Assembly: GCA_964351525.1 (NCBI GenBank)
Contig: CAYGOD010000001.1
Location: 78,534 to 142,533 of the forward strand
Origin: an uncultured Bdellovibrionales bacterium
Lineage (GTDB): Bacteria > Pseudomonadota > Alphaproteobacteria > Micavibrionales > GCA-2720935
Length of the DNA stretch: 64,000 bases
Reading direction: 5' to 3'
Positions 1 through 64,000 of this stretch are shown here, piece by piece. Below the pieces are notes generated by a model. That model had not been told where the DNA came from and ran no database searches. It was given only the letters and a program-made list of their open reading frames with translations. A program made the position numbers and the translations under genes. Each line of letters begins with the position of its first letter. The first letter of the stretch is position 1.

Positions 1-315
1 TTGGCTATCCAGTATATGAGCAACCATGAAAATGAACAGCCGGATCTGATTTTTTTAGATTTATTATTTCCAGGGGAAAGTGGTTTTGACTTCATTGACT
101 GGGCGAAATCATCGCCAGCTAATCAAAATACGCCTATTATCGTTTTATCTGGATCTGATAACGAAGAAGATCGCAAGAAAACACAAGCGCGTGAGATATC
201 TCATTTCTTGGCTAAGCCTCTTCGCTATGATCTGCTATCAGGATTGTTAGATCAGCTTAATATCCATTATGAGATTTTAACGGATGATGACGACGAAGAA
301 GATCACGATGAATGA
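1..315 (+). CDS. Response regulator receiver domain protein (5' end cut by window edge)
   Basis: ORF open from the window edge. Receiver hallmarks are present: DLIFLDLLFPGESGFDF (acceptor-Asp context), IIVLSGS, and LAKPL with the conserved Lys. It has an acidic tail, and its stop overlaps the next gene's start (ATGAATGA). Confidence 0.8.
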   Translation: MAIQYMSNHENEQPDLIFLDLLFPGESGFDFIDWAKSSPANQNTPIIVLSGSDNEEDRKKTQAREISHFLAKPLRYDLLSGLLDQLNIHYEILTDDDDEEDHDE

Positions 316-1006
316 GAGTGAAATAACGGAGATTGAGAAAATCAGGAAAGATTACCACGATTTTCTCTATGCTGTGTCTCATGACTTTAATGAGCCACTG
401 CGTCATATAAAAAGTTTCATGACACTGTTTCTTGAAGACACAAAAGACCACGATTTCACCGATGAACAGCATCAATATTTAAAAATTATCCAAGACAAAT
501 CAAACAAAGCGACTGCGATGTTGCAGGCTTTGTTGTCTTTGTCGCGCTTAAATACAAAACCACTTGCAAGAAAAACAGTCAATATATCCGATTTCATTAC
601 AATGATTGTTCAGCAATTTGATCAAGATATAATAGAGCATGATATTAGAGATAGTTCGGATCATGAGATTCTCATTGATACACATGTTATGTTGGTTGCC
701 TTATCGGCGATTATTGACAATGCGGTTAAATTTGGCGGCAATGAAAAAAAGCCTTGTTTAACGATCGAAACAAAAGATAAAGCGTTCCATATCTCCATAA
801 AAGATTATGGGATCGGCGCCAAGAAGGATTATCTCAATAAAATTGTTCTATTATTTCAAAAACTCAATCATGAGAATGATTATAAAGGATTGGGTGTTGG
901 TCTGACATTGGCGCATAAAATCATCGATATGCATGATGGGGACTTACGCTTTGAGAGTGAGCCCGGCGAATATTTCACGGCGCATATCACACTGCCCCTG
1001 CAATAA
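308..1006 (+). CDS. Soluble histidine kinase (HisKA + HATPase_c, no sensor or TM region)
   Basis: H-box FLYAVSHDFNEPLRHI. N/G boxes are present (IIDNAVKFG, DYGIGA, GLGVGL). I prefer the ATG at 308 (MNESE...) over the track start at 284 because it is coupled to the upstream stop. Confidence 0.85.
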   Translation: MNESEITEIEKIRKDYHDFLYAVSHDFNEPLRHIKSFMTLFLEDTKDHDFTDEQHQYLKIIQDKSNKATAMLQALLSLSRLNTKPLARKTVNISDFITMIVQQFDQDIIEHDIRDSSDHEILIDTHVMLVALSAIIDNAVKFGGNEKKPCLTIETKDKAFHISIKDYGIGAKKDYLNKIVLLFQKLNHENDYKGLGVGLTLAHKIIDMHDGDLRFESEPGEYFTAHITLPLQ

Positions 1007-1096
1007 GATCACTATATTAAATTTATGCCTTATCTTGATTATAGCGATAATCATGCTAATTCCTTTCGCGTAATATAACCATACAAGGAGAGGGCG

Positions 1097-1636
1097 ATGA
1101 TGCATTATATATCGATTATTGGCTTTATGTGCTTGTTCTTAATAATGGCGATGCCCTTATCTTACGCCACGGAAGATACTAACGTTGTTATCGTATCAAA
1201 CTATATTGATGCACCAACGGTCATTGGTGAAAAACGCCTGACTTATTTTATCTGGGATGTCTATGATGCGTCTCTTCTCGCGCCAGATGGTATTTTTGAT
1301 GAAACAAAAGAATTTGCCTTGCGCCTAAAATATTTACGTGATGTGAAGGGGACGGACATTACCAAAATATCGCTAGAAGAAATAAAGAAGCAGGGTCTTG
1401 ACGATGGCGTTACACTAGAAAAATGGAAGCAAGAAATGAATGCCATCTTCCCAGATATTAAAAAATCAGATATGATCACGGGTATTCGTGATGTTTCGGG
1501 GCATGCTGTTTTTTACTTGAACGATAAGCGTTTGGGCGCGATTAAAGATAAAGATTTCACCAAGGCGTTTTTTGATATTTGGCTAGGTGAAAAAACCACA
1601 ATGCCCAGTTTACGTCAAAAATTATTAAATTTATAA
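1097..1636 (+). CDS. Chalcone isomerase-like family protein, secreted
   Basis: N-terminal signal peptide (…AMPLSYA). The pattern FIWDVYDASLLAP…ALRLKYLRDV…FFDIWLGEKT recalls bacterial chalcone-isomerase-like proteins. Recognised from memory only. Confidence 0.5.
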   Translation: MMHYISIIGFMCLFLIMAMPLSYATEDTNVVIVSNYIDAPTVIGEKRLTYFIWDVYDASLLAPDGIFDETKEFALRLKYLRDVKGTDITKISLEEIKKQGLDDGVTLEKWKQEMNAIFPDIKKSDMITGIRDVSGHAVFYLNDKRLGAIKDKDFTKAFFDIWLGEKTTMPSLRQKLLNL

Positions 1637-1664
1637 AATATCATGTTTGGATTATACTGACGCT

Positions 1665-2912
1665 ATGCGCCTTTTAGATCTTATAAAATATGGCTTTATT
1701 GCCTTTCCTTTGGCTTTTGTTGGTTTGCCAATTTATTTACATGCTCCTGATTTTTATGCGACCCATGTGGGCTTATCTCTGGGAATTATCGGCGTGTCTC
1801 TGTTGGTGATGCGCCTGGTGGATGCTGTTCAAGATCCTCTTATTGGTTTTTTAAGCGATAAATATCATCGTTATCGCCCGCTTATTGTTATTGGTGGTGC
1901 GGTCATGTTATCAGCGGGTTTATGGATGTTGTTTCATCCAATTGCTTCGGCGGCGCTCATCTGGCTTTGTGTCAGTGTTCTTATCTGCACAACGGGTTTT
2001 AGTATAGTATCGATTAATGTTAATGCGCTGGGGGGCTTGTGGCGGGTTGGTCAAAATGAAGTGACCAAGATCATGGGCACCAGAGAAGGAATAGGGCTGA
2101 TCGGTTTGTTAGCCGCTTCAATTACACCACCGATTTTATTTGAATTTTATGATCATGCTACGGCGTTTCATTTTTTAACACTGGGTTTCATTCCATTGAT
2201 CACTATTTGTGTTTTGTTGTTTTTATCGTGGTTAAAGACCGCGCCCTTACAGGCCGTTATACAAAATAAAGCCTCCTTATCATTCCGCTCAATTTTGCAA
2301 CCGATACATAACAAGATTTTCTTCTCAAGCTTTGGTCTGTCATCAATCGCCAGTGCGATACCAGGTGTATTAATTATCTTCTATGTCCGTGATTATTTGG
2401 GCGCAGAAAGCTATCTTGGTTTATTCTTGCTAATTTACTTTGTCAGCGGTGCGCTGGCAATGCCGTTATGGCACGCAATATCGCGCAAAACATCGGTTAT
2501 TGCGGCATGGCGTTTAAGTATGATTTTGGCGTGCGTTACATTTGTATGGGTTTTCTTTTTAAACCCCCAAGATATCGTTGGTTATGGTCTGGTCTGTTTA
2601 TTCTCTGGCATGGCAGTAGGGGCAAATTTGGCTTTACCGCCAACAATTATTGCCAATATTATACGCCGTGAAGATCATCAAGATGGGGCATCACGTTATT
2701 ATGCGTTAATGGCGCTTATTGCTAAAATGTCTTTAGCCATAGCAACGGGTGTTGCATTACCACTGCTTGATATATTCGGCTACCAAGCGGGCATTTCAAA
2801 TGATAGTTTATTATTACCAACGGCTTATGGCCTAATCCCTATTATCTTTCAGATCATGGCGATTTATACATGTTGGCTTTTGTTAAAAAATGAAAAAGGA
2901 ATGATGACATGA
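1665..2912 (+). CDS. MFS-type transporter (glycoside/cation symporter-like)
   Basis: About 12 predicted hydrophobic helices with an MRLVDAVQDPLIGFLSD motif after TM2. The track start at 1647 is TTG; the ATG at 1665 (MRLLDL…) is more likely. Confidence 0.75.
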   Translation: MRLLDLIKYGFIAFPLAFVGLPIYLHAPDFYATHVGLSLGIIGVSLLVMRLVDAVQDPLIGFLSDKYHRYRPLIVIGGAVMLSAGLWMLFHPIASAALIWLCVSVLICTTGFSIVSINVNALGGLWRVGQNEVTKIMGTREGIGLIGLLAASITPPILFEFYDHATAFHFLTLGFIPLITICVLLFLSWLKTAPLQAVIQNKASLSFRSILQPIHNKIFFSSFGLSSIASAIPGVLIIFYVRDYLGAESYLGLFLLIYFVSGALAMPLWHAISRKTSVIAAWRLSMILACVTFVWVFFLNPQDIVGYGLVCLFSGMAVGANLALPPTIIANIIRREDHQDGASRYYALMALIAKMSLAIATGVALPLLDIFGYQAGISNDSLLLPTAYGLIPIIFQIMAIYTCWLLLKNEKGMMT

Positions 2913-3679
2913 CCGCAAAAACTAAAAAAACATGGATCATTGGTGCCAGTGCAGGCATTGGCGAGGCATTGGCGGAAAAGCTTGCGGCGCGCGGTGAGGT
3001 TTTATGTTTGTCTGCGCGTAATCAAGATGCGCTTGAAGCGTTAAAGGGCAAGATAGATTCAAATAATCAAGTTGGACATTTGGTCAGCCCCTGTGACGTT
3101 GCCGACATAAAGCAAATTCAACATAGTTTTGAGATGTTAAAACAAGAATGGGGACATATTGACCGTGTGATTTTTATGGCGGGTCTCTATAATCCGACAT
3201 CTATCGAAGATATTGCGCTGGACGATATTGATAAAATTCTGCACGTAAACCTTCATGCGCCGTTTTATTTATTGCATACGATACTGCCCACGATGAAAGC
3301 GTACGCGATGGAAACAGGAGGCAAACCGCAAATAGTTTTATGTGCCAGTGTTGCCGGGTATCGCGGCTTACCAAATGCACAACCCTATGGTGCGAGCAAA
3401 GCGGGACTTATTAATATGGCGCAGAGCTTGCGCTGTGAAATGGGTGATCTAATGGATATTAAAGTCATTAATCCGGGTTTTGTTGAAACACGTCTGACCG
3501 ATAAAAATAATTTTGATATGCCGATGAAAATTACCGTTGATCAGGCCGCCACAGCAATCGTAAAAGATTTAGATAAAAATATATTCGAAATAGATTTCCC
3601 CAAAAAATTCACTCTGTTGATGAAACTGGTTTCGGTATTGCCCGACTGGTTATATTTTCGGATGATGAAAAATAAATAG
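2909..3679 (+). CDS. Short-chain dehydrogenase/reductase (SDR)
   Basis: Contains IIGASAGIGEALA (TGxxxGIG-type NAD(P) site), the YGASKAG catalytic Yx3K, and NPGFVET. There is a 4-nt overlap with the upstream MFS gene. Confidence 0.85.
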   Translation: MTAKTKKTWIIGASAGIGEALAEKLAARGEVLCLSARNQDALEALKGKIDSNNQVGHLVSPCDVADIKQIQHSFEMLKQEWGHIDRVIFMAGLYNPTSIEDIALDDIDKILHVNLHAPFYLLHTILPTMKAYAMETGGKPQIVLCASVAGYRGLPNAQPYGASKAGLINMAQSLRCEMGDLMDIKVINPGFVETRLTDKNNFDMPMKITVDQAATAIVKDLDKNIFEIDFPKKFTLLMKLVSVLPDWLYFRMMKNK

Positions 3680-3927
3680 AGCTTATTGTTACTCTTCTTC
3701 TTTAGGGGTGTGAAACAATTTGCATGCATGCCATAAATTTTATGAATATCTTTTTCAGCACTTGACCCAGATAATATAATAACGGGAATACGTTTTAATG
3801 TTGGCTCTTCTTCGTCGTCTCTTGCGACAGAAATATTATTAACCAATTTAGAATGTTTAAATGATTGTTTGACAGGAATGACATCGGTTTGATTATCTTC
3901 CACGAGAAGGGTTTTTACGGGCTTCAC
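3541..3927 (-). pseudogene. Degenerate response-regulator receiver (internal deletion of the phospho-acceptor region, probable 3' frameshift)
   Basis: The N-terminus (LLVEDNQTDV…VARDDEEE) and the distal part (LKRIPVIILSGSSAEKDI…HANCF) resemble a CheY-like receiver. About 35-40 aa including the DLxLLDLxxP acceptor-Asp segment are missing. The reading frame then runs 138 nt into the convergent SDR gene, while another frame stops at 3691-3693. Confidence 0.5.
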
Positions 3928-3932
3928 TTAAT

Positions 3933-6485
3933 CTAAGTCGGTTTAGATTCCCTTGTGCATTGTTCTGGTATGCCTTTAGGAATAGAGAAAAAGAATGTCG
4001 CACCTTTGCCTTCTTCTGATTCAACCCATATGCGTCCACCTCTGTTATTCAATATTTTAATACAAATGGCAAGACCAATGCCTGTTCCAGGATATGTCGC
4101 ACGACGATGTAAACGTTTAAAGGGTTCGAAAATCTTTTGGTGATATTCTTTTTTAATGCCAATACCGTTATCTTTGATCGAGAATATCCATGCTTCTGGG
4201 CTGTCTTTGACATCAATATCAATAATTGGTTTAACATCTGCTTCTTGGTACTTCAAAGCATTGCCAATAAAGTTTTGGAAGACACGCATCATACGGATAG
4301 CATTCCCTGGTATGATGGGCATTTTACCAATATTAATGACGGCTTTCTTGCGGTCAATTATTTCTTGTAAATTATCAATGGCAAGGCCGATCGTCGCGTT
4401 AATATCAACATCTTCTAAATGTTCTTCTTCATCGCCCGCGCGCGAATATTCCAATAGATCATCAACAAGAACTTTCATTTGATTTGCGCCCTTGACGCAA
4501 TATCCGAGGAACTCTTGTGCTTCGCCATCTAGGCTTGATAGGTGATTACGTTCAAGTAATTCCGCAAAGCTAACAACCGTGCGCAATGGTTCTTGCATAT
4601 CATGGGCGGCTACATAGGCAAAGCGCTCAAGCTCTGTGTTAGAACGCATCAGTTCTTCTTCAAACTTTTTACGCTCTGTTATATCCATTATAATTGCCAC
4701 ATAAACATCCTTGCCTTGAAAGAATGATTTTTGCAAATGAATTTCAACATCATAAAGGCTTTTATCTTTACGTTGATGTGCAGTTTCAAAAATTATTTTT
4801 TTCTCGGCACCATTATTGAGCGGAGCCACAATTTCTTGATAAGATTCTTTTGTATAATCAGGCTTGATATCAATCGGAGTCATTTTTAATAACTCTTCTT
4901 TGCTGTAGCCGATATTGTTCATTGCACCGCTATTAACATGGACAAAAAGATATGTTTTGGCATCAAAAATGAAAACCTCATTCAACGAGTCTTCGATGAT
5001 GCGCCCCATGTTTTTTAGATCTTCTGTTGCTTCTAAAAAATCCGTAAGATCACGTGACGTCCCAAGGATATAGGGCTCATCATCTAAGCCCTCAAAGCGT
5101 GTCTTTTTTGTTAATACGGTTCGTACCTTGCCATCGGGGAATGTGATGCGTTCCTCAACTTCCGAGAATCCCTTTTTAAAAGCGATCTTGTCTTGCTTTA
5201 AAAAGGCGTCCACTTCGTTTTTTGGGTATTCTTCTAATGTTGTATAGCCAATAATGTGGTCACGTTTTTCAGGCGGATATAGTTCTAGAAACGCATCATT
5301 GGCTTGAATAATTTTAAAGTCTTTGTCTTTAACAAAAACAAAATCAGGAATGGTCTTTAGAATGAGATCCTGAAAATTAAGCGCTTCTTCTATTTTTTTC
5401 TTATTTTTTTCTAATTCCGATGTTTGTTCTTTAACGGTTTTTTGAATAGCAGCCTTGCGACTTATGAGCTGAAAAACGATAACGGCGATGAAAAGGGTGA
5501 ACAAAAAACTAGACCAAAAAATAAGGCTCGAAATAGAAGAACTTTCTTTATTATAAAGCCAGGCCGTGTCAGGAATTAGATTGATTTGCCATTGACGACC
5601 AGAGACGGTTATAAAATCTTTATATTGGAAGTCTTTATCAGTGGCTCTATCCGCGTTTTTATTAATAATATTGATTATATTGTTGGGGTCTGTGACGTCA
5701 TCAATGCGAATATAGTTATCGTGTAATTCATTATATGTTTCGTTTAATGCATGGTTTATTACATCATAAATGTTTAAAGTCATTAGAACAAAACCGCTGA
5801 TATTATTTATTGTCTTTTTTACATCAGTATTTGTGGCGGACGTTATATTTTTGTACACAGGTGCGAAAAACAAAACATGCTTATTTTGCATGTCATCATT
5901 TAGAAGTGTTACGGGCGGCGTAGCAATTTCTTTCTTCAGCTCTGATGATTTTATCAAAGCGTCCAATTTTATTTTACTCGATCCTAGATCATAGCCAATT
6001 TTATCTCGGTTCCCTTTCATGGGTTCCACATAAAAAATAGGGTAATAAAAATCTCTATCACTTTGTACAGGGACAATATCATTATTATAATAAGTCTCTG
6101 TTATCTCAAAGTCTGAAATGCCTTGTTGCAAGGCTGTATTTTTTAACGTCTCAAGCTTGTCTTTTGGGACTTTCAGAACCCATTCTAAGGTTTTTATATC
6201 GGTGTGGTTTTCAAGGAGTGGGGCTGTAAATGATTTGAACTCTTCTCTATCAACATAGGTAGACGAATTGTAAAAGGCTTTTAATGAGCGTAGAACGTCG
6301 ATGTTTGTCTCTACTTCTTGACTGATTAAAAGAATGCGGGCTTCCGCATCTGCCAAAATAGCCTGTTTGATTTTACTCTGTTCAATATTTTGAAAAATAT
6401 GAGACAAAAATAGCGCAACACCAAGCCCCAAGAGGAGGATACAAATCGGAAGCGTTTTACTGTTGTTCAGAAGGTTTTTAATCAT
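3933..6485 (-). CDS. Hybrid-architecture sensor histidine kinase: CHASE - TM - PAS x2 - HisKA - HATPase_c
   Basis: N-terminal TM helix, then a periplasmic segment with a CHASE-like signature (YYPIFYVEPMKGNRDKIGYDLGS), then a second TM. Two PAS-like blocks follow. H-box YVAAHDMQEPLRTV. ATPase boxes GNALKY, DNGIGI and GTGIGLA. Confidence 0.85.
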   Translation of the reverse strand: MIKNLLNNSKTLPICILLLGLGVALFLSHIFQNIEQSKIKQAILADAEARILLISQEVETNIDVLRSLKAFYNSSTYVDREEFKSFTAPLLENHTDIKTLEWVLKVPKDKLETLKNTALQQGISDFEITETYYNNDIVPVQSDRDFYYPIFYVEPMKGNRDKIGYDLGSSKIKLDALIKSSELKKEIATPPVTLLNDDMQNKHVLFFAPVYKNITSATNTDVKKTINNISGFVLMTLNIYDVINHALNETYNELHDNYIRIDDVTDPNNIINIINKNADRATDKDFQYKDFITVSGRQWQINLIPDTAWLYNKESSSISSLIFWSSFLFTLFIAVIVFQLISRKAAIQKTVKEQTSELEKNKKKIEEALNFQDLILKTIPDFVFVKDKDFKIIQANDAFLELYPPEKRDHIIGYTTLEEYPKNEVDAFLKQDKIAFKKGFSEVEERITFPDGKVRTVLTKKTRFEGLDDEPYILGTSRDLTDFLEATEDLKNMGRIIEDSLNEVFIFDAKTYLFVHVNSGAMNNIGYSKEELLKMTPIDIKPDYTKESYQEIVAPLNNGAEKKIIFETAHQRKDKSLYDVEIHLQKSFFQGKDVYVAIIMDITERKKFEEELMRSNTELERFAYVAAHDMQEPLRTVVSFAELLERNHLSSLDGEAQEFLGYCVKGANQMKVLVDDLLEYSRAGDEEEHLEDVDINATIGLAIDNLQEIIDRKKAVINIGKMPIIPGNAIRMMRVFQNFIGNALKYQEADVKPIIDIDVKDSPEAWIFSIKDNGIGIKKEYHQKIFEPFKRLHRRATYPGTGIGLAICIKILNNRGGRIWVESEEGKGATFFFSIPKGIPEQCTRESKPT

Positions 6486-6671
6486 GTTATTTCTTGGAAT
6501 AATTTATTGAAGGATATGATAATCATCGTTGCTAGGAAAGTCTGCGCAATATCAACTTATTATGACTGATATTTGTTAAGATTTCACTATAATATATGCA
6601 TCATTTATGATGATGTTTTTTTTGGTGATAATGCTGTTGCATTAAAGTGCATATATGCTAAATTCGATTTT

Positions 6672-7067
6672 ATGTTGAAACGTCACCTAGATATCTACAC
6701 AAATGCCATCCATGCGATGGTATTATTGGCATGGTTTTTTAGTGCGCTTATTCCGGCAGGCTATATGCCGTCTTTTAAAACAGACAATCAAAGTTTTGCT
6801 AGTTTTGACATTGTTATCTGTACGGCTTATGGCTTACAGACAATTACGTCGGATGCCCTTGATCGCTCTGATCAGGATCATAAAGAACAGACAAAAGACA
6901 CACGCTGTGATTTTGTAAAAACAGCATCACAGACCGCTTCTGTGACCCTCTTTAGTCATGATGTAATCGCCTATGGTTATAACTTTGATCAAATCACCTT
7001 AAGTCAATTCATCCCCACTATTTCCAAAGATTGGTCTGCTCAAGGGCCACCCTCTAAGGGCGTTTAA
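6672..7067 (+). CDS. DUF2946-like small membrane protein
   Basis: N-terminal helix ending in LIPAGYMP, followed by IVICTAYG, as remembered for DUF2946. The ATG at 6672 is preferred over the TTG-extended track ORF at 6573. Confidence 0.4.
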   Translation: MLKRHLDIYTNAIHAMVLLAWFFSALIPAGYMPSFKTDNQSFASFDIVICTAYGLQTITSDALDRSDQDHKEQTKDTRCDFVKTASQTASVTLFSHDVIAYGYNFDQITLSQFIPTISKDWSAQGPPSKGV

Positions 7068-7128
7068 AGCGCCTCTATATTAATTTACATTTTTACATTT
7101 TTAATATTTTTTCTAAGAGGGAAAAATC

Positions 7129-8184
7129 ATGCTTACATTTTTAACAAAAAAACTACAAAAAACCGCCATCATGACATCATGTTTGGTGGCTCTGCCGATT
7201 GCTACGGCAAATTACGCTATGGCTGATGGATATTCGTCTGCCGATACACACGCCCCGATTGGTGTGATGGGTGATCATGCCCATAAAACGGGGGAATTCA
7301 TGTTCTCTTATCGTTACATGAAAATGGAGATGAACGATAATTATAGTGGGGACAGTAAGGTCACAAATGCTCAAGTGCTGAATGACTTTATGGTTACCCC
7401 AACGGATATGACCATGGAGATGCATATGTTCGGCGGTATGTATGGTGTTAGTGATGATCTAACCGTTATGGCTATGGTGCCGTACATCGATAAATCAATG
7501 AATCATTTAACCCGTATGGGCGGCACTTTTCGTACCACGGCCAAGGGCTTCGGCGATGTTAAGTTAGGCGGTCTTTATACGCTTTATCAAGACGGTGCGC
7601 ATAACCATGAGGGGCGTTCGGAAACCAAAACGTTACTCCTTAATATGGGCCTTAGTCTTCCAACCGGCAGTATTGACGAACGCGGTACAACGCCAGCGGG
7701 CACAGATCAAAGATTGCCCTATGCCATGCAATTAGGTTCGGGAACGGTTGATCCGACAATCGGGCTAACGTATACAGAGGCCAAGGCCGATTTCTCGTGG
7801 GGCGCACAGGCTTTAACAACGGTGCGTTTTGGTAAAAATGACGAGGGATATCGTTTGGGTAATGAGTATCAAATGACGGGGTGGCTTGCGAAACCTCTCA
7901 GTGATGCTTTTAGTATCTCTGCACGTTTAGATGGTAAGGCTTGGAAAGATATCAAGGGTGCAGACGGCCAGTTAAACCAAGCGGTTATTGCAACGGCACG
8001 TCCTGATTTACGCGGGGGATATCGTGTCAATGCGAACTTGGGCGTTAATTATCTTCACCTTGACGGTCCAATGAAGGGGCATAGATTGGCGGCTGAATTT
8101 GGCATGCCCGTTTATCAAAATCTTGATGGTCCGCAGTTAGGCACAGATTACAACTTCACGCTGGGTTGGCAATATGCATTTTAA
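7129..8184 (+). CDS. Outer-membrane beta-barrel protein (MetA-pathway/'transporter' family-like)
   Basis: Signal peptide (…ATANYAMA), alternating beta-strand pattern, and a C-terminal aromatic residue (…GWQYAF). The HAPIGVMGDHAHKTGEFMFSYRYM motif is recalled from this family. Confidence 0.5.
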   Translation: MLTFLTKKLQKTAIMTSCLVALPIATANYAMADGYSSADTHAPIGVMGDHAHKTGEFMFSYRYMKMEMNDNYSGDSKVTNAQVLNDFMVTPTDMTMEMHMFGGMYGVSDDLTVMAMVPYIDKSMNHLTRMGGTFRTTAKGFGDVKLGGLYTLYQDGAHNHEGRSETKTLLLNMGLSLPTGSIDERGTTPAGTDQRLPYAMQLGSGTVDPTIGLTYTEAKADFSWGAQALTTVRFGKNDEGYRLGNEYQMTGWLAKPLSDAFSISARLDGKAWKDIKGADGQLNQAVIATARPDLRGGYRVNANLGVNYLHLDGPMKGHRLAAEFGMPVYQNLDGPQLGTDYNFTLGWQYAF

Positions 8185-8208
8185 TCCGATGAATAAGACG
8201 TAACACAA

Positions 8209-8238
8209 AGCCCCTATTGTCACGATAGGGGCTTTTTA
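8209..8238 (+). terminator. Rho-independent terminator after the OM barrel gene
   Basis: AGCCCCTAT-tgtcacg-ATAGGGGCT followed by TTTTTATTT. Confidence 0.75.
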
Positions 8239-8295
8239 TTTGATAAATTCTATTGCGGCGCGTTCATCAAACGTCTATAAAATAATTGATTATGC

Positions 8296-8383
8296 GGGGA
8301 GGTGGCTGAGTGGTTTAAGGCGCACGCCTGGAAAGCGTGTGGGGTGCAAGCCCTCGAGAGTTCGAATCTCTTCCTCTCCGCCA
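8296..8383 (+). tRNA. tRNA-Ser (anticodon GGA), long variable arm, encoded CCA
   Basis: Acceptor stem GGGGAGG/CCTCTCC (one G-U pair). D-arm GCTGAGTGGTTTAAGGC. Anticodon stem-loop CACGC-CTGGAAA-GCGTG. There is a long variable arm, a T-arm GAGAGTTCGAATCTCTT, and a terminal GCCA. Confidence 0.9.
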
Positions 8384-8421
8384 TTATCTTTTATCCATTA
8401 AAATCAATGGTTTGACAGTGC

Positions 8422-8444
8422 AAAAAGCCCGCTAAAACGGGGCT
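8422..8444 (-). terminator. Weak intrinsic terminator for the 8559-9518 gene
   Basis: On the minus strand, AGCCCC-g-TTTTAG-c-GGGCT is followed by TTTTT. The stem is only 5-6 bp. Confidence 0.35.
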
Positions 8445-8558
8445 TTCGGGGGGGGATTCGAACCTCGAATATTAGGCTAATCGTCGATAGTTGCCCTTTT
8501 CTGAGAGAATAGGCTTTTTCTCTCTGTTTGCGCATTTCGGCAGTGTCATTGAATAGCT

Positions 8559-9518
8559 TTATTCCCAATGAGTAATACTCATTTTATTTGGAACTGCAAC
8601 ATGAAATGATCTCGTAGCGCCGTCGCCAGCATATCCTAGTTGCCAGCCATCAAACTTGCCATCTTCACTTTTTGACCATTTTTTTTGTATAGAGCCATAA
8701 ATACCTGAATTTGAATCCTTGATCATCTCCTCATCCATCTCAATATTCCATTTAGTGCTTTTAAATGGGTGATCTTCATCAAATGTATAGAGTGGAAGAC
8801 GAGTTAGTTTAATTGCTGTATCTCTAAAGATCTTGGTACATGGTATAATATCGTTGTTTTGGTTTACTGCATCTATGCTTTCAAGATAATTTGACAGTTC
8901 TATTGAAGATAGTGATATATATGTCAAAATTTCCCATAGAATTGATGTAATAGAAATTATCTTTTTACCATTACTATGAAGTATATGATGCGGTGCAGCT
9001 TGCCCGTTTTTATAACCTTCAACAAAAAAGCCTAATAAGAAGATGGTGGCCCCATCATGATGAAAATCTGTTTCAAATAGTCTTATGCGCCCATGATTAT
9101 GTTTTATTGTGTTGGTGTAGTTTGATATTTCATCTCTTAATGGTTTAAGGTTCCTTTTTAAAGAACGCAAACTTTTATCTTTTGATGCAGAGAAATTATT
9201 TTTAAAAAATGTTTTGGCCACAGTTTCTATATCATCATTATGCTCTGCTGCTGCGTATAAAGAAAGCTCCAAATAGTCAATAATCTCATCTTTTATAGCT
9301 TGATCTTTTGGCGTATCAATCCAGTGCTGTTCTAACTTATCTGCACATTTTTTTACCTTATCACAAATACGAGATAATGAGAGGTTATACACTCCGAGAG
9401 GATGACGCAGATCTCTTATTTCATGGTAAGATGCCATGGCTTTTAAGCTAGCTAAAGCCTTAATTGCTGGCAAACAATTTCCAGTATCCTCAGGATCAAT
9501 TTTTATTTCGGGTTTCAT
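8559..9518 (-). CDS. Hypothetical protein (no recognisable domain), first gene of the accessory region
   Basis: A 319-aa ORF with a terminator downstream. No motif recognised. Confidence 0.5.
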   Translation of the reverse strand: MKPEIKIDPEDTGNCLPAIKALASLKAMASYHEIRDLRHPLGVYNLSLSRICDKVKKCADKLEQHWIDTPKDQAIKDEIIDYLELSLYAAAEHNDDIETVAKTFFKNNFSASKDKSLRSLKRNLKPLRDEISNYTNTIKHNHGRIRLFETDFHHDGATIFLLGFFVEGYKNGQAAPHHILHSNGKKIISITSILWEILTYISLSSIELSNYLESIDAVNQNNDIIPCTKIFRDTAIKLTRLPLYTFDEDHPFKSTKWNIEMDEEMIKDSNSGIYGSIQKKWSKSEDGKFDGWQLGYAGDGATRSFHVAVPNKMSITHWE

Positions 9519-9571
9519 TATTTAAGGTTCTTTTAAAATTCATATAATATTTAAGAGTAACCTGCCTCGTA

Positions 9572-11170
9572 TCAGAAACCAAAGGTTTCTTTTTGTTCAG
9601 ACCATGAAAGCGGTATGTTGCCCAACATCAAGCGGGCAAGGATAAGGGTATCAGGCTGACGTCCTTCTAAAATGGCGGTCTGAATTTCTGGCGCAAGGAA
9701 AATAAGGTTATAAATTTGGCGTACATAGCCTCGGCGCATATTTTCAGAATCTGCAACTTCTTTAAATGAATTCACTTCACCACTTTTAAGCATGCGATTC
9801 CACTTATGGGCGCGAATAAGCGCTTTGATTAGCGCAGGATCTTTTTTGGTTGTCGTAGGCTTTAGGTCTTTGCCGTTTTCATCAAGTATAAGTTTTTTAC
9901 CGCCATACTTTCTAAATCCTGCAGGCAGATCATATTCTTGTAATGGGCCCTGAGCTGTTTTGATAACTATGCGGATTTTATCTGTAAAAATAACAACTTT
10001 TTCAATCAGCCCCTTTAAAACGGCACGTTTATCCAAATAGGTTTTGTCGTTCCAATTCTTCAATAATATTTTCTGCTCCTCATCCTCTATGTTTTTGTTC
10101 AGCTGATCCAATACAACGGCTTCGAGATCTTTTTGCGGGACGCGTGGGACGTCTGCTTTTTGCGCTCCTTCTTTAATAGCAACTTGGCTGATGTAATAAT
10201 GGTGATAGCACCGTGTTCCATCTTTGAGCTTTTTACCACTATAGCCTGGTGAATAAGCTCGACCTTCAACATCAAAGACCATTCCCTTTAATAGAATGTG
10301 TGATCTATGATGATTACTCTCTTTTTTAGTGTTGTTTTTTGAAAGCTTGGTTTGAACAGCATCCCACAATTCTTGATCGATGATAGCCTCATGCAAGCCA
10401 TCATATAATGTGCCCTTGTGATGTGTTTTACCGAGCAAAAGCGGATTATTAAGAAGCTTTGATAAATAGCCGCGATCAAAATAGCTTCCACCACGTTTAT
10501 GTCCTTTTTCAGTTGTCCAACGTTTATTGATAATGCCTTGCTCGCGCAAATGATCAATGAACGTAATGATAGATTTAGCCTTTAAATAACCGTCAAATAT
10601 ATAGCGTACTTGTTTGGCTTCGGGTTCGTTAATAACGAGGTGGCGATTTTTAATGTCATAGCCCAGCGGCGGCGTGCCGCCCATCCACATACCCTTCTTT
10701 TTACTAGCCTCGATTTTATCGCGGATACGTTCGCTTGTGACTTCCCGTTCAAACTGAGCAAAAGACAAAAGCATATTGAGCGTCAATCGCCCCATCGAAT
10801 CTTTAGTGTTAAAACTCTGCGTGACAGACACAAAGGTCACGCCATGTTCGTCAAACAGTTCAACCAGTTTGGCAAAATCATGTAAGGACCGAGATAGCCG
10901 ATCAACCTTATAAACGACTACTACGTCAATCAATTTTTTCTTAATATCGGCGAGCAATGCTTTCAGAGCTGGACGACCCATATTGCCACCGGAAAAGCCG
11001 CCGTCATTATACTGCTTTTTAACGACACTCCAACCTTCTGATTTTTGGCTTTTGATATATGCCTCGCCAGATTCACGCTGTGCATCGAGTGAATTAAAAT
11101 CCTGCTCCATGCCATTTTCAGATGACTTGCGGGCATAGATGGCACAGCGTATATTTTTATCATTCTTCAT
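9572..11170 (-). CDS. Large serine recombinase (resolvase/invertase N-domain + recombinase domain + zinc-ribbon region)
   Basis: Contains CAIYARKSS (catalytic Ser), LDAQRE, DGGFSG, VVVYKVDRLSRSL and SFAQFERE. The ATG at 11170 (MKNDKN…) is preferred over the GTG at 11182, because it gives the same box-to-ATG spacing as the two related genes. Confidence 0.9.
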   Translation of the reverse strand: MKNDKNIRCAIYARKSSENGMEQDFNSLDAQRESGEAYIKSQKSEGWSVVKKQYNDGGFSGGNMGRPALKALLADIKKKLIDVVVVYKVDRLSRSLHDFAKLVELFDEHGVTFVSVTQSFNTKDSMGRLTLNMLLSFAQFEREVTSERIRDKIEASKKKGMWMGGTPPLGYDIKNRHLVINEPEAKQVRYIFDGYLKAKSIITFIDHLREQGIINKRWTTEKGHKRGGSYFDRGYLSKLLNNPLLLGKTHHKGTLYDGLHEAIIDQELWDAVQTKLSKNNTKKESNHHRSHILLKGMVFDVEGRAYSPGYSGKKLKDGTRCYHHYYISQVAIKEGAQKADVPRVPQKDLEAVVLDQLNKNIEDEEQKILLKNWNDKTYLDKRAVLKGLIEKVVIFTDKIRIVIKTAQGPLQEYDLPAGFRKYGGKKLILDENGKDLKPTTTKKDPALIKALIRAHKWNRMLKSGEVNSFKEVADSENMRRGYVRQIYNLIFLAPEIQTAILEGRQPDTLILARLMLGNIPLSWSEQKETFGF

Positions 11171-11180
11171 AACACCATAC

Positions 11181-11207
11181 ACGCTTCCTTTAGCGCGGAA
11201 GTCCAGT
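11181..11207 (-). promoter_or_regulatory. 27-nt conserved leader box, copy A (ACGCTT-N12-AAGTCCAGT on + strand)
   Basis: The same flanks, 27-nt length and 10-nt distance to the ATG occur at 12340-12366 and 26734-26760. Confidence 0.5.
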
Positions 11208-11220
11208 TATATTAACGAGC

Positions 11221-11895
11221 ATGGAACAAAAGAATAAAAAGCAAAAAACAGCACAAGATCTATATGATGGCCTAGTTATCATTGCCGAGAATATTTGTGC
11301 TGAAATTAAATGGGCATACGTCAATTATGAGATTCTTGACGCATGCAATCAAAAAAAGATTACCGATAAGTTTACAAACACATATTCAGGTAATGTATGG
11401 GCTGTTCTACGTAGAAGCTTGCTAAATGAAACTCTTTTAGCTTTGTCTAAAGTTATTATAGATAAAAAGAATAAACCGTCTTCTTTCCACGCCTTGCATG
11501 AGCTTTTGAAGAAAGAAGAAGTAATAGAGCTGGTAAAGTTAAATTACACGCAAGCTGAAGATGCGTTTGATGATCGTCTTCAAGACTTGTTGGAAGGCTT
11601 ATCTTCTTTAGATGAATTTTTGAAAAATCATGATGCTTTCAAAAGCTTAGCCGCCCACCGCAATAACTATCTGGTACACAGGTCACAGAAAGTTTCTAAA
11701 TCTGTCAGAAACTTTCAATGGGGAGATGAAAAAACATTAATCAGTATTGTTGCTGATATAATGCACCCTATGGAACTTATGATTTTGAATGGTGGAAACA
11801 TTTCTAATTCAACTAGGTCTGTTTACAGAGCATATGCTAAAAACTTCTGGGATAGCATCGAACCAGATGATGCAAGGTTTAAATATACAGACTAA
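11221..11895 (+). CDS. Putative HEPN-domain protein, AbiU2-like (abortive-infection family)
   Basis: All-alpha-looking 224-aa protein with an R-x5-H motif (AAH-R147-NNYLV-H153-RS) in the C-terminal half, as in HEPN Rx4-6H nucleases. The general layout is remembered from AbiU2. No search was run. Confidence 0.4.
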   Translation: MEQKNKKQKTAQDLYDGLVIIAENICAEIKWAYVNYEILDACNQKKITDKFTNTYSGNVWAVLRRSLLNETLLALSKVIIDKKNKPSSFHALHELLKKEEVIELVKLNYTQAEDAFDDRLQDLLEGLSSLDEFLKNHDAFKSLAAHRNNYLVHRSQKVSKSVRNFQWGDEKTLISIVADIMHPMELMILNGGNISNSTRSVYRAYAKNFWDSIEPDDARFKYTD

Positions 11896-12329
11896 TTTCT
11901 CTTATCTTTCCTTAAGCCAAAAAATAAGGGCCCCGACCAATGAGATCCTGTGATTTCTTTAGCAATGGTTGTAAGGCTTGTATATTCACAACCGTTATAC
12001 TCCAGCCTTTTCTTATCATGGACATAGACGATATAGGTCTGTCCATTCCATTCCCGCTTTAGGATCGTTTTTGATGGGAGTTCGTGTTTCTTGATCGGCG
12101 CTTTAACTTCACCGCTGATAAGTCGATTGAGCTTTGTACGCGTACGCGCAGGCAATCCGCCACACGCTTTTTCCTGCACATGCCACGCGATATGGCGCAT
12201 GATCAAATCACGGCTAGATGGCTTTTCTTTATTGCCAAAACAATCAGCCCAAAGCGTGTGCAACGTTTTCTTGTCAGTTGTTTTTAGCATATTTAAGTCA
12301 GATAATATATGGCCCTGCATCTTCTTCAT
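11892..12329 (-). CDS. DUF2924 domain protein (recombinase-associated)
   Basis: Contains LWADCFG…SRDLIMRHIAWHVQEKACGGL…LKREWNGQTY…YTSLTTIAKEITGSHWSGPLFFGLR, which matches the remembered DUF2924 consensus well. Confidence 0.8.
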   Translation of the reverse strand: MKKMQGHILSDLNMLKTTDKKTLHTLWADCFGNKEKPSSRDLIMRHIAWHVQEKACGGLPARTRTKLNRLISGEVKAPIKKHELPSKTILKREWNGQTYIVYVHDKKRLEYNGCEYTSLTTIAKEITGSHWSGPLFFGLRKDKRN

Positions 12330-12339
12330 GAAGACAGTA

Positions 12340-12366
12340 ACGCTTCCTTAGAGCACGAAGTCCAGT
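12340..12366 (-). promoter_or_regulatory. 27-nt conserved leader box, copy B
   Basis: Sequence ACGCTT-CCTTAGAGCACG-AAGTCCAGT, lying 10 nt from the DUF2924 ATG. Confidence 0.5.
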
Positions 12367-12396
12367 CAATTAGTCACCTAAATTAAATGATTAAGA

Positions 12397-13200
12397 TTAG
12401 TTAATTTTCACTGCAAACGGTGCAAAGACCTGCTTTCCATCAATTTGAACCTGGGCGAATAGCTTTAAATACCCCGCTTGTTCCGGTTCAATATGAAAAC
12501 GCAAGGTTGGGCCACCACGTTCGGTGTCTTCAGTTGGTTCTGCGCCCATAGGGTGAATATGCGCGATAGTTTCATAATCTTCATAAAAGCCAACCATGTG
12601 CGCAAAAGCCCCCATGACAGGCTCAAGGACGTTTACGGCTTGCCCATCTTTGGAAATACTCACAGTGCTCATAACAGATTCTCCAGCCTTTAAGTCACCC
12701 TCCAATTCAAGCTTAAAGTCATACCCTTGTGATGAAGACTCGAAGCTCACTGTTTTATCAATTGGCTCTCTGCATTCTGCCGCGCCTTTTAAATCAACAG
12801 GTACATATTGTTGGTCTGATCCTTTAAGTTGAACATCCACCCAAATACGATAAGAGCAAGTAGTTTGTGGTGTAAAATTAAAAGCATATTGCCCAGTTGA
12901 TGTTTGAGTTGGATGTTCATGGTGATAATCATTCAATTCAGGGTCAATGATTAATAGGTGAACGGGTTTTGTATGAACAACCTTAAACTGCGACACATCC
13001 ACTGGCTGTGCTTGTTTATCTTGAACAAACAAAACAAGCGCATTTTCCTCTCCAGCTTTCAATTCAGCTGGCGTGATAGGCGTGATAATAAGTTGAGCCT
13101 CTGAATGGTTATGTCCGTCATGATCGTGTCCAGGTCCTGCCCATGTGGGCTGAATAAACGCGACTAGTATAAAAATTGTAGTGAAAATATGCTTTAACAT
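12397..13200 (-). CDS. Secreted His-rich putative metal-binding protein
   Basis: Signal peptide followed by AGPGHDHDGHNH. Internal HHEHP and AHIHPMG motifs. It is the last gene of the czc-type operon and overlaps the czcD-like gene by 7 nt. Confidence 0.5.
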   Translation of the reverse strand: MLKHIFTTIFILVAFIQPTWAGPGHDHDGHNHSEAQLIITPITPAELKAGEENALVLFVQDKQAQPVDVSQFKVVHTKPVHLLIIDPELNDYHHEHPTQTSTGQYAFNFTPQTTCSYRIWVDVQLKGSDQQYVPVDLKGAAECREPIDKTVSFESSSQGYDFKLELEGDLKAGESVMSTVSISKDGQAVNVLEPVMGAFAHMVGFYEDYETIAHIHPMGAEPTEDTERGGPTLRFHIEPEQAGYLKLFAQVQIDGKQVFAPFAVKIN

Positions 13201-14114
13201 TGTTGAGTTTCCTTCCTTTGGTTATTCATTTCAAAACATTTTTGATGTTCAAATTCCAATGTTGAGTGGTCGATGGAAAAACGATCTTTGAGTATTTGTT
13301 TCAGCTCTCGCTTGACCTCATCCATTCGGCCTTGATCGTCTATCACGACATGCGCTTCTAGAGCGTTGCGATTTTCATCCAGTTGCCAGATATGAACATG
13401 GTGCACATTCTGAACGCCTGCTTGTGTTTCCATGCTTGAAATTACATCTTCAATCGCTATGCCTTTCGGCGTTCCTTCCATAAGCAAGTGAATGACTTTC
13501 GGAATCTCGTGCAGTCCGTGATATAAAACATATCCGGCAATCAACAACGTCATTGCAGCATCCGTCCAAACCCAACCATAAAGTAAAATCAGTGTTCCGG
13601 CGATAATTACGCCAACCGAGGCAAGCGCATCCGTCAAGTTATGCAGAAATGCCGCCCGCATATTCATGCTATTTTTGGATTGACTATAGGTCAAAAAGGC
13701 CGTGAACAAATCAACTACTAAAGCTATTCCAGCAACAATAACAATCGTCCATCCGGCAATGGGTTCTGGTGTAATAAAACGCATAATTGCTTCATAGCAA
13801 AGATAGAGTCCGATAATGATCAAAGTGATCAGGTTAATAAAGGCCGCTATAGTTTCGGCGCGTTTATAACCAAATGTTTTGAATTGATCCGGCGGTTTGC
13901 GGCCAATACGAATTGCAATCAAAGCAATAAGCAGAGAAGCCGCATCGCTAAAATTATGTAGGGCATCGGCAATCAACGATAAACTGCCAGAAATTATGCC
14001 GCCGATCACTTGCGCCAGTGTGAGCAGTATGTTCGCACCCACCGCCCACCATAGGCATTTTTCGCCTATTTCAGATGGATCTCCATGGTGATGATGGTGC
14101 TGTCCGTGTCCCAT
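13194..14114 (-). CDS. czcD: Cation diffusion facilitator (CDF) metal efflux transporter
   Basis: N-terminal His tract (GHGQHHHHHG) and six TM helices. CDF signature around LIADALHNFSDA and HNLTDALASVG. A C-terminal cytoplasmic domain is present. Confidence 0.85.
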   Translation of the reverse strand: MGHGQHHHHHGDPSEIGEKCLWWAVGANILLTLAQVIGGIISGSLSLIADALHNFSDAASLLIALIAIRIGRKPPDQFKTFGYKRAETIAAFINLITLIIIGLYLCYEAIMRFITPEPIAGWTIVIVAGIALVVDLFTAFLTYSQSKNSMNMRAAFLHNLTDALASVGVIIAGTLILLYGWVWTDAAMTLLIAGYVLYHGLHEIPKVIHLLMEGTPKGIAIEDVISSMETQAGVQNVHHVHIWQLDENRNALEAHVVIDDQGRMDEVKRELKQILKDRFSIDHSTLEFEHQKCFEMNNQRKETQQC

Positions 14115-14117
14115 AAT

Positions 14118-14846
14118 TTACCCTATGTATTGTGATAGTATCCAGAAAGACATTGCTATCATCATTAAATTTTCAGTTAAGGATACAAAACCAAGTGGCA
14201 CGTTGCTATTCCCACCAACACATGCACATTTTAGTTCGCGTTTATCAACATAAACCGCTTTAAAAACAGAAATTGCGCCGACCGTTCCGATAAACAGGGC
14301 TGCGGGTGCGGAAATGATAGTGAGAAATCCCGAAATCATCGCCACGCCCGCGAGTGTTTCAATGAAGGGATAAACGTAGCCATACTTGACCCACCTTTGA
14401 GCCAGAAGATCGTAATTCAAAAATTGTAAGCTAAACGCTTCTAAGTCTCTTAACTTTTGGATACCCAATACGCACATGCTAATAGCAATAAAAAGCTCAA
14501 TCATTCTAATGATATTCAGCTCACCAATGGCCCATGCCGTTGAGAGGGCCATAAGGAAAGTCGTGGCGAAAATTGCGATAATGGGTTTGTAGGTCGTGCC
14601 TTCCTGTTTTTTTCCGAAAAATTCTTTCAGATCATCATATCCACCGATACGTTCTCCATCAATGAAAGTTTGCGGCGTTGTCTTTACATCATGCTTTTGT
14701 TTAAACACATCTGTTTCTTCGCGGCTGGTCAGATGATTATCTTCAACCTCGTATCCTTGAGCTTTTAAAAGATCGAGTGATTTTAAACCATACGGGCATA
14801 TATGCTTATCCATGACCATGCGGTAGAGTTCGGCTTTTTTTGTCAT
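14118..14846 (-). CDS. Glutaredoxin-like domain fused to MauE/DoxX-type membrane domain
   Basis: The N-terminus (CPYGLK…TPQTFIDGERIGGYDDL) is glutaredoxin-like. The C-terminus has four or more TM helices and a CAC motif. The ATG at 14846 has a good SD (AAGGAGAT); the track extension to 14924 would overlap czcA. Confidence 0.6.
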   Translation of the reverse strand: MTKKAELYRMVMDKHICPYGLKSLDLLKAQGYEVEDNHLTSREETDVFKQKHDVKTTPQTFIDGERIGGYDDLKEFFGKKQEGTTYKPIIAIFATTFLMALSTAWAIGELNIIRMIELFIAISMCVLGIQKLRDLEAFSLQFLNYDLLAQRWVKYGYVYPFIETLAGVAMISGFLTIISAPAALFIGTVGAISVFKAVYVDKRELKCACVGGNSNVPLGFVSLTENLMMIAMSFWILSQYIG

Positions 14847-14865
14847 TTTAAAAAATCTCCTTTTT

Positions 14866-17800
14866 TTATAAAACGCGCTGCTTTGTTTGCTGTTCCAAAT
14901 AACTTTGTGAAGCCTTCTCGCCAAATCTCCAGAACACCAATGGTGTAACGATGAGGTTTAGAAGCGTAGAACTGAATAGACCTGAGAAGATCACGATCGC
15001 AACAGGGCTAAGAATTTCTTTTCCTGTTTCACCAGCAGCCATTACGAGTGGTGTAAGGGCAAGCAGTGCCGTTAATGCAGTCATAAGCACTGGCACAAGC
15101 CGTTCTTGTGTTCCACGTTTGAGCATTTTAAGATCAAAGCTCTCACCCTCATGTTTCATGAGGTGGAGATAATGCGAGATCATCATAATGCCGTTGCGTG
15201 ATGCAATCCCTGTGAGCGTTATAAATCCAACCATTGTAGCGATTGAAAACACGCCGCCTGTCAGATAGATACCAATCACAGCACCAATGAAGGATAGCGG
15301 AATAGCAAGCATAACTTGTAGGCTAAGGTTGATTGAACGGAAATGTGTATAGAGAGCAAGGAACATTCCCAAAAGCGAGAAAATACTCAAGATTAAGATG
15401 TTACGTTGTGCTGTTGCTTGGCTTTCAAATTGCCCGCCATAGCTAATGTAATATCCCGATGGCAGTTCCAGCTTTTCATCGAGTATCCTTTGAATATCTT
15501 CAACGACACTTACCACATCACGACCTTGCGTATTGGCTTGTACAACCATACGGCGGCTAACACCTTCGCGGTTAATCAAGTTTGGCCCTTTGGCTTCCTC
15601 AATGTCTGCAAAAAGTTGTAAGGGAACAACATTACCGCGCAGCGTTTCAAACGGGATTTTGCCAATAGCTTCTTTATCCTCCCGAGCCTCATCATTAAGG
15701 CGCAAAACAACATCAAACAAACGATTGCCATCAATGATATTGGTGACGGTTTGTCCCTGCATCGCAAGCTCCGCATGTTGCGCGGCCTCACCAATCATAA
15801 CGCCATGTTGCTTGGCTTTATCACGGTCAAAATTCACATGAATTTGCGGTATTAGAAGCTGTTGCTCCATTTGCAAGTCAGCAATACCTTCAACGCCCTG
15901 AACCAAGGTCTGTACTTCGGCGGCCTTAGTACGCAATATATTGAGATCATCACCAAAGATTTTAATGGCAATTTGTGCGCGAACACCTGAGGTAATAAAA
16001 TCAATACGGTGAGATATAGGTTGACCAATATTGATAATCACGCCGGGAATTGAGCCGAGCTTTTCACGAATATCCGAAACGATATCTTCTTTATGTCGAT
16101 CCGATGATTTTAATGTTACTTCTAACTCTGTCGAGTTTACACCAAGCGCATGCTCATCTTCTTCGGCGCGACCCGTTCTTCGTCCAGTATCCGCAACTTC
16201 GGGAATTTCATGCATAAGGTTTTCTGCCAAAATACCGAGGCGATTACTTTCCTCCAACGATGTACCCGGCGGCGATGTTACATTGATTGTAAAACTACCC
16301 TCATTAAATTCAGGCAAGAATTCGCGCCCAAATGTTGGCACAAGCATTAACGCGCCTAAAAACAAAGCCGTTACAATTGCTAAAACAGACTTAGGGCGAG
16401 GCAATGCAAAATTTAAAACCCAAGCATGTCCAGATTTTAACTTTCGGACCATCCATCCATCTTTCTCGTCCTCCATACGCTTCATTTTGGGCAGAAGATA
16501 CGAGCATAAAGCGGGCGTTACAGTAAGTGATACAAGCATTGAGGCCACAATTGCGGTGATGTAAGCCACCCCAAGAGGGATAAACACTTTTCCTTCAAGA
16601 CCGCTCATCGCAAAAAGTGGTAAGAATACCATGAACACAATTATAGTTGAAAAGACAATCGAGTTCCTGATCTCCTTCGATGCTTTGAAAACAACACTTA
16701 AAGCGGGCTCTTTGTCTTTTTTATGCCTGTTTTCTCGCAATCGCCTGAATACATTTTCAACATCAACAATTGCATCATCGACGAGTTCACCAATTGCCAC
16801 AGCAAGACCGCCAAGCGTCATGGTGTTGATACTCATCCCGAACCATTTGAAGATGATCAAGGTCACAACAATAGATAAAGGAATAGCAACAAGCGTAATT
16901 GCGGTTGTCCTGAAATTTAGCAAAAACAAAAACAATATAATCGCTACCAAAATAGATCCATCACGCAGAGCTTCGATGATGTTGTGGATAGCGTTTTTAA
17001 TGAAGTCCGCCTGTTTAAATATCTCAGGATTGAGGACTACATCTTCAGGTAGTGAATTCTTGATAGATATTAGTTCTTTTTCAATTCGGTCAGTTAAGCC
17101 AATCGTATCTGTACCCGGTTGTTTTGAGACGGCAAGTAACACACCGGGCTTACCATTAACAGACGCGTCACCACGTTTAGCGATTGGTCCAGCTAATTTC
17201 ACCTCGGCTACGTCTGCAAGAGTTAGGGCAGGCATATCAGGTGAAACCTCTTTCGCAATGACGGTTTTTTTTAAATCATCAAGAGATCGAATAAGCCCTA
17301 AATTACGAACGGAATGTTCTTTATAGGCATCCAGTAAAAAACCACCTGTGGTGTTTACATTTGCATTTTCCAATGCCTCACGCACCTGATGTAAAGTAAT
17401 GCCGTGATTAAGCATTTTTTCGGGATCAACTAGCACGTGATATTGTTTTAAATCACCACCAATCGCCGTAATTTTTGATACACCACTAATGCCTAAGAGC
17501 CTTTGTTTTACATCCCAATCAGCAATCGTTCGTAAATCGAGAGGTGGTATATCAGGGTTTTCAGATGTGATGCCAATAAACATCACTTCTCCCATAATTG
17601 ATGATACTGGCCCCATGATGGACTGAACATCTTCGGGAAGGCTCCCTGCGACTTGGTTCAATTTTTCGGCAACAATTTGTCGAGCGAGATAAATATCCAT
17701 ATCCCAGTCAAATTCAACATAGACAATCGAAAACCCAATCGATGATGACGAACGAACCGTTGTTACACCACTCGCACCATTCATGGCAGCCTCTACAGGA

Positions 17801-18000
17801 AAAGTTACAAGCGTTTCGACTTCTTCGGGGGCAAGCCCATGCGCTTCACTAATAATTGTAACTGTGGGGCGGTTTAAATCAGGAAACACGTCCACTGGAA
17901 GTGTGCGCACAACTTGAAAGCCGTAGACCGTCATGAGTGCGGCGATAGTTATCACCAAAAGGCGATAATTCAGGGCAAAACGTATAATTGTATCAAACAT
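14866..18000 (-). CDS. czcA: Heavy-metal efflux RND pump, CzcA/CusA family
   Basis: A 1044-aa protein with 12-TM RND architecture. Typical HME-RND blocks are present (AIGELVDDAIVDVEN, GVSRRMVVQAN…). Confidence 0.9.
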   Translation of the reverse strand: MFDTIIRFALNYRLLVITIAALMTVYGFQVVRTLPVDVFPDLNRPTVTIISEAHGLAPEEVETLVTFPVEAAMNGASGVTTVRSSSSIGFSIVYVEFDWDMDIYLARQIVAEKLNQVAGSLPEDVQSIMGPVSSIMGEVMFIGITSENPDIPPLDLRTIADWDVKQRLLGISGVSKITAIGGDLKQYHVLVDPEKMLNHGITLHQVREALENANVNTTGGFLLDAYKEHSVRNLGLIRSLDDLKKTVIAKEVSPDMPALTLADVAEVKLAGPIAKRGDASVNGKPGVLLAVSKQPGTDTIGLTDRIEKELISIKNSLPEDVVLNPEIFKQADFIKNAIHNIIEALRDGSILVAIILFLFLLNFRTTAITLVAIPLSIVVTLIIFKWFGMSINTMTLGGLAVAIGELVDDAIVDVENVFRRLRENRHKKDKEPALSVVFKASKEIRNSIVFSTIIVFMVFLPLFAMSGLEGKVFIPLGVAYITAIVASMLVSLTVTPALCSYLLPKMKRMEDEKDGWMVRKLKSGHAWVLNFALPRPKSVLAIVTALFLGALMLVPTFGREFLPEFNEGSFTINVTSPPGTSLEESNRLGILAENLMHEIPEVADTGRRTGRAEEDEHALGVNSTELEVTLKSSDRHKEDIVSDIREKLGSIPGVIINIGQPISHRIDFITSGVRAQIAIKIFGDDLNILRTKAAEVQTLVQGVEGIADLQMEQQLLIPQIHVNFDRDKAKQHGVMIGEAAQHAELAMQGQTVTNIIDGNRLFDVVLRLNDEAREDKEAIGKIPFETLRGNVVPLQLFADIEEAKGPNLINREGVSRRMVVQANTQGRDVVSVVEDIQRILDEKLELPSGYYISYGGQFESQATAQRNILILSIFSLLGMFLALYTHFRSINLSLQVMLAIPLSFIGAVIGIYLTGGVFSIATMVGFITLTGIASRNGIMMISHYLHLMKHEGESFDLKMLKRGTQERLVPVLMTALTALLALTPLVMAAGETGKEILSPVAIVIFSGLFSSTLLNLIVTPLVFWRFGEKASQSYLEQQTKQRVL

Positions 18001-18014
18001 ATCTAATTCCTCCC

Positions 18015-19031
18015 TTAATGCTTATGATCGCTGTTATCGTCATGGTCATGTCCATCATCATGTGCGTGACCTTCCTGCTCATCATGTGTGTCTTCTTCAT
18101 CAATGTGTTCCTGAACTCCTCCAACAGACATATATTGAAGCTGATAATTTCCATTAGTCACAACACGTTCATTTGGGAATAGACCGCTTTTAATTTCAGT
18201 GTGATGACCTGTCTTTACCCCAACTGTCACCTCGCGCTTTTCAACCCCTTGGCCTTTCATAACATATACGAAGTAAGAGCCAAGCTCACCTAAAACAGAT
18301 CGCTTTGGAACCGCCATAACTGGCGCATCCGACCCTGTGAAAATTTCCATTGTTCCTTGTAATCCGGGTTGAATATCGCGCTTTGGGGTATCAATCATGG
18401 CAAAGATTGAAAATGTACGGCTTTCAGGGTCAATAACGCGGTTAATACGCTGTATTTTACCCTCAATATGACGATCAGGTGCAATATCAAGATGCAGTTT
18501 GGCTTTCTGCCCTACCTTCAAGATTTGAATGTCTGGTGTCTCATAAGCAACACCGCGCACTAGCATTTGGGAGGCATCACCGATTTCAAGAATATCGCCA
18601 CCAGCATCAATTATATCACCTACGCCTGCGTGCAGATTAAGAACAAATCCATCAATAGGTGAGGACAAAGCAACATTGCTACTTCCAACACTAAGGGGTT
18701 CCAGCGTGGCAAGACGTTGCCCTTTTTTCACTTCTTGTCCGACCTGAACAGCAATATCAAGAATCTTACCGCCAAACCTTGGAGAGATGGATGCTTGTTT
18801 CTCAGGCAATAATTCAGTGAAGGCTAACATATCAACAGCTTGTGCAATCGATAAAAACTCAACTTTTTCCGATTGAATATCCAGATTACTCATTTGTTGA
18901 TTGGTTAAATTAAAATGGGTTGCAGGGCCTGCGCCGCCAGCAAAGGCACTTTCCCCATGGTCGTGTCCAGGACCTGCATAAGCTGGGGCAATAATTGCAA
19001 TAAAAGCTATTAATATTAAAATTTTATTCAT
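18015..19031 (-). CDS. czcB: RND periplasmic adaptor (membrane fusion protein), His-rich termini
   Basis: Signal peptide followed by AGPGHDHGES. Contains lipoyl/beta-barrel MFP blocks and a C-terminal HDEQEGHAHDDGHDHDDNSDHKH tail. Confidence 0.85.
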   Translation of the reverse strand: MNKILILIAFIAIIAPAYAGPGHDHGESAFAGGAGPATHFNLTNQQMSNLDIQSEKVEFLSIAQAVDMLAFTELLPEKQASISPRFGGKILDIAVQVGQEVKKGQRLATLEPLSVGSSNVALSSPIDGFVLNLHAGVGDIIDAGGDILEIGDASQMLVRGVAYETPDIQILKVGQKAKLHLDIAPDRHIEGKIQRINRVIDPESRTFSIFAMIDTPKRDIQPGLQGTMEIFTGSDAPVMAVPKRSVLGELGSYFVYVMKGQGVEKREVTVGVKTGHHTEIKSGLFPNERVVTNGNYQLQYMSVGGVQEHIDEEDTHDEQEGHAHDDGHDHDDNSDHKH

Positions 19032-19036
19032 GATTT

Positions 19037-20260
19037 TTATTCCTTTGTGTTTGCAAGACTTTGACCAACTAAGCTTTCAAGCTCAATTCGCGCCTCGATA
19101 GAATTTAGGTATACTTGTAAGGCTTCGCTTTGCACATCCGTAATCCTTTCACGCATTTGAAAAAGATCGAGGATTGAAGCCTGTCCATTTTCAAATTTCT
19201 TATCAGTAATGGATTGCACATCATCCCAAGATGGAACGATTTTATTGCGATATGTAGAGGCCGAGATTTGCGTGGCCTTGGCTTGATCATAAGATGCTGC
19301 CAAAACATTCACAAAGTTTTGCTCATTCAGGGCATTAAGATTACTTTGTGCCAAACGGCGTTCTGCATTAGCTCTAGAAAGTTCGGCGTTATTTCGATCC
19401 CATATCGGAATGGCTATATTTACACCGAATAAAATTGCGGTGCTGTTTTCGTCAAGATCGCGCTCTATAACTGCACGAGGCGCAAACTCTGGAAAACCTG
19501 CATCTTGCCGCGCCACATTGTAGCGTCTTTCTGCAAGGGCTTTGCGGCTTTCCAAAAGACTTCGGATTGATCCCTCATTACCCGCGAGAGATGTTAAGGC
19601 CGTTAGATCAGGAATTTCAGGGCTTTTAGGCCGCTTAACATCAAAGCTCGTTTGATCCATGCCAGCCATCCGTAAAAGATTTGTCGCACCGTTTGTCTTT
19701 CTGGAGCGAATAACACGAAGTTGCTCTTCCAAACGGAGCGCTTCGGCTTTAAAGATTTTGGCATCTGCCGCATCAACACGTCCATCCTTTGCTGCACGCT
19801 CAATCAGCTTTTGCTTCTTACGTGCATAGCTAGCGTTTTCAGATAAAAGCTTTTCTTGTTCCTGCAAAGCCCAATAAGAAGAATAGCCACGCGTAATAGA
19901 GTGAATAAGTTCCAACATCTGAGCTTTCTGCTCAATACTAGCTGTTCTGCGTAGTGCGTTGGCGTATGAACCGCGCGACCCAAAATTGGAAAGCCTCATT
20001 GGCTGCTCTATCTCAATACCTACAGAACGCGAAGTACCGTCTTCAATCGCTGTAATATTGATTTCTGCTGTAGGGTTACTAAGCGTTTCAATTTCAAACG
20101 CCTCGGCATCAGCGTCTGCAAAATCATTTAAGATACGTGCAGTTTCTGGGCTGTTTTGAAGAGCTTGTTTAATAACTGTTTCTAGTGAAAGCGTTCCTGC
20201 TTTTGCTGCTTGAGTAGGCGCAAACAAAGCAACCAGCAAAATTATATATAAATATTTCAT
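19037..20260 (-). CDS. czcC: TolC-family outer membrane factor
   Basis: Signal peptide MKYLYIILLVALFAPTQAAKA and two coiled-coil/beta repeats typical of OMF proteins. The ATG at 20260 is preferred over the track start at 20332. Confidence 0.8.
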   Translation of the reverse strand: MKYLYIILLVALFAPTQAAKAGTLSLETVIKQALQNSPETARILNDFADADAEAFEIETLSNPTAEINITAIEDGTSRSVGIEIEQPMRLSNFGSRGSYANALRRTASIEQKAQMLELIHSITRGYSSYWALQEQEKLLSENASYARKKQKLIERAAKDGRVDAADAKIFKAEALRLEEQLRVIRSRKTNGATNLLRMAGMDQTSFDVKRPKSPEIPDLTALTSLAGNEGSIRSLLESRKALAERRYNVARQDAGFPEFAPRAVIERDLDENSTAILFGVNIAIPIWDRNNAELSRANAERRLAQSNLNALNEQNFVNVLAASYDQAKATQISASTYRNKIVPSWDDVQSITDKKFENGQASILDLFQMRERITDVQSEALQVYLNSIEARIELESLVGQSLANTKE

Positions 20261-20346
20261 TGTTATTTCCGTTTTTAAATGTTCATAGAAAAACGCAGCC
20301 CTAAACAGAGCTGACGCAAAATGCAGGCACAATTAGCCTGCGAACA

Positions 20347-20691
20347 TTAAATACGGGGTGGGCGACGCAATGCCGAGTGCTTGAAAGAATTATGATTATC
20401 AGAAGAAACTAAAATAAACGGCACGTTGACATTCATAGGTGTTTTTAAAGGGGCATTAAAAGTTGTAATTGTTTGAGAATGAACACAGCAACAATCAGTA
20501 CATGAACCTTGCTCTTGATTTTCATCCTGATTGTGGCTCTGCCCTGAGTGGCAAGGTTCGCTATCTGTTTTGTTGTGTTGCTCCATTTGATAATGATCAC
20601 ATGCATGGTCAGCAACATAAGCATGTGCTAAATCGGAAAAACCTCCGACAACGAACATAAATAAAAATATGCATAAGGTGAAAACTTTCAT
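20347..20691 (-). CDS. Small secreted Cys/His-rich protein (first gene of the czc-type operon)
   Basis: Signal peptide followed by a mature part rich in His, Cys, Asp and Gln (DHACDH, CHSGQSH, SCTDCCCVH). It occupies the position of small czcI-like periplasmic proteins, but no homology was established. Confidence 0.4.
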   Translation of the reverse strand: MKVFTLCIFLFMFVVGGFSDLAHAYVADHACDHYQMEQHNKTDSEPCHSGQSHNQDENQEQGSCTDCCCVHSQTITTFNAPLKTPMNVNVPFILVSSDNHNSFKHSALRRPPRI

Positions 20692-20775
20692 GATTCGAGG
20701 ATAGGCTCTTTTTCTGCTTAATCAAGAAAATAATTTAATAAGCTAACTACGAGGAGAAATTTTACAAAGATTAGC

Positions 20776-21180
20776 TTATTTATCTTTATTTTGATCGTCT
20801 ACCCCATATATCGGAGGCATAGGCTCAACTGGCCCATAAGGCGGTCTAATGATAATAGTAGGTCTCTGCATTGATTGCTCAACGGGAGAGGCTTTTTCAA
20901 GATATTGCATTACAGTTTTTAAAGCCTGCATATTGCCTTTCAAGCTCTCGCTGTAAAGCTTGTTAATAAGGGCTTCCTTTAGTTCTATCTGTTCTTTCCT
21001 TCCACCTTTGTTAATTGTGACAAGTTGTTTGGACACTTCGAGAAAAGTATCCCAAAATTTCTTTTCTTTTTGTGCATTAGTTGGGCGCCCATTTTGATTG
21101 CCAGATTGTCCTTTTTGAAACTGCGTTGATTTTGGCGGTCTGCCGTAGCCCACTTCATAGTCATCGTTATTATCCGTCAT
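20776..21180 (-). CDS. DUF5681-like protein
   Basis: The motif GYGRPPKSTQFQKGQSGNQNGRP matches the remembered DUF5681 N-terminal signature. The ATG at 21180 overlaps the upstream gene's end by 11 nt. Confidence 0.55.
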   Translation of the reverse strand: MTDNNDDYEVGYGRPPKSTQFQKGQSGNQNGRPTNAQKEKKFWDTFLEVSKQLVTINKGGRKEQIELKEALINKLYSESLKGNMQALKTVMQYLEKASPVEQSMQRPTIIIRPPYGPVEPMPPIYGVDDQNKDK

Positions 21181-22483
21181 GGTGCTCTCCCTTCTTTTGA
21201 TCAAAGGTTTGTCCATCTTCGTGAACTGCAACTTTTAAAGTTTCTTCCTTGTAGCGTTGGATGATCACATCGACATATTTAGGATCAAGCTCGATTAATC
21301 TCGCCTTACGCCCAGCTCGTTCAGCAGCGATTAATGAGCTGCCACTGCCGCCAAATACATCGAGAACAATATCACCACGTTTAGTGCAATCGAGGATAGC
21401 ATCTTCAATCATGATAACTGGTTTCACTGTAGGATGAAGCTCAAGATCTTTGTTGTTTTGGAATGTATTCACACCTGCATAGTCCCACACATTGGTGCGA
21501 TAACGCCCATGCTTGCCAAGTTCTACATTGTTGATATGAGGTTCTGTTCCATTTTTATAAACAAACACCAATTCATGTTTAGATCGGTATAGCGAACCCA
21601 TACCGCCATTGGTTTTGTTCCATATGCATAAATTCTTGAAATCATCATAAATCTCGCCGGCCTTGGTGATTTCTTTGATGTGACGCCAATCCATACAGAT
21701 ATAATGGAGTGAACCATTAATGGAATATTCCTTGAGATTCTGAAATGCGGTTTTCAAGAACCGTGTGAATTCTTCTTCTGACATCTCACCCGATGCCATT
21801 TTGAATTCATCATGTTTGACTTTGCCATTCCCACAAATGTGACCGTTTACAGGCACATTATAGGGTGGGTCTGTAAAAATGGCTTGGGCCCGTTCAGATT
21901 CCATCAAGCGTTCGTAAGATTCTGACTTGGTGGCATCACCACAATACAAAATATGTTCTCCCAGATACCACAGATCGCCTAATTGACTCACTGGGTTATT
22001 TGGAAGATTCAGAATTGATGGTTCTTCTGGCGATGCTTGATTACCCATCATAAAACCATCAATCTCAGCAATTTCAAAGCCAGTGAGCGTTAAATCAAGG
22101 TCGAGATCAAGGTCAGCAATGGTCTGAATTTCTGACTGTAGGATTTCAAAGTCCCAGCCAGCGTTTTCAGCGAGTTTATTATCAGCGATGATATAGGCGC
22201 GCTTCTGCGCTTCGGTTAAATGCCTCAGATAGATAATAGGTACTTGATGAATTCCAACAAGCTTAGCCGCTTCAAGGCGTCCATGACCAGCAATAATAGT
22301 ATGATCTGCATCAATCAGAATGGGGTTGGTAAACCCAAACTCGTGCATACTATCGGCGATTTGCTGAATTTGCTTTTTTGAATGCGTACGTGCATTGCTT
22401 TTAAAGGGTTTAAGGTCACTAGATTTTAAATAATGGATTTGTAAGTTTTGCCCAAGATGGGCAAAAGCATCTGCTTTTTGCAT
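21170..22483 (-). CDS. ParB-like N-terminal domain fused to N6/N4 DNA methyltransferase
   Basis: ParB-N blocks (NARTHSKKQIQQIADSMHEFGFTNPILID, IIAGHGRLEAA). Methyltransferase motif IV IFTDPPYNV and AdoMet motif VLDVFGGSGSSLIAAE. Confidence 0.85.
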   Translation of the reverse strand: MQKADAFAHLGQNLQIHYLKSSDLKPFKSNARTHSKKQIQQIADSMHEFGFTNPILIDADHTIIAGHGRLEAAKLVGIHQVPIIYLRHLTEAQKRAYIIADNKLAENAGWDFEILQSEIQTIADLDLDLDLTLTGFEIAEIDGFMMGNQASPEEPSILNLPNNPVSQLGDLWYLGEHILYCGDATKSESYERLMESERAQAIFTDPPYNVPVNGHICGNGKVKHDEFKMASGEMSEEEFTRFLKTAFQNLKEYSINGSLHYICMDWRHIKEITKAGEIYDDFKNLCIWNKTNGGMGSLYRSKHELVFVYKNGTEPHINNVELGKHGRYRTNVWDYAGVNTFQNNKDLELHPTVKPVIMIEDAILDCTKRGDIVLDVFGGSGSSLIAAERAGRKARLIELDPKYVDVIIQRYKEETLKVAVHEDGQTFDQKKGEHHDG

Positions 22484-22661
22484 GATAAGTCTCCTAGGAA
22501 AAATAGTTTTCCATTTTAATGTTTAAGGGGATGACCAAGAGGTGCCTTAGGCTCTCAAGGATGGTCCCCTTGGGACTCATCAATGTCTGAAAATAAAAAC
22601 GTCGTTAACGCTTTCAAAGTATATTTTATTCTAAATAAATCCTGCAGTCAATAAATTGATC

Positions 22662-23153
22662 TTATGATTTACAAAGCTCGTTCCATATTTTTGCAAAATC
22701 ATCAACTTCATCTTCAAAAAAAGTAAGTTCTGGCGATCCGGACACAAAGTATTTATAACCAACATACCCGCCATATGCATTTTTTGAATTGACCTGACCG
22801 CAGACTACATGCGTGCCACTAGCTTTACTATAAAACACATTTTTAAACTGTGCAGATGATGCATCTTTTAATCGTGATCGCACATAATCTTTTGTATTCC
22901 AAATGAAGATATCCTGTTTGTTTTTATCAAGCAGATAATCCTGTTTCTCTTGAGTAGAGGCTGCTTTATATTCATCTTCGTGCAGTTTTGCCGAAATGCT
23001 CCCAAAGACAAGAAGTACAATAAAAACCGAGAGCAACCCTAGAGCTATTTTTGAGATAATTGAAACAGGATCACGTTTCTCTGCACAATTGATGCACGTA
23101 ATAGTACTTTTACTAACGCCTTGATTACATTTCTTACATTTGGGTAATGCCAT
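22662..23153 (-). CDS. Zinc-ribbon / single-TM protein with extracytoplasmic domain, unknown function
   Basis: MALPKCKKCNQGVSKSTITCINC (CxxC…CxxC), then a TM helix, then a domain of about 100 aa. The ATG at 23153 has a GGGAG SD 8 nt upstream. The track's longer start runs into the structured element. Confidence 0.5.
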   Translation of the reverse strand: MALPKCKKCNQGVSKSTITCINCAEKRDPVSIISKIALGLLSVFIVLLVFGSISAKLHEDEYKAASTQEKQDYLLDKNKQDIFIWNTKDYVRSRLKDASSAQFKNVFYSKASGTHVVCGQVNSKNAYGGYVGYKYFVSGSPELTFFEDEVDDFAKIWNELCKS

Positions 23154-23170
23154 CTTACAACTCCCGTTAA

Positions 23171-23380
23171 TGTTAAAAGTCACCAGGCGCTTATCGCTCT
23201 GGTGACCGGGAGTTTGTAAGTTGCAATTACACAACCGCGACGATCTTTAGACCGGGGTCTTGGACATACATCGCCGCCTCCCGATCGTAAGAGATCGAAA
23301 GGCGACATCATGACGGCGATATCAGCCGGTAATTGCAGGGTTACAAAGCCCCGGCGAATACGCAAAACCGTATTCACAGC
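23171..23380 (-). ncRNA. Candidate structured RNA or cis-regulatory leader (four-way junction + intrinsic terminator), family not recognised
   Basis: A locally GC-rich island in AT-rich DNA. A 21-bp interrupted closing helix (23329-23354 with 23206-23231) encloses three hairpins, including a 12-bp helix at 23275-23304. There is a 5' hairpin at 23356-23375. The 3' hairpin GTCACCAG/CTGGTGAC is followed by UUUU on the minus strand. Several G-U pairs exist only in the minus-sense transcript. Confidence 0.45.
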
Positions 23381-23408
23381 CATACGTTATCTCTAATAGC
23401 ATTTTGTA

Positions 23409-24158
23409 TCAAGGAGAAAGATAGTTTTGGAAAAGATCGTAAAAGCCTATAACCGCTTGGGTTAAAGCATATGATGTTGTTATTAAAACTGCTAATCCGC
23501 CAACGAAACTGATAATGTTTTTTATTTTTGGAGCCGTTCGGTCCCAAAATGCAGTTTTAGGGCTTCCCAATATTAGAAGATGCCTTTTATTTTTTGATAA
23601 CCACCAATCGTGCGCGTAATGTTCTTCGTATACTTGAAACAAGCTGCTTTTGCTTAGCACTCTCTCGTTTATCGTGAGCGTAGAATTTTTTTCGTAAGAA
23701 AACCCATTACTTTTTCCTGACCATACACCACTAATATTGGAGATGTAATATAGAGCATCTAATAAGCTTGCCCCTTCGTATTTTGACTGCGCGATAATTT
23801 CTTCAACCGTAACGCCTTCTTTAAGTTTACTTGGATACATTTCTTTCAAAATATTAAAACACTCCTCCATAACCTCAATAAGGTTTTCCGATTTTTTAGA
23901 CTTTATAAGTGGAGGGGCATACGGTGAAAATCGATAAAAATTATGAGATTTATCATGTTCAATCCATCGTTCTGTATGATCTAGTTGATCTAGAGTATCC
24001 ATTTCGTCGGCATGTTGGGCGCGATATTTACTTTTATCAACTTGCGGCGGGATTCCTTGTAATGCGCTAAAAACATTTCGAAGGCACTGAACTTTCTCAG
24101 GACCTAAAACTTTAATCGCTTTTTTAATTTGCGTCTGATAGGTTTTTCTTACACTCAA
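23409..24158 (-). CDS. Hypothetical protein with C-terminal TM anchor
   Basis: A 249-aa ORF with a C-terminal hydrophobic helix (IISFVGGLAVLITTSYALTQAVIGF). No domain recognised. Confidence 0.5.
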   Translation of the reverse strand: MSVRKTYQTQIKKAIKVLGPEKVQCLRNVFSALQGIPPQVDKSKYRAQHADEMDTLDQLDHTERWIEHDKSHNFYRFSPYAPPLIKSKKSENLIEVMEECFNILKEMYPSKLKEGVTVEEIIAQSKYEGASLLDALYYISNISGVWSGKSNGFSYEKNSTLTINERVLSKSSLFQVYEEHYAHDWWLSKNKRHLLILGSPKTAFWDRTAPKIKNIISFVGGLAVLITTSYALTQAVIGFYDLFQNYLSP

Positions 24159-24170
24159 TATTTTGTCCTA

Positions 24171-24554
24171 TTAAACCGACCAACGAGCTTCTTGTTCTTC
24201 ATCTTCATCTTCATCTTCATCTTTAGCAGCGTCCTTTCGCAATCCTAACTGCTGAATCATTGTTTGTGTCCAGAATCGAACTTGTTTGATTGGATGGTCT
24301 TCTAGATCTTTAAGTGGGAGCTCATAGAGCGCGTAATATGTTGTTCTGGATCCGCTCCATCCATAAGTTCCGATATTTCTTGCAATACCATCTAGAACAT
24401 CTTTTCTGTCACCAAAACTATCGAGCAATCTGCGCATGATAGGATGAAGTGTTCTTACAGCATCTTCAGGGTTTTGAGATGTTAAAACTGGCACAACAAC
24501 AGCAACAAAAGCTGGAGCAACATCCGGGTGACCATTTTGGTCACAAATAAACAA
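24171..24554 (-). CDS. Hypothetical protein, possibly a 5'-truncated remnant
   Basis: A 127-aa ORF with only a TTG start and no visible SD. It has an acidic DEDEDEDEEQE tail and reads like the C-terminal piece of a larger helical-repeat protein. Confidence 0.3.
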   Translation of the reverse strand: MFICDQNGHPDVAPAFVAVVVPVLTSQNPEDAVRTLHPIMRRLLDSFGDRKDVLDGIARNIGTYGWSGSRTTYYALYELPLKDLEDHPIKQVRFWTQTMIQQLGLRKDAAKDEDEDEDEEQEARWSV

Positions 24555-24680
24555 TGGGGTTTGCTTTATTTACGGCTCTGCGTAAAGTAGTTTTATGGCC
24601 GATTTCACGGTTGCACAAAAAATGATTGATAGAATCAATTATGCCTTACAGAATATATTATACATTACGTAGATATTTTC

Positions 24681-25210
24681 TTTCCCTGATATTTCCCTGT
24701 TAATTGTTGGTCATATAACGGTGCCTTTGTCGTAACTTATTGTTTTGCAATAGGTTACAAGCTCTTAAATGTCCGTACTATTAAATATTACTAAAATTTT
24801 CCCTGTAAATTCCCTGTTTAACAGGGAATTTGCTATGATCGTTTAGTGCTATTGAAAAGCACTACACCGCCATACAGTCTTGCGTTTTTCCAAAAATAGA
24901 TATTTATCGTCCATGCCCGCGCTGTTTGCGGGCTTTCTAATATACGTCTTTAAAAGCCCTCATTGAGAATTGCTGAATAAAGCCAAATTATACCCATTCT
25001 CTCTTGGCCCTATATAGGCGAGGGCTCTTGCACAGTGTTTCAGGGTTTTAACACATTCAAATGACTTCTTAATTCCCTGCTAACAGGGAATTTTACAGGG
25101 AATTTTCTATTTTTCTAAAGCAAAAAAGCACCATAATGAAGCTGTTAGCAGTGTGAGCCTGGTTTCATGATGAATGACTCATTATATAATGCCAAATTAA
25201 CAGGGAATTT
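24681..25210. repeat. Array of nine A(A/T)TTCCCTGT(T/A)A motifs in both orientations (iteron/operator-like)
   Basis: Forward copies lie near 24682, 24693, 24799, 24810 and 25073. Reverse copies lie near 24821, 25083, 25095 and 25199. There is a perfect 25-bp palindrome AAATTCCCTGTT-T-AACAGGGAATTT at 24807-24831 and a second palindrome at 25071-25092. Tandem copies are spaced 11 bp apart. Confidence 0.8.
24915..24938 (+). terminator. Intrinsic-terminator-like hairpin inside the non-coding stretch
   Basis: GCCCGC-gctgttt-GCGGGC followed by TTTCT. No ORF lies upstream of it. Confidence 0.35.
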
Positions 25211-26723
25211 AAAGACGAATTAGTGTTTCAAAACTATCAATGATTGATTGATGTATATGATTTTTACTATGTGAGCCTTGCTTTGCAATATCAACCAAGC
25301 TTTCACCGTCGAAATGACGCGCTCTCCAAGAGATGCCCTTTACTACCCGTTTTAATAAATCTGCGTTCTCGTGACTAAATAGATCAAGTTTTTCTTGGTT
25401 GTCTGGTTTCTTTAATATGATAGCGTTTCTAGATTGTGTAAAAATATAATCGTATATGATGCATTCTGTTTCTGCGTATTTATCTTCATGACTCAAAACA
25501 TCTTTCCAAGAATAAGAAACTTTAATGTGAGAATGGCTTAGTGTTACACGTTGAATGTATCTCTGAATAACATCGGTATGTGTGTGGGGTCTCATATTGT
25601 CTGATGAAGAACTAAAAGCTAGTTTATCTATTGATACTTTGCTTAATTGTTCTTTGAGTTTTTCAGTTATAAAATCTTCAATTTGTTTTGCTGTGATGCG
25701 CGCGATAAGACCTTTGGGGTGATCTTTATATTGAAGTAGGTTCTGAGATATATAATAGCGATATTGCTTGGTCTTACCGTTCTTGGTTTTTTTAACAGTA
25801 TATGTTGGGCTGTACGGTGTACCATCAGGATCAAAGAGCAAGCCTTGTAACATATATTTAGATTGTGTCGTTTGCTTTCTAGCCGTAGCGTTCTCTGTTA
25901 ATAGTGTCTGTGCTTTGTTCCATGTTTCTTCATCAATGATTGCGTTGTGCAGACCCTCATAGATTTTATCTTTATGTGTTATCTTGCCGATATAAGCTTG
26001 GTTCTTCAAAATCTTATAAAGGCTTCCTCTGCTATAATATTTGTTACCATGCGTTCGTCCTTTCTGTGATGTCCGTATGGGGCTTTTTATGTTGTCTTGT
26101 TCGAGTGATGCCTTTAGCTCTTTGACTGATCTATATTCGAGATACCGTTTAAATATAAGTTCAGCTATTGGTGCCTCATCTTTATTAATCGCTAACTGCC
26201 TATTATCGATTGAATAACCAAGTGGTGCGGATCCACCCATCCACATGCCCTTAGCTTTACTTGCAGCAATTTTATCTCTGATACGCTCGCCTGTGACTTC
26301 ACGTTCAAATTGAGCAAAGGACAGTAAGACGTTAAGCGTTAATCGTCCCATCGATGTTGTTGTGTTAAAGCTTTGTGTGACGCTGACAAAGGTAACGCCG
26401 TATTCGTCAAAGACTTCTACCAGTTTTGAAAAGTCGGCCAATGACCGTGTTAGTCTATCAATCTTATATACAACTACGATGTTAGCCTTATAGGTCTTAA
26501 TGTCTTCTATAAGCCGATCTAAGGCTGGTCGCTCTAATGATCCCCCCGAATACCCACCGTCATCATAATGGACCTTGCTGGGTGACCAGCCTTCAGATTT
26601 TTGGCTTAAGATATAAGCCTCACATGCCTCACGTTGTGCGTCCAATGTATTGAAGGTCATGTCAAGGCGTTCATCTGTCGATTTACGGGTATATATGGCA
26701 CATATTTTTTTAGCATTCGTCAT
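25209..26723 (-). CDS. Large serine recombinase (paralogue of 9572-11170)
   Basis: Contains CAIYTRKST, LDAQRE, DGGYSG, VVVYKIDRLTRSL and SFAQFERE. The N-terminal ~200 aa are clearly alignable by eye with the first recombinase; the C-terminus differs. Confidence 0.9.
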   Translation of the reverse strand: MTNAKKICAIYTRKSTDERLDMTFNTLDAQREACEAYILSQKSEGWSPSKVHYDDGGYSGGSLERPALDRLIEDIKTYKANIVVVYKIDRLTRSLADFSKLVEVFDEYGVTFVSVTQSFNTTTSMGRLTLNVLLSFAQFEREVTGERIRDKIAASKAKGMWMGGSAPLGYSIDNRQLAINKDEAPIAELIFKRYLEYRSVKELKASLEQDNIKSPIRTSQKGRTHGNKYYSRGSLYKILKNQAYIGKITHKDKIYEGLHNAIIDEETWNKAQTLLTENATARKQTTQSKYMLQGLLFDPDGTPYSPTYTVKKTKNGKTKQYRYYISQNLLQYKDHPKGLIARITAKQIEDFITEKLKEQLSKVSIDKLAFSSSSDNMRPHTHTDVIQRYIQRVTLSHSHIKVSYSWKDVLSHEDKYAETECIIYDYIFTQSRNAIILKKPDNQEKLDLFSHENADLLKRVVKGISWRARHFDGESLVDIAKQGSHSKNHIHQSIIDSFETLIRL

Positions 26724-26733
26724 GCTTACAGTA

Positions 26734-26760
26734 ACGCTTGGCGTGACCGCTAAGTCCAGT
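26734..26760 (-). promoter_or_regulatory. 27-nt conserved leader box, copy C
   Basis: Sequence ACGCTT-GGCGTGACCGCT-AAGTCCAGT, lying 10 nt from the recombinase ATG. Its central 12 nt differ from copies A and B but can still form a hairpin. Confidence 0.5.
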
Positions 26761-26867
26761 CATATAGCTATAAATCGCCACATTTTTTTTTGCATAACAA
26801 TTGACAGCCTGCTTGAAAGCTTTTAATCATGATAATATCAAACATAAAATAAAGAGGACTTAAAATC

Positions 26868-27263
26868 ATGAAACTACTACCCAAGCTTTTTCTTGCTCCT
26901 GTATTTGCATTCGCTCTTTCAGGATGTGCGGATAATGATAGTTTAAAGCATCCTGAAAAACCCCTCAGTGAACTGGAGCTTAACTATACAACAAATCATG
27001 TCGAGATAGGTGATCTAGAGGCATCCTTGAAAGAAGTTGAGAATTTATCCGCTAAATTTTGTATGATAAGTGGTTATCGCCAAGGATTTTCTTTTCAGGT
27101 TGATACCGTGGGTCAATGCAACAACATTGCTGAAGGGTTAGCGCCAAATGGAAGTATTCGAGCGCATAGCTTTAATGAAGAAGGTGAAATTCTAGTAACC
27201 TACATTAAAGACACACGATCTCGTATGGATCATAGAATCTCAATCAGAAAGTATAACAACTAA
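26868..27263 (+). CDS. Small lipoprotein, unknown function
   Basis: Signal peptide with lipobox ALSGC. Confidence 0.6.
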   Translation: MKLLPKLFLAPVFAFALSGCADNDSLKHPEKPLSELELNYTTNHVEIGDLEASLKEVENLSAKFCMISGYRQGFSFQVDTVGQCNNIAEGLAPNGSIRAHSFNEEGEILVTYIKDTRSRMDHRISIRKYNN

Positions 27264-27288
27264 ACTATAAATCTTTAATGGGTATGAT

Positions 27289-27465
27289 ATGCAAGAAATA
27301 ACAGAAGAGTATTTTAAAGAAAATCTAATGGAGATATTCAATAAGGTTTTTCTTGAGGATAAAAAGTATCTTATAAAAGTAAAAGACGGCGATGACTTGA
27401 TCGTAATGTCTCCTAGAGCTTATAAAGCACTGACAGAATTTAAATCGTCAAATCCCAAGCCTTAA
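27289..27465 (+). CDS. Phd/YefM-like antitoxin-fold small protein (58 aa, not in the ORF track)
   Basis: ATG at 27289 and TAA at 27463-27465. The pattern FKENLMEIFNKV…KYLIKVKDGDDLIVMSPRAYKALTE resembles the Phd/YefM N-terminal domain. No toxin ORF follows. Confidence 0.35.
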   Translation: MQEITEEYFKENLMEIFNKVFLEDKKYLIKVKDGDDLIVMSPRAYKALTEFKSSNPKP

Positions 27466-27484
27466 TTCAATAAAATAGCAGTAG

Positions 27485-27853
27485 TTATTGTTTTCTCGTT
27501 TCACACCAACTTTTACGATACCCTTCATAGGGCCTTGCATCATCTAATTTGATCAGTTCTTCGCCTATGTTGAGGTCTTGATGATTATAGACAGTTGCTA
27601 ATGTACGGTCGTATTTGTCTGTACCAATGTCTTTGAGGGTCACAGGCTTATTATCAATCAACGCAATGAGCGCTTTTTTAGATTGCTTTGCTTTTGTGAT
27701 TTCGGATGCACATTTGCCTTCGATTTCTGGTGTATCGATATTGCGAATGCGGACACGATTGCGTTCGATAGTGCCATCTTCATGTTTAATATCTGCAGTG
27801 AATGTATCGCCATCATAAACGCTTACTACGTTAGCGCTATATTTTGGCATCAT
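27485..27853 (-). CDS. Thermonuclease (staphylococcal nuclease-like) family protein
   Basis: Contains VVSVYDGDTFTADI, VRIRNIDTPE and DKYDRTLATV, the SNase catalytic-core pattern. Confidence 0.8.
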   Translation of the reverse strand: MMPKYSANVVSVYDGDTFTADIKHEDGTIERNRVRIRNIDTPEIEGKCASEITKAKQSKKALIALIDNKPVTLKDIGTDKYDRTLATVYNHQDLNIGEELIKLDDARPYEGYRKSWCETRKQ

Positions 27854-28021
27854 ATAATCATTATACCAGTCATGTCAGATTAAAAAGAATTAGGCAATTT
27901 CAGGCAAGATCCACGGCCTCTATCTCATTGAAAAATAAAGAAAGGCCTTTTTCTAAATAGGGCTTTTTGTTAAAAATAACTTTAATCTGATAACGCCCAT
28001 GAGTGGTATATATTATTGATG

Positions 28022-29896
28022 TTACGGGTTAAACTTTAAGTGCCACGTCGTGATATCCTGCATGCGTGTATCATGTTTGAAACCGATAGATTTCATGAGG
28101 GTGCTAAATTGTGGATCTGTATTGGCTAACTTTAAGTCCATCCAAATGTCTTTAAAAAAACGATCATTTAAGGCGATAATATCCTTAGTAAAAGATTGCT
28201 CTTGATCCGGTGGAATTTTACAACGATTTATTACTGATACATAAGGTAGAATATAGGGGGCGCGGCATGAAGAACCGTTAAAGTCTTTTGTCACAAGACC
28301 GCTATCTCTACTGCCGAATAAAAAGTCACGCGCATCAATGATGTCCCAGAAATAAAAATCTTTATTTGGATGATTCATCTTAAAGACTTGTTCTGCTAAT
28401 GAAACGCTTTGACTAATATGCACGCCCTTTGGTAATCCTTGCTGAATCATACGTTTGGTTGATCCTGTTGCAATATCGTCATCAATAAATATATAGTCAC
28501 CTTTTGGTAATCGTTTAATATCTTGAGTGCTCTTTGCCCTAGACTGTAAGAGATCTGACCTAAGCTGTGGAGCGCTAAGTTCAAAAAAACGAGACACATT
28601 GATTAATTGATCTGTGCCACTGGTCAATAAGTCATTATTGAGAACACGATTGGGGTTTTCGTGCATTATTTGATCAACGATCTTTTGTTGATCTTTAGCA
28701 GACAATAATAGCGCCTTAATATGATCTGGATAACCAGGGGTGTTGGAGCGCTCAAAAGCATTTTCTAGGGCACGAACAAGGCCTTTTTTAAAGGTCTCAA
28801 GAGCCATGTCTAATGCTTTATCATTTATCTGACCTCGCCATGGACGTGTTGCCCAATATAAATCGTTTCTTATAAGATAATTATCTGTTTCTGGTGTAAA
28901 GCCAGCTTGTCTGTAACGCGGAATACCATTGAGGAGTTCTTGGTAATGCGGGTCTTGTTCAAAAATTTTATTCGCCTTCATTCGTCCGTTCCTGACATCT
29001 GACGATGAGGCTTCCACGCCCTTTGTTTGAGAAAACAAAATACGTTCATTATTATTAAGTCCCATATCGCTAATAATTTGATTAAAGTCAGCGCTATATC
29101 CTGGACGTTTTACACAGACACTTAAGCCTTTAGAAACAAAGCTTTGAGTAAAGGCAATATTATCGGCACCACACACATAAGCAACTTCAATGGGGACATC
29201 ACTATTAATATGCGCATGTAAATAGTCCTTCATGCGTTCACATGTATCTGTGAAGTTAATATCGGTTGGTGTATAGCGCGCAGCCCATGGATCAACGTTC
29301 AACCATGGTGTGTCTTGTAAAACTTTGTCGAGAAGCATAATGCGGTGTGCCGCGGTAAGACGTCTAGCATCATCACCCTTTGTCGATACATAATCATCAT
29401 GTGCAGGTGAAAAAAACCCGCCCAAAACATGATAGCCGTTTTCTTCTAATGTTTTTTTTGCGGTCTCCATCATCGCGACATGACCATCATGAACAGGGGC
29501 GAAACACCCGCTCGTCATCAATACGACCAATTGTTTTTGCGGGGATATGTGATTGTCTTTTAGGGCCTTGATTTGATTTTGAATATGCCCTAACGGTGTT
29601 GACAATATATTGACATCTTTCAAGGATTCCAGCGTTCCTGGGGTGAGCCCATCGTCAAAAAACCCAGCATTTTCTATTGTCTCAAGGGATTTATAGTGCT
29701 TGAAGGCATTCCAATAATATGGATCCTGCGCTATTTTCCATGCGATCCTCAGATCACCCTTGGTGTAATCAGAATCTTTTTTTAGCGCCGCGTTATAAAG
29801 AGCGATTAAATTATTCTTGTTTGGTTCGCCAGTGAACCCCAACGCATCATGGATGTCGTCTGTGGTCTGTATTTTTGAAATAGGGGCGAGGCGCAT
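28022..29896 (-). CDS. Multidomain protein: NMN/NaMN adenylyltransferase-like domain + C-terminal type I phosphoribosyltransferase-like domain
   Basis: Central TSGCFAPVHDGHVAMM (the (T/H)xGH nucleotidyltransferase motif) and ASSSDVR (the ISSTxxR-type motif). The C-terminal YIFIDDDIATGSTKRM is a PRPP-binding-loop-like motif. Confidence 0.55.
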   Translation of the reverse strand: MRLAPISKIQTTDDIHDALGFTGEPNKNNLIALYNAALKKDSDYTKGDLRIAWKIAQDPYYWNAFKHYKSLETIENAGFFDDGLTPGTLESLKDVNILSTPLGHIQNQIKALKDNHISPQKQLVVLMTSGCFAPVHDGHVAMMETAKKTLEENGYHVLGGFFSPAHDDYVSTKGDDARRLTAAHRIMLLDKVLQDTPWLNVDPWAARYTPTDINFTDTCERMKDYLHAHINSDVPIEVAYVCGADNIAFTQSFVSKGLSVCVKRPGYSADFNQIISDMGLNNNERILFSQTKGVEASSSDVRNGRMKANKIFEQDPHYQELLNGIPRYRQAGFTPETDNYLIRNDLYWATRPWRGQINDKALDMALETFKKGLVRALENAFERSNTPGYPDHIKALLLSAKDQQKIVDQIMHENPNRVLNNDLLTSGTDQLINVSRFFELSAPQLRSDLLQSRAKSTQDIKRLPKGDYIFIDDDIATGSTKRMIQQGLPKGVHISQSVSLAEQVFKMNHPNKDFYFWDIIDARDFLFGSRDSGLVTKDFNGSSCRAPYILPYVSVINRCKIPPDQEQSFTKDIIALNDRFFKDIWMDLKLANTDPQFSTLMKSIGFKHDTRMQDITTWHLKFNP

Positions 29897-29906
29897 GATG
29901 GATCTC

Positions 29907-31727
29907 TTACGGGGTTATTACTCTTTGATATACAATATCAGAGCGTATAATTAATTTTGGACGAGCATTCCCTTTCAAAGGTTCGCTCTCATGCAAAACG
30001 CGGTGGTCAAATATTAACGCGCTTCCAGACGTTGGCGGCACGGTCGCAATTATTTGATTTTTTGTGGCATTGCCTTCCCAGTCCTCAAAGTTCCTTTGGG
30101 ATGGCGGCGTTGACGCTTGGGGGTCATGGATAAATCGCGTTGAGCCACCGTCGTTAATCGCCATATCATTGAAATATAAAATTAATGATTTTAGCGTACG
30201 ACGACCATCGCCATAATCAAAAGGGGCGTCATAATGTGCAACTAAATTCCCCTTGTCATCGGGGCGATACATAATAAAACTTAATTTAGAATTTACGCCA
30301 ACGGCCTTCCAAACTTGTGCATCTAATGCATCAACGGACGTGCCTGTTTCTATATATTCAAAGGCAGGTATTATTGGCTGTAAACGAGACCATATTTTTT
30401 CAGAGAAAGTCTTAGAAAATGTTGTTGCACGCCAAGAGCCAATTTTATCGCCTGACATGACGTTAAAATTCTTTTTCATACCGTCTTCACCAACGGGAAT
30501 CCATGGCGCTATTTCTGAGGCTATTTTTTGAACTTGATCAACTTCATCCTTGGATAAGAGGTCATTGACGAGGATCGCCTGTTGTTGTCTATATGCGCAT
30601 TTTTCGGATAAATCAATAATATCGACAGAAGACTTTTCCGTAGGGTTGATTATTTTGTTAGTCTTTTGCAGGATAAAATCTTGATCGGATGTTTCAAAGA
30701 AACCAGGCATTTTATTTTTTATATCTTGGCTAGGCACATTGTCACTTGGAATTACAACCGTGTTATGCCAGCCCCCTGGAACACCACTTCTTAAGATGTC
30801 CAAATGATAAGCGGGAGAGCCCGGCTGGTTACCCAAATATTTATGCCCATTATAACTATGTAGTTTTTCTAGATTGCTTTGCATGGCATCAAATTGGTGC
30901 ATTGCGCCCTTGGATAATTGTCCCAATATATCTTTTTTTTCTATTTCTGATAGCTCAAGAAAATTCAAATATAGCTCTACAAAATCATAAGGCGCACCGA
31001 ATACTTCTGTGTCGGTTCTATCGTCATACATGTCACCGCGCGGAATGGCATTAATAGTACTGCTGGGTAGATCCAAAAAATGGGCTAATTCATAAACTTC
31101 TGATTTATGCAGATCTGAAATGACCTGTAGATCGACAAGTCCATCAGAATATTTTCCGACATAACCGAGATACGCCCCTTCGTCGCGGTTTGTCGTGCCA
31201 ATCAAGATACCAGAGCGATCTTGCATCTGCATTAAAGTCGCACAATAAGCCAGCGCCATCGTGCGCACATGTGCAACGGATTGTCCTTTCGCCCATTCAT
31301 CACCCGTAACCCCTAGTTGTGCTTCGACTGTCTTTGTTAAAACATCATGCGGGGCGGTAATGTCAATGGCTAAACGTTTAGAACCGATAAAATCCATGAC
31401 ATCATAAGCGCGGTTCATTGCGTCTTCTTGTCGGGTTGCGCCTGCGACAAAAGCGGGGATGGTGGGCGTCAAAATATGTTCTATTGGTGAGCCTTCTTGT
31501 TTTTTCGCATAGTCGATTAAGCCAGCAACCACAGATGAATCAATACCACCACTAAGGGCGACGATTGCCGTCTTAAGGGGGGTGTCTTTGAAATATGCAT
31601 TAATTAATGCGGCTTTTGCGTCTGCATAGCGCTTGGCATCAAAGCCTCTTTTTTGACGAAAACCACTTAAAAGATTTTTTAAATCCGTAGTGAGCTCTGC
31701 ATTATGATCTGTATTATAAACTTTCAT
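29907..31727 (-). CDS. NAD synthetase (NadE-type PP-loop ATPase) fused to 2OG-Fe(II) oxygenase (prolyl-4-hydroxylase-like) domain
   Basis: N-terminal VALSGGIDSSVVAG (SGGxDS PP-loop) plus NadE-like blocks (GTTNRDE, GKYSDG). The C-terminus has AHYDAPFD (HxD), GGSTRF and FDHRVLHESEPL (distal His). Confidence 0.65.
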   Translation of the reverse strand: MKVYNTDHNAELTTDLKNLLSGFRQKRGFDAKRYADAKAALINAYFKDTPLKTAIVALSGGIDSSVVAGLIDYAKKQEGSPIEHILTPTIPAFVAGATRQEDAMNRAYDVMDFIGSKRLAIDITAPHDVLTKTVEAQLGVTGDEWAKGQSVAHVRTMALAYCATLMQMQDRSGILIGTTNRDEGAYLGYVGKYSDGLVDLQVISDLHKSEVYELAHFLDLPSSTINAIPRGDMYDDRTDTEVFGAPYDFVELYLNFLELSEIEKKDILGQLSKGAMHQFDAMQSNLEKLHSYNGHKYLGNQPGSPAYHLDILRSGVPGGWHNTVVIPSDNVPSQDIKNKMPGFFETSDQDFILQKTNKIINPTEKSSVDIIDLSEKCAYRQQQAILVNDLLSKDEVDQVQKIASEIAPWIPVGEDGMKKNFNVMSGDKIGSWRATTFSKTFSEKIWSRLQPIIPAFEYIETGTSVDALDAQVWKAVGVNSKLSFIMYRPDDKGNLVAHYDAPFDYGDGRRTLKSLILYFNDMAINDGGSTRFIHDPQASTPPSQRNFEDWEGNATKNQIIATVPPTSGSALIFDHRVLHESEPLKGNARPKLIIRSDIVYQRVITP

Positions 31728-31731
31728 TATT

Positions 31732-32457
31732 TTATACCATTTTTCTTTTTAGGGAGGCTGTTTTTAGTGTCTTTTCAACGCCAGCTAATAAACAATCAAC
31801 GATTGGAATATCGACATTCACTTTTGTTGATAACCATGTCAGTTCGGTGCAACCGCTTAAAATCGCCTGTGCGCCTTGTTGTTCGAATTCTTGTGCCAGC
31901 GTTATAAAATCGTGGCGGATCTTTTCTGAATTATCACCGCCCATGACGCGGTAAATAATATGATTGATTTTTTGTTGTTGATCGTCATTGGTCACAATAG
32001 CGGTTAAACCACAAGCTACGGCTTCATTGAAATGAATATTGGCTTTTTTAGAACTGTCTGATCCTAAAACGGCAACCGTATTTAGGCCGAGTTCTTTTAC
32101 TGTCAGCATACCTTCACGGGGGAGGTGAATGATTTCTGCATTGGTTCGCGCTTTTATCTCTGGATAGAATTCATAAAGAGAGTTACAGGCAATTAAAACA
32201 ACATCACACTGCCAATGATTGAGGAGATCAATTTGTTCAAATAATTTAGTTTTGACTAAGGCGGCTTGTTCGACACCTTTGGCGCCAAAACCATCTAATC
32301 CGATAGATAGGTGAAGCATGTCTGGATAGTCTTGATCTTTGACCGCGCCATAGCCATGCTGTGCTTGACGTATAAGTTGTGTATGCGCATAGGCAGACGC
32401 CCAAGGCCCCGATCCTCCTATCATACCAATCTTCTTATTGAACTTCTTTGTTTTCAT
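31732..32457 (-). CDS. Aspartate/glutamate/hydantoin racemase family protein
   Basis: Contains IGMIGGSGPWAS and two Cys-containing half-site motifs (LIACNSL, LSGCTEL). Confidence 0.75.
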   Translation of the reverse strand: MKTKKFNKKIGMIGGSGPWASAYAHTQLIRQAQHGYGAVKDQDYPDMLHLSIGLDGFGAKGVEQAALVKTKLFEQIDLLNHWQCDVVLIACNSLYEFYPEIKARTNAEIIHLPREGMLTVKELGLNTVAVLGSDSSKKANIHFNEAVACGLTAIVTNDDQQQKINHIIYRVMGGDNSEKIRHDFITLAQEFEQQGAQAILSGCTELTWLSTKVNVDIPIVDCLLAGVEKTLKTASLKRKMV

Positions 32458-32697
32458 AGAACGACAATATCATAATACAATTTATATGTAAATGTAAAAT
32501 AAGCTCAATGTGAGTATTTACTTTTGGCTTTGTTTATTAAGAGAATAGTTAGGCCTAGGGGTTAGCCTTACATCACCTTAGCGCTTGTCTGAAAAAATAT
32601 TGAAACACTTATTTATCAACTAACCGGAAATGGTTTGTTTGACATATTGATAAAAATTATCTAATATAGTTTCATAACTAATAATAAAACAGCAGGT

Positions 32698-34131
32698 ATG
32701 ATAATGAACAAACAGAATTTTCAAGACACATTTTTTGGTAACAGTGACCTAACACCGTCAGAAACAATTAGATTGGTTCAAGATGGCCTTAATGGTACTG
32801 ACTTTGGTGAGTTCTTCCAAGAAATACGCGGTGATGAAACGATCGTGAAAAGCAAGGGTAAGTACACAACTTTTGATATGAGTGCGACATCTGGTTTTGG
32901 CTTTAGGGCAGGAGCAGGAGAGCGCGTCGGTTATTGTTACTCTGATATCTTTAATAAAGTAGCATTGAAAGACGCTATAAAACAATCTCGTCAAGCATTA
33001 AACGGTTATCATGGTTCTCAAGATATGTCTTTTGCGTGTAGTCCTGTGAAATTCTATCCGAACGTAAACCCCCTTCAGTCACTGGCGATGAGTGAGCGCG
33101 TTAAAAAGATTGATGAAATTGAGGCCTATGCTCTCAGTTTAAGTAGTAATATTACAAATGTTACAATTACATGCCGCGTCAGGGGGAAGGCGGTTCAAAT
33201 TATAACAGCCGATGGTCAGCAATTACTTGATAACAGGCCCCTGTCTTCTTTAAATATAGCGATTACTTATAAAGAAAACGACACGATAACTAGTGCTAGC
33301 AAATCGATTGGCGGTCGTGTTGATGTTCATGAACTATTTGATGAAGATGGTTATAAATCAGCGGCTATAAATGCCCTTAAAGAGGCTCGAATTCTGCAAA
33401 ATGCCGCAGACGCCCCTGCTGGTGAAATGGATATCGTATTATCGCCTGGCTGGTCAGGTGTTCTGTTACATGAAGCCGTTGGACATGGATTAGAAGGAGA
33501 CTTTAATCGTAAGGGAATTTCTGTTTATAGTGGAAAAATTGGTCAACAAGTTGCGGCAAAAGGGGTTACCGTTATTGACCAGGGGAATATGATTGGCGAA
33601 CGTGGCTCTCTACATTTTGATGATGAGGGCACACCGACACAGCAAAATGTTTTAATAGAAGATGGTGTCTTAAAGGGATATATGCAAGATCGTCAAAATG
33701 CTAATTTAATGAATAGCGCCTTGACGGGTAATGGTCGTCGTGAAACATATAAGCATGCGCCGATGCCGCGCATGACAACAACATATTTTCAAAATGGTAC
33801 ATATGAACCAGATGAAATAATTAAATCAGTTAAAGATGGCCTATATATTGCCTCTATGGGCGGTGGGCAAGTTGATATTACCTCTGGTAAATTCAATATG
33901 GCAGCAACATTGGCCTATAGAATCAAAAATGGGGTCATACGTGAACCAATAAAAGGTGCAATGCTCATTGGTGATGGATTAAAGGTTATTGAATCAATCA
34001 GTATGGTTGGTAATGATTTAGAGCTTTCGCGTGCCAGTGGCATGTGTGGAAAAAATGGTCAATCAATCCCTGCGGGCATAGGTCAGCCTACTATACGCGT
34101 AGCAAAAATGACCATTGGTGGCACTGGTTAG
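32698..34131 (+). CDS. tldD: Metalloprotease TldD
   Basis: Contains LLHEAVGHGLEGD (HExxxH-type TldD motif) and GGQVD…GKF blocks. Length is 477 aa. Confidence 0.9.
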   Translation: MIMNKQNFQDTFFGNSDLTPSETIRLVQDGLNGTDFGEFFQEIRGDETIVKSKGKYTTFDMSATSGFGFRAGAGERVGYCYSDIFNKVALKDAIKQSRQALNGYHGSQDMSFACSPVKFYPNVNPLQSLAMSERVKKIDEIEAYALSLSSNITNVTITCRVRGKAVQIITADGQQLLDNRPLSSLNIAITYKENDTITSASKSIGGRVDVHELFDEDGYKSAAINALKEARILQNAADAPAGEMDIVLSPGWSGVLLHEAVGHGLEGDFNRKGISVYSGKIGQQVAAKGVTVIDQGNMIGERGSLHFDDEGTPTQQNVLIEDGVLKGYMQDRQNANLMNSALTGNGRRETYKHAPMPRMTTTYFQNGTYEPDEIIKSVKDGLYIASMGGGQVDITSGKFNMAATLAYRIKNGVIREPIKGAMLIGDGLKVIESISMVGNDLELSRASGMCGKNGQSIPAGIGQPTIRVAKMTIGGTG

Positions 34132-34156
34132 TATTAAAAAATATAGAAGATAATTT

Positions 34157-34191
34157 AAAAAAAGCCCTCGATAATGGAGGGCTTTTTTTTT
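34157..34191. terminator. Bidirectional terminator between convergent tldD and pmbA
   Basis: AAAAAAA-GCCCTC-gataatg-GAGGGC-TTTTTTTTT. Confidence 0.8.
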
Positions 34192-34204
34192 GCGAGGAAG
34201 TTTT

Positions 34205-35572
34205 TTAAGCGCCTGCAATTTTGAGGGCATTAATGCGTGCCGTCGGCGCGACAAAGCTTCCTCTATTATAGGGGAGGGAAGGCGTGTCATTAGCTAGTCT
34301 TACATCCATGTACATTTCATCAAGATTACCAGCAACAACAAAACCACTAACGGCCTGATCTGTAATTTTACCATCTTTGATTAATAAACCGTGTGCAGGC
34401 CTAGAGAACTGTTTAGTCGTTGCCGAAACGCTTCCGCCTTGGAACCCAAGAACATAAATCCCTTCTTCAATATCTTGAATAAGGTCTTCAACGGTTACCT
34501 TACCTGGCAAAACTTGAACATTAGTTTTACCACCACTGCGTCCTATTGGTTCAAGCCCCAGTTGTCGTGCACTAACCATACCGAGTAAGTAGGTCTGTAA
34601 AATACCGTTTTTGATAAACGTAATAGCCTTACTTTCTTGACCTGCATTATCTGTAAATTGAGATGACAAACCTCTTTGAGTGCGAGGATCATCTATAATT
34701 GTTACATCTTTGTTCATGATCTGTTGGCCAATTTTATCTTTTAGAAATGTTGTGTCGGTGTGAACGGCCGCTCCACTAATCGCAGAAAAAACGGAGCTGA
34801 AAAAATTTGCGGATGCATCGGGGCTAAAAACAACATGCATATTCGCCGTTTCTGGCTTAATCGCATTTAATTTTAATACAGCACTTTTACCTGCTTTTTT
34901 CCCAACTTGTGCAGGAGGGGTCATGTCTGAAAAATGACGCGCGGTGCTCCAATCATAAGATATCTGCATTTCATTTGTTAGATCGTCTTCTGCAACGGCA
35001 GAGGTGACGCCCTGAACAAAAGAAGTCTTACCAAATTTATCGAGGCCGTTTGTTGCGAGCCTATATCCAAAGCTTTTTCCCTTAGATGCACTAATATCCC
35101 TTGCTGTTTTGACTTTTGGAACGGACATGGCAGCATTCTCCATGTCTTTTGCATACCGAATTAATGTCTGTTGACTGGGTTGATTCTCTTCGTATAAATC
35201 TAAATCGACTTTAGGTCCCTTATATAGTTTATCAGTTTCTAACAGTGCTAGATCTTCATTTTCTGGCGCAAAAGGCAATATTTTTAGTTGTTCATCAATG
35301 ACATCTTTTAAGGTGTCTAAATCAAAGTCATTTAATGAAAAACTCAAAACACGTTTTTCTGCATATAGCGCAATAGAGACGGCTTGCCATGTGCCGCCGT
35401 TAACTGATACAACATCGCCGCCTTCAATCGTATTCTTTTGTTCTTCGCCCATAGACACTGAAACGCTAACATCAGTAAGATTTACGCCCCCCCCCTGCTT
35501 GAGGGCATAATCAATAATATCTTTCGCGAGTTGACGCGCACTAGATTCGAATTTTTTTGCTGAAATAGTCAT
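34205..35572 (-). CDS. pmbA: PmbA/TldE metalloprotease partner
   Basis: A 455-aa protein of the TldD/PmbA family that lacks the HExxxH motif. It is convergent with tldD. Confidence 0.85.
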   Translation of the reverse strand: MTISAKKFESSARQLAKDIIDYALKQGGGVNLTDVSVSVSMGEEQKNTIEGGDVVSVNGGTWQAVSIALYAEKRVLSFSLNDFDLDTLKDVIDEQLKILPFAPENEDLALLETDKLYKGPKVDLDLYEENQPSQQTLIRYAKDMENAAMSVPKVKTARDISASKGKSFGYRLATNGLDKFGKTSFVQGVTSAVAEDDLTNEMQISYDWSTARHFSDMTPPAQVGKKAGKSAVLKLNAIKPETANMHVVFSPDASANFFSSVFSAISGAAVHTDTTFLKDKIGQQIMNKDVTIIDDPRTQRGLSSQFTDNAGQESKAITFIKNGILQTYLLGMVSARQLGLEPIGRSGGKTNVQVLPGKVTVEDLIQDIEEGIYVLGFQGGSVSATTKQFSRPAHGLLIKDGKITDQAVSGFVVAGNLDEMYMDVRLANDTPSLPYNRGSFVAPTARINALKIAGA

Positions 35573-35709
35573 ATGGTTTATTGCCTCTGTTTAATTTTTT
35601 ATTGTTCTAATTTTTAACATAATATTTTGCACCGGTCAAGAAGAAGTCTTCTCAATAAAAAAATAAAGAAATATATACGTGACGAGGTCAAATTCCTGTA
35701 GCTTAAAAT

Positions 35710-35746
35710 TTGACGTAGTGCGATTTTTTTGACGTAGTGCGATTTT
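35710..35746. repeat. Tandem direct repeat 2 x TTGACGTAGTGCGATTTT (19-bp period) upstream of pmbA
   Basis: Read directly: 35710-35727 and 35729-35746. Confidence 0.85.
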
Positions 35747-35793
35747 GGAGAATAGTTCGCGTTAGTCTGACATCAGCATTTACTGGAAGCTTA

Positions 35794-38700
35794 CTAAAGT
35801 TTCAAAGATTTCTGACGACTTGTAATAATGAACTGTCCAACCTCAGTGTCAGCAGTAAAATGACCTTCTGCGCGATTGATCTCTGCATCATCGCCAATAC
35901 CAGATATCATGTTGCCTTCAATTAATTCATAAGGCATTTCACCTTTTTCAAGACGCCCTTTGCCCAAAACAACGCGTTGTATTTTTTCGTCTTTCTTTAG
36001 GGCTTGATCGGCAACAGCATCTAAAAAAGCCTCTCTTAAGAAGTCAAAGTCGGCATTTCTGCGCTGCCAAGAATTTAGCACGAGATTGCCATCTTTTGAT
36101 ACCCAGCTGTGGAAAGCGCCAACAATTTGATCATTTTTGTTTTTAATGGCATAGGCGCTGGCTTCTTCGCCCTTAAACATTGCCAAAGCAAGATCGCGTC
36201 CTTGGTTTGCCAAATGAACGCATGAATTAACAAATTGCCCCATCCATAAATTTCGGTAGTCCCCAGGGGGGATGGTTTCTAACGTATAACCAGGTGCGCC
36301 AACATCTGATCCCTTTATAGAAATGTTGGGTAAGGCACGTTTGATTGATTTTTTAGCATTATTTTTAAAACCTTCTACAAAATCAAGACTCTCTTCGAAA
36401 TATTTCTCATCAACACCATTATCAAGTAACACCCTTGCGAGGTCTGGGTTCTTGTCTTTATTCGTGTAAGAACAGTGTTTATGAACAAGCTCTCTAAGAT
36501 CGGCTGGCTTACAACGAGAGAGGTCAATTTTATCAATGCCTGTTTTGTTTTTATTTAAAGAGACAACAGTTTTTTCTAGCTGCGGCGCAAAAGAAAGCCA
36601 TCTTAGGGCGCCAGCACCCCATTTAATCGCTAAGTTCCCCCACAGTTCTTTATTCCATTGGCCCTCACTCGGTAGTGCGAAAAGGCAAGCATTATGCACG
36701 GCCTCTGGTCCTTTGGCATGATTATGTAGATATTTAGAAATTTTATTTATATCGACAAAGAGAGTCGATAATTTGAACGCGTGAAATTCAGCACTGCCAT
36801 TGCTTTCTAGTTTGGAATAATAACGCATTGGTTCTAGAAGTTGTTGATATAGAGCCTCATTAAAATTCGTCGGCGGATTATAGAGAGCATCATCTGTTGG
36901 GATGGTTATTTTATTGTCTTGCCAAATGTCTCGATTTTTTGCAATGCGATCTAGCGCCTTATACATCGTTTCGAACATAGGTGTTTTTAAAGTTTCTATA
37001 TCTTCGTCTGATAATAACATAGGAAATTCTCTTGCTAGTAAAAGTCTTTTTTTGTGATCTTCAGCGCCAAAAAGAAAACCCGAGAAAAAAGCTTTAGCGT
37101 CATCTGCCTTATAGTCTTTGATCTTTGTTATCATCTCAATAACATGATCCATCGATTCTGTACTCTTCCATGCTTTCAATATCTCATTCTTGAATTCATA
37201 CGCGACGCGTCTCTGGTATTCTTCCTTTGGATAATAATCTCTGGCTGTTTTGTACCATAGATCAATAAGAGACGAGACCGCACCATGATTTTTTTCATCA
37301 TTGGCTATTTTAAAGCTATCAGTAAACGGGGCGTAGTCGCAGTCTCTTGAATTGATAGAACCAAAAACAGACTCGATAAGGCTTTTTTTACTTTCTTTGG
37401 TCGACCGACGATCATATTCTTTCTGAACGAAGGCGTAGACCAAAGAAAGAGATTGACTGTATTCGCCTTCCTCGATTTCTTGGCCATTGCTATACAGGCT
37501 ACATTGATTTTCGCGGCGGCGGTCTTCTCTGGTTGGTATCGTGACAAGTGTTTTAATCACTGAATTAATAATATATTCAGCTTCTTCCGTGTTCTCTTTT
37601 GGGCTGTTCTCTAAATACTTTAACAAAGTAGAAACAGTATTTTTGTCTCTTGTTAATGTCGCGCGGTGTAAAAGGTGGCGACGAATAACTTCATGATAGC
37701 CCCTGTTTTTTTGGTCGTCATTTTTTGGGGATCTTTGACGGTCTTGTTCTGTTGCAAAGCCACATAAGACCTTAAAGTCATCGGCATGACCATATTCTAA
37801 GGCTCTATTTAAAGCCGCTGTAAAATATTCTTTATTTTTTAAGGATATAGGATTAAGGACTTTTTTATTATGATTGCGCAATAATGTGAGGCGATCTTCA
37901 ATGTCCGACCACTTTAATGATGTCTCAAAACGGCTTTGTATATCGTAGTATGATAACTCTTTTTTACTGCCATATGAGCGCTCTAGGTATTGTCTAATAT
38001 AGTTAAAAAAATGTGTTTTATAATCGCGTCCATCTTCTTTTTGCCATTGCTCTATGATATCGATAAAGCTATTTAATGCGTCTGGATAGCGATTAAAAAA
38101 AACGTTAGAGGACATCCAGTGTCTAGTGTTTTCATTCTTGTTCTGAATATCCGTGTGCATACGATCATTCATAATTGCTTCACGGTCTTCGAGATTTAAG
38201 CTTAAAGCTTCATTCTTGAACATAGTTACAACATCTATATTCTTGTGTGCTAAAGCGGTAACAAGGTTAGCACGGATATAACGCCCCCAAGATCCAGTTG
38301 TTTGGCAGAGCTCATCTGCTTCTTGTAATAACGATTTAATTTCGTTAAAAATAGGGACAGGGTTTTCATTGTCTTGAATGTCAGGTAGAATCCCTATCTG
38401 AAAAAAAGCATAAGGCGTTTTATAGTCCTTTTTGGATTGATTAAAATAATATCTATAATTGTTCTTCATGATGGCGATTGATTTCACCATAAGATCACGG
38501 TCACGATTACGGATGGCTAAATGACAGGTCTCTTTAATGGTTTCAAAAACGTCATCTTTGCCCTGTCGCGGTAAGGGGTGCTTATCTTTATTGCTTCTAT
38601 ACCCGTAACTACCAAATTTTTTATGCCGTGCAGAAGAACGCCATTCTTCTTGGCGTTTAGTAAAGTGTGGGAATAATGGATTGTTGTAATGATCTAGAAC

Positions 38701-39093
38701 CCAAGACAGAATTGATGTTTGATTGTTTCTCAGCGCGTGACGGCTAATTCGCCCTAATAAATGCCAATAGGTATCCTTCATTTTTGATGCATCAATCTGA
38801 AGTGTTTTTAGAAAATCAAAATGACCTGGAATATCCCAGCGTATTTTACTTGTATCGCTTTGTTGTGTGTTACTGGCAGCTGTAAAATTAAAAGCACTAT
38901 GTAGGTATTGCAATGACGGTAATCCAATTGATACGGCCATATAGCGATTGAAGAGAGCATTTAATAAATTAACATCATTATGGCGCAATGCATCCAATAT
39001 CATTGGTGCAGCCAAATCAATGTCTGTTGCTTTATCCGCGTTTAAAGTGCCCGTATAAAAACGGTGCATAAATTTTAGCTCATGTGAATGCAT
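35794..39093 (-). CDS. Large (1099 aa) hypothetical protein, effector-like, no recognised domain
   Basis: A long uninterrupted ORF with very AT-rich codon usage and no signal peptide. Confidence 0.6.
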   Translation of the reverse strand: MHSHELKFMHRFYTGTLNADKATDIDLAAPMILDALRHNDVNLLNALFNRYMAVSIGLPSLQYLHSAFNFTAASNTQQSDTSKIRWDIPGHFDFLKTLQIDASKMKDTYWHLLGRISRHALRNNQTSILSWVLDHYNNPLFPHFTKRQEEWRSSARHKKFGSYGYRSNKDKHPLPRQGKDDVFETIKETCHLAIRNRDRDLMVKSIAIMKNNYRYYFNQSKKDYKTPYAFFQIGILPDIQDNENPVPIFNEIKSLLQEADELCQTTGSWGRYIRANLVTALAHKNIDVVTMFKNEALSLNLEDREAIMNDRMHTDIQNKNENTRHWMSSNVFFNRYPDALNSFIDIIEQWQKEDGRDYKTHFFNYIRQYLERSYGSKKELSYYDIQSRFETSLKWSDIEDRLTLLRNHNKKVLNPISLKNKEYFTAALNRALEYGHADDFKVLCGFATEQDRQRSPKNDDQKNRGYHEVIRRHLLHRATLTRDKNTVSTLLKYLENSPKENTEEAEYIINSVIKTLVTIPTREDRRRENQCSLYSNGQEIEEGEYSQSLSLVYAFVQKEYDRRSTKESKKSLIESVFGSINSRDCDYAPFTDSFKIANDEKNHGAVSSLIDLWYKTARDYYPKEEYQRRVAYEFKNEILKAWKSTESMDHVIEMITKIKDYKADDAKAFFSGFLFGAEDHKKRLLLAREFPMLLSDEDIETLKTPMFETMYKALDRIAKNRDIWQDNKITIPTDDALYNPPTNFNEALYQQLLEPMRYYSKLESNGSAEFHAFKLSTLFVDINKISKYLHNHAKGPEAVHNACLFALPSEGQWNKELWGNLAIKWGAGALRWLSFAPQLEKTVVSLNKNKTGIDKIDLSRCKPADLRELVHKHCSYTNKDKNPDLARVLLDNGVDEKYFEESLDFVEGFKNNAKKSIKRALPNISIKGSDVGAPGYTLETIPPGDYRNLWMGQFVNSCVHLANQGRDLALAMFKGEEASAYAIKNKNDQIVGAFHSWVSKDGNLVLNSWQRRNADFDFLREAFLDAVADQALKKDEKIQRVVLGKGRLEKGEMPYELIEGNMISGIGDDAEINRAEGHFTADTEVGQFIITSRQKSLKL

Positions 39094-39295
39094 TTATGAT
39101 CTCTATATTTTAAGTTGTCACATTATACATGACTTTATTTATTATGTAAATATTAAATAGCTAAAAAAACTTAGAATAGGATTACATAGGCAGTAAGTTG
39201 AAAATTAAAATGATGTTTCGTTTATGGATGCGGTGTGTGATATGATCAATCGCTATTTAGATAGTACATTCAGTAATGCAGGGGCTGTATAGGTA

Positions 39296-40618
39296 ATGAA
39301 GATATATTTTAATCACATCGCTTTTAAAGATTCCAAGGGAGCGCTTAAGGGTTCTTTTAATATAAGGCGCCGTAATTTTATTAAACAGGCAGGGCTCTTG
39401 ACTATCGGTCTTGCCACGACAATTCATGCGCCTTATGTGTTTGCTAACACACGAGAGACATTGCGGGTTCTGGGGACGCATGTGACCCTGCAAGAGGAGC
39501 TGCGTGTCAGAGCAGAAAAAGAACTTAATCTCAATATCATTTTTGAACCAGGCGGAAGCTCGGAAGTTTTACAAAAAGCCTCTAGCAATCCAGAATCCTT
39601 CGATCTGTATGAACAGTGGTCCGACAGCATGAATGTTTTATGGCGGGCAAGGGCCATTCAGCCGATAGAAATTGATCGGTTAGAATATTGGTCTGAGATT
39701 AATAATTTAACCAAAACGGGATACATACAAAAGGATGCCAAGATTGGTGCTGGCGATGCACCCCATAAATTATTATATGTTCAAGGTGATGGTCGTTTAG
39801 GTGACAATGAAACCAAAGAAATTAGTTTTCTACCCTACGTTCATAACACGGATTCATTTGGATATAATACAAATTATATTGAGGCTGGTATCCCTTATGA
39901 AACAGAAAGTTGGGGATGGTTGTTTGATGAAAAGAACAAGGGCAAAGTTGCTTTGGTCAATGCGCCAACAATAGGTATTTTTGATGCTGCGTTAGCGGCG
40001 CAAGCGCAGGGTATGATGACATTTGAAGATATTGGTAATATGTCTCGCAATGAAATCGATGGGTTGTTCAATATTATGATTGATTTAAAACAGCAAGGGC
40101 ATTTCAGTGGAATATGGAATTCTGTTCCAGAATCGATCTCATTTTTTAAGAATAATCGCGCATCAATAGGGAGTATGTTTTCCCCTGCCGCTTCAGAATT
40201 AAATGGTCTAAACGTTCCTGTGCGTTATGCGGCACCCAAAGAGGGATACCGAGCGTGGCATGGCGTTATGTGTCTCTCGTCTAAAGCCAAAGGTAAGGTC
40301 AAGGACGCGGCTTATAAATATATGAATTGGTGGCTTTCTGGATGGCCAGGTGCATTTATTGCACGACAAGGCTATTATATTTCTAATCCACAACGGTCAC
40401 GTGACCTTTTAAGTGAAAATGAGTGGGGCTATTGGTATGATGGACAACCAACGCAAGAAGCCTTGAAAAACACATCTGGCAATATTGCCGTTAAGGCAGG
40501 GAGTTCCCGTAATGGCGGTGCCTATGAAACACGGTTTAGCAATATTGCCGTTTGGAATACTGTTATGCCCAACTATGAATACACATTGCCACGTTGGCAT
40601 GAGTTTATTCTGTCATAG
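39296..40618 (+). CDS. Periplasmic solute-binding protein (ABC/PotD-like family) with Tat-type signal
   Basis: Contains RRRNFIKQAGLLTIGLATTIHAPYVFA (twin-arginine signal). The size and pattern fit SBP family 1. No permease or ATPase genes are nearby. Confidence 0.7.
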   Translation: MKIYFNHIAFKDSKGALKGSFNIRRRNFIKQAGLLTIGLATTIHAPYVFANTRETLRVLGTHVTLQEELRVRAEKELNLNIIFEPGGSSEVLQKASSNPESFDLYEQWSDSMNVLWRARAIQPIEIDRLEYWSEINNLTKTGYIQKDAKIGAGDAPHKLLYVQGDGRLGDNETKEISFLPYVHNTDSFGYNTNYIEAGIPYETESWGWLFDEKNKGKVALVNAPTIGIFDAALAAQAQGMMTFEDIGNMSRNEIDGLFNIMIDLKQQGHFSGIWNSVPESISFFKNNRASIGSMFSPAASELNGLNVPVRYAAPKEGYRAWHGVMCLSSKAKGKVKDAAYKYMNWWLSGWPGAFIARQGYYISNPQRSRDLLSENEWGYWYDGQPTQEALKNTSGNIAVKAGSSRNGGAYETRFSNIAVWNTVMPNYEYTLPRWHEFILS

Positions 40619-40636
40619 ATAAGAGATTGCGGTTAG

Positions 40637-42448
40637 ATGTTTTTTCAAAAAATATTATCAAAATTTTCAATTCAAAAACAAATATTGCTAGGGCTATTGC
40701 CTATCATTTTGGTGCTCGGCGTATTGACCATGGTCAGTAATAATAGTTTTAAAAGCTTTATAAAACAATTGGATGAATTGAAAACTGTTACAGAAGAAAA
40801 TGTTGTCTTGCTGGACATTGAAAAAGATATTATAGAGCTACAAAGAAACGTTCTGGTTTATTCTTATGTTGGTTATCGTGGTGTTTTAAGAAAAATTGAA
40901 TATGTACAAGATAGATTGGAGAATAGATTTCGCCTTGTAAAGAAAGTGACTGCATCAGATCCTGAAATTAGCGATCATTTAGAACATATATATAAGAATT
41001 TTAAGAACTATAAGATTGGTTTTAAAGAAGCCGTCAAAGAAAAAGAAATTATTGAACGTTTGAGAAAAGAAGAACTAAATCCTACAATAAATGCGATAAT
41101 TTCAGGAATCAACAAGGTCAATGATGACCTAAGAAAACATCAGAAATTCCAAGAGATGTATGCGTTGGAGCAAGTCAAAAACTATTATCTTAGTATGAAG
41201 CTTTACGCGAATAGTACAGAAATATTCAGCAATGATAGTCAGAAAAAATTAAAGGAAATTTCTCAGGAAGAAACTATTAATAAAATAAACGTTATTGCTG
41301 TGTTCTTGAATGAACAGATGGAGGCCGTCGATTATATCGAAATATTGAAGACTAATATCAAAAAACATAACATGATATATGGTGAACTAGAAATCGCCAA
41401 TCGATCCTATTTGCAACTTGTTAACGTTGTTTTAGCGGGATATGCGTCAGAGATCTCATATTTGTCAAAGAGCCTTGACGGGCTCATTAAAGCGCGCTCT
41501 AATGTTTTGAATAACGCTATTTTTAGTAATGTTACGTCTGTGCGTAATTATCACCTAATTCTGTCATTCATCGCCTGTGTTATTGGTGTGCTAATGGCTT
41601 TGCTGGTCGCACGGGGTATATCCACCCCCGTTAATAAAATGGCGGTCACTCTAAATGCCTTGTCGCAAGGCGATTCAGATATTGAAATTCCCGGTAAAGA
41701 TAGAAATGATGAAGTTGGCGAAATGGCGAAGGCGGCCCATTCCTTTAAGATTATGGCGGATAATCTTGAACGGCAAACAAACGAGCTTGAAGAATTTGCC
41801 TATCGTACATCACATGATTTACGTTCACCGCTTATATCCTCAATTGGTGCTTTAGCAGTTATCAAAAAGGCCGTTACAAAAAAAGATGTAAAAACGGCAC
41901 ATGGTGGTATAGATCTTGTTGAGGGGTCTTTAAGAAAATTAGAGATTTTGGTGCAAGACATTCTTAAGCTTACTGAGACTAAGAATATTGAAGAGGCAAA
42001 AGAGCCAATTATTTTAAGTGATCTTATTGATGATATCTTTAGCAGATTGAAAAATATGGACGGGTTTGAAAGACTCTCTATTTATAGTGATATAGCTGTG
42101 AAAGATTCTGTTTCTTTGGAGAAAAATCGTATCCTTCTTGTGCTCGAAAACTTAATTTCCAATGCCGTTAAATATCAAGACCCTAAAAACCCGAAGCCGT
42201 TTATAAAAATAAATGCTACATATATCAATCAGCAGTTGATCATAAATGTCAAAGACAATGGTCTGGGGATCCCTGAAGAATATAGAGATTCTTTATTCCA
42301 AATGTTTAAGCGGTTTCATCCGAAAACGTCATATGGATCGGGTTTAGGATTATATATGATAAAGAAATCCATTGAAAAAATGGGGGGTGATATATCTTAC
42401 AAGCCCCTGACTTCTGGATCAGAATTCATTATTACAATTTCTGATTAA
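40637..42448 (+). CDS. Membrane sensor histidine kinase (periplasmic helical domain - HAMP - HisKA - HATPase_c)
   Basis: Two TM helices, a HAMP segment (PVNKMAVTLNALSQGD…EVGEMAKA), H-box FAYRTSHDLRSPL, and ATPase boxes SNAVKY, DNGLGIP and GSGLGLY. Confidence 0.85.
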   Translation: MFFQKILSKFSIQKQILLGLLPIILVLGVLTMVSNNSFKSFIKQLDELKTVTEENVVLLDIEKDIIELQRNVLVYSYVGYRGVLRKIEYVQDRLENRFRLVKKVTASDPEISDHLEHIYKNFKNYKIGFKEAVKEKEIIERLRKEELNPTINAIISGINKVNDDLRKHQKFQEMYALEQVKNYYLSMKLYANSTEIFSNDSQKKLKEISQEETINKINVIAVFLNEQMEAVDYIEILKTNIKKHNMIYGELEIANRSYLQLVNVVLAGYASEISYLSKSLDGLIKARSNVLNNAIFSNVTSVRNYHLILSFIACVIGVLMALLVARGISTPVNKMAVTLNALSQGDSDIEIPGKDRNDEVGEMAKAAHSFKIMADNLERQTNELEEFAYRTSHDLRSPLISSIGALAVIKKAVTKKDVKTAHGGIDLVEGSLRKLEILVQDILKLTETKNIEEAKEPIILSDLIDDIFSRLKNMDGFERLSIYSDIAVKDSVSLEKNRILLVLENLISNAVKYQDPKNPKPFIKINATYINQQLIINVKDNGLGIPEEYRDSLFQMFKRFHPKTSYGSGLGLYMIKKSIEKMGGDISYKPLTSGSEFIITISD

Positions 42449-42515
42449 CTGGAAATTTATTTAAATATGCTGTAATTATAAATTAACGGAAAGACATATA
42501 GAGAGACATATTATC

Positions 42516-42893
42516 ATGGAAAAAAAGATTGTCATTATGCTTGTTGATGATAATGAATTGGATCATTTTCTTAATAAAAGTACGATCGCTGACTATAATA
42601 AAGATATAGAGGTGATTAGCGCCTATGACGGGAAAGAGGCTTTGGATATTTTGTCCAAAGCGGACCGCATGCCCGATCTTATTTTGCTAGACATCAACAT
42701 GCCGGGCATGGATGGTTTAGAGTTTTTGGATCACTACAGTAAGTTTGGCGGTGTAAAGACGGTTGTTGCCATGCTCAGTTCTTCTGAACAAGAGGCGGAT
42801 AAAAATAAAGCACTCTCTTATGATTGTGTTGAAACATATTTCATGAAGCCGCTATCCGTAGAAGATTTAGCAGGTATTCAGGCTTTTTCGTAG
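42516..42893 (+). CDS. Single-domain (CheY-like) response regulator
   Basis: Contains MLVDDNELD, DLILLDINMPGMDG (acceptor Asp), VAMLSSS and FMKPL. Confidence 0.85.
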   Translation: MEKKIVIMLVDDNELDHFLNKSTIADYNKDIEVISAYDGKEALDILSKADRMPDLILLDINMPGMDGLEFLDHYSKFGGVKTVVAMLSSSEQEADKNKALSYDCVETYFMKPLSVEDLAGIQAFS

Positions 42894-42932
42894 CTTTCAG
42901 AGGGCGGATTTAGATTAAATCACATGTTGTCA

Positions 42933-43325
42933 TTAAAAGCATTTTGGCTTTGGGACCGTTGCATCGTGGACATGAATGCCATGCTTGATTATTCGTTTGG
43001 CAGAGCGTTCATGGATGGGCGCTAGGATTAGCCCAATAAGAGACATAGTTGCTAAATAGGTATGACCAAATGTATTGTGAACGAACCACGCTTGACGTGC
43101 CCATTTCATTCTAAGTCCTTCCAATGCGCTTGGCTTTAATAACATGAGTGCTTCGATGGCATGGACCCCCTCTATAATGTCTTCTTCTCCATCGCCATGT
43201 TTAACTGATATATAACGATCATCTAGTGTTGTTAAATCTATGTGGGTGATTGCACGAACAGAAATTAATCTGTCGGTGCTTGCAATAATAAAGTCATTAC
43301 GGGCCGTTGATTTTCTTTTATCCAT
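42933..43325 (-). CDS. Small hypothetical protein with one hydrophobic helix
   Basis: The ATG at 43325 overlaps the stop of the upstream gene (…CATGGATAA…), which suggests translational coupling. Confidence 0.45.
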   Translation of the reverse strand: MDKRKSTARNDFIIASTDRLISVRAITHIDLTTLDDRYISVKHGDGEEDIIEGVHAIEALMLLKPSALEGLRMKWARQAWFVHNTFGHTYLATMSLIGLILAPIHERSAKRIIKHGIHVHDATVPKPKCF

Positions 43326-44577
43326 GGCGATATGCGGGCAAAATATTACCCCCAGTTTTCTGGCCAAGAGCAAAATTTTGTTCTATAAAATCAATTATAT
43401 TTTGTGCTGATGCGTGGCGGTTAAAAACGATATTTGGTCCATGATTGTCCAACATGACGGCATGAATTCCAGGACGAATTTCCAAAAGACCATCGGCGGT
43501 ATTTTGTCCGCATTCATGTGATCCACATTCATAGTTTCGCTGTGAGCGCACTGGTATGTGATCGACCATATTGTCTGCAAATGTACCATGAAAATGAACG
43601 ATCGCATCCAAATCGGGGTTTTCATTAAAAATAATGCGCTGTGATTGTCCACCAACAGATGGTTTAGCCCCAAAAGCGATCACGTTATCATTGCCATATG
43701 CTTTTATACGCACCAATCCTGTTTTACTGAGTTTATTGAAATTACTTTTTCGGATCGATGTTAAGAACTCTCCGTCAAGTTCACTGCGCGCCGCAAAATG
43801 ACCAACGGTTTTACCTCTAAATGGTTGATAGGCACCCTTGGCGATAAGATGATTTACAACGCTACGCAAATTATCTGGTATTTCTGAACTATTCCAAGAA
43901 ACCAAGGGTGTATCATGTATAACTTTAGACCGCGTAAACGACAAGTTTGAACGTGCCAAAGACATATCTGTTAACTCTTGCAAGGCATATTGACGGTCTT
44001 GCGTGACACAGTATCGTGCCTCTTCTGGTGTGATAATCATATTATTGCGTGTGACGATATCATTGGCCAGTACCAGATTAACGCTATTCTCTTTCATCAT
44101 CGATAGGGCACGCATATATTGCTCGTCTTGGCTTAAGCCGGCAGTAGCTTTAAAAGCAACAAGGAATATATCTTTACGTTTCTTTCGCACAAGCTTAATG
44201 ATTTTTTCAGCTGTTTTAAGATTGATGGATGCTCCTTGTGCTTCTCTCGATTTCAATCTCTCTGCATATTTACCAGATTTCACATCATCTATCTGACCTT
44301 CAAAGTCAGCTAAAGCGACATTAAAAACAATCATTGATGTTGTTGGATCTGCCACGAGTTTTTCAACCAATGACTTCACATCGTCATTTGTTTCAAGATT
44401 GCTCTGACCTGCACTGGCCATTTTGGTTAAATGTAGGACAACATTCTTATCACATTGCTGATTAAACATGTCAAATAATGTCCGTGCCGTTGAGCCATAT
44501 GCTTGTGATGATATAGCAACATGAGCGCGCACATGATTAACTGTTCCGCCCCCTAAAATATGTATTTTCTTTTGCAT
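43318..44577 (-). CDS. Fusion: CoaB-like (phosphopantothenate-cysteine ligase fold) N-domain + class II aldolase/adducin-like C-domain
   Basis: The N-terminus has IHILGGGTVNHVRAHVAISSQAYGST and VFNVALADF…VKSGKY, resembling CoaB/DFP C-domain motifs. The C-terminus has AIVHFHG…, MLDNHGPNIV and His/Cys ligand-like residues. The ATG at 44577 is preferred. Confidence 0.45.
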   Translation of the reverse strand: MQKKIHILGGGTVNHVRAHVAISSQAYGSTARTLFDMFNQQCDKNVVLHLTKMASAGQSNLETNDDVKSLVEKLVADPTTSMIVFNVALADFEGQIDDVKSGKYAERLKSREAQGASINLKTAEKIIKLVRKKRKDIFLVAFKATAGLSQDEQYMRALSMMKENSVNLVLANDIVTRNNMIITPEEARYCVTQDRQYALQELTDMSLARSNLSFTRSKVIHDTPLVSWNSSEIPDNLRSVVNHLIAKGAYQPFRGKTVGHFAARSELDGEFLTSIRKSNFNKLSKTGLVRIKAYGNDNVIAFGAKPSVGGQSQRIIFNENPDLDAIVHFHGTFADNMVDHIPVRSQRNYECGSHECGQNTADGLLEIRPGIHAVMLDNHGPNIVFNRHASAQNIIDFIEQNFALGQKTGGNILPAYRHG

Positions 44578-44666
44578 GGTAATTTCCCTTTCTGTGGTTA
44601 TGAGAACCACTATGAAGGCAAATAATAGATATATAAAATATATTATTTATATGTTAGTAATAGCTT

Positions 44667-45569
44667 ATGAGTATAAATAGAATTGATATTAAACAGCTTA
44701 AATATTTTTTAGCCGTCGCAGAAGAGTTACATTTTACCCGTGCGGCAAAACGCTTGCATATTTCTCAGCCGCCTTTAAGCATTGCGATTAAAGAGTTAGA
44801 AAGAGAAATGGGAGTTGCTCTTTTTCAGAGAACAAAAAGAGCGGTTTCTTTAACGGATGCGGGGCGTTATCTAAAAGATAAGGCGCCTCTTATCATTGAA
44901 AGTCTTGAACAAACACTTTTATCATCCCAAGCCGTCGCGAACGGTCAAGAAGGGGAGCTGATTATAGGCACAAATTATACGGCCCTTTATCATCCGATAT
45001 TCACCAGATTAACTAATCAGTTTCACAAAAAATATCCTAAGGTTAAATTGAGCTATAAGGATATGCTTTTTTCAGAAACATCAAAAGCCTTGATGGATAA
45101 AACGATTGATCTCAGTTTTACATGGCCTGAAAAAAGATTGCGCTATAAGGATGTTGTATTTCATCCCCTGGCTTTATCTATGTTGCAGTTAACCGTCAGG
45201 TCAGACCACCCTTTGGCGCAAAAGGAAATGATATCGCCAGAAGAACTGCTGGATTACCGATTACTGTTTAGTCCACGCCAAATACACGGACGTCTATATA
45301 ATGATCTTCATCAATTATTGATCAGTAAAAATTTATTATTAAGTACCGCACAAGAAGTTGTTATCTTCCCAATGATCATGCATTTGATAGAATCAGATTA
45401 CGGTATTGGATTCATCCCTAAATTCATGGCAGAGCAAGCGCGAGAAAAGCTTGTCACGTTAAATATTGAGGGTATGTCTAACACATCCTATGGGCTTAAA
45501 ATATCATTGGCCTATAACGCTATGCGATCAAACGTAAAGGTGAAAAACTTTATTGATCTAGCCAAGTAA
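44667..45569 (+). CDS. LysR-family transcriptional regulator
   Basis: The N-terminal wHTH IKQLKYFLAVAEELHFTRAAKRLHISQPPLSIAIKELE. It is divergent from the CoaB-like fusion gene. Confidence 0.9.
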   Translation: MSINRIDIKQLKYFLAVAEELHFTRAAKRLHISQPPLSIAIKELEREMGVALFQRTKRAVSLTDAGRYLKDKAPLIIESLEQTLLSSQAVANGQEGELIIGTNYTALYHPIFTRLTNQFHKKYPKVKLSYKDMLFSETSKALMDKTIDLSFTWPEKRLRYKDVVFHPLALSMLQLTVRSDHPLAQKEMISPEELLDYRLLFSPRQIHGRLYNDLHQLLISKNLLLSTAQEVVIFPMIMHLIESDYGIGFIPKFMAEQAREKLVTLNIEGMSNTSYGLKISLAYNAMRSNVKVKNFIDLAK

Positions 45570-45654
45570 GATCACAATAGATTGATATGAAGCTTTGAAG
45601 AATAATGAAACAAAGATTATTAATTTCGGTCAGACACGATATCAGACGTTACTT

Positions 45655-46269
45655 TTATGACGTGTATTTTTTAACGAAAATTTCGCCGCCGATATCATTT
45701 GTCGACATATCGACTGAATCACGTGCTTCATCCAAAAAACTTCGGCTGGAATAGAGCTTAGATTCGTATAAGCCCGTCTGTTCGATGCAATCAGATATAA
45801 ACATGCCGCTTTTTATATCGCCACCATGCCATAAATTAGCGATAATCGATGGTTTGGTATTCTTAATCGCACTAACCCAATTTTCAGGGTTACGCGATAA
45901 ATCGCTTTGTTTCATTTCTATATAACCATCTGGATAATCTCTAGAGCTACGAAGGATACAGCTAAAAACCAATAATTCTAGTTGGGTGCCGTTAAAAGCA
46001 TTTTTTAAAAAATCTGCTTTATAATTTAAATCGCAGACATTAACACGCGTATCAGACGCTAGGCGATAATCGATATCTGCAAGATTTCTGTTAACAGCAT
46101 TGAGATAAGACTCTTCAAATTCATCTAAAAGACCCTCATCATGTTTGTGCATATAGGCACCAACCATTCCAATATTAAAAAGGGGCTTTAGCCCATCATT
46201 TTCTGATGCATCTAAGAGTTCTTGGAATCTATCTGTCAATATGGCTTTAATTATAGGCATGGTGAACAT
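45655..46269 (-). CDS. Hypothetical protein
   Basis: A 204-aa ORF. No motif recognised. Confidence 0.45.
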   Translation of the reverse strand: MFTMPIIKAILTDRFQELLDASENDGLKPLFNIGMVGAYMHKHDEGLLDEFEESYLNAVNRNLADIDYRLASDTRVNVCDLNYKADFLKNAFNGTQLELLVFSCILRSSRDYPDGYIEMKQSDLSRNPENWVSAIKNTKPSIIANLWHGGDIKSGMFISDCIEQTGLYESKLYSSRSFLDEARDSVDMSTNDIGGEIFVKKYTS

Positions 46270-46404
46270 ACTATAACGAGGGCTTGATTATGTCATGTAA
46301 TATCAGGCCTAACATCGAGTAAAAATACCAGAAAAAATGTTATTTTTCGTTTTTCTCTTGCGTCTGATAATGTTGTATTATGTTAAATAAATAAGGAGAA
46401 AAAC

Positions 46405-46947
46405 ATGTTTAAATCTAAAAAAGAGCAAACCGTAACGTTGGAATCATTGTCAGAGAGTTATAATTTTTTTATTGCTGACTATTGGGACTATGATTTTAGA
46501 GAGCAACAAAGAGAAGAAGATTTGTTGGCATTAATGGCACTAGAGGAAAAAGAGGGCTTACGAACAGCGTTCAATTTGACGTTAACGTCTAAAAAAGCGG
46601 GTGCCGTTGAGGTGGTCAATAACCCACGTGGCAATATTAACTTTGCCTATGATACACTCGAACCAGAAGCTGTTAGCAGATTATGTCAGGATTTCATTCG
46701 TTGTATCGGTGCAAATGCCAGTATATTGCTACGCAGTGAAGCAGATAGTGATGACTATAGGGAAGCAAAACAAAACTATACTGATTATCTTATTGAAACA
46801 GTTAAACTGTTAGCCGTGTGGCGCTTATCACAACTAAACACACGTGGCTGGACTGGAAAACATTCACCAACACGAGGTGATGTAGATTTCAAACATGGTG
46901 TGCATGTGCAGATGCGTAATGCATTAAAAACCTATAAAGCGTTATAA
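46405..46947 (+). CDS. Hypothetical protein
   Basis: A 180-aa ORF with an AAGGAGAA SD upstream. Confidence 0.5.
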   Translation: MFKSKKEQTVTLESLSESYNFFIADYWDYDFREQQREEDLLALMALEEKEGLRTAFNLTLTSKKAGAVEVVNNPRGNINFAYDTLEPEAVSRLCQDFIRCIGANASILLRSEADSDDYREAKQNYTDYLIETVKLLAVWRLSQLNTRGWTGKHSPTRGDVDFKHGVHVQMRNALKTYKAL

Positions 46948-46976
46948 TTTATTCGTATTGGTGAGAGAGTAATGCT

Positions 46977-47753
46977 ATGGTTATTTCCATGCAATCACCC
47001 TTTCAACAGACTGTTTCCGTGCTCCGTGAGTTTGGCCTAAAAGATAACGATATTAATGTTTATCTGGCTTGTCTTAAAGCCAGTGAGGGATTATTTGTAA
47101 AGGAGCTCGTTGATCGAACCAATTTAAAGCGCAGTACTATTGATTTGGTTATTGAGCGCTTGCTTGAAAAAGATTACTTGGCAAAAGTTAAAATGGGCGC
47201 ACGTTACCGGTATAAGTCCATTGCGCCTGAATCTATTTTATTCGCCCGTGAAAAAACCTTGGATGATTTTAAAAAGCTTGTACCATTGCTTTCAAATTTG
47301 CAAACCGACGATGAGGAAACCGATATACGTTTCTTTGACAGCAAGGAGGGCGTGCGTCAAGGCTATCGACAAGTGCTATTGTCTTTAAGGTTAGAAACAG
47401 ACCCTGCTAAAAAAGAGCTTTTGGCGATATCATCTGGTAATGATGTTATGCGTTCTTTTCCTGATATTTATGATTTTTTTATTAGTAAAAGAATTAAAGA
47501 AAAATTATCGATAAAAATTATCACCTCACAAACGAACAAAAAGCAAAAGGGCTGGGATGATGATATTAGTGAACTGCGTGAGGTTAAATATTTCGATGAG
47601 AAGCGCTTCCCATTCAATGTTAGCTTTGAAGTGTTCTCTGATTCAGTGTGGATTTTCTCACCGCACCAGCCAATCGGTGGTGTTTTGATTAAAAATGAAA
47701 AAATTAGTAGCTCGCTACGTTCTTTACATCAACTTCTTTGGTCACTCTTATAA
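46977..47753 (+). CDS. TrmB-like winged-helix transcriptional regulator
   Basis: The N-terminal LREFGLKDNDINVYLACLKASEGLFVKELVDRTNLKRSTIDLVIERLLEKDYLAKV is typical of the TrmB HTH. Confidence 0.6.
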   Translation: MVISMQSPFQQTVSVLREFGLKDNDINVYLACLKASEGLFVKELVDRTNLKRSTIDLVIERLLEKDYLAKVKMGARYRYKSIAPESILFAREKTLDDFKKLVPLLSNLQTDDEETDIRFFDSKEGVRQGYRQVLLSLRLETDPAKKELLAISSGNDVMRSFPDIYDFFISKRIKEKLSIKIITSQTNKKQKGWDDDISELREVKYFDEKRFPFNVSFEVFSDSVWIFSPHQPIGGVLIKNEKISSSLRSLHQLLWSLL

Positions 47754-47857
47754 TACTAGGGATGACACTATCCGAGAGCAATTCGCGTTTGCCTGATGTC
47801 CGCCCCTATTAACATATTTATAAAGAGAAATTTAACGTTCTTTTGTTATTATAAGGC

Positions 47858-49906
47858 GTGATATCAGAACTATATAAAATAACCCCGAGCGATGGTGGTG
47901 TATCAGTGATTATGCCTGGTTTGGTTGATTCCAAGACGGGAGATTTTTGTGGTACAACAAAGATCAAATATCCATCAAGAATCGAAGCGAAAAAAGCAAT
48001 TTTACGCTCTCAAAAACGTGTCTTGGAACATGCTGAACTTCGTGATTTAAAGAATTATAATGGCGCATATCTTCGCATTGAAGCTATATTGCATGAAGGC
48101 CATATAGAATACCATGTAACAGTACCTGATATAATTCCCTTTGCTGACGGTCGGGGCGGCGGTATACCGCACAAGAGAGTTATTAAATATACCACTTGGG
48201 ACGCCGCGAAAAAAACTCTTTTATCGTGTCTGCAACGATCAAAAAATCTGGAAGCTGAAAAATTACTGGCCATTACACTCCCTAGTGAAGAAACGTTCAG
48301 ATTTTTTAACTTCGTTGATTTTGATCCGCAGGTAACGCCTTCATCGGGGACACGCGCTCTTTCTAATATAGTAGAGAAATATCTCGGCTATAAGGGAGAA
48401 AATACACTCGATAAAAGTCAGTATACATACAAGCAAACTATAAAAAATGAGAATTGGAGGACTGACTTATATAGTTTTTTGTCAGATTATCTAGATAATG
48501 AAGGGGCAGATATATTAACAGATCTCAATATAGAGAGACTAGATATGCTGACACCCAAGCAAGCTATTTCTTTGTCTTCAAGAATTGTTTTAGAGTTAAC
48601 GGCCTATAATGAGGCGGATGATAGCGAGGCGGGTAACAAAAAAAACGACCGGTCGAAAGCCGATCAGTCAACTGCTCTTGATATTTTAAAAGAAGGCAGG
48701 GAGAATAAGACGAACGAAAAATGGCAGGGAAATGGTGTGTGCCGGAACTTTGCATGCTCGTTGAAGGCTGTGTTTGAGTGTTTAAAAAGTGCCCAAATAA
48801 ACTTTAGCCGTCTTAATGATACATATTGCCATTATTCGTCCGATATCGCCAGTAATGCCTCTAGAAGTAATAGTTTTATGCCCAAGAGAGAACAGTTTAA
48901 TGCACTTTCCTTGAGCGCACCAATTGGACATGCTTGGAATACCTTTTTTACAATTGCTGAAAATGGAAAAATTGATGTTTCAATTATCGATGTAACATGG
49001 GTCGCACGAAATCACGATGCGATAAAACAGACAGGAAATTTAGACCATACAGCAACAAGAATCTTGCCAATCATTAAAACAGTGGCCCAAGACATGACAC
49101 CTGATTTTGATCTGTACGCTGAGCAGATTTCAAAGATAGCGTCATACTATGCTGATCGTCTCAAAAAATTAAATGAAAAAACAGATAGGTTTAGCGTAAA
49201 TGAACAAGGGGCGTTATTAACGGATGCATTGGCGTTTGGGGGCCAGCAGCCAGATTTCTTCGCGTTTCCAGAATCTTATGTTTCTACGGTATTGGAGAGT
49301 GCTGTTCGCATAGCACCAGAGCTTATGATAGAAGAGATAGAGGCTTTACACCACATATGTGAATCTTCTGAGGCGTATCAGCTAGATTTTAATGGCGTCT
49401 TGACGGGTTTTTTAAAAGATAAGAGGATGTCTGATCGGCGCAATTATATGTTATCTCGCGATGATAAGTTGCAGGAGTTGATATTTGATATCCTAAAAAA
49501 TAGAAAAGATTTTGATGTAAAAATAAAAGATCAACCAGCACTTTATCGTCGATTAATGGATATTGATCCAACACTATTTGTTGATTTTGATCCTGTGGCG
49601 AGTCAGCAAGATTCTAAAGTATTTTCGCACATGATAGAGCGTTCAAATGGTTTGCGCAGATATAGTTCATTGGCTATGTCCTCTGGTAACAGGACGCAAA
49701 GACCTAATAATATTCAGAAAATAACACAAACCGCAAGGCGTGCTCTTGAGGAGATAGATGCTCAGGTATATAAAAAATCTATAGCATCTGTAAATGACTA
49801 TTATTTAATAGCAAATTTTGATTCCTTAAAAAAGGCTCTAGAAGAACCCGTGGGCCAAGATGTTCCTTTACGTAGATCATTGAAATCGATACCAACATTT
49901 CGATAA
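47858..49906 (+). CDS. Large hypothetical protein with transglutaminase-like cysteine protease core
   Basis: Triad-like motifs QGNGV-C295-RNFACS, G-H358-AWNTF and IID378VTW have typical spacing (63 and 20 aa). The start codon is GTG. Confidence 0.5.
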   Translation: MISELYKITPSDGGVSVIMPGLVDSKTGDFCGTTKIKYPSRIEAKKAILRSQKRVLEHAELRDLKNYNGAYLRIEAILHEGHIEYHVTVPDIIPFADGRGGGIPHKRVIKYTTWDAAKKTLLSCLQRSKNLEAEKLLAITLPSEETFRFFNFVDFDPQVTPSSGTRALSNIVEKYLGYKGENTLDKSQYTYKQTIKNENWRTDLYSFLSDYLDNEGADILTDLNIERLDMLTPKQAISLSSRIVLELTAYNEADDSEAGNKKNDRSKADQSTALDILKEGRENKTNEKWQGNGVCRNFACSLKAVFECLKSAQINFSRLNDTYCHYSSDIASNASRSNSFMPKREQFNALSLSAPIGHAWNTFFTIAENGKIDVSIIDVTWVARNHDAIKQTGNLDHTATRILPIIKTVAQDMTPDFDLYAEQISKIASYYADRLKKLNEKTDRFSVNEQGALLTDALAFGGQQPDFFAFPESYVSTVLESAVRIAPELMIEEIEALHHICESSEAYQLDFNGVLTGFLKDKRMSDRRNYMLSRDDKLQELIFDILKNRKDFDVKIKDQPALYRRLMDIDPTLFVDFDPVASQQDSKVFSHMIERSNGLRRYSSLAMSSGNRTQRPNNIQKITQTARRALEEIDAQVYKKSIASVNDYYLIANFDSLKKALEEPVGQDVPLRRSLKSIPTFR

Positions 49907-49949
49907 AAACTTCTTATAATAAATATATAATATTTGTGGATATTACATT

Positions 49950-51362
49950 ATGTCTTTAGCCAAAAATGCTCTTAATTTATGCCGTAACATTTCAAAAAAA
50001 CTTGATTTTGCTATGGAATATTCTCCTTTAAATGGCGTTAATTGTTTAGGTTATTCTGACAAGGAAACTGAGGCTATGGCTATTGTTTGCCAAGCAGCAA
50101 AAGAATTGGGCGCCAAGCCGTTTATGGATCAGGGAGGAAATATTATTGCTCTCTTAGAGGGTTCGAATCCCAAGAAAAAAGCGGCACTTGTTGGTTCTCA
50201 TATTGATGCAGTTCCGAATGGTGGTCAGTATGATGGGAGGGCTGGCGTTTTATTGGCATTAGGTATCTTGCAGATGATGAAAGATCATAAAATTGAGCTT
50301 GAGCATGACTATGGTCTTGTTATTTTTCGCGCCGAGGAAAGCCCTCGTTTTGGTAAGGGATTACTGGGGTCTTTACTTGCAACGGGACAACTTGATATAA
50401 AAGATTTTGATAGAAAATGCATTTTGGGTACAGAAAAAACCGTGTATGAGGCTATAGAATCTCAGGGTTTAAATGCTCAAAAATTGATCAATAAAATGAA
50501 AAATAAAATTCCTCTTTTCCCTTTAGGGCATATAGGCGCTTTTTTTGAGATGCATATAGAGCAATCGGATATAATACTTAATGATCAAGCAGACTTAGGA
50601 CTGGTTACCGCAATAAGGGGAAATCTAAGGTCTGATATAAAGCTTTTAGGGGTGGCGGGGCACACTGGCGGCACCAAACAATTCATTGAAATGCCGAATG
50701 GAAGCTTTGAAGATAAGAGATCAGAGGCATCAAGAGGTATTATAGAAATTGGTTATAAATTTTCTATAAAGTGCCAAAAGATAGCCGAATCTGGACGTGA
50801 CATTGTTTTCTCTATACCTTTTATTGAAACGCCAAATGCATCTTTTACCAAAATATGTGCAGAGGCTTCGTCTAGATTTGAAGCTAGAAGCGCTGATATT
50901 GAGGTGCTGAAAGAACTAAAGGCTTTTCTTGAAACAGAGATATCAGAAACAGCGTCTTTAATGGGGTTAAAGATTGCTTCGGATGTACGGCATGCAATTA
51001 GCGCCCCAGTAACAGAACTTTCAGGGCCGCTTATTAGGGCCCTTGATGAAAGTGCGGAGAGTTTTAGTTTGAAGTCGCTTTATATGATCTCTGGCGCAGG
51101 GCATGATACTATGAATATGGCTCGGTCATCTATTCCATCAGCAATGATCTTTGTTCCTCACTCTGGCCCTAGCCATGTACCGCATGAAGATATGGTCCTT
51201 AACAAAGGAGACAAGCCTTATGCGGTAGGGTCTCCTTTCGAGAATGCATTAAAGACAATGTATGCTACACAAATAGGCCTTGATATGCCTTTCAAAAATC
51301 CAGAAGATGAAGGAAAATCATTTTTAGCTTCTATTATATCCAATGGTGCCCGTCTTTTTTAG
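49950..51362 (+). CDS. M20-family amidohydrolase (hydantoinase/carbamoylase-type amidase, allantoate amidohydrolase-like)
   Basis: Contains GSHIDAVPNGGQYDGRAGVLLALGIL, RAEES and SGAGHD. Confidence 0.75.
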   Translation: MSLAKNALNLCRNISKKLDFAMEYSPLNGVNCLGYSDKETEAMAIVCQAAKELGAKPFMDQGGNIIALLEGSNPKKKAALVGSHIDAVPNGGQYDGRAGVLLALGILQMMKDHKIELEHDYGLVIFRAEESPRFGKGLLGSLLATGQLDIKDFDRKCILGTEKTVYEAIESQGLNAQKLINKMKNKIPLFPLGHIGAFFEMHIEQSDIILNDQADLGLVTAIRGNLRSDIKLLGVAGHTGGTKQFIEMPNGSFEDKRSEASRGIIEIGYKFSIKCQKIAESGRDIVFSIPFIETPNASFTKICAEASSRFEARSADIEVLKELKAFLETEISETASLMGLKIASDVRHAISAPVTELSGPLIRALDESAESFSLKSLYMISGAGHDTMNMARSSIPSAMIFVPHSGPSHVPHEDMVLNKGDKPYAVGSPFENALKTMYATQIGLDMPFKNPEDEGKSFLASIISNGARLF

Positions 51363-51458
51363 GCATGCTCTATTGATTTTTAAGACCGTGCAGAGGTGGC
51401 AATAATGGAATGCTTTTTTCTTATTGTTAAGCTTCTCTCTTGATATTATGGTGGTGTT

Positions 51459-52244
51459 ATGAATAAAAAATATATATTTGAGCAAGGGATCGCAGCCTTG
51501 CCGCGCTTCGTTTCACAAGATCTTAATATGCATGCGCTATTAGATCCTGCTATTAACGCTTTGCCAGAGCTTTTAAAAGAAGGCATAGAAAAATGGGATG
51601 GCATTTATATTGATTATGAACCTCCTTTTTTAATGCGCTTATATAAATCTATTGATGTTGTATCTTTAGCAGATGGCAGATCGCGTAAAGCGTTTGTTTC
51701 TCTTCATTATTTTTTTTCAGGTCGTGGTGATGGGGATTCTGATAGGGCGGGGTTTTTGAATCCATATAAAGAACGCCCTGATTTGATAGATAAAGAAAAT
51801 GATAATAATTATCATCCACATCCTTGGGCCTCGGCTTTCTTTATTTTAAAGGGGTCTTATAAACAAGAATTAGGTCTTGCTACACGGCTTGGCTATAGCT
51901 CAGAGCCCGCGTCATTAATAAGACCAAAGCCTTACGCGTTAGTCATGCAACAAGCGGACAACGAAGAGCGGTGTTCTTATGCTTTTAATGATCCTTATCA
52001 ATGGCACCGTGTATTACCAGACTCATTGCCATGCGGTGACGATGACATTGCGACAGTTATGATAACATATAAGCCCGAAGATTGGGGACAGGTAGGACCT
52101 AAGCCAGCTCAAAAACAGCGACAACTAAGTCTTTCAGAAAAAACGTTTATGGCGCAGCATTTCTCAAAGCTTCTAAGCGCAAGAACACTTAAGTTGAGGC
52201 TTCAAAACAATGCTAATAGAAGCGCGAATAAAATGAATTTGTGA
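51459..52244 (+). CDS. Hypothetical protein
   Basis: A 261-aa ORF. No confident domain. The HPHPW…ILKG pattern is vaguely cupin-like. Confidence 0.45.
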   Translation: MNKKYIFEQGIAALPRFVSQDLNMHALLDPAINALPELLKEGIEKWDGIYIDYEPPFLMRLYKSIDVVSLADGRSRKAFVSLHYFFSGRGDGDSDRAGFLNPYKERPDLIDKENDNNYHPHPWASAFFILKGSYKQELGLATRLGYSSEPASLIRPKPYALVMQQADNEERCSYAFNDPYQWHRVLPDSLPCGDDDIATVMITYKPEDWGQVGPKPAQKQRQLSLSEKTFMAQHFSKLLSARTLKLRLQNNANRSANKMNL

Positions 52245-52308
52245 TATTTGTAGTTGTCCTAAAAGAGGCTTTAACGTTTGTATGCTCTCAAGCTTAGCGT
52301 ATTTTAAC

Positions 52309-52833
52309 TTAGAAACAAAAACTAGGAGATCTCATCGATTGTTCATATGCGGGTTTTTCGGATTCCCTAATCCAGTGTCCTGTTGTGAGAGATGATTTGT
52401 TCCCCTTTTTGTCAATATAGTGAGCAACAATATTTATTGAATGATGCGGTGAGGGTTGTGCACCAATATAATGTCCTCTGCCGTCTTCATATTCTTCTTT
52501 AACTTCAAAATGTGTGAATTTTCCGCCTTGGGCTATATAGGAAATACCATGGCTATAGCCAGCCCCTGAATCTGAGCTAATGGCAAAAACACTTTGTGAG
52601 TGTTTTTCTCGTTTTGGGTATTCTGGGTTGCTGCCATCTGTATTAATTTTTACAACATAATATTCTGGTTGCAGATAGTCTACTTTTTCATCGTATCCAT
52701 CTGGGTTTTTCTTGGTAATGGTGAGTAAGCTGCCTGTCTTTTTTTCTACTACTATGCTGAAGCTATCAATTTTTGATACTACTTTGGGTTGGCTGTTTAA
52801 CACTTTGTTAAAAAAAATACGGAAAAAACTCAT
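52309..52833 (-). CDS. Hypothetical protein
   Basis: A 174-aa ORF. No motif recognised. Confidence 0.4.
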   Translation of the reverse strand: MSFFRIFFNKVLNSQPKVVSKIDSFSIVVEKKTGSLLTITKKNPDGYDEKVDYLQPEYYVVKINTDGSNPEYPKREKHSQSVFAISSDSGAGYSHGISYIAQGGKFTHFEVKEEYEDGRGHYIGAQPSPHHSINIVAHYIDKKGNKSSLTTGHWIRESEKPAYEQSMRSPSFCF

Positions 52834-52970
52834 TCTTATGGCTCCTGTTTTTCATAGATAGGCAATAATAATTATATCATTATGTATAATTTATGCCATT
52901 CTTGAAGTCAAGAATTATGTCAGATGAAAATCATGTTTCATTTTAAGGAAAATAGTTTTATTGTCCTCTC

Positions 52971-53699
52971 ATGAGAAAAATTCATTATAGTATTTTAAAG
53001 CGTATTAATCGTCTTGTTCGTTCAGAATATAGTTTAGTTAGCCGTTATGGCGCGCGGTTTTTATTAAATAAAAATAACTGGATTGATAGCCGTCTTTTAA
53101 ATTTTCAGCCTTATGAGCATAAGAACTTAAGATTTATTCGTCAGGAGCTTGATAAGAATTCCTATGATCGGTTTCTTGATATAGGCGCGAATATTGGTTT
53201 CTTTTCAACATTGGTGCCGCAGAAAAACGCTATTAAAAAAATCATGAGCTTTGAGCCTTTGCTGCGTAATTATATACAGCTTTCGTCACATATTTTATTG
53301 AACAAGCTTGAGACACGTGTGGATACATATCACTTCGCCTTGGGGGATGTTGCCGGTAAATCAATATTACATTTCAATGATAAGTCTACGGGTATAGGCA
53401 CATTAGTGCCTGAGGCCAATGTACGTGACATAAAAGATTATGATCGTACAAACGAGATTGAATGTCGCGTTTTTGATGATGAGTTTGATATAAAAAATGA
53501 GACACTATTTATTAAAATGGATGTCGAGCAATATGAGTATCAGGCTTTGCAAGGGATGAAAAATTTGCTGTCACATAACAGAGTGATGTTATTGATAGAA
53601 ATTAATGATCCTGAATCTCCTGTCTTTTCTTTTCTAAAAGGCAGGGGTTTCGACACTGCTGAAACAGATAGTGAAGACTATGTTTTTAAAAACTTCTAA
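52971..53699 (+). CDS. FkbM-family methyltransferase
   Basis: Contains FLDIGANIGFFS (AdoMet motif I) and the MDVEQYEYQALQG pattern of FkbM proteins. Confidence 0.75.
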   Translation: MRKIHYSILKRINRLVRSEYSLVSRYGARFLLNKNNWIDSRLLNFQPYEHKNLRFIRQELDKNSYDRFLDIGANIGFFSTLVPQKNAIKKIMSFEPLLRNYIQLSSHILLNKLETRVDTYHFALGDVAGKSILHFNDKSTGIGTLVPEANVRDIKDYDRTNEIECRVFDDEFDIKNETLFIKMDVEQYEYQALQGMKNLLSHNRVMLLIEINDPESPVFSFLKGRGFDTAETDSEDYVFKNF

Positions 53700-53726
53700 T
53701 CCTCTATATCAACATCATTCTTATGG

Positions 53727-56700
53727 TTACGGCACTGTTTGTCCTGTGTAATAACGGAATCCTGTACTTAATAAAGTACCATTAAAGGCTGTTGATGGTT
53801 CACCTACAGTAAGAGAACCTTGAGCATTGGTAAAGAAGGCACAATTGTCGCCGCCTGACCAGCGGTTGCCTTCGAGGGCGGCTGGTGATGTACCGCTACC
53901 CAATAGATTTTCATCTAACCATGCCCTTACACGTCTTAGGGTAAAGTCATATTCAAAGGTAAGCGTATAGCTGCCTGCTATGAAGGAGGCCGTCGGGACA
54001 TCAAGGAAAGCAAGGTCAGTATCGGGTGTCGCGTTTCCACCTTCACCGCCGCGAATTCTAAATACATTATCAATGGCATTAAAGCCAACGAATTGTCCTT
54101 GCCCAGCGCCGCCACATTCAAAGATTAAACCAGAAGGGCTTACTGGGATGGTTAGATCAAGCGCCATAACATAAGTGCCCGCAGTTGGTATTGTTACACC
54201 ACTTCCTTGAACATTGGCTTCATCAACATTGCCATCTGGAGCTGTGATATTGCGCGTTAATGTTAAGGTTCGTTCTAAGTTGACTGTTTCAAAGTTAAGG
54301 TCTGTTGATGTAAGGGCCGCGGCATTATTACTATTAAGATCTTGAATGGCACCCAGAGGCCATGTGATCTCATAATTCTCTGCATACTCTAGATCTGTGC
54401 TTGGATTAAGTGTAATCATAGTACCCGATACAGTGACCTCAGGTGAAGCCAATGTGTAAGAAACAGTACTAGAGCCATCATCGGTATCTGTTAGGGTAAT
54501 TGTTCCAATTACGGCAATGTTTTCATCAAAATTCAGCACAATGTTGGCATTACGGGCAATTTGTGTCGCCCCATCTGCGATATTTGCGCCCGTAAAGAGC
54601 GGTGGGGTCGTATCATTTGACGTAGTGAAATTTAAATTCCCAGATGTGATGCCAGCAAAATCATTACTATTAACATCTTCAATGACACCAGATGCAATGG
54701 TCACATCATAATCGGTGGACAATTCTAGATTCGTTGTTGGGTTCAACGTTAGGGTTGATCCAACGATAGAAATTTGTGCATCCCCAATGGGAATAATGCG
54801 GTTGTCGGTGCCATCAGTTGTGTCTGTAATAAAGATATTACCAAGTCCTGCTTGTATCGTTTCATTAAATGTCAGAACAATATCACTGGCAGACGCAAAT
54901 GCAGGATCATTATCAACAGGGCTAGACAGGGTCAAGCTTGGCGGCGTTGTGTCATTGATAGGGAGTGTCACATCCGTATAGGCAGTGACCGCATCAAGGC
55001 TGTTTGTTGTGCCGATAATCGTGCCACCATTGAGGTCTAAATCTTGAATGGTGAGGCTGGTTGATCCGACATCGGCGGCAATAAAGACATGACGAAAGAC
55101 AAGCTGTGTCGGTGTACTTGCTCCAACATTATAAGCGAAGCTGCGAGGATTTGCCCCGACAAGACTATTAATGAAGGGGGCACCAGCAACCGTGACGGGC
55201 TGTGTAAAGGTTAGTCTTACATCGGCATTATTTCCTATAAATTGAGGACCTGTGATTAAGGCGGGCGTTACGTTGATGAAGGGCGCTGCCTCGGATCCAA
55301 TAGGCGGATTGGGGTTGATTAAATCAAGATTTGTAAAGGCCTCTTCTTGACGTGTTTCAAGGGCTGGATTAACCAGCAATGAGGTCACACCACTAGCGAT
55401 TGTCAGGCTGACGACATCGCTTTGGTTGCCACCAAGGGTCGCGACACCGACATCGGGTACAACATTAACCTGACCTGCACGGACTTGTATCGTCGTTGTT
55501 GTACCATCATCTGTGATGTCAATATCCGTTCCGATCAAGTTAACCATACCACCTGGAACATTAACGGTTCTTATACCGCCGCTACCTGATATGAATTGTA
55601 CGAACCCGCCATTTGTTGCTGTGACTGTCAATGTCGTATTACTGAATTCTAGAATAACATCGCCGCCGCCAGATGCAGAAATATTCGCGATGGCACCGTT
55701 ACTAAAGTTAATAATACTAAAATCACCATTAGGAACGGTTATGACAGTGTTAAAGGGTAAGTTCACGCCCGATGGTGTCGCGGCCCCGCCAACGATAAAG
55801 GGCAGGCCAATACTGGTGGCATCAAATTGTGCGCTAACAATAACAGTATCATCAACTTTTAAACGTTCTTCAACGCGGATACGGTTCTCACGGCGTACTT
55901 TTTCGAAAATACGTGAACGCATAGAATCGTTTCCACTAGCTGACCTAATATCTTCCAGAACAAGATTAGGATCTTGAGGATCATATAGTGGCATACGATA
56001 TTGGAAGGCCAGTTCAGAACCATCACGTCCACCATTTTCATCTATTAAAGCCCCCCTAACAACGAAATTATCGTTTACGCTATATTCAGCACTTAGCTCA
56101 AGCCCCCGAATGTCATCATCGGTTTCACGGAAATAAGTATAGCCTTTGCCAAAAATACTAAGTTCAGGTAAGTACGAGAAGGTATAACCAAGTTCAATGT
56201 CATAGCCTTCAAGGGCGCGCTCTTCATATTTACGACCAGCACTATCAATGCGGCTATCTTTGAAATCACTTAAAGGGTAATAGTAATTGGCAGCAAAGTT
56301 TAAATCTTTTGCTTTTGCATCAATACCCAAACTCATGCGCGCATGATTATAGGGGAATTGATGATCATAAAAGATATTGGCACCAAGAAGATATTTTTCA
56401 TCTTCTGTAAGATAACGATAGGCGGCACCGACATTGATTGTGTGACGGTTTTCATCGTCATCAATATCAACGCTTTGCTCGTTAACGATCCCGCCGCCTT
56501 GTAAGAAAATATTGTGACGTAGGTCGGCGGATTGATGAATGGGTTGTGTCAAAAGAGCACTAAAATATGAGTTCTCAAAATTATTGAGATTATATTCAAG
56601 CTCCATATGGCGCAGGGCATAAAGATCACTTTGTCTAGCCAATGCAAGGCCAGAGTCTATTAAACCTTTAGCGCCAGATATCATGAAATTATCAGCGGTG

Positions 56701-57812
56701 GTCATCAGAATGGCATCATCTAATATATCAGTTTTAGTACCGACAAACATTAAATCTTCAATCAAGCTGTCGATTGTTGCGCGCAACGCCTTATCCAAAT
56801 TATTTTGAACATGACCAATGAAGCGTGCGCCCGATCCTTGTTCTTCTGCCTGTGCGGTAATTATTTCCCCGTGTTTAACTTTGCTATTCAGGAAAGATGT
56901 TAAATATGCACCGCCCGCATCTTTAAAGAGATCACGGCCTAAGGTTAAAAGCTCGGCGCGCAGGGTTTCCTCTCCTTCACCAGTATTCATGCCATTTCCA
57001 ACATTGCGTAGGGCATCAATGAAACGCTTGTGCGCTTCGTCATATTCGGCGTTTTTAGGGGGCGTTTCTATAATATATTGCTCAGCCTGATGGGCTTGCT
57101 TGAGAATAGTGTCATAGTGTTGGTCATAGCTGTTTGAGTATCTATCCGGCACTATATTATAACCTGTGTCAGAGATAGGAATTTCTTCAAACTCTTCTTC
57201 TATTTGCCTTTCAAGCGGTTTGCCGAATATCTTGAGAACAAGAGGGTTTTCCTCTGTATGAACAATACGAGCAAGCTTTGTGTGTTGTGTTGGGGCTATA
57301 GCTGGCGCGTCCATCTTATCCATAGGCGCTTGCTGTTCAGTTTTCTGTATGTTAAAGAGCGACGCAGGTAGGTAATCTTTGCTGGTTATAAAACACTGCA
57401 TATGATTTTGACGCACATAGTCACATAATTCCTCTGACTGTAGGCTTGATAGATGAGAAATTTCTAAGTTATGTTCGTTAAAACCTGACGGTGTTTGGTA
57501 GGCATTGACCCACAATTGATCGCGGCGGATTTCTTGACGCATGAGCGGTGGAACGCTTTCGAAGAAGTGCTGTGCCTGCATTAATGAATTAAACATGCCT
57601 ATGCGAATTGAGATGATCTCATCTGAACTTTTAACGTGCGCACTTATCCCCATCACTAGTGTGATAAGTATAAATAGCATAAGCGTTTTTATTTTTCTTA
57701 AAACCAAGGTTCGACTTCTGTGTATTCTGGTTAATAAATGCTTGCGGCATTTTGGCCAAGAAACGGCCAGATAAAATGCGACTATAAGAAGTAACAGCAA
57801 AATACGTGCCAA
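53727..57812 (-). CDS. Giant inverse-autotransporter-type adhesin: SPOR-like domain - IAT beta-barrel - Ig-like (Big_5-type) repeats - LamG/ConA-like C-terminus
   Basis: The SPOR-like segment is ISIRIGMFNSLMQAQHFF…CDYVRQNHMQCFI. The barrel block is GANIFYDHQFPYNHARMSLGIDAKAKDLNFAANYYYPLS…GYDIELGYTF. TPPS/TPPL-led Ig-like modules repeat. The C-terminal lectin-like region is GLIFECGGAGQGQFVGF…. The start is uncertain (TTG at 57812 or ATG at 57680). Confidence 0.7.
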   Translation of the reverse strand: MARILLLLLIVAFYLAVSWPKCRKHLLTRIHRSRTLVLRKIKTLMLFILITLVMGISAHVKSSDEIISIRIGMFNSLMQAQHFFESVPPLMRQEIRRDQLWVNAYQTPSGFNEHNLEISHLSSLQSEELCDYVRQNHMQCFITSKDYLPASLFNIQKTEQQAPMDKMDAPAIAPTQHTKLARIVHTEENPLVLKIFGKPLERQIEEEFEEIPISDTGYNIVPDRYSNSYDQHYDTILKQAHQAEQYIIETPPKNAEYDEAHKRFIDALRNVGNGMNTGEGEETLRAELLTLGRDLFKDAGGAYLTSFLNSKVKHGEIITAQAEEQGSGARFIGHVQNNLDKALRATIDSLIEDLMFVGTKTDILDDAILMTTADNFMISGAKGLIDSGLALARQSDLYALRHMELEYNLNNFENSYFSALLTQPIHQSADLRHNIFLQGGGIVNEQSVDIDDDENRHTINVGAAYRYLTEDEKYLLGANIFYDHQFPYNHARMSLGIDAKAKDLNFAANYYYPLSDFKDSRIDSAGRKYEERALEGYDIELGYTFSYLPELSIFGKGYTYFRETDDDIRGLELSAEYSVNDNFVVRGALIDENGGRDGSELAFQYRMPLYDPQDPNLVLEDIRSASGNDSMRSRIFEKVRRENRIRVEERLKVDDTVIVSAQFDATSIGLPFIVGGAATPSGVNLPFNTVITVPNGDFSIINFSNGAIANISASGGGDVILEFSNTTLTVTATNGGFVQFISGSGGIRTVNVPGGMVNLIGTDIDITDDGTTTTIQVRAGQVNVVPDVGVATLGGNQSDVVSLTIASGVTSLLVNPALETRQEEAFTNLDLINPNPPIGSEAAPFINVTPALITGPQFIGNNADVRLTFTQPVTVAGAPFINSLVGANPRSFAYNVGASTPTQLVFRHVFIAADVGSTSLTIQDLDLNGGTIIGTTNSLDAVTAYTDVTLPINDTTPPSLTLSSPVDNDPAFASASDIVLTFNETIQAGLGNIFITDTTDGTDNRIIPIGDAQISIVGSTLTLNPTTNLELSTDYDVTIASGVIEDVNSNDFAGITSGNLNFTTSNDTTPPLFTGANIADGATQIARNANIVLNFDENIAVIGTITLTDTDDGSSTVSYTLASPEVTVSGTMITLNPSTDLEYAENYEITWPLGAIQDLNSNNAAALTSTDLNFETVNLERTLTLTRNITAPDGNVDEANVQGSGVTIPTAGTYVMALDLTIPVSPSGLIFECGGAGQGQFVGFNAIDNVFRIRGGEGGNATPDTDLAFLDVPTASFIAGSYTLTFEYDFTLRRVRAWLDENLLGSGTSPAALEGNRWSGGDNCAFFTNAQGSLTVGEPSTAFNGTLLSTGFRYYTGQTVP

Positions 57813-57971
57813 TTGAGAATTAGCACTGAAAAAGCGACCCTCTGGGCGCTCTGTAAATAAAGAGTGTTTTAATGTCAGAAAAAACCGCGATGAGAAAGAT
57901 CGCAGAAGGTCTGTGCTTCTAAAATTTTTAAACTAACGCATTGAATTTAATTTATTATTTCATGCGGTTGC

Positions 57972-59846
57972 TTAATAAAACAAGAATTCGACCGCTTGGT
58001 TCATGCGTTGATCATGTGTATCTCTTGAATTCCAGTCTTCAAGCTGGAAGTCGCCTGTTTTAAATTCATTGAACAGGGAATTCACCTTGGTCGTCTTCAT
58101 GATTTCAGTGAATGTAGAGGTCGGTGTGAACCAATCTTTGTTACGTTCTTCGAATAACTCTAGAGACTTCTCAAATTCTGACATCTCGGCGGCTATACGG
58201 GCACGATCTTCGGGGGCTTGGTTCGTGTAACGCGCACGACGTGGTGTCAGCATAATCAAGACTGATTTTCTAAAATCACGTTCTGCCTTGCTAGAGAACA
58301 AGTACTGTAAAACAGGGACATCACCAAGGAAAGGAACGGAATCTCTTGAGCTTTCTGTCTCTTTTTCACTCAGGCCACTTAAGATAAGTGTTTCGCCAAA
58401 TTTCATGACAACATTCGCGTTTACGTTTGTGTTTGATGTATCTAAGCGGAATTCAAATTGAACAGAGCTGCTAGGTGATGTTAAGAAAGTACGCTCGGCC
58501 TCAACTTCTAATTTAATACGGTCACCGCTTAAAAATTCAGGGGTCACGCCCAATTTTACACCAATCTGTTTATTAACAGAAATAGAGGAGCCATCACCAC
58601 CAGAAACCGCGGCGGCAACAACATCAACACCTGAGAAGAACTCAGATTTTTCATTGGCAAGTGCAACTAAAGAAGGGCTGGCAAGGATTTCATTTCTGCT
58701 GTCTAGTGTATTGAAGATATTCAATGAATAATTAACAGCAGGTACAGAAATTAAGCTTGATACCGTTCTAGAGTTTGTATCGTTATTTGTTGGTGTTCTG
58801 TCATTAACATTATTACGACCAAAAGAAAAACCAGGAGTGTTTGTTAATTGATCGCCAAATTGTAGCTCAAGACCAGATAAAAGATTTAATCCCTTGTTAG
58901 AGCTAACATCTTCTTGTGTTCTAACGATAACGACATCAACAACCACCATATCGTCATTGACAAAATCTTCTTCAAAGTCATCATTATTTGATGTGGGTGC
59001 GGATCCCGGAATTGTTGACGGCGATCCACTTGGCAGAGCTTGTGTTATCGATGCCATTTGAAGGAGCTCTTCTTTATCTTGTGCGTGGAAACGTTCCCAT
59101 GACGCGATACGCCCATCCAAAAAGTCATATGTTTTTTGATCATCTTTAAAGCGATCAAGAAGCGCTCTGGCATCCGTTGGGTTGTCTAGTGCAGCATAGG
59201 TTAGGATAGAGGCACGATAGAATTTTTCTTTTTCAACAGGCCCTAAATCTAGATCTTTAATTTTATCTAATGATGCCTTGGTTGTTCTTGGGTCGCCCGC
59301 GTAATAAGAGGCGCGCGCCAAATCATATAGAATTTCTGGATCTGTCTCATCCATCATTGCCGCTGATGCTAGGGCTGATTGTGCTTGTTTAAACTGACGT
59401 TGATCAAGATGGGCAAGGCCTAGGTAATATTTTGACAATACATTGGTGTTATCAAATTTATAAGAAAGTTCATAGCCTTGTGTTGCAAATTCATAATTTT
59501 TTGCATCACCTTGTTTGGCCATCAAGTGATAGGTTAAGCCATTCATAAAATGAATGTGAGAATTACTGAGGTCTAGGCGTAGCGCCGTATTGAAAAATTC
59601 AGACGCTTTTTCTAGTTCACCATCATCCATTGCGGCGATACCTTCTGCGACAAGTAAACGGGTTTTACTATTCACCTTGTCATTGGGGATAAGGCTAGCC
59701 ATTTCTGTCTGCAAGCCCTGTGTTTGTGTCAAGGCAGAATTTTGATACAGGCTGTTAGAAGACCACTTTGATTGTGTGCCAGCTGTTTGACAGCCCATCA
59801 GGCTGATTGCCAAAGCACTGCATGCGATAATAGCAAATTTTTTCAT
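57972..59846 (-). CDS. Lipoprotein secretin with N-terminal TPR repeats (orphan)
   Basis: Lipobox ISLMGC. TPR-like repeats span about aa 60-230. The C-terminal secretin core is ETLILSGLSEKETES…VPFLGDVPVLQYLFS…VLIMLTPR. Confidence 0.75.
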   Translation of the reverse strand: MKKFAIIACSALAISLMGCQTAGTQSKWSSNSLYQNSALTQTQGLQTEMASLIPNDKVNSKTRLLVAEGIAAMDDGELEKASEFFNTALRLDLSNSHIHFMNGLTYHLMAKQGDAKNYEFATQGYELSYKFDNTNVLSKYYLGLAHLDQRQFKQAQSALASAAMMDETDPEILYDLARASYYAGDPRTTKASLDKIKDLDLGPVEKEKFYRASILTYAALDNPTDARALLDRFKDDQKTYDFLDGRIASWERFHAQDKEELLQMASITQALPSGSPSTIPGSAPTSNNDDFEEDFVNDDMVVVDVVIVRTQEDVSSNKGLNLLSGLELQFGDQLTNTPGFSFGRNNVNDRTPTNNDTNSRTVSSLISVPAVNYSLNIFNTLDSRNEILASPSLVALANEKSEFFSGVDVVAAAVSGGDGSSISVNKQIGVKLGVTPEFLSGDRIKLEVEAERTFLTSPSSSVQFEFRLDTSNTNVNANVVMKFGETLILSGLSEKETESSRDSVPFLGDVPVLQYLFSSKAERDFRKSVLIMLTPRRARYTNQAPEDRARIAAEMSEFEKSLELFEERNKDWFTPTSTFTEIMKTTKVNSLFNEFKTGDFQLEDWNSRDTHDQRMNQAVEFLFY

Positions 59847-60030
59847 TGTGATTATTCCCCGTCATTATTCTAAAGCAAAATGGCTGTATAATTTAGAACA
59901 TATTCGCTTTTGATTTCAAAGAAACTTATTGGCATCATGGATTTAGCGGCTGGAGATAGTTTTGTTCTTGTATGGCCAGGCACAATATTTTGTTTAAAAA
60001 GAGTCTCGAAAATAGTTGTATTATACAAAC

Positions 60031-60045
60031 TGTTATATTATAACA
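60031..60045. promoter_or_regulatory. Zur/Fur-type box TGTTATATTATAACA (perfect palindrome) just upstream of zur
   Basis: Read directly. It ends 7 nt before the ATG at 60052 and resembles the GTTAT-N-ATAAC core of Zur boxes. Confidence 0.7.
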
Positions 60046-60051
60046 TCACAC

Positions 60052-60486
60052 ATGCACACGAATAATACATTGATGACGCTCGCAAAACAATACTGCGATG
60101 ACAAGGGCTTGCGCTTAACACCGCCACGCTTGTATGTTTTGTCTATTCTTTCCACATCAAAAGAGCCGATGGGCGCTTATGATATTTTGGATAAATTAGG
60201 ACAACATATTGATCGCCCCAAACCACCAACGGCCTATCGTGCCATTGATTTTTGGCGCGAACATGGTTTCATCCATAAAATTGAAAGCTTAAACAGCTAT
60301 CTGACATGTTGTGAAGATCATAGTCATAAAAACGTCCACTTCTTGGTATGTGATGGCTGTAATGGTGTGCAAGAGGTGCATCAGCACGAGCATGAGGAAA
60401 AACATTTACCCGCCGGTTTTCTTGCCAAGAAAACAGTAACAGAAACGCACGGCACTTGTGGTACATGTGTCGATCAGGCGGCATAA
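60052..60486 (+). CDS. zur: Fur-family metalloregulator, Zur-like
   Basis: Contains LRLTPPRLYVLSIL…MGAYDILDKL wHTH and the Cys pairs CCEDHSH, CDGC and CGTC. The ATG at 60052 is preferred over the TTG-extended track ORF. Confidence 0.75.
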   Translation: MHTNNTLMTLAKQYCDDKGLRLTPPRLYVLSILSTSKEPMGAYDILDKLGQHIDRPKPPTAYRAIDFWREHGFIHKIESLNSYLTCCEDHSHKNVHFLVCDGCNGVQEVHQHEHEEKHLPAGFLAKKTVTETHGTCGTCVDQAA

Positions 60487-60530
60487 ATTATAGATAAAAT
60501 ATTGATCCATGTGATAAAGGAATTAAACAA

Positions 60531-61514
60531 ATGAGAATTGCATTTTGTGGAAAAGGCGGCAGTGGCAAATCAACAGTATCGTCATTAGTGGCAAAATATA
60601 TGGCTTCATTAAATAAGGATGTTTTGGTGGTCGATGGCGACATTAATCAACATTTGGGTGAAGCATTGGGCTTTACAACAGACGCGCTAAAAAAACAGCC
60701 AAAGCTAGGGATGGATTCATTGCCCTTAAGGGAGTTTGTAAAAGGCACAAACCAATATATCCCAGACGCTAATCATATAACAGAGTCATGCCCCGCTGGG
60801 CGTGGATCGGGTTTCATCCATTTTAATCAACCATCACCTATGTTTGATCACTATCAAATTGAAAAAAACGGAATTCGTTTCATGGGTCTTGGCGGTCATG
60901 ATGAAGGTGATGTGGGCACAACCTGTTATCATAAATTTACGGGGGCTTTTGGTATTTTTCTAAACCATCTTATTGATGGTAAAGGGCAATATCTTATTGG
61001 TGATATGTGTGCGGGGGCTGATCCATTTGCTTCTTCTGGTTTGGCATCGCGCTTTGATGCAATCTTTTTGGTTGTTGAGCCAACATTAAAATCGACCAAT
61101 GTTTATACGCAATGTCGTGAATATGCCGATATGTTTGATATAGAATTATTTGTGATTGGTAATAAGGTAGAAAATCAATCAGACATTGATTTTATTAATG
61201 AAAAAGCTGGCAATGATGTGATCGCCATGCTGCACAAATCTGATTATATCCGTAATATTGAAAAAGGTATAGTAGCGCCATTATCTGAGTTAGAAAATGT
61301 CAACTTAACGTGTTTACAAACGATCTTGGATAAAACAGACAGCCTGACCCGCGATTGGGATAAGTACCAAGAGATTGGTTTGAAATTCCACAAAGCCGCG
61401 GCGGAGGGCTGGGCGAATGCAATGTTTGGTCTTAATGTAATGGATTTCGTTGATCCTGATTTCTCTTATGACGATGTTATTGATATAACTGTAACAAAAA
61501 GAAAGATTGCTTAA
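60531..61514 (+). CDS. MinD/CooC-type P-loop ATPase (possible metallocentre/maturation factor)
   Basis: Deviant Walker A FCGKGGSGKST, then VVDGDINQ and GDMCAGADPF (CxC-less, CooC-like layout). Confidence 0.6.
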   Translation: MRIAFCGKGGSGKSTVSSLVAKYMASLNKDVLVVDGDINQHLGEALGFTTDALKKQPKLGMDSLPLREFVKGTNQYIPDANHITESCPAGRGSGFIHFNQPSPMFDHYQIEKNGIRFMGLGGHDEGDVGTTCYHKFTGAFGIFLNHLIDGKGQYLIGDMCAGADPFASSGLASRFDAIFLVVEPTLKSTNVYTQCREYADMFDIELFVIGNKVENQSDIDFINEKAGNDVIAMLHKSDYIRNIEKGIVAPLSELENVNLTCLQTILDKTDSLTRDWDKYQEIGLKFHKAAAEGWANAMFGLNVMDFVDPDFSYDDVIDITVTKRKIA

Positions 61515-62995
61515 TGACAACGCAAGCTGTCCAAAATCACCCCACAATCAAAAGTAATGACGATGACGTGCCATATCGTCTGCGTCCACGTATGCATGCG
61601 ATGGTTAAGGATGCTCTTGATAATAAAGCTTTGTTTTTTGATTTGGTAGAACAATTTGGTTCGCCGTTAAATGTTATCTTTCCTGAGATATTCTATCAGA
61701 AATATCAGCTCTTTGATGAAATGCTTGCTGGGGAGCATTTAAATTATCGTCTTTATTATACGTGTAAGCCAAACAGATCAAATGCCCTATTAACAGAGGC
61801 CGCATCTTTAGGGGCGTATGTCGATATCAGTTCTTTAGGCGAATTAAATGCGGCGCTTGATGCTGGCGTTAATCCAGAAAAAATATCGGCAACGGGACCC
61901 AAGAACAAAGCCTATATGGATGCGGTGCTTAAGCATCAAGCCTTATGCGTCATTGATAACTGGTTTGAGTTCGATTATGTCACGCAAAATGGCCAAGGAC
62001 AAAACCCGATCATGATACGCTTATCATCGCCACAAGATGGTGGTCCCGCACAAGATGATAGTTTCGGATTTCATTTCAATGATGTGCCGCGTTTAATAGA
62101 AGCCATTAAAGAACATGAGATCTCAGATTTTCATGGCTTTGCCTGTCACTATAGCGGGGCATTTGACAAGACACGTTTACGTCATATTGATATGGTTTTG
62201 AAAGCCAGTTTGATGGCGATTGATAATGGCGTGATGCCGTTGGCAATCAACATTGGGGGCGGTTATCAAGTTGGATATGTACAATCAAATCAAGAGTGGC
62301 AAGATTTTACAACGGCATTGAAAAAGGCAGTCATCGGCGATCATTCACCCGTGACCTGGGATAATGCGAGCATGGGTTTTCGCCTGCAAAACGGTAATCT
62401 CTCGGGCAGTGCTAATTTTGTAGATCACTATCAAAGCCGTACAGCAGAAAACCATTTGGAAAAAATACTTTATGAAACATTTGATGTTCTAGACGGTGGC
62501 TCTTTATTGGACTTCATCCGTGACAGCGGTTTATCACTTTATGTTGAACCGGGCCGTTCTTTGATGGATCAATGTGGTGTCACGCTTGCCAATGTCAATT
62601 TTGTTAAAAAATCAGCTAAAGGGAACACATTGGTTAACCTTGATATGCATCACGCGAATTTAAATGCTCATGCGTTCAAATATATGGCGGAACCGATTAT
62701 CTTGCACCGTCAGGATGATTTGCGTCAGGATGATTTGCCGATTAACACAGAAGGTGTTTTTTACTATGGGTCTTTGTGTTTTGCCTCTGATCTTATTACG
62801 TTCCACAAAACATATCCTGACCATCTGCCACAAAGTGGTGATCTGGTTAGTTTCATTAACACCGCTGGCTATCGCATGGATTTTGCTGAGTCTGAAATGT
62901 TACGCCATCCAAATGCAGAAAAAATATGTCTGACAAAAACAGACGGGGCATGGTCCTACTTCAAAGATAACGATTACAAGAAAGATCCAAAATAA
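61514..62995 (+). CDS. PLP-dependent decarboxylase, Orn/DAP/Arg decarboxylase (fold III) family
   Basis: Contains YTCKPN (PLP Lys), NIGGGY and EPGRSL. The start overlaps the upstream stop (TAATG). Confidence 0.75.
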   Translation: MTTQAVQNHPTIKSNDDDVPYRLRPRMHAMVKDALDNKALFFDLVEQFGSPLNVIFPEIFYQKYQLFDEMLAGEHLNYRLYYTCKPNRSNALLTEAASLGAYVDISSLGELNAALDAGVNPEKISATGPKNKAYMDAVLKHQALCVIDNWFEFDYVTQNGQGQNPIMIRLSSPQDGGPAQDDSFGFHFNDVPRLIEAIKEHEISDFHGFACHYSGAFDKTRLRHIDMVLKASLMAIDNGVMPLAINIGGGYQVGYVQSNQEWQDFTTALKKAVIGDHSPVTWDNASMGFRLQNGNLSGSANFVDHYQSRTAENHLEKILYETFDVLDGGSLLDFIRDSGLSLYVEPGRSLMDQCGVTLANVNFVKKSAKGNTLVNLDMHHANLNAHAFKYMAEPIILHRQDDLRQDDLPINTEGVFYYGSLCFASDLITFHKTYPDHLPQSGDLVSFINTAGYRMDFAESEMLRHPNAEKICLTKTDGAWSYFKDNDYKKDPK

Positions 62996-64000
62996 TGATA
63001 GCCAATCATATTACTGACCTTATTGGCAATACACCGCTTTTGAAGATCTCACCGGATGTTCATGGTCTTAAAAATGTGAATTTATACGCAAAAATGGAAA
63101 TGATGAACCCGTTGGGGTCCGTCAAAGATCGTATTGCGTGGGCCATGATTAAAGACGAGCTAGATGATTTGATTAAAAATGATAAAATGATTGTTGAGAA
63201 TTCTAGTGGTAATACAGCTAAAGCCATTCAAGCGATCGCTGGCTCATATGGTATTAAGTTCAAATTAATGACCACAATGGCAAAAGTAACTGAGCCAAAA
63301 GATGTTATGCGCGTTTTAGGGGCAGAGATAGAAGAGTTGAGCCAAGCCAGTACAGATTGTTTTGATCCGAATGACCCGAATGACCCCCAATATATTATTG
63401 AAAAATTCGTTCAAGAATCAGATGGCAAAGTCTTTTTCCCATCACAATTTACCAACCAGAAAAACGTCGATATTCACAAAGAAACAACAGGGCCAGAAAT
63501 CTTGGAAGATTTGGCGCGTGTCGATTGGTTTGTTGGCGGATTGGGAACGACGGGTTCAACCCGCGGCATTATTGAAGCCCTACGTGAGCGCGACAAAGAT
63601 GTAAAATGTTTGGGTGTTTGCGCCGAGAATTACGACTTTATTCCAGGGATCCGTAGTGCGGAACAAATGTGGGAAATAGGGTTATTTGATAAATCTCTTT
63701 ATCAAGAAATTACAACCATGCCAGCAAAAAATGCAGTGGATGCAATGATCGAACTTAATCAAAAGGCAGGGCTTTTATGTGGTCCGTCGGCTGGCGCGCA
63801 ATATGCCGCGATCAAAGATCATTTTGTCGCCAATCCCGCCACGAAAGAAACAAATGTCGTCTTTATCGCTTGTGATCGCATGGAGTGGTATATTTCGTAT
63901 ATTAAAAAATACCGTCCCGATTTGTTTAATTCACAAGAGAAGGCCGAAGACAGCTATACGAATTTCTATCCATCTGTAGAAAAATCACAAAATTGCCAGG
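62995..64000 (+). CDS. Cysteine synthase/CBS-like PLP enzyme (SbnA/CysK family), 3' end beyond the window
   Basis: Absent from the ORF track because no stop is reached. ATG at 62995 (TAATG overlap). Contains LIGNTPLL…KMEMMNPLGSVKDRIA (PLP Lys), SSGNTAKA, GTTGS and GPSAGA. I read the frame as open through 64000. Confidence 0.75.
   Translation, partial: MIANHITDLIGNTPLLKISPDVHGLKNVNLYAKMEMMNPLGSVKDRIAWAMIKDELDDLIKNDKMIVENSSGNTAKAIQAIAGSYGIKFKLMTTMAKVTEPKDVMRVLGAEIEELSQASTDCFDPNDPNDPQYIIEKFVQESDGKVFFPSQFTNQKNVDIHKETTGPEILEDLARVDWFVGGLGTTGSTRGIIEALRERDKDVKCLGVCAENYDFIPGIRSAEQMWEIGLFDKSLYQEITTMPAKNAVDAMIELNQKAGLLCGPSAGAQYAAIKDHFVANPATKETNVVFIACDRMEWYISYIKKYRPDLFNSQEKAEDSYTNFYPSVEKSQNCQ

Follow-up and report, generated by a model that had tools for sequence, protein, structure and literature searches.

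How does an accessory island come to abut the 3' end of a tRNA gene if it carries no tyrosine integrase? This question is raised by the window analyzed here (the whole 64,000-nt stretch of DNA, from an uncultured Bdellovibrionales bacterium), in which an initial annotation had placed such an island, with two large serine recombinases, at 8384–26765, directly after tRNA-Ser(GGA). The tRNA gene (8296–8383, plus strand; ARAGORN; Rfam tRNA, 54 bits) is the proposed integration target, and our analysis supports an accessory island abutting its 3' end, with limits (8384 to about 26780) near those first given. The island is probably a tandem of two elements: E_new (8384–24872), inserted by the recombinase SR1, and E_old (24873 to about 26780), inserted by the recombinase SR2.

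Gene content and composition of the island

Twenty one ORFs of at least 80 aa from the window were scanned in domain and family profile searches. Pfam domains confirmed all genes named initially: two large serine recombinases in the same orientation about 14 kb apart, DUF2924, an AbiU2-like gene, a czc-type operon, DUF5681 and a ParB-methyltransferase. Among the 21 scanned ORFs, tyrosine integrase, relaxase, T4SS and replication families gave no match, which bears out what had been read from the sequence. The czc block is GC-richer, as had been suspected (0.427 vs. 0.393), and is the sole island segment with deviant tetranucleotide composition (z 4.8); the island outside it matches the chromosome. 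A compositional test thus sets the czc block apart but does not distinguish the rest of the island from the flanks.

A direct repeat of the tRNA 3' end had been reported as missing, and indeed none of at least 8 nt is present in the window. The only recurring tRNA-end match is the 7-mer CCGCCAT (24867–24873), which repeats positions 8378–8384, and each of the three proposed junctions has a repeat of 5–7 nt only. The tRNA 3' end CCGCCA (8378–8383) is the putative left junction (attL). The search for a near relative whose tRNA-Ser site is empty gave none, the nearest homolog of the flank being 56% identical and not syntenic, and the genome of the window was seen in one sequencing run only; excision and the exact crossover are therefore still putative.

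The recombinases and their association with tRNA genes

SR1 (9572–11170, minus strand, 532 aa; Resolvase 2.3e-39, Recombinase 1.8e-13) and SR2 (25209–26723, minus strand, 504 aa; Resolvase 1.8e-36, Recombinase 2.4e-16) share 52% identity over 362 aa, and their DNA similarity appears at an offset of 15,556 nt. Neither ORF is disrupted, and the catalytic Ser motif is retained in both; SR1 has the motif AIYARKSS and lacks the zinc-ribbon cysteines, which are absent throughout the clade, as is any match to Pfam Zn_ribbon_recom. SR1 is 90.6% identical to the recombinase (SR) of locus L176, a metagenome relative, while the full-length relatives of SR2 in L096–L101 show 47–54% identity and P0182 shows 71%. 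In PDB, SR2 matches the catalytic domain of TP901-1 (4.6e-23) and the recombinase domain of A118 (3.7e-5).

The regular partner of the clade is DUF2924 (11892–12329, minus strand; PF11149, 1.8e-34), usually the first gene of the recombinase operon and located upstream of SR in most relatives; the protein is 92.5% identical to that of L176. DUF2924 has been linked to a RAMA-like DNA-binding domain (PMC11342252), and in our own search its similarity to RAMA was a weak match. Between SR1 and the tRNA lies a conserved backbone gene, ORF319 (8559–9518, minus strand), with no match in Pfam, PHROGs, NCBIfam or PADLOC and with 58 homologs, chiefly alphaproteobacterial; a copy 88% identical to it follows the SR gene in L176–L180.

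The presence of two paralogs in the same orientation, with CcrB, CcrA, CcrC and XisF as best NCBIfam matches, could be explained by a single element with two cooperating recombinases resembling ccrA/ccrB. However, the Ccr scores are far under the family cut-offs (150 vs. 900 bits), 14 kb separates the two genes, which are not in one operon, each has its own box and arm (see below), and none of 162 related loci contains two recombinases, which makes this explanation very unlikely. We propose SR1 as the integrase of E_new and SR2 as that of E_old.

Thirty metagenome loci extend 1.5 kb or more past the SR stop codon; in 11 of these 30, a convergent tRNA gene lies within 1.5 kb of this stop, compared to 0 of 28 in the control window. 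These are tRNAs for Ser, Tyr, Gln, Lys or Ala, mostly 176–400 nt beyond the stop, and an element-derived motif, (T)AAGTnnnTGATAT or TTTAGTCT, begins 0–6 nt past the CCA regardless of the tRNA. The related phage AcaML1 has its attB in ssrA, with 10-bp repeats. The missing tyrosine integrase, an implied puzzle of the initial annotation, hence ceases to be one: a tRNA-adjacent island can do without it because the serine-recombinase clade itself associates with tRNA genes.

Continuity of the backbone across position 12370

It had been suggested that two elements lie in tandem, 8384–12370 and 12370–26765, with the same 27-nt box at the upstream edge of each recombination module. Tandem accretion is supported, but the split is misplaced. 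In a TARA metagenome relative with 85% nucleotide identity (L176/L177), ParB-MTase, DUF5681, box, DUF2924, SR and ORF319 are contiguous and collinear with the window on either side of 12370. L176 and the window share three collinear stretches with 82–85% nucleotide identity (L176 5675–7483, window 22892–21083; L176 7862–8342, window 12377–11896; L176 8362–11142, window 11158–8375), the similarity extends to window position 23389, and MTase, DUF2924, SR and ORF319 show 84–92.5% protein identity (84% for ParB-MTase). The order ParB-MTase, DUF5681, box, DUF2924, SR is also found in the more distant loci L100, L096, L109, L161, L043 and L022, and at least seven other loci have ParB-MTase and DUF5681 in synteny with the SR module. 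Judged by this synteny, DUF5681 (20776–21231, minus strand; Pfam) and the ParB_N + N6_N4_Mtase gene (21170–22483, minus strand; Pfam; phrog_498, 2.8e-129) are conserved backbone genes of the element family. The distal part of E_new contains ORFs of 190, 249 and 127 aa (22662–24554, minus strand), the first matching only PHROGs of unknown function and the last matching the C-terminal 120 aa of PD-Lambda-4_A (1.2e-7).

Given the contiguous TARA backbone, 12377/12378 is just one border of the czc cargo that was inserted into the SR1 element, and the uninterrupted L176/L177 backbone contradicts an element boundary at about 12370. What could have suggested one is that the box is located about 60–110 nt from the far end in cargo-less relatives (L099, L138), that similarity among many relatives ends just upstream of the box, and that the czc block begins 11 nt from the box copy in front of DUF2924; yet positions 12367–12400 contain neither a tRNA-like arm nor a CGCCA core, and the arm and site array of SR2 (24873–25207) are on the opposite side of SR2 from the boundary that such a split requires. 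This split is very unlikely.

The same backbone is present at a different locus in the related metagenome: the L176/L178 copy abuts not a tRNA gene but a sequence 87% identical to window positions 35690–35775, a site unoccupied in the window.

Cargo insertions

The cargo of the larger element, E_new, is a metal-efflux operon and a phage-defence gene. The czc block (12378–21082, minus strand; 8.7 kb) replaces 379 nt of the L176 backbone. It comprises genes for a YtkA-like protein, a CDF transporter (13194–14114), a MauE/DoxX-glutaredoxin protein, a czcA-like RND pump (14866–18000), a membrane fusion protein (18015–19031) and an outer-membrane factor (19037–20332), those with coordinates being identified by Pfam. 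A 114-aa ORF rich in Cys and His also belongs to the block, as does the 3' part of the DUF5681 gene, which has been replaced. The HEPN_AbiU2 gene (11221–11895, plus strand; PF18734, 51 bits vs. a cut-off of 26.8) falls in a segment, 11159–11895, that stands for 20 nt of the L176 backbone. According to this alignment, AbiU2 and the adjacent box copy (Box A) are a second insertion of 0.74 kb, antisense, between DUF2924 and SR1. The same slot is occupied by an HNH_5 gene in L100 and by a 127-aa ORF in L096.

The leader box

The 27-nt box noted initially is real, although it has three copies and does not mark an element edge. Its form is ACTGGACTT-N12-AAGCGT, all copies are on the minus strand, and shuffled sequences predict 0.08 matches. 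Box A (11181–11207), a duplicated operon leader motif, ends 10 nt before the SR1 ATG; Box B (12340–12366), the ancestral copy, precedes DUF2924 and follows the bipartite consensus ACTGGACTTC-N11-RAGCGT-N3-TG; Box C (26734–26760) immediately precedes SR2, without an intervening DUF2924 gene. Box B and the sequence from it to the ATG are the same in L176, which in sequence comparison has no box at the position of Box A. The Box A arrangement is shared by L100 and L096, and the box-to-SR arrangement of Box C recurs in L096 and in the second box of L100.

Of 42 metagenome loci, 23 contain the box, as do 13 of 80 viral loci, whereas 2.3 Mb of control sequence gave two matches. Throughout the clade it precedes DUF2924 or SR in the sense orientation, and in prophage relatives it is located within the element; a role as element edge is not supported for this clade-wide operon-leader motif, which may be a promoter or operator of the DUF2924-recombinase operon.

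Element arms, site arrays and the proposed junction of the two elements

The junction of E_new and E_old is proposed, from sequence features, at 24872/24873. The element-side arm of E_new (P', 8384–8558, plus strand) directly follows the tRNA and starts with TTATCTTTT, as does the sequence after tRNA-Ser(GCT) in L111. It contains a GCCCGC...GGGGC hairpin, then a T run, and a T-arm-like stretch, and aligns collinearly with what follows ORF319 in L176/L178 (z 43 in local alignment, 85% nucleotide identity). The far-end arm (P, 24832–24872, plus strand) resembles a tRNA 3' half, has a T-arm-like hairpin AGTGC/GCACT and ends with CCGCCA. On its E_new side is the M array (24682–24830), five TTCCCTG/CAGGGAA sites arranged as one palindrome and one site, about 85 nt, and two sites. 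The motif AGACTnnn-TGGCGG-(T-arm-like sequence) is common to the window and to L021, L110, L153 and L155, and the whole layout AGACTGTA-TGGCGG-(T-arm-like sequence)-M array is the same in these four loci, where the M-array arrangement lies about 40 nt beyond the TGGCGG core. When the ends of E_new are joined in silico, the product is collinear with contiguous L178 across the joint.

The tRNA-proximal arm of E_old (P', 24873–25070, plus strand), now without a preceding tRNA, starts with TACAGTCTT and contains a GCCCGC...GCGGGC hairpin. In the MAFFT alignment, the ACACCGCCA/TACAGTCTT boundary and the hairpin line up with the tRNA terminus and the arm after it in L097, L099 and L100; since pairwise similarity to the relatives is weak (z 0.1–2.5), the argument for this arm rests on position-matched features. 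Between the arm and the SR2 stop is the F array (25072–25207), four TTCCCTG-type sites, of which a 38-nt block matches L097 with two mismatches (z 17–18); the same layout after the SR stop is seen in L096, L097 and L099. No M array is present at the far end of L099, an SR2-type mini-element, and the M array is therefore assigned to the SR1-type element. Array orientation relative to the recombinase gene does not follow recombinase subtype strictly, as L120 and L156, nearer SR1 in length, have F-type arrays.

Taken together, the F and M arrays are nearly symmetrical around 24950, as mirror images about a 240-nt spacer, and L021, L110, L153 and L155 show an unrecombined form with the order SR stop, arm, TGGCGG, tRNA-like arm, M array. 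Together with the marking of the junction by a tRNA fragment of at most 7 nt, this would agree with 24682–25207 being SR2's own intact, unrecombined attP, with SR2 as a passenger in one SR1-driven element that in fact extends to a far end right of SR2. We consider this unlikely, as the SR2-type relatives at tRNAs (L097, L099) have the F array only, while M arrays are found in L110, L153 and L155, which match SR1 over the full length, and also in the viral contig L021; moreover, the DNA right of Box C is core-like in composition and has nothing in common with related elements.

In the two-element reading, E_old, and with it the island, has its candidate right end at 26776–26780 (plus strand). 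Here, 16 nt beyond Box C, the 5-nt tRNA end CGCCA occurs for a third time, followed by CATTTTTTTTTGC. This end at 26780 is a guess; it is consistent with L099, in which the far end is within 63 nt of the box, and no gene right of about 26780 is common to any related locus.

Proposed integration history

Members of one serine-recombinase clade may have built the composite island by integrating twice in succession at the 3' end of tRNA-Ser(GGA). E_old, minimal in content (arm, F array, SR2, Box C), would be the older element, and E_new would have integrated later at the tRNA end regenerated by the first event, which would explain why E_old is displaced 16.5 kb from the tRNA. The E_new backbone would consist of the arm, ORF319, SR1, DUF2924, the box, DUF5681, ParB-methyltransferase, variable distal genes, the M array and the tRNA-like far arm; the 8.7-kb czc/CDF block and the 0.74-kb antisense AbiU2 cassette, which brought the second box, would be cargo gained by it. 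The tRNA-like arm of the circular element would recombine with the tRNA end, strands presumably being exchanged at CCGCCA or within a few bases of it. The TTCCCTG arrays are likely accessory protein-binding sites beside the att cores, perhaps bound by the RAMA-like DUF2924 protein or by the recombinase C-terminal domain.

The island might instead be a fixed prophage or satellite remnant, no longer mobile, with relic recombinases and sites: it has phage-type genes (ParB-MTase, DUF5681 and DUF2924 PHROGs) without structural, lysis or replication genes, its composition outside the czc block has converged on that of the host, and true prophages occur among the relatives. Such a fate is quite improbable, given that both recombinase ORFs, the three boxes and both arrays are intact, that a backbone with 85% identity resides at another locus in another sample, and that cargo-less relatives of 2–3 kb show independent movement of the module.

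Comparison with known systems

As in the phiC31, Bxb1, A118 and TP901-1 prophages and AcaML1, SR1 and SR2 begin with a resolvase catalytic domain, after which comes a recombinase domain, the recombinase gene is at one end of the element and the junction repeats are very short. SR2 and AcaML1 gp3 share 48.6% identity, and a 148-aa ORF (Gp4) lies upstream of gp3, where relatives carry DUF2924, a likeness by position. The clade differs from these systems: it lacks the four zinc-ribbon cysteines, has a DUF2924/RAMA partner, a bipartite leader box and site arrays by the att regions, and sits at tRNA and tmRNA genes. Siting at such genes was described by Islander as known only for tyrosine integrases (PMC4383910). 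With the tRNA islands of tyrosine integrases (Islander/TIGER-type) the island shares the start exactly at the tRNA 3' end, the tRNA-proximal integrase gene, metal-resistance and phage-defence cargo, and the proposed repeated integration at one tRNA giving a tandem array; it differs from them in having a serine recombinase as integrase, a displaced tRNA fragment of 5–7 nt only, and a far arm that is a degenerate mimic of the tRNA 3' half and not an exact copy.

The Ralstonia filamentous phage phiRSM uses tRNA-Ser as attB with a serine recombinase, a small, resolvase-like enzyme unlike SR1 and SR2; to our knowledge, no DUF2924, box or site arrays were described for it. A serine recombinase of Paracoccus phage Pami6 was reported to use tRNA-Met as attB (PMC6536676), and that report describes no DUF2924, box or site arrays either.

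SCCmec and related cassette chromosomes (CcrAB/CcrC) resemble the island in having large serine recombinases, non-conjugative, non-phage cargo and a single chromosomal site. They differ in their target, rlmH/orfX and not a tRNA end, in the Ccr equivalog thresholds, which SR1 and SR2 do not reach, and in that the two recombinases of the window would belong to separate elements. Tandem composites are known for SCCmec and other cassette chromosomes.

Gene content and class of the island

The island follows tRNA-Ser(GGA) (8296–8383, plus strand), the sole tRNA found by ARAGORN in the window, and nearly all ORFs at 8559–26723 are located on the minus strand. Pfam identified two large serine recombinases with Resolvase and Recombinase domains, SR1 (9572–11170, minus strand, 532 aa from the ATG) and SR2 (25209–26723, minus strand, 504 aa), a DUF2924 gene (11892–12329, minus strand), an HEPN_AbiU2 gene (11221–11895, plus strand), genes for DUF5681 and a ParB_N-N6/N4 methyltransferase (ParB-MTase), and a czc block encoding a YtkA-like protein, a CDF transporter, a MauE/DoxX-glutaredoxin protein, an RND pump, a membrane fusion protein and an outer-membrane factor. 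The gene content described in the initial annotation is thereby confirmed.

In the czc block the RND pump (ACR_tran, 891 bits), HlyD_D23 and OEP form one operon, with Cation_efflux and ZT_dimer domains nearby; judging by its domains, the block would encode heavy-metal RND efflux of the Czc/Cus type together with a CDF transporter. The HEPN_AbiU2 domain scored 51.3 bits (Pfam gathering score 26.8); by the family criterion the product is a predicted AbiU2 abortive-infection protein, for which PADLOC gave no specific system match. Two small ORFs were also seen. One, of 114 aa (20347–20691), is rich in Cys and His, has a CTDCCC motif, lies immediately upstream of the gene for the outer-membrane factor and weakly matches CopL-family metal-binding regulators (E 0.005). 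The other, of 127 aa with a TTG start and an acidic tail (24171–24554), matches only the last 120 residues of PADLOC PD-Lambda-4_A (1283 aa; E 1.2e-7) and could represent part of a defence protein or one of its domains standing alone.

Among the scanned ORFs of at least 80 aa, Pfam, PHROGs, NCBIfam and PADLOC found no tyrosine integrase, relaxase, T4SS or replication family; the Phage_integrase domain, that is, the on-board tyrosine integrase expected by Islander, was absent from this set. Genes for a relaxase, coupling protein and T4SS, by which an ICE or IME is recognized, were absent among the scanned ORFs, as were the capsid, tail, terminase and lysis genes of a prophage, and PHROG matches comprised only the methyltransferase/ParB gene, DUF2924, DUF5681 and function-unknown families. 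Judged by these ORFs, the island is neither a prophage nor an ICE nor an IME; it is a genomic island that large serine recombinases move, in a tandem arrangement beside a tRNA gene. A deviating composition, suggested initially for the czc operon and proposed as a check of the entire block, was seen in the czc block alone (GC 0.427 vs 0.393, tetranucleotide z 4.8), whereas the recombinase modules and the phage-like genes did not differ from the rest of the window.

Recombinases without zinc-ribbon cysteines

SR1 and SR2 are 52% identical across the first 362 residues. Both have a resolvase-type catalytic domain (PF00239, E 2.3e-39 and 1.8e-36, respectively) with the catalytic serine motifs AIYARKSS and AIYTRKST, and, C-terminal to it, the Recombinase domain PF07508 (E 1.8e-13 in SR1, 2.4e-16 in SR2). 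The TP901-1 catalytic domain was matched with E 4.6e-23 and the A118 integrase C-terminal fragment 4kis matches SR2 residues 166–331, structural matches being confined to the catalytic and recombinase domains. Neither protein matched Zn_ribbon_recom or has the four cysteines of a zinc ribbon: the Cys pairs are missing from the homologous stretches of SR2 (GLLFDPDGTPYSP...YRYYISQ) and SR1 (GMVFDVEGRAYSP...YHHYYISQ). The motif around the missing cysteines is conserved, and the stretch in SR1 and SR2 is possibly a zinc-free equivalent of the ribbon.

Large serine recombinases also move SCC-type cassettes; the best score against the NCBIfam CcrA/CcrB/CcrC equivalogs was 150 bits, the cut-off being 900, and because these thresholds were not reached, the island is not an SCC-type cassette. 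The nearest annotated relatives are found in Acidithiobacillus phage AcaML1 (48.6% identity), Ralstonia phages and Wolbachia phage WO, while the closest SR2 homologue is 71% identical. A DUF2924 gene is located upstream of the recombinase in an Agarilytica plasmid, and in AcaML1 the same position is occupied by a 148-aa ORF (Gp4), a putative family member. DUF2924 partly corresponds to the RAMA DNA-binding domain (PMC11342252); the DUF2924-RAMA profile match is weak. In the literature searched, DUF2924 was named in just three papers, each of them on Wolbachia.

Related recombinases reside at tRNA gene ends

We fetched 80 viral and 80 metagenome loci encoding relatives of the recombinases. With the recombinase oriented on the plus strand, nearly every tRNA is on the minus strand, just past the recombinase stop codon. 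Such a convergent tRNA, mostly 176–400 nt from the stop, was present in 11 of the 30 metagenome loci having at least 1.5 kb after it and in none of 28 control windows. The tRNAs concerned are Ser (GGA, CGA, GCT, TGA), Tyr, Gln, Lys and Ala. Irrespective of the tRNA, conserved sequence starts 0–6 nt after the encoded CCA, reading (T)AAGTnnnTGATAT in many loci and TTTAGTCT in SR2-type loci; since it is the same whichever tRNA precedes it, this sequence must be element-derived.

SR1 has the same geometry relative to tRNA-Ser(GGA), with one intervening gene (ORF319, 8559–9518, minus strand); thus, the integrase that seemed to be missing from this tRNA island is the serine recombinase itself, which removes the apparent paradox of a tRNA-adjacent island that has no tyrosine integrase. 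According to the Islander paper (PMC4383910), tRNA genes were not a known target of serine integrases; one Paracoccus phage whose serine recombinase is at tRNA-Met has been documented (PMC6536676), and ssrA with 10-bp repeats was reported as attB of AcaML1 (PMC3826726). Island finders requiring a tyrosine integrase and a long displaced tRNA fragment would miss islands of this kind.

Partial tRNA copies were seen in some relatives. Five cargo-less, high-GC loci (L126, L134, L138, L145, L154) have at the far end a tRNA-Met-like 3' half, from a CTCATAA anticodon loop through CCA, about 75–110 nt upstream of the 27-nt box considered below; the recombinase end of L138 nevertheless adjoins an intact tRNA-Ser(CGA). 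These far arms are either an element-carried fossil tRNA half or tandem sites. In L111, a second copy of the 5' 69 nt of tRNA-Ser(GCT), 94% identical and without the last 21 nt (3909–3977), is located 375 nt past the intact tRNA beside the recombinase.

One SR1 backbone interrupted by cargo

Two TARA metagenome scaffolds (L176 and L177) contain, in contiguous order, ParB-MTase, DUF5681, the box, DUF2924, a 532-aa recombinase and ORF319; the ParB-MTase of L177 is cut by the contig end. The TARA and window proteins are 84% (ParB-MTase), 92.5% (DUF2924), 90.6% (recombinase, compared with SR1) and 88% (ORF319) identical. At the nucleotide level (BLASTN), L176 and the window share three collinear blocks with 82–85% identity: L176 5675–7483 corresponds to window 22892–21083, 7862–8342 to 12377–11896, and 8362–11142 to 11158–8375. 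Between them, window 12378–21082 (8.7 kb; the czc/CDF block and a different 3' part of the DUF5681 gene) stands in place of 379 nt of L176, and window 11159–11895 (0.74 kb; the antisense AbiU2 gene and the first box copy) in place of 20 nt. The order ParB-MTase, DUF5681, box, DUF2924, recombinase recurs in six further loci (L100, L096, L109, L161, L043, L022), and no genes upstream of ParB-MTase common to the relatives were found. As the backbone is uninterrupted in relatives, position ~12370 is a cargo-insertion edge within one element. Hence, of the initial proposal of two serine-recombinase elements accreted in tandem, the tandem at the tRNA end is supported, but the split at ~12370 is contradicted by the contiguous TARA backbone and the recurrent synteny.

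The czc/CDF block was probably gained by recombination inside DUF5681 with another element, because the gene end is replaced and the composition is foreign. The slot of the smaller insertion (DUF2924, antisense gene, second box, recombinase) is shared by L100 and L096, where the antisense gene encodes an HNH_5 protein and is a 127-aa ORF, respectively.

Attachment arms and the proposed element boundary at 24872/24873

The tRNA is intact, as Islander expects: it ends at 8383 (...CTCTCCGCCA), and element sequence begins at 8384 (TTATCTTTTATCC). Long direct repeats of the tRNA end, the displaced fragment of Islander, were sought and no repeat of 8 nt or more was found in the window; the only repeats seen are CCGCCAT at 24867–24873 (equal to the tRNA end, 8378–8384) and CGCCA at 26776–26780. 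Junction repeats of 5–7 nt are compatible with simple serine-integrase att sites (about 40–50 bp with a 2-bp crossover). Conserved TTCCCTG arrays lie within 40–200 nt of the proposed cores, whereas simple att sites have no accessory sites.

A 650-nt non-coding stretch downstream of SR2 contains seven of the eight ACAGGGAA motifs of the window. One cluster of TTCCCTG/CAGGGAA sites (F array, 25072–25207) lies beside the SR2 stop, has two mismatches in 38 nt relative to L097 (z 17–18), and is laid out as in L096, L097 and L099, where it is located between the recombinase stop and the tRNA. Further on, 24873–24945 reads TACAGTCTT... and then forms a GCCCGC/GCGGGC hairpin, the first letters of the proposed older, SR2-containing element (E_old) being TACAGTCTTGCG. 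MAFFT aligned this segment with sequence directly after the tRNA in L097, L099 and L100, the pairwise scores being weak (z 0.1–2.5). The adjoining 24832–24872 is not a tRNA: it is a degenerate tRNA 3' half with a T-arm-like hairpin and a CCGCCA end, and the proposed younger, SR1-containing element (E_new) reads ...GCACTACACCGCCA up to 24872. The second cluster (M array, 24682–24830) mirrors the F array, about 37 nt from the core on the far-arm side. The order AGACTnnn, TGGCGG, ~40 nt of T-arm-like sequence and M array is shared by L021, L110, L153 and L155, the last three matching SR1 over its full length; in the SR2-type mini-element L099, situated between atpG and tRNA-Tyr, the far end lacks an M array. 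When 24791–24872 was joined in silico to 8384–8560, the product aligned collinearly with a third, contiguous TARA scaffold (L178) across the joint, the tRNA-side arm being highly similar (z 43). From the arm and array layouts and this alignment, we place the far end of E_new at 24872 and the tRNA-proximal end of E_old at 24873. The model predicts that the far end of the element on TARA scaffold_75 (125.9 kb) has an M array, a tRNA-like arm and GCATTTACTGG.

The right end of the island is placed at ~26780 with low confidence. In the cargo-less relatives L099 and L138, the far end lies within ~60–110 nt of the box; 16 nt past the last box copy, ...AAATCGCCA continues as CATTTTTTTTTGC, a third CGCCA copy followed by a T run. 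The letters up to 26780 are ...TATAAATCGCCA, and the T run is such as might follow a tRNA gene. The DNA to the right has core-like composition, and none of its genes (a 131-aa lipoprotein-like ORF, SNase, an NMNAT-like gene and others) is shared with any of the related loci. Co-oriented genes at 28022–32457 encode a 624-aa protein with an NMN/NaMN adenylyltransferase-like domain, an Asp/Glu racemase and a 606-aa fusion of NAD synthase with a 2OG-Fe(II) oxygenase/PhyH domain; this NAD-related gene pair, immediately right of the island, is unusual, and the genes of the run occur in no related element.

A crossover in the T-loop was considered, since it would explain the many tRNA targets, and was dropped upon inspection of the sequence: the 3' part of the far arm cannot pair with the acceptor 5' strand of tRNA-Ser. 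The arm after tRNA-Ser contains at 8452–8480 a G8 run followed by ATTCGAACCTCGAATATTAGGCTAATCG, T-arm-like on the opposite strand; its AATATTAGGCT and AATCGTCGA occur also in L097, inverted relative to the tRNA, and cgattagcctaatatt is kept in L176. After the recombinase stop of L120, L148 and L156, TTCCCTG occurs in runs of three to four copies with 21–22-nt spacing, about two helical turns, and a further site cluster follows at ~100 nt (two direct sites and an inverted one in L120); this pattern resembles iterons or arm-type sites.

The box, a probable DNA-level site of the recombinase operon

The 27-nt box noticed initially is real (0.08 copies expected from shuffles), but it has three copies rather than two, all on the minus strand: before SR1 (11181–11207), before DUF2924 (12340–12366) and before SR2 (26734–26760). 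Across 49 unique copies from AT-rich to GC-rich contigs, the motif can be extended to ACTGGACTTC-N11-RAGCGT-N3-TG, with an invariant T at position 31, though this lies outside the search pattern. The box is always on the sense strand upstream of DUF2924 or the recombinase, and was present in 23 of 42 metagenome and 13 of 80 viral loci; the control gave two matches in 2.3 Mb.

A structured RNA was rejected: RNAalifold gave no consensus structure for the 49 unique copies, Rfam gave no match, whether at the gathering threshold or with E relaxed to 1, and hairpin potential is weak (mean -1.9 kcal/mol, z -0.4). No sigma-70 consensus match overlaps the box, so such a promoter was rejected as well, and a sigma-54 promoter does not fit by eye, the GG-to-GC spacing being one base short. 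An ECF-like reading, GGAC-N17-CGT, would fit as far as spacing is concerned. The box consists of two conserved blocks around a non-conserved spacer of fixed length, which, together with the failure of the RNA and sigma-70 readings, points to a protein site at the DNA level; the simplest reading is a promoter or operator controlling the recombinase operon. At all three copies in the window an ATG follows the CGT by 13 nt, and box-driven transcripts may be leaderless or nearly so.

Relatives are strongly similar downstream of the box and usually not upstream (1244 vs 89 pairs). In prophage relatives, the similarity extends upstream, the box being internal, and no inverted copy is present on the tRNA side; for these two reasons the box is not an att half-site.

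Evidence for mobility

An empty tRNA-Ser site was not found among GTDB species genomes, where relatives of the left-flank outer-membrane protein are at most 56% identical and their loci are not syntenic. The best named relatives of TldD in the right flank (Micavibrio, Rickettsiales and Rhodospirillales MAGs) are at most 63% identical, and an exact TldD copy is present on a 723-kb NCBI contig; the host is accordingly an uncultured alphaproteobacterium. Exact-protein look-ups recovered the genome itself only as fragmented Logan contigs of run ERR3534985. Since close relatives of the flanks are lacking, the comparative anatomy of related elements replaced the empty-site comparison.

In L176 and L178, the tRNA-side arm is joined through TGGCGG to non-tRNA sequence, 87% identical to window 35690–35775 (33/38 nt, plus flanks); so the same backbone occupies different loci in two samples. 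Window 35690–35775, an unoccupied intergenic stretch flanked by the start of PmbA and the stop codon of a 1099-aa ORF, includes a tandem duplication of 19 nt, ttgacgtagtgcgattttt, as well as a T-loop-like AGTTCGCGTT, and possibly represents a vacant secondary attachment site. An IS6-type transposase follows the matching site in L178. The sequence left of the L178 junction was also considered as the true far arm of E_new and rejected: it has only 20/38 identity to 24832–24866 compared with 33/38 to 35738–35775, and no M array follows, so that host DNA flanking a secondary site is the preferred reading.

Two recombinases were seen together in none of 162 related loci, in keeping with two independent elements and not with a system that uses a pair of recombinases. 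Two of the ERR3534985 contigs break near the island ends: L001 ends in the tRNA anticodon stem (~8340) and L094 starts 30 nt into SR2 (26694). The L001 break could reflect sequence shared among tRNA genes, and either break could reflect population heterogeneity at the island ends.

Proposed history and implications

We infer from these comparisons which element integrated first, where the crossover lies, and what the box, the arrays and DUF2924 do. E_old would have integrated first at the tRNA-Ser end, regenerating the tRNA 3' end; E_new, carrying the czc/CDF block and the AbiU2 cassette, would then have entered at the same end, giving the order tRNA, E_new, E_old, flank. DUF2924 is a candidate binder of the TTCCCTG arrays or the box. 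At tRNA genes, tandem arrays due to tyrosine integrases are familiar, but those of serine integrases are scarcely documented. The comparison defines a compact self-mobile module of ~2–3 kb (box, DUF2924, recombinase, arm), which carries metal-resistance and anti-phage cargo both in uncultured alphaproteobacteria and on many soil and marine contigs.

Tentatively, and with considerable doubt on our part, the DUF2924-linked, cysteine-free recombinases could form a dedicated family of tRNA/tmRNA-end serine integrases with lambda-like complex att regions. The tRNA-3'-half mimic would then be one attachment arm, and the TTCCCTG arrays would be arm-type accessory sites bound by DUF2924 or the recombinase C-terminal domain; the conserved bipartite box beside attP would tie recombinase expression to the integration state, and its duplication would mark a DUF2924-recombinase slot capturing antisense defence genes (AbiU2, HNH). 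With respect to the literature searched by DUF2924, the clade features (tRNA-end targeting, cysteine-free C-terminal domain, DUF2924 partner, box, arrays and antisense slot) are novel. If arrays and DUF2924 are indeed accessory, this would be a serine-integrase system with built-in architectural control, bearing on the evolution of directionality and on the choice of genome-engineering integrases with natural conserved tRNA landing sites.

In the part taken up by unknown ORFs in the window, L176, the relative closest to E_new, encodes different cargo (1–5400): an OLD-family TOPRIM/AAA_15 nuclease, HTH_17, an HATPase_c_3 protein, a C5 DNA methylase and an acetyltransferase. Members of this family of elements seem to transport defence genes.

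Follow-up and report, generated by a model that had tools for sequence, protein, structure and literature searches.

Large serine recombinases (LSRs) are the integrases of many phages and genomic islands and common genome-engineering tools, and to our knowledge the control of their expression is mostly unknown. In IS10 and IS50, fold-back inhibition shields the transposase genes from outside transcription. Leaderless-mRNA promoters include those of lambda PRM-cI and Tn1721 tetR, and many leaderless genes occur in Actinobacteria and Deinococcus. ECF promoters have a spacing of 16-17 nt. Those of group 4 carry AAC within their -35 box and CGT within their -10 box, with GGAACTT for E. coli RpoE (PMC8103513). 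Here we analyse a 64,000-nt stretch of DNA from an uncultured Bdellovibrionales bacterium (the window), in which three boxes are local copies of a short DNA signal that stands before DUF2924 and LSR genes of phages and islands.

The sequence ACGCTT-N12-AAGTCCAGT occurs exactly three times in the window, at 11181-11207 (box A), 12340-12366 (box B) and 26734-26760 (box C), and no further copy was found there with up to two mismatches allowed. Shuffled sequences (n = 100) gave a mean of 0.05 matches and three or more in 0/100, bearing out the threefold occurrence of this 27-nt box claimed in a preliminary description of the locus. All three boxes are on the minus strand, co-oriented with minus-strand genes, and the box ends exactly 10 nt from the ATG of a first large serine recombinase (rec1, box A), of DUF2924 (box B) and of a second large serine recombinase (rec2, box C). 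The common orientation and spacing described earlier therefore hold for every copy, and boxes A and B are indeed direct repeats bracketing DUF2924 and an AbiU2-type gene. Read on the gene strand, box A is ACTGGACTT-ccgcgctaaagg-AAGCGT followed by GTATGGTGTT and the rec1 ATG, box B is ACTGGACTT-cgtgctctaagg-AAGCGT followed by TACTGTCTTC and the DUF2924 ATG, and box C is ACTGGACTT-agcggtcacgcc-AAGCGT followed by TACTGTAAGC and the rec2 ATG; nhmmer scores against the family profile are 23.6, 24.4 and 21.1 bits, respectively. Likeness reaches slightly past the 27 nt, as (T)(A/G)ACTGGACTT ... AAGCGT, and the tail after AAGCGT is TACTGT in boxes B and C and GTATGG in box A. All 15 of the 15 specified bases are kept despite diverged flanks and an identity of only 52% between the two recombinases.

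The rec1 gene (9572..11170, minus strand) encodes 532 aa with Pfam Resolvase and Recombinase domains and a PHROG integrase label, 75% identical to the recombinase of a related locus, L001. Its 10-nt spacer to box A (11171..11180, minus strand) holds a near-invariant T, 7 nt before the A of the ATG. On the opposite strand lies the AbiU2-type HEPN gene (11221..11895, plus strand; Pfam HEPN_AbiU2), a cargo gene between DUF2924 and rec1; 13 nt separate its ATG from box A's upstream edge, and its stop overlaps that of DUF2924. The DUF2924 gene (11892..12329, minus strand) encodes 145 aa (Pfam DUF2924, E = 1.8e-34), 70% identical to its counterparts in L001-L003. Co-directional with it and directly upstream of box B is a metal-resistance cargo (12397..20691, minus strand) of YtkA-like, CDF efflux, MauE/DoxX, CzcA/B/C-type RND pump and DUF2946-like genes. 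Backbone genes for DUF5681 and a ParB_N/N6_N4 methylase follow (20776..22483, minus strand); in the cargo-free L001 they are immediately upstream of the box, with the DUF5681 gene adjoining it. The rec2 gene (25209..26723, minus strand) encodes 504 aa. No sigma, anti-sigma (including ECF) or regulator gene was recognised in the island.

In generalised form, the box reads CT(T/G)G(A/G)(C/T)TT-N12-(A/G)(A/C)GCG(T/C/G)-NN-aTG and stands before DUF2924 or serine-recombinase genes of phages, prophages and islands from many phyla, with variants such as CTGGACTT/AAGCGT, CTTGACTG/GAGCGT, CTTGGCTT/GCGCGT and CTGGATTT/GAGCGC and an N12 whose length is fixed family-wide. Among LSR-seeded viral loci, collected blind to the box, it was present in 29 of the 63 DUF2924 upstream regions versus 0/63 controls, and among DUF2924-seeded genome loci in 54/84, spread over Acidobacteriota, Alpha-, Gamma- and Deltaproteobacteria, Verrucomicrobiota, among others; it also occurs in phage AcaML1 and in a Ralstonia megaplasmid. 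The box is always upstream of, and co-oriented with, a gene. Of the exact-pattern matches (n = 190), 63 were followed within 1.5 kb by DUF2924 or an LSR on the same strand, and two had such a gene upstream. Requiring an ATG exactly 10 nt after an exact match kept only three real loci, which wrongly suggested that the remaining matches were due to chance; a profile search corrected this. The closest relatives repeat the layout of the window: L001-L003 have the same box at the same 10-nt spacing upstream of DUF2924, and the rec2-like genes of L228 and L239 have it at the same 10-nt distance. Absence of the box from homologous loci had been named beforehand as the sign of a recent local duplication only, and the box instead proved widespread at such loci.

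The number of boxes per element follows the placement of cargo. L001 has only one box, and its DUF2924 gene runs into the recombinase gene by an overlap (ATGA) with nothing between them; cargo-bearing elements (the window, L228, L239, L173 and L232) have a second box before the recombinase. Boxes A and B would thus both be present because the recombinase, split from DUF2924 by cargo (here AbiU2), carries its own copy. Divergent cargo genes, unrelated to one another, start 13-24 nt from the box at box A of the window (50-nt intergenic region), in L228 (61 nt) and in L232 (~52 nt), leaving little room for another promoter at these boxes.

We consider it slightly more probable than the alternatives taken together that the box is the core of a portable, non-canonical, module-specific promoter for DUF2924/LSR module genes, possibly doubling as an operator. 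Geometry and context are what point to this role: among the options listed in the preliminary description, a promoter or operator agrees best with the spacing, with the context and with the pattern across the family, and neither a covarying RNA hairpin nor a recombination site was borne out. On the gene strand, T(T/G)GACT would be a -35-like element; the hexamer is TGGACT in the window (4/6 versus TTGACA) and TTGACT in many relatives (5/6). At 17 bp downstream, GTnnAT, formed by the last two bases of AAGCGT and four more, would serve as the -10-equivalent. Its final T, the -7-equivalent, is present in 121/130 boxes and, in the window, precedes the A of every ATG by exactly 7 nt (7 nt, range 6-8, in the short type), which would put the first transcribed base on the start codon or a few nt from it. 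The base at -1 of the start codon is a pyrimidine in 9/9 short-type cases. Distances from box to start are bimodal: one class spans 9-11 nt, the other has an SD-bearing leader of 24 nt or more, none falls between, and all six of the six non-redundant recombinase-type boxes are at 10-11 nt. We infer the transcription start, the sigma factor, any binding protein and the insulating role from these observed spacings and contexts.

Under the promoter reading, the mRNAs of rec1, DUF2924 and rec2 would be leaderless or nearly so, and their translation would not use an SD. All three genes start with ATG, and no SD was found in the 10-nt spacers, so that each has the AUG without an SD 5-10 nt upstream that is expected of a leaderless gene; since SD use is low in this genome generally (14/50 ORFs), a missing SD is by itself weak evidence for leaderless translation. 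The SD-like AAGGAAG reported earlier is present in boxes A and B and absent from C, as described, and it ends 13 nt before the ATG, too far for a normal SD. Translation would then be limited to transcripts starting at the box, and the recombination genes would be insulated from cargo read-through, coming from the metal-efflux operon upstream of box B and from AbiU2 beside box A. The hexamer is not a canonical sigma-70 -10 element, which lies 16-18 bp downstream of the -35 hexamer with A at -11 and T at -7: the -11-equivalent is T, G or C, never A, across 130 boxes, and a simple sigma-70 consensus scan called no site on the gene strand at the boxes. A sigma-70 start lies about 7 nt after the -10 hexamer, and by its spacing the A of the ATG occupies this point. 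In favour of the geometry, TGgTATAAT stands at the same 7-nt remove from the ATG of an unrelated gene of the window (27485-27853).

The box is a short, searchable DNA signature for the predicted transcription units of one large LSR clade and its near-constant DUF2924 partner. Cargo, in the window a metal-efflux cluster and a defence gene of the Abi type, is inserted between units, each of which retains a box of its own. This gives a testable model for the insulation of recombination genes from cargo transcription, and provides a concrete hypothesis for DUF2924, a family of no known function and scant literature. Our literature search returned passing mentions of DUF2924 only, in three Wolbachia papers, and nothing on leaderless serine recombinases or on the motif strings.

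An unlikely alternative is that the box acts in RNA. Transcribed from promoters lying further upstream or by read-through out of the genes before it, it would be an element for translation initiation without an SD, or an operator, bound for instance by DUF2924 or another protein, and the rec1 copy would restore translation after cargo broke DUF2924-recombinase coupling. The overlap of recombinase start and DUF2924 stop in cargo-free elements agrees with this, since a duplicated translation-initiation region would be needed once cargo had been inserted. A co-directional gene often ends directly upstream of a box, its stop codon only a few nt away and no terminator intervening (L001, L223), and read-through transcripts containing the box must therefore exist; terminators just upstream of boxes (3/93 versus 5/93 in the control) are uninformative on separate transcription units. 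Leader hairpins with G.U pairs start 1-3 nt after AAGCGT in L173, the L029 clade, L228 and L239, which suggests that RNA can include this region, with some transcripts beginning at the box end or further upstream. Such hairpins are compatible with read-through transcripts and also with an RNA-level role.

Structure within the box itself argues against an RNA element. The hairpin proposed for all three copies is CUUCC/GGAAG in A, only CUUC/GAAG in B (the fifth pair being G.G) and CUUAGCG/CGCCAAG with an A.C mismatch in C, and RNAfold chose it in none of them (z = -1.5, +0.1 and -0.7). The apparent covariation of its stem dissolved in a larger sample: across 94 context-validated boxes, the outer three pairs consist simply of invariant bases, 59-61% of sequences form pairs 4-5 and 35% form pairs 6-7, leaving the stem broken in ~40% and ~65% of boxes, respectively. 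Overall pairing in these boxes was 68% versus 64% in shuffles, a weak excess residing in the CTTCC/GGAAG dyad that speaks for the RNA reading. Fold stability was no better than that of shuffles (z from -1.5 to +0.8), six short-type copies differed in their minimum-energy structure, and a search of Rfam 15 with the window and with a related locus gave no match, whether at gathering score or with E relaxed to 5. A covarying RNA hairpin was accordingly rejected. More generally, an RNA element would have no reason to keep -35-hexamer-like blocks at 17-bp and 7-nt spacings, and where the three unrelated divergent cargo genes begin 13-24 nt from the box, a recombinase promoter placed further upstream would fall inside each of them.

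A little less probable again is that the box is mainly a DNA operator for a protein of the element, either the recombinase or DUF2924 with its RAMA-like putative DNA-binding domain, which would co-regulate the module, RNA polymerase signals being secondary or separate. The two blocks fit host sigma consensus sequences poorly yet are kept across phyla, as might be expected for a factor travelling with the element, and the only genes always accompanying the box are DUF2924 and the LSR, the former directly upstream of the latter in 67/68 loci. The same box before each separated gene also resembles the logic of a regulon. In the AlphaFold model of DUF2924 (pLDDT 82), the N-terminal half is helical and the C-terminal domain small, rich in beta structure and RAMA-like; its best PDB fold match is the MPND-DNA complex, a DNA-bound RAMA domain, with a probability of 0.87 but a non-significant E of 0.37, and a homologue (P0007) has a sub-threshold Pfam RAMA match. 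DNA binding by DUF2924 is thus a prediction. Against a purely operator role, the two conserved blocks are asymmetric, with a dyad of just 5 bp, and an operator alone leaves unexplained both the exact 10-nt distance to the ATG and the lack of any distance from 11 to 24 nt. An operator is compatible with the promoter reading rather than exclusive of it, and we tentatively propose, as an improbable reading, that box and DUF2924 might form a self-contained regulatory circuit travelling with the recombinase, in which DUF2924 would bind the box and recruit or gate RNA polymerase at a promoter poorly read by host sigma factors alone. If true, expression of the module would be under one and the same leaderless, read-through-proof control whatever the host among many phyla, and the conservation of a non-consensus promoter sequence across them would be explained.

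That the box is a recombination site for the serine recombinases (att-like or for cassette capture), with A and B as direct-repeat scars of cargo insertion, is very improbable. Boxes A and B do bracket a segment holding cargo (AbiU2), differing cargo occupies the same slot in the window, L228, L239, L173 and L232, and the conserved stretch of ~38 bp has the size of a serine-recombinase site. The repeats, however, enclose DUF2924 together with the cargo and not the cargo by itself. The tail of box A, GTATGG, is that of the recombinase-type boxes of L239, L228, L173 and L232, an old lineage, as opposed to TACTGT in box B, and since the two tails differ, A is not a recent copy of B. Cargo-free elements have a single box, boxes are internal and not at element ends, and they always face a gene at fixed distances from its start codon. 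Serine-recombinase att sites are typically ~40-50 bp with an extended imperfect dyad around a central dinucleotide, at element ends or the crossover point; the only dyad in the box is CTTCC/GGAAG, of 5-6 bp. Finally, chance matches or a functionless recent local duplication, for which nothing speaks except the small size of the motif, have negligible probability and are already refuted by the shuffles, by the 15 bases kept between diverged flanks and recombinases, and by the recurrence of the motif in the same context in hundreds of unrelated contigs.

Several further candidates were tried and discarded. A conserved peptide (L-D/G-F...S/R-V) was rejected, as no frame is consistently open: there are in-box stops in B and L001, counting boxes with 40 or more open codons upstream, the three frames score 29, 11 and 24 out of 88, and a small ORF runs across the box only in the AcaML1/Ralstonia clade. 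A uORF from an ATG 2 nt after the box exists in A (ATG GTG TTA TGA, overlapping the rec1 start), but the corresponding codon is CTG in B, C and L001 and ATA in L228, and the frame has no stop in L114. Judged by eye, neither the spacing nor the variable N12 fits sigma-54 (GG-N10-GC), and of the other resemblances considered (sigma-32, sigma-28, MerR/CueR-type long-spacer promoters, and LexA or Cheo boxes) none proved on inspection to fit the conserved columns or spacings.

How, then, does a box read as a portable promoter compare with described systems? Like Rfam cis-regulatory RNAs of integrase and mobile-element genes, it is a short conserved element upstream of a recombinase module, recognised by comparative genomics; unlike them, it has neither an Rfam match nor a conserved secondary structure. 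The box also resembles ECF promoters. TGGACTT of the box resembles GGAACTT, and all three window copies have GAC and CGT separated by 17 nt (TT+N12+AAG), the CGT being the most conserved part of the second block and present in most boxes (variants CGG, CGC and CAT in relatives). At the same time, the AAC hallmark (PMC8103513) is replaced by GAC, GAT or GGC, with G before the AC column in 130/130 boxes, and the element showed no recognisable gene for an ECF sigma or anti-sigma factor.

With IS10 and IS50, the box shares a possible means of insulation. In several relatives, the stretch just after the box, which takes in the predicted -10 and the predicted start, base-pairs with the surroundings of the SD and AUG, as in fold-back inhibition; 10 of 44 leaders fold with z below -2.8, and pairing of the last 15 nt of the leader drops from 0.47 to 0.30 if the RNA begins at the predicted start. 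The predicted leaderless layout of the window would give the same insulation, although the hairpin is lineage-specific and absent from the window copies, in which respect the box differs from the IS10/IS50 case.

A further parallel is with leaderless-mRNA promoters. As in these, the box adjoins the start codon, with the predicted transcription start at the A of the ATG; nearly all short-type cases start with ATG; an SD at a working distance is lacking; and the -7-equivalent T is 7 nt before that A, an arrangement also seen within the window in the TGgTATAAT-N6-ATG gene at 27853. There are also differences. The box has a GTnnAT -10-equivalent without A at -11, and its spacer is filled by a second conserved block, (A/G)AGCG. 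Unlike leaderless-mRNA promoters, it is also tied to one mobile-element module and kept across phyla instead of tracking the consensus of each host.

The pattern ACGCTT-N12-AAGTCCAGT matched exactly three times in the window (boxes A, B and C; 11181-11207, 12340-12366 and 26734-26760), with no further window copies at up to two mismatches, while dinucleotide-preserving shuffles (n = 100) gave a mean of 0.05 matches and never three (0/100). All three copies were co-oriented with the minus-strand genes that they precede, namely the large serine recombinases rec1 (9572-11170, Resolvase and Recombinase domains) and rec2 (25209-26723; boxes A and C, respectively) and their small partner DUF2924 (11892-12329; box B), and each ended exactly 10 nt from the ATG. 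The three-copy box and fixed spacing of the preliminary description are thereby borne out. Since rec1 and rec2 share only 52% identity and the box flanks are dissimilar, the 15 specified bases are maintained by selection.

The nearest relatives of the window's DUF2924 came from metagenomes only. The L001-L003 lineage (DUF2924 70% identical) carries TTGACTGGACTT-ctatctgtaagg-AAGCGTTACTGTATTC-ATG, the same box with its 10-nt spacing, which begins immediately past a DUF5681 stop codon. A DUF2924-seeded scan (one genome per species) gave 80 loci of at most 42% identity spanning Acidobacteriota, Magnetococcales, Alpha-, Gamma- and Deltaproteobacteria, Verrucomicrobiota and others, most with a related motif upstream of DUF2924; box occurrence at other DUF2924/recombinase loci, a check proposed earlier, thus extends across many phyla. 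Acidithiobacillus phage AcaML1 and a Ralstonia megaplasmid carry the motif too; in Wolbachia phage WO no clear copy was seen. The generalised box reads CT(T/G)G(A/G)(C/T)TT, 12 variable bases, (A/G)(A/C)GCG(T/C/G), NN and aTG. When viral and metagenome contigs were scanned with the exact pattern, 190 matches emerged, and a profile search revealed their gene context: 63 had a DUF2924 or recombinase homologue starting no more than 1.5 kb downstream on the same strand, and 2 had one upstream. In a box-blind sample of loci seeded with rec2, the generalised box occurred in 29/63 non-redundant DUF2924 upstream regions versus 0/63 control regions, and DUF2924 lay directly upstream of the recombinase at 67 of the 68 loci with enough sequence; the pairing looks obligate. 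The recombinases behind the latter count, from viral contigs (L275-L354), were 42-56% identical to rec2, and on inspection a DUF2924 C-terminus was visible at the single exception too.

Column analysis of 130 non-redundant boxes, covering columns that the pattern scans had left free, placed an A immediately before CTGG and showed moderate conservation of the N12 (roughly c-c-n-g-C-g-C-a-A-A-G-g); the second block is followed by two free bases, then a, T (121/130), G (95/130) and g. The distance to the start codon was bimodal, being either 9-11 nt or at least 24 nt with a recognisable Shine-Dalgarno (SD) sequence, with none between. Boxes directly before a recombinase gene (n = 6, non-redundant; window A and C, L228, L239, L173, L232) all lay at 10-11 nt, and short-form DUF2924 boxes were found in the window, L001, L114 (a GC-rich viral contig) and L211. 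A pyrimidine immediately preceded the start codon in 9/9 short-type cases.

The first block resembles a -35 hexamer (TTGACT in many relatives, TGGACT in the window) and is followed 17 bp further on by a hexamer GTnnAT, whose final T is the near-invariant one and in the short type stands 7 nt (range 6-8) ahead of the A of ATG; the base at -1 is a pyrimidine. These spacings are standard for sigma-70-family promoters. An unrelated SNase-like gene (27485-27853, minus strand; window 27485-27880) is preceded by ctggTATAATgattatATG, with a textbook extended -10 (TGgTATAAT), its last T 7 nt before the A of ATG, and no SD; this is a textbook leaderless layout. A 4-mer SD at -18 to -4 precedes only 14 of the window's 50 ORFs. 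Because the box combines sigma-70-type spacings with the same relation to the start codon as at the SNase-like gene, it is most likely a promoter whose transcripts begin at or beside the ATG, and the rec1, DUF2924 and rec2 mRNAs would be leaderless or nearly so.

Such a promoter is non-canonical: the -11-equivalent base is never A, and a sigma-70 scan did not call the box sites. ECF promoters are similar in GGACTT (versus GGAACTT) and in GAC and CGT set 17 nt apart, but their AAC hallmark fails in the box. Conservation of a non-consensus sequence across phyla points to a possible element-borne reader, for which DUF2924 is the obvious candidate, being always present, with a small beta-rich C-terminal domain in its model (pLDDT 82) and a best, non-significant fold match to a RAMA domain on DNA; a homologue also gave a sub-threshold RAMA match.

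Among the alternatives, an RNA-level initiation or operator element retains some, if low, probability, as boxes commonly lie behind a co-directional gene that lacks a terminator and some hairpins, with G.U pairs, start 1-3 nt past the box. Of the options in the preliminary description, the promoter or operator is the best supported. Its covarying hairpin was overstated and fails: B forms four pairs only, C has an A.C mismatch, RNAfold preferred the hairpin in none of the three copies, and their stability did not exceed that of shuffles (z = -1.5, +0.1 and -0.7 for A, B and C). Across 94 context-validated boxes a conserved RNA hairpin was rejected: the three outer pairs consist of invariant bases, pairs 4-5 form in 59-61% of boxes against 35% for pairs 6-7, overall pairing is 68% versus 64% in shuffles, a small excess of a kind that relatedness alone could produce, and G.U counts are at chance level. 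No described RNA family matched. A pure operator for DUF2924 or the recombinase, although compatible with the promoter reading, is unlikely. A recombination site is very improbable and an att-like site was rejected, given a dyad of 5-6 bp and copies that are internal, gene-oriented and tied to start codons; chance can practically be dismissed on the shuffles.

General coding constraint on the box was also rejected. In the AcaML1/Ralstonia clade the box falls within a small ORF, annotated or open (L272 3232-3423, phage AcaML1 gp5; L274 3700-3910, Ralstonia), whose encoded peptide is conserved (LGF.P.QRVH), and coding and signal constraint may act together there. Alphaproteobacterial-type relatives (L223 4650-4765; also L037, L085, L087, L212, L225) have a second box followed by a GC-rich leader of ~110 nt with several hairpins (gggccgcttccggccc; gccc..gaccggtcaaccggcggggc; no Rfam match) before a DUF3489-like winged-helix gene; the first box, ~300 nt upstream, precedes and would drive a small ORF (MxxDDxxRELxxRLF).

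Locus L001 has the order ParB-methylase, DUF5681, box, DUF2924, recombinase, with a single box and the DUF2924 stop overlapping the recombinase start. The window has this backbone plus two insertions: an 8.3-kb cluster of metal-resistance genes separates DUF5681 from box B, and an opposite-strand AbiU2 gene separates DUF2924 from box A. Unrelated cargo likewise separates DUF2924 from the recombinase in L228, L239, L173 and L232, and in each of these a second box stands 10-11 nt ahead of the recombinase ATG. The tail of box A (GTATGG) resembles these recombinase-type boxes, unlike that of box B (TACTGT), so A is no recent copy of B. A divergent cargo gene begins 13-24 nt from the box at window A, L228 and L232, so that the intergenic regions measure only 50-61 nt. 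AbiU2 (plus strand) is preceded by TATATT-aacgagc-ATG (11208-11220) without an SD; as this -10-like hexamer adjoins box A at its upstream edge, the signals for AbiU2 and rec1 would overlap in a back-to-back arrangement. The DUF2924 and AbiU2 stop codons overlap (11892-11895), and with neither spacer nor terminator each transcript must run antisense into the other. A tRNA-Ser (GGA; 8296-8383) lies ~1.2 kb past the rec1 end, and the interval holds a 319-aa ORF that could not be annotated (8559-9518); the region may mark one end of the island, though no att repeat could be identified. Just downstream of rec2, non-coding DNA (24680-25215) holds at least eight copies of ACAGGGAAWTT in both orientations (e.g. 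24807-24831, AAATTCCCTGTT/AACAGGGAATTT); the array resembles iterons or a set of regulator-binding sites.

In several lineages with long leaders, bases immediately past the box pair with the SD/AUG region. Ten of 44 leaders had z < -2.8, 70% of the pairs formed by the last 15 nt of the leader involved positions 1-13 after the box, and with RNA starting at the predicted start, pairing of these 15 nt fell from 0.47 to 0.30. Transcripts that read through would then be closed and those initiated at the box open, as in IS10 and IS50. In the window, an internal SD-less AUG would give equal insulation from the co-directional metal operon and AbiU2, a functional reading that would tie the short and long-leader forms together. 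DUF2924 receives no more than a passing mention, in three papers. Leaderless-gene promoters and insulated transposase or recombinase genes are already known kinds; the novelty lies in a box that is specific to the module, recurs across phyla, has a non-consensus second block and is tied to the DUF2924 family, itself uncharacterised.

Follow-up and report, generated by a model that had tools for sequence, protein, structure and literature searches.

What is an opposite-strand gene doing between two genes, one for a DUF2924 protein and the other for a large serine recombinase (LSR), that normally lie side by side on the same strand? The preliminary description of this DNA had proposed that the intervening gene encodes an RNase resembling those of HEPN/AbiU2 abortive infection, and that it is defence cargo placed inside a recombination module. 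We analysed the window (the whole stretch of 64,000 nucleotides), in which the features that bear on this question are as follows.

8296..8383, plus strand: tRNA-Ser(GGA), within which homology to a sister element stops at 8375 (shared CCGCCATTAT)
8559..9518, minus strand: 319-aa ORF, no family assigned, downstream of LSR1, conserved in sister locus L093 and part of the shared module
9572..11170, minus strand: large serine recombinase LSR1, 532 aa (Pfam Resolvase and Recombinase)
11159..11895, no strand: stretch without counterpart in L093, consisting of new LSR1 5′ codons, box A, and AbiU2 (blastn and global alignment)
11171..11220, no strand: divergent intergenic region of 50 bp from the LSR1 ATG to the AbiU2 ATG, belonging to the insert and without counterpart in empty-site L093
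11181..11204, minus strand: box A, GGACTT-N12-AAGCGT (flanks CTGGACTT...AAGCGTGTATGG), with 10 nt between its end and the LSR1 ATG (regular expression and 16-box alignment)
11208..11213, plus strand: −10-like hexamer TATATT, 7 nt upstream of the AbiU2 ATG and abutting the upstream half of box A; a candidate promoter element for AbiU2
11221..11895, plus strand: AbiU2-family HEPN gene, ATG start, 224 aa, a single-gene cassette (ORF and Pfam)
11659..11679, plus strand: predicted HEPN Rx4-6H catalytic motif, codons R147-N-N-Y-L-V-H153 (30-member invariance and AF2 position)
11892..11895, no strand: 4-nt stop/stop overlap of AbiU2 and DUF2924, CTAA (ORF coordinates)
11892..12329, minus strand: DUF2924 gene, predicted RAMA-like DNA-binding protein (Pfam PF11149, E 1.8e-34)
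12340..12363, minus strand: box B, the ancestral copy, with 10 nt between its end and the DUF2924 ATG; also found in L093 at 5527-5550
26734..26757, minus strand: box C, a third copy, its end 10 nt upstream of the ATG start of a second LSR gene (25209-26723, minus strand)

The ORF coordinates agree with the layout given in the preliminary description. Specifically, i) a 224-aa gene lies on the opposite strand between LSR1 and DUF2924; ii) its ATG is separated from that of LSR1 by 50 bp (11171-11220) with box A (11181-11204) inside; iii) its TAA stop (11893-11895) and the DUF2924 stop, which reads CTA on the plus strand (11892-11894), overlap by 4 nt; and iv) the convergent 3′ overlap with DUF2924 leaves no room for terminators, a claim that is correct at the sequence level, as a search of both strands from 11221 to 12400 yielded no terminator-like hairpin. 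The family-consistent start of LSR1 is the ATG at 11170 (MKNDKNIRCAIY...); a GTG at 11182 was rejected as the start because it lies inside the conserved box, which is noncoding. The insert contains no second ORF or hidden antitoxin of 50 aa or more besides AbiU2, and another frame nearby (54 aa, 11789-11953) overlaps the AbiU2 3′ end out of frame. The candidate promoter hexamer recurs before AbiU2 elsewhere, as TATATT in L002 and GATAAT in L096, and falls under the sigma-70 scan threshold in the window; sigma-70 promoter and terminator scans of three loci with the wedged gene gave no excess over shuffled expectation. DUF2924 has been linked to RAMA (PMC11342252), and the DUF2924 orthologue in L096 has a weak PF18755 match. 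Position 8375 in the tRNA-Ser gene probably marks the end of the element or its attachment junction, as judged from where the sister homology stops.

The profile search upholds the proposed HEPN/AbiU2 assignment. The 224-aa protein matches PF18734 (HEPN_AbiU2) with an E of 1.3e-13 and 51.3 bits (gathering cutoff 26.8), residues 21-209 aligning with profile positions 7-193 of 193 and hence over the full length, and the same profile is matched by 30 of 30 aligned relatives. Because dN/dS is 0.12 between the orthologues in L011 and L002, and because AbiU2 is full length in every relative examined, with orthologues spanning at least 10 contexts, we conclude that the ORF is a real gene under purifying selection. 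The sub-clade to which it belongs is very small (9 representatives at E<=1e-30, and a word search of 5.8 billion proteins that found 6); a third word-based protein search gained two distant AbiU2 proteins and no more, a metagenome scan gained one stand-alone locus, and there were no matches to AbiU2 in viral contigs or by tblastn against plasmids and phages. AbiU2 is foreign by base composition: its GC content is 34.8% compared with 41-43% in the flanking genes, and across loci it stays at about 35% (32-38%) in surrounding contexts of 38-54%.

Only three residues (R147, H153, and W210) are invariant in the 30-sequence family alignment, and R147 and H153 are also invariant in a 5-sequence clade alignment, in keeping with the R147-x5-H153 motif noted earlier. 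The HEPN motif is defined as Rx4-6H with a polar residue (N, D, or H) after the arginine, and is located at the end of helix 3 or where the loop leading to helix 4 begins, in a core of four up-and-down helices with an insert between helices 2 and 3 (PMC3710099). The RNNYLVH codons (R147 at 11659-11661, H153 at 11677-11679) place a polar residue, N148, right after R147. The AF2 model of AbiU2 (pLDDT 90.5) is all-alpha, with long helices at 11-42, 55-79, 113-151, and 169-188 and short helices at 89-108 between them; R147 closes helix 138-151 and H153 opens the next loop, consistent with the HEPN motif site. A Foldseek search of the model against the PDB and BFVD returned generic helical bundles and no HEPN structure (best E 0.22 and 0.07, respectively), and a PDB sequence search found nothing significant, the integron HEPN structure 3jrt having an E of 0.18. 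From its sequence, AbiU2 is predicted to be a metal-independent RNase with catalytic residues R147 and H153.

How unusual is the arrangement? As a baseline we took 80 GTDB-representative loci with a related LSR. In 76 of these a DUF2924 ORF on the LSR strand stops within −22 to +127 nt of the LSR start (median about −4), just as had been claimed for these two genes; none of the 80 has AbiU2, and phage AcaML1 Gp4/Gp3 has the same abutting DUF2924-LSR layout. The window departs from this canonical abutting module, its LSR1 and DUF2924 genes being separated by 721 nt and an antisense gene. The wedged layout is exceptional, and, in keeping with the preliminary description, which knew of no earlier account, the literature we searched held no paper tying AbiU2 to DUF2924 or to an LSR. 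A search for DUF2924 patterns in genome contigs found nothing. The DUF2924-LSR modules of AcaML1 (Gp4-Gp3), Wolbachia phage WO (gp30-gp31), and the 76 GTDB loci resemble the window in both gene families, in their relative order, and in having the same upstream box wherever an intergenic region exists; but the canonical modules abut or overlap on one strand, whereas the window has an antisense gene between and an LSR with its own copy of the box.

The comparison with loci lacking the insert, which the preliminary description had put forward, is provided by a sister element from ocean metagenomes (L093, L094, and L095), and places the insert within the recombination module. The sister LSR is 91% identical to LSR1, and the element has the same DUF2924 gene and 319-aa ORF but no AbiU2; its DUF2924 and LSR genes overlap by 1 nt (TAATG). 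The flanks of the window and L093 are 85% identical at the nucleotide level up to sharp breakpoints, by blastn and global alignment, and the L093 equivalent of 11159..11895 is only about 19-25 nt (...AAATAATGGAGCAAAAGAAAAACT...). Identity to L093 is not lower beside the breakpoints, so this test gives no sign of a long donor tract. In sequence terms, then, AbiU2 and box A are a discrete insert relative to L093, whether by gain in the window lineage or by loss in L093.

The arrangement is not confined to the window. The order LSR(−)/AbiU2(+)/DUF2924(−), the 4-nt stop overlap, and box A are also found in L001-L006 (9 contigs), where AbiU2 is 67% identical, and again in L096/L097, where it is 42% identical; the overlap reads TTAA in L002 and L096. 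In a fourth locus, L011, an intact AbiU2 lies beside a frameshifted DUF2924 remnant with no LSR; AbiU2 is also intact without DUF2924 or LSR in L007, L009, L099, and L100, is co-directional with its LSR in L012, and in P0006 follows, after 8 nt, an LSR that shares only 22% identity with the other LSRs. Wedge-bearing LSRs are interspersed with wedge-less ones, and LSR and AbiU2 divergences are incongruent with simple vertical descent. As judged from these sequences, the wedge is an old, recurrent architecture in at least three lineages of distantly related elements, and no one-off. Common occurrence outside mobile contexts with another function had been named beforehand as a point that would tell against the proposal: about half of the clade (P0004, P0005, P0009, P0010, and L102) does lie between housekeeping genes with no LSR in view, and Pfam searches on the neighbors of stand-alone AbiU2 genes gave no mobile-element signal.

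The box is a bipartite motif, CTGGACTT-N12-AAGCGT, that otherwise precedes DUF2924, and box A is conserved in all three wedge lineages. A regular expression for the box has 43 matches in 942 kb; all but a few are on the LSR-sense strand, and the majority lie upstream of DUF2924 operons or LSR genes. In the 16-box alignment the spacing is fixed and the spacer sequence variable; the distance from box to ATG ranges from 10 to more than 25 nt, and a Shine-Dalgarno sequence is seen only with a long leader. This architecture suggests that the box is promoter- or operator-like. Since box A is within the insert, LSR1 would keep an expression signal of its own, the box presumptively serving as its start signal. 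Other roles fit less well: i) an RNA hairpin or leader sequestering the Shine-Dalgarno sequence was rejected, there being no covariation in the N12 spacer and stem among 16 to about 35 copies; ii) an attP or recombination site was rejected, three intact copies lying within the integrated element and the junction lying at 8375 in tRNA-Ser; and iii) neither a sigma-54 nor a sigma-70 promoter fits by eye. There may be some resemblance to an ECF-like GGAC-N17-CGT. In an Rfam covariance search of 8000-13000 only tRNA-Ser passed, with no match for the box. A CTTCC...GGAAG pairing is possible in the window copies of the box, but over 16 copies no pairing is conserved in the N12 spacer.

Is the cargo a defence gene? 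The AbiU abortive-infection system (Dai et al. 2001) reportedly has a phage-resistance phenotype, with AbiUi (AbiU1) as the resistance component. In Lactococcus lactis AbiUi alone confers resistance and AbiUii (AbiU2) lowers it (PMC13064643); the prototype of PF18734 is the AbiUii/AbiU2 protein of L. lactis pND001, classed as HEPN by Anantharaman et al. 2013 (PMC3710099). PADLOC made no Abi or defence-system call on the window, although AbiU2 residues 81-163 weakly match the HEPN protein model Cas13-ApeA, and the insert encodes no AbiU1, antitoxin, or MNT partner, its flanking genes being LSR and DUF2924. Since it is not AbiU2 that confers resistance in the lactococcal system, a defence role is unproven; to our knowledge, RNase, toxin, or defence-effector activity has been shown by experiment for no AbiU2-family protein. 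Of the proposal that a defence cargo sits in the recombination module, the placement is supported and the defence role is not, given that AbiUii lowers resistance, PADLOC makes no Abi call, and there is no partner.

With neither AbiUi nor a PADLOC Abi match, the window AbiU2 does not match the description of an AbiU abortive-infection system; with no adjacent MNT or cognate antitoxin, nor does it match that of a HEPN-MNT type II/VII toxin-antitoxin pair. It resembles the PF18734 prototype family in its full-length profile match, R-x5-H motif with polar residue, and all-alpha fold of about 200-250 aa, and in that members are frequently stand-alone genes on mobile DNA; however, it is only about 20% identical to most members, and the contexts recorded for the family (an AbiU1 partner, Sel1-repeat genes, restriction-modification operon neighbors) are replaced here by a serine recombinase module. 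HEPN-MNT and other HEPN toxin-antitoxin pairs likewise have a predicted HEPN RNase toxin with Rx4-6H, but the window gene has no adjacent partner and comes from a different HEPN family. At integrase-proximal hotspots, such as those of P2/P4, prophages, satellites, and islands host defence or "moron" cargo which, like AbiU2, is low in GC, single-gene, of conflict type, integrase-adjacent, patchy among relatives, and equipped with its own expression signals; but the known hotspots lie beside or between functional modules, whereas the AbiU2 cassette is inside an operon and has a duplicated control box.

We consider it rather probable that 11171-11895 is a compact, horizontally mobile single-gene cargo of HEPN toxin/defence type in the integration module of an LSR element. 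What the sequences establish for the cassette is its gene family and catalytic motif, where the insert begins and ends, the doubled box, the return of the layout in three lineages, purifying selection, and a foreign base composition; that the protein is an RNase, that it acts as a toxin or against phage, that the box is a promoter, and that transcription interferes are readings drawn from these. The cassette would lie inside the module of an element adjoining tRNA-Ser and have two parts, an AbiU2-family HEPN gene, predicted to encode an RNase and perhaps acting without a partner as toxin/defence-type cargo, and box A, a second copy of the promoter/operator-like motif preceding the DUF2924-LSR operon. 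Insertion would have broken the usual 1-nt translational coupling of DUF2924 and LSR, and box A would then provide an independent start signal for LSR. Transcripts of AbiU2 and of DUF2924 would have to overlap where they end, at 3′, and the AbiU2 and LSR control regions would share 50 bp; with this forced geometry, expression of the HEPN and recombination genes therefore likely interferes.

If so, the element accepts cargo at an apparently forbidden position, inside a recombination operon and splitting a translationally coupled pair, and a duplicate control box brought along with the cargo repairs the damage to the operon. The window and L093 form a natural plus/minus pair for testing AbiU2-type HEPN proteins as toxins, defence genes, or mobility regulators, and any phenotype would be new to the family. 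The box itself, widespread and undescribed upstream of DUF2924-LSR modules, is a candidate for the promoter or operator through which many prophages and islands of proteobacteria control their integration and excision.

We weighed several other readings. AbiU2 could be the toxin of an addiction or stabilisation module, restrained in cis by antisense RNA in a type-I-like manner, the RNA covering its 3′ half by read-through from DUF2924, its 5′ end by way of the LSR leader, or both, such that loss or silencing of the element is penalised. The insert has no protein antitoxin or second ORF, and the stop/stop overlap without terminators forces convergent transcripts in three lineages, a geometry kept down to 42% protein identity. 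We nonetheless find this doubtful: AbiU2 is intact without a DUF2924 or LSR antisense source in L011, L007, L009, L099, and L100, it runs co-directionally with LSR in L012, and searches turned up neither an antisense promoter nor a stable antisense RNA element.

Less probable still, the HEPN protein or its transcription might control recombination, setting the frequency of excision and integration either by cleavage of the module's mRNAs or because the shared 50-bp control region can serve only one side at a time. That the clade is found repeatedly with LSRs of two unrelated families (the three wedge lineages and P0006), that the −10-like hexamer of AbiU2 lies right against the box A upstream half, on the other strand, and that lactococcal AbiUii is a modulator rather than an effector all speak for such a role; but an element that lacks AbiU2 has a working LSR with 91% identity, 76 of the 80 related modules do without it, the gene is found among housekeeping genes and in L011 outlasts the module, and its base composition is that of foreign cargo. 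Equally improbable to us is a selectively neutral hitch-hiker, a selfish or accidental insertion inherited vertically in three lineages from one old event. Stop overlap and gene order could then be frozen, any indel harming a gene end, and the clade is tiny; yet the dN/dS, the invariant catalytic dyad, the retention of AbiU2 after neighboring genes decayed, the conservation of a compensating box A, and the misfit of LSR and AbiU2 divergences with simple vertical descent all argue otherwise. A spurious antisense open frame in AT-rich spacer DNA, for which low GC is the sole support, is refuted by the conservation data (a PF18734 score above the gathering threshold, full-length orthologues in at least 10 contexts, and dN/dS) and by a confident AF2 model, and we regard it as virtually impossible.

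A further reading, possible though doubtful, is that the cassette is a genetic switch rather than passive cargo, with the HEPN toxin and the recombination genes expressed mutually exclusively. Box A and the AbiU2 start signals lie on opposite strands of one 50-bp stretch, and transcripts of AbiU2 and of DUF2924 would necessarily run into each other at the 3′ side; the toxin would then be made in the quiescent element and shut off upon mobilisation, or the reverse. A stronger version is hinted at by the sequence, in which a segment of about 90 nt containing box A and both 5′ coding ends might be physically invertible. The first 18 nt of the sister LSR (ATGGAGCAAAAGAAAAAC) match, inverted, the first 18 nt of the window AbiU2 at 15 of 18 positions, the only such match in 64 kb.

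The AbiU2 (HEPN) gene lies in antisense between a gene for a large serine recombinase (LSR) and the DUF2924 gene, the usual co-oriented neighbor of the LSR, with bipartite boxes A, B, and C of the same type placed as follows.

9572-11170, minus strand: LSR, left of AbiU2, with Pfam Resolvase and Recombinase domains
11181-11204, minus strand (the LSR strand): box A, GGACTT-N12-AAGCGT, in the 50-bp intergenic region, separated from the LSR ATG by 10 nt
11221-11895, plus strand: AbiU2 ORF, ATG start, 224 aa
11892-12329, minus strand: DUF2924 gene, right of AbiU2 (PF11149, E 1.8e-34)
12340-12363, minus strand: box B, a similar copy, separated from the DUF2924 ATG by 10 nt
26734-26757, minus strand: box C, a third copy, separated by 10 nt from the start codon (ATG) of a second LSR (25209-26723)

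The LSR start that agrees with the family is the ATG at 11170 (MKNDKNIRCAIY...), so the divergent intergenic region is 11171-11220, or 50 bp; the GTG at 11182 listed by the ORF finder was rejected because it falls within the conserved noncoding box. AbiU2 ends with TAA at 11893-11895 and DUF2924 with CTA (as read on the plus strand) at 11892-11894, which makes a 4-nt stop overlap; a simple scan of 11221-12400 found no terminator-like hairpin on either strand.

Such a wedge is a genuine departure from an otherwise firm rule. When a genome collection was scanned with an LSR alignment, and six-frame ORFs of the resulting 80 loci (GTDB species representatives, mostly Alphaproteobacteria, LSRs 40-47% identical) were searched by HMM, 76 of the 80 had a same-strand DUF2924 ORF whose end was offset from the LSR start by -22 to +127 nt (median about -4); two of the other four loci are cut by a contig end, and an AbiU2 gene is present in 0/80. 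Unlike the window, Acidithiobacillus phage AcaML1 (Gp4/Gp3) and Wolbachia phage WO (gp30/gp31) also have abutting DUF2924-LSR pairs. A literature search found no description of the wedge architecture.

An exact-cluster look-up for relatives of the window LSR and DUF2924 at ≥90% identity returned Tara Oceans (TARA) metagenome contigs L093-L095, which carry ParB_N-methylase, DUF5681, DUF2924, LSR, and the same 319-aa ORF as the window, but no AbiU2; in them the last base of DUF2924 (5561-6001) is the first of the LSR (6001-7599), giving TAATG. The sister element on L093 aligns with the window (blastn, 85% nucleotide identity) in two blocks.

Window 12377-11896: L093 5514-5994
Window 11158-8375: L093 6014-8794

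Window 11159-11895 has no counterpart in L093, the breakpoints are sharp, and the adjacent identity is undiminished; ~740 nt were either gained in the window or lost from the sister, namely AbiU2 itself, the 50 bp between it and the LSR, and six or seven LSR codons that are new. The preliminary description of the locus is borne out in all its elements (ORF, orientation, 50 bp, 4-nt stop sharing, no terminator), and its reading of AbiU2 as an insert in the recombination module is supported by L093, which represents the empty site. Homology with L093 stops at 8375, 9 nt inside the 3′ end of tRNA-Ser(GGA) (8296-8383); CCGCCATTAT is common to both, the sequences differ beyond it, and 8375 is the probable attachment junction of the LSR element at the tRNA gene. 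The host element of the cassette (AbiU2 plus box A) probably ends in tRNA-Ser.

The L093 LSR begins with 18 nt (6001-6018; ATGGAGCAAAAGAAAAAC, MEQKKN) that match the window once at ≤3 mismatches, with 15/18 identities, at 11221-11238 on the plus strand; this is the AbiU2 start (ATGGAACAAAAGAATAAA, MEQKNK), inverted relative to the LSR. The chance expectation is 0.17 per window, the match is 83% identical, which is the level of flank divergence, and the present window LSR start and that of L093 share only 57% identity; LSR N-termini are otherwise highly variable across the family. Inversion of ~90 nt (both 5′ ends plus box A) would rebuild an L093-like LSR start, and the match could be a rearrangement footprint, an invertible segment, or the coincidence of two lysine-rich, A-rich starts.

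The wedge recurs. An AbiU2 relative 67% identical to that of the window (P0002) lies on nine metagenome contigs (L001-L006) in the order LSR(-)/AbiU2(+)/DUF2924(-), with a 4-nt TTAA stop overlap and then DUF5681 and ParB_N-methylase, and another 42% identical (P0007) lies on two contigs (L096/L097) that keep the same gene order and stop overlap. Between the three wedge lineages, LSR identity is only 41-53%, and wedge-free LSR relatives are equally close or closer (L093, 91% to the window; L084, 56% to L002). P0006 (41% identical; L012, 16-2317) is located 8 nt downstream of, and codirectional with, an unrelated LSR only ~22% identical to DUF2924-type LSRs, and is a second, independent AbiU2-LSR linkage. 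P0003, on L011, is 81% identical to P0002 and is followed, with no LSR between, by what is left of the 3′ end of DUF2924, with a frameshift (1112-1340); L011 is a decayed wedge in which AbiU2 alone is still intact. Other AbiU2 relatives (P0004, P0005, P0009, P0010, and that on L102) are flanked by ordinary genes. The GC content of the AbiU2 gene stays at 32-38% while that of the surrounding DNA is 38-54% (window, L002, L096, L007, L011, and L012), even across lineages only ~40% identical in protein; this suggests either that the gene has been transferred repeatedly from a low-GC source or that selection favors AT-rich sequence.

Box A belongs to a wider family. Across the 942 kb that were collected, the pattern GGAC[TA]T-N12-[AG]AGC[GA]T occurs 43 times. 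Almost every copy has the LSR sense, and the majority precede a DUF2924 operon or an LSR gene, in many genera; the loci include many of L013-L096, and span many Alphaproteobacteria together with the window. In 16 aligned boxes the CTGGACTT and AGC(G/A)T blocks are invariant and stand at a constant distance with a free spacer between them, the extended form being CTGGACTT-N12-(A/G)AGC(G/A)T-NNNTG; the distance to the ATG varies, with a Shine-Dalgarno sequence present where the leader is long and absent at 10 nt. This architecture looks like that of a promoter or operator, and by eye we take the box to resemble the ECF-type GGAC-N17-CGT. A structured RNA was rejected (no Rfam match, no covariation), as was an att site, because intact copies sit inside the integrated element. 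L093 has box B only, box A lies between LSR and AbiU2 in 3/3 wedge lineages, and A copies resemble each other across lineages more than A resembles B within one element. The family looks like a hitherto undescribed candidate promoter/operator of DUF2924-LSR integration modules.

To our knowledge, no AbiU2-family protein has been biochemically characterized. PF18734 HEPN_AbiU2 is the sole Pfam match of the window protein, over its full length (E 1.3e-13; 51.3 bits, gathering score 26.8; positions 7-193 of the 193-position profile), and is matched by 30/30 sequences of our alignment; the preliminary assignment to HEPN/AbiU2 is supported by this profile match and by the Rx5H motif R147-NNYLV-H153, which has the typical polar residue after R. 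Down to 17-22% identity, R147, H153, and W210 are the sole invariant residues of the 30-sequence alignment. From that alignment, AlphaFold2 gave a confident all-alpha model (pLDDT 90.5, pTM 0.86), with R147 at the end of helix 138-151 and H153 opening the loop towards helix 169-188. PADLOC gave a weak match to the HEPN protein model Cas13-ApeA (residues 81-163, E 1.3e-4) and no Abi-system call; NCBIfam and PHROGs searches gave no match, Foldseek found nothing significant in PDB or BFVD, and a search by sequence found no solved structure of a relative. The subclade is very small: 6 proteins out of 5.8 billion in a word-indexed search, and 98 matches at E≤1e-3 (only 9 at E≤1e-30) when 1.84 billion representatives were searched exhaustively with a profile.

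The cassette is a single AbiU2/HEPN gene with a conserved predicted catalytic dyad and no partner gene. On the simplest reading, its insertion would have destroyed the translational coupling of DUF2924 and LSR; the second box it brings, if a promoter, would restore independent LSR expression. The protein is predicted to be an RNase that needs no metal and works as a toxin or as an effector of the abortive-infection type. Because AbiU2 and DUF2924 share stops with no terminator between, the 3′ ends of their transcripts should overlap. The upstream half of box A is directly adjoined, on the AbiU2 strand, by a -10-like hexamer (window 11208-11213 and L002, TATATT; L096, GATAAT), so that LSR and AbiU2 control regions would occupy the same DNA; no sigma-70 promoter passed the scan. 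Overlapping transcripts and common control DNA make mutual interference in expression between the HEPN and recombination genes likely.

We emphasize that the protein is an additional member of an already known family, and that insertion of cargo of this kind is also known; what is new is the architecture, distinguished by i) antisense cargo in a coupled recombinase operon; ii) a duplicated control box; iii) occurrence in three deep lineages; and iv) a natural empty-site control. The preliminary description had proposed defence cargo. Cargo in the module it is; a role in defence is plausible, and the family name is a misleading pointer to it, since in the original lactococcal system AbiUi alone confers weak resistance and AbiUii (AbiU2) lowers resistance (PMC13064643). 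That AbiU2 is instead an addiction toxin, held by antisense control through such overlapping transcription, seems to us unlikely. Regulation of the recombination module by AbiU2 is more doubtful still. AbiU2 persists without DUF2924 or LSR and a 91%-identical LSR occurs without AbiU2; both observations speak against any function tied to that module. A neutral passenger is just as improbable: the gene is under purifying selection (L002 vs L011: dN 0.096, dS 0.77, ratio 0.12). Its patchy distribution, foreign composition, and survival past the loss of its neighbors are marks of mobile cargo selected for its own sake.

Metal-efflux genes (12397-20332, minus strand; YtkA-like, CDF Cation_efflux, MauE-like, and an RND ACR_tran pump with HlyD-type adaptor and OEP) lie between DUF5681 (20776-21231) and DUF2924; as these two are adjacent in L093, the block is another, second piece of cargo inserted into this element. 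The second LSR (minus strand, 504 aa, ~52% identical to the first) has box C directly upstream, no DUF2924 beside it, and a divergent lipoprotein-like ORF (26868-27263) beyond; it may be the sign of a tandem element, or of the opposite boundary of this one. The 319-aa ORF (8559-9518, minus strand), between the LSR and the element end, has no family match and is kept in L093 (7653-8612); its conservation in the sister element suggests that it may be an unrecognized component of the integration module.
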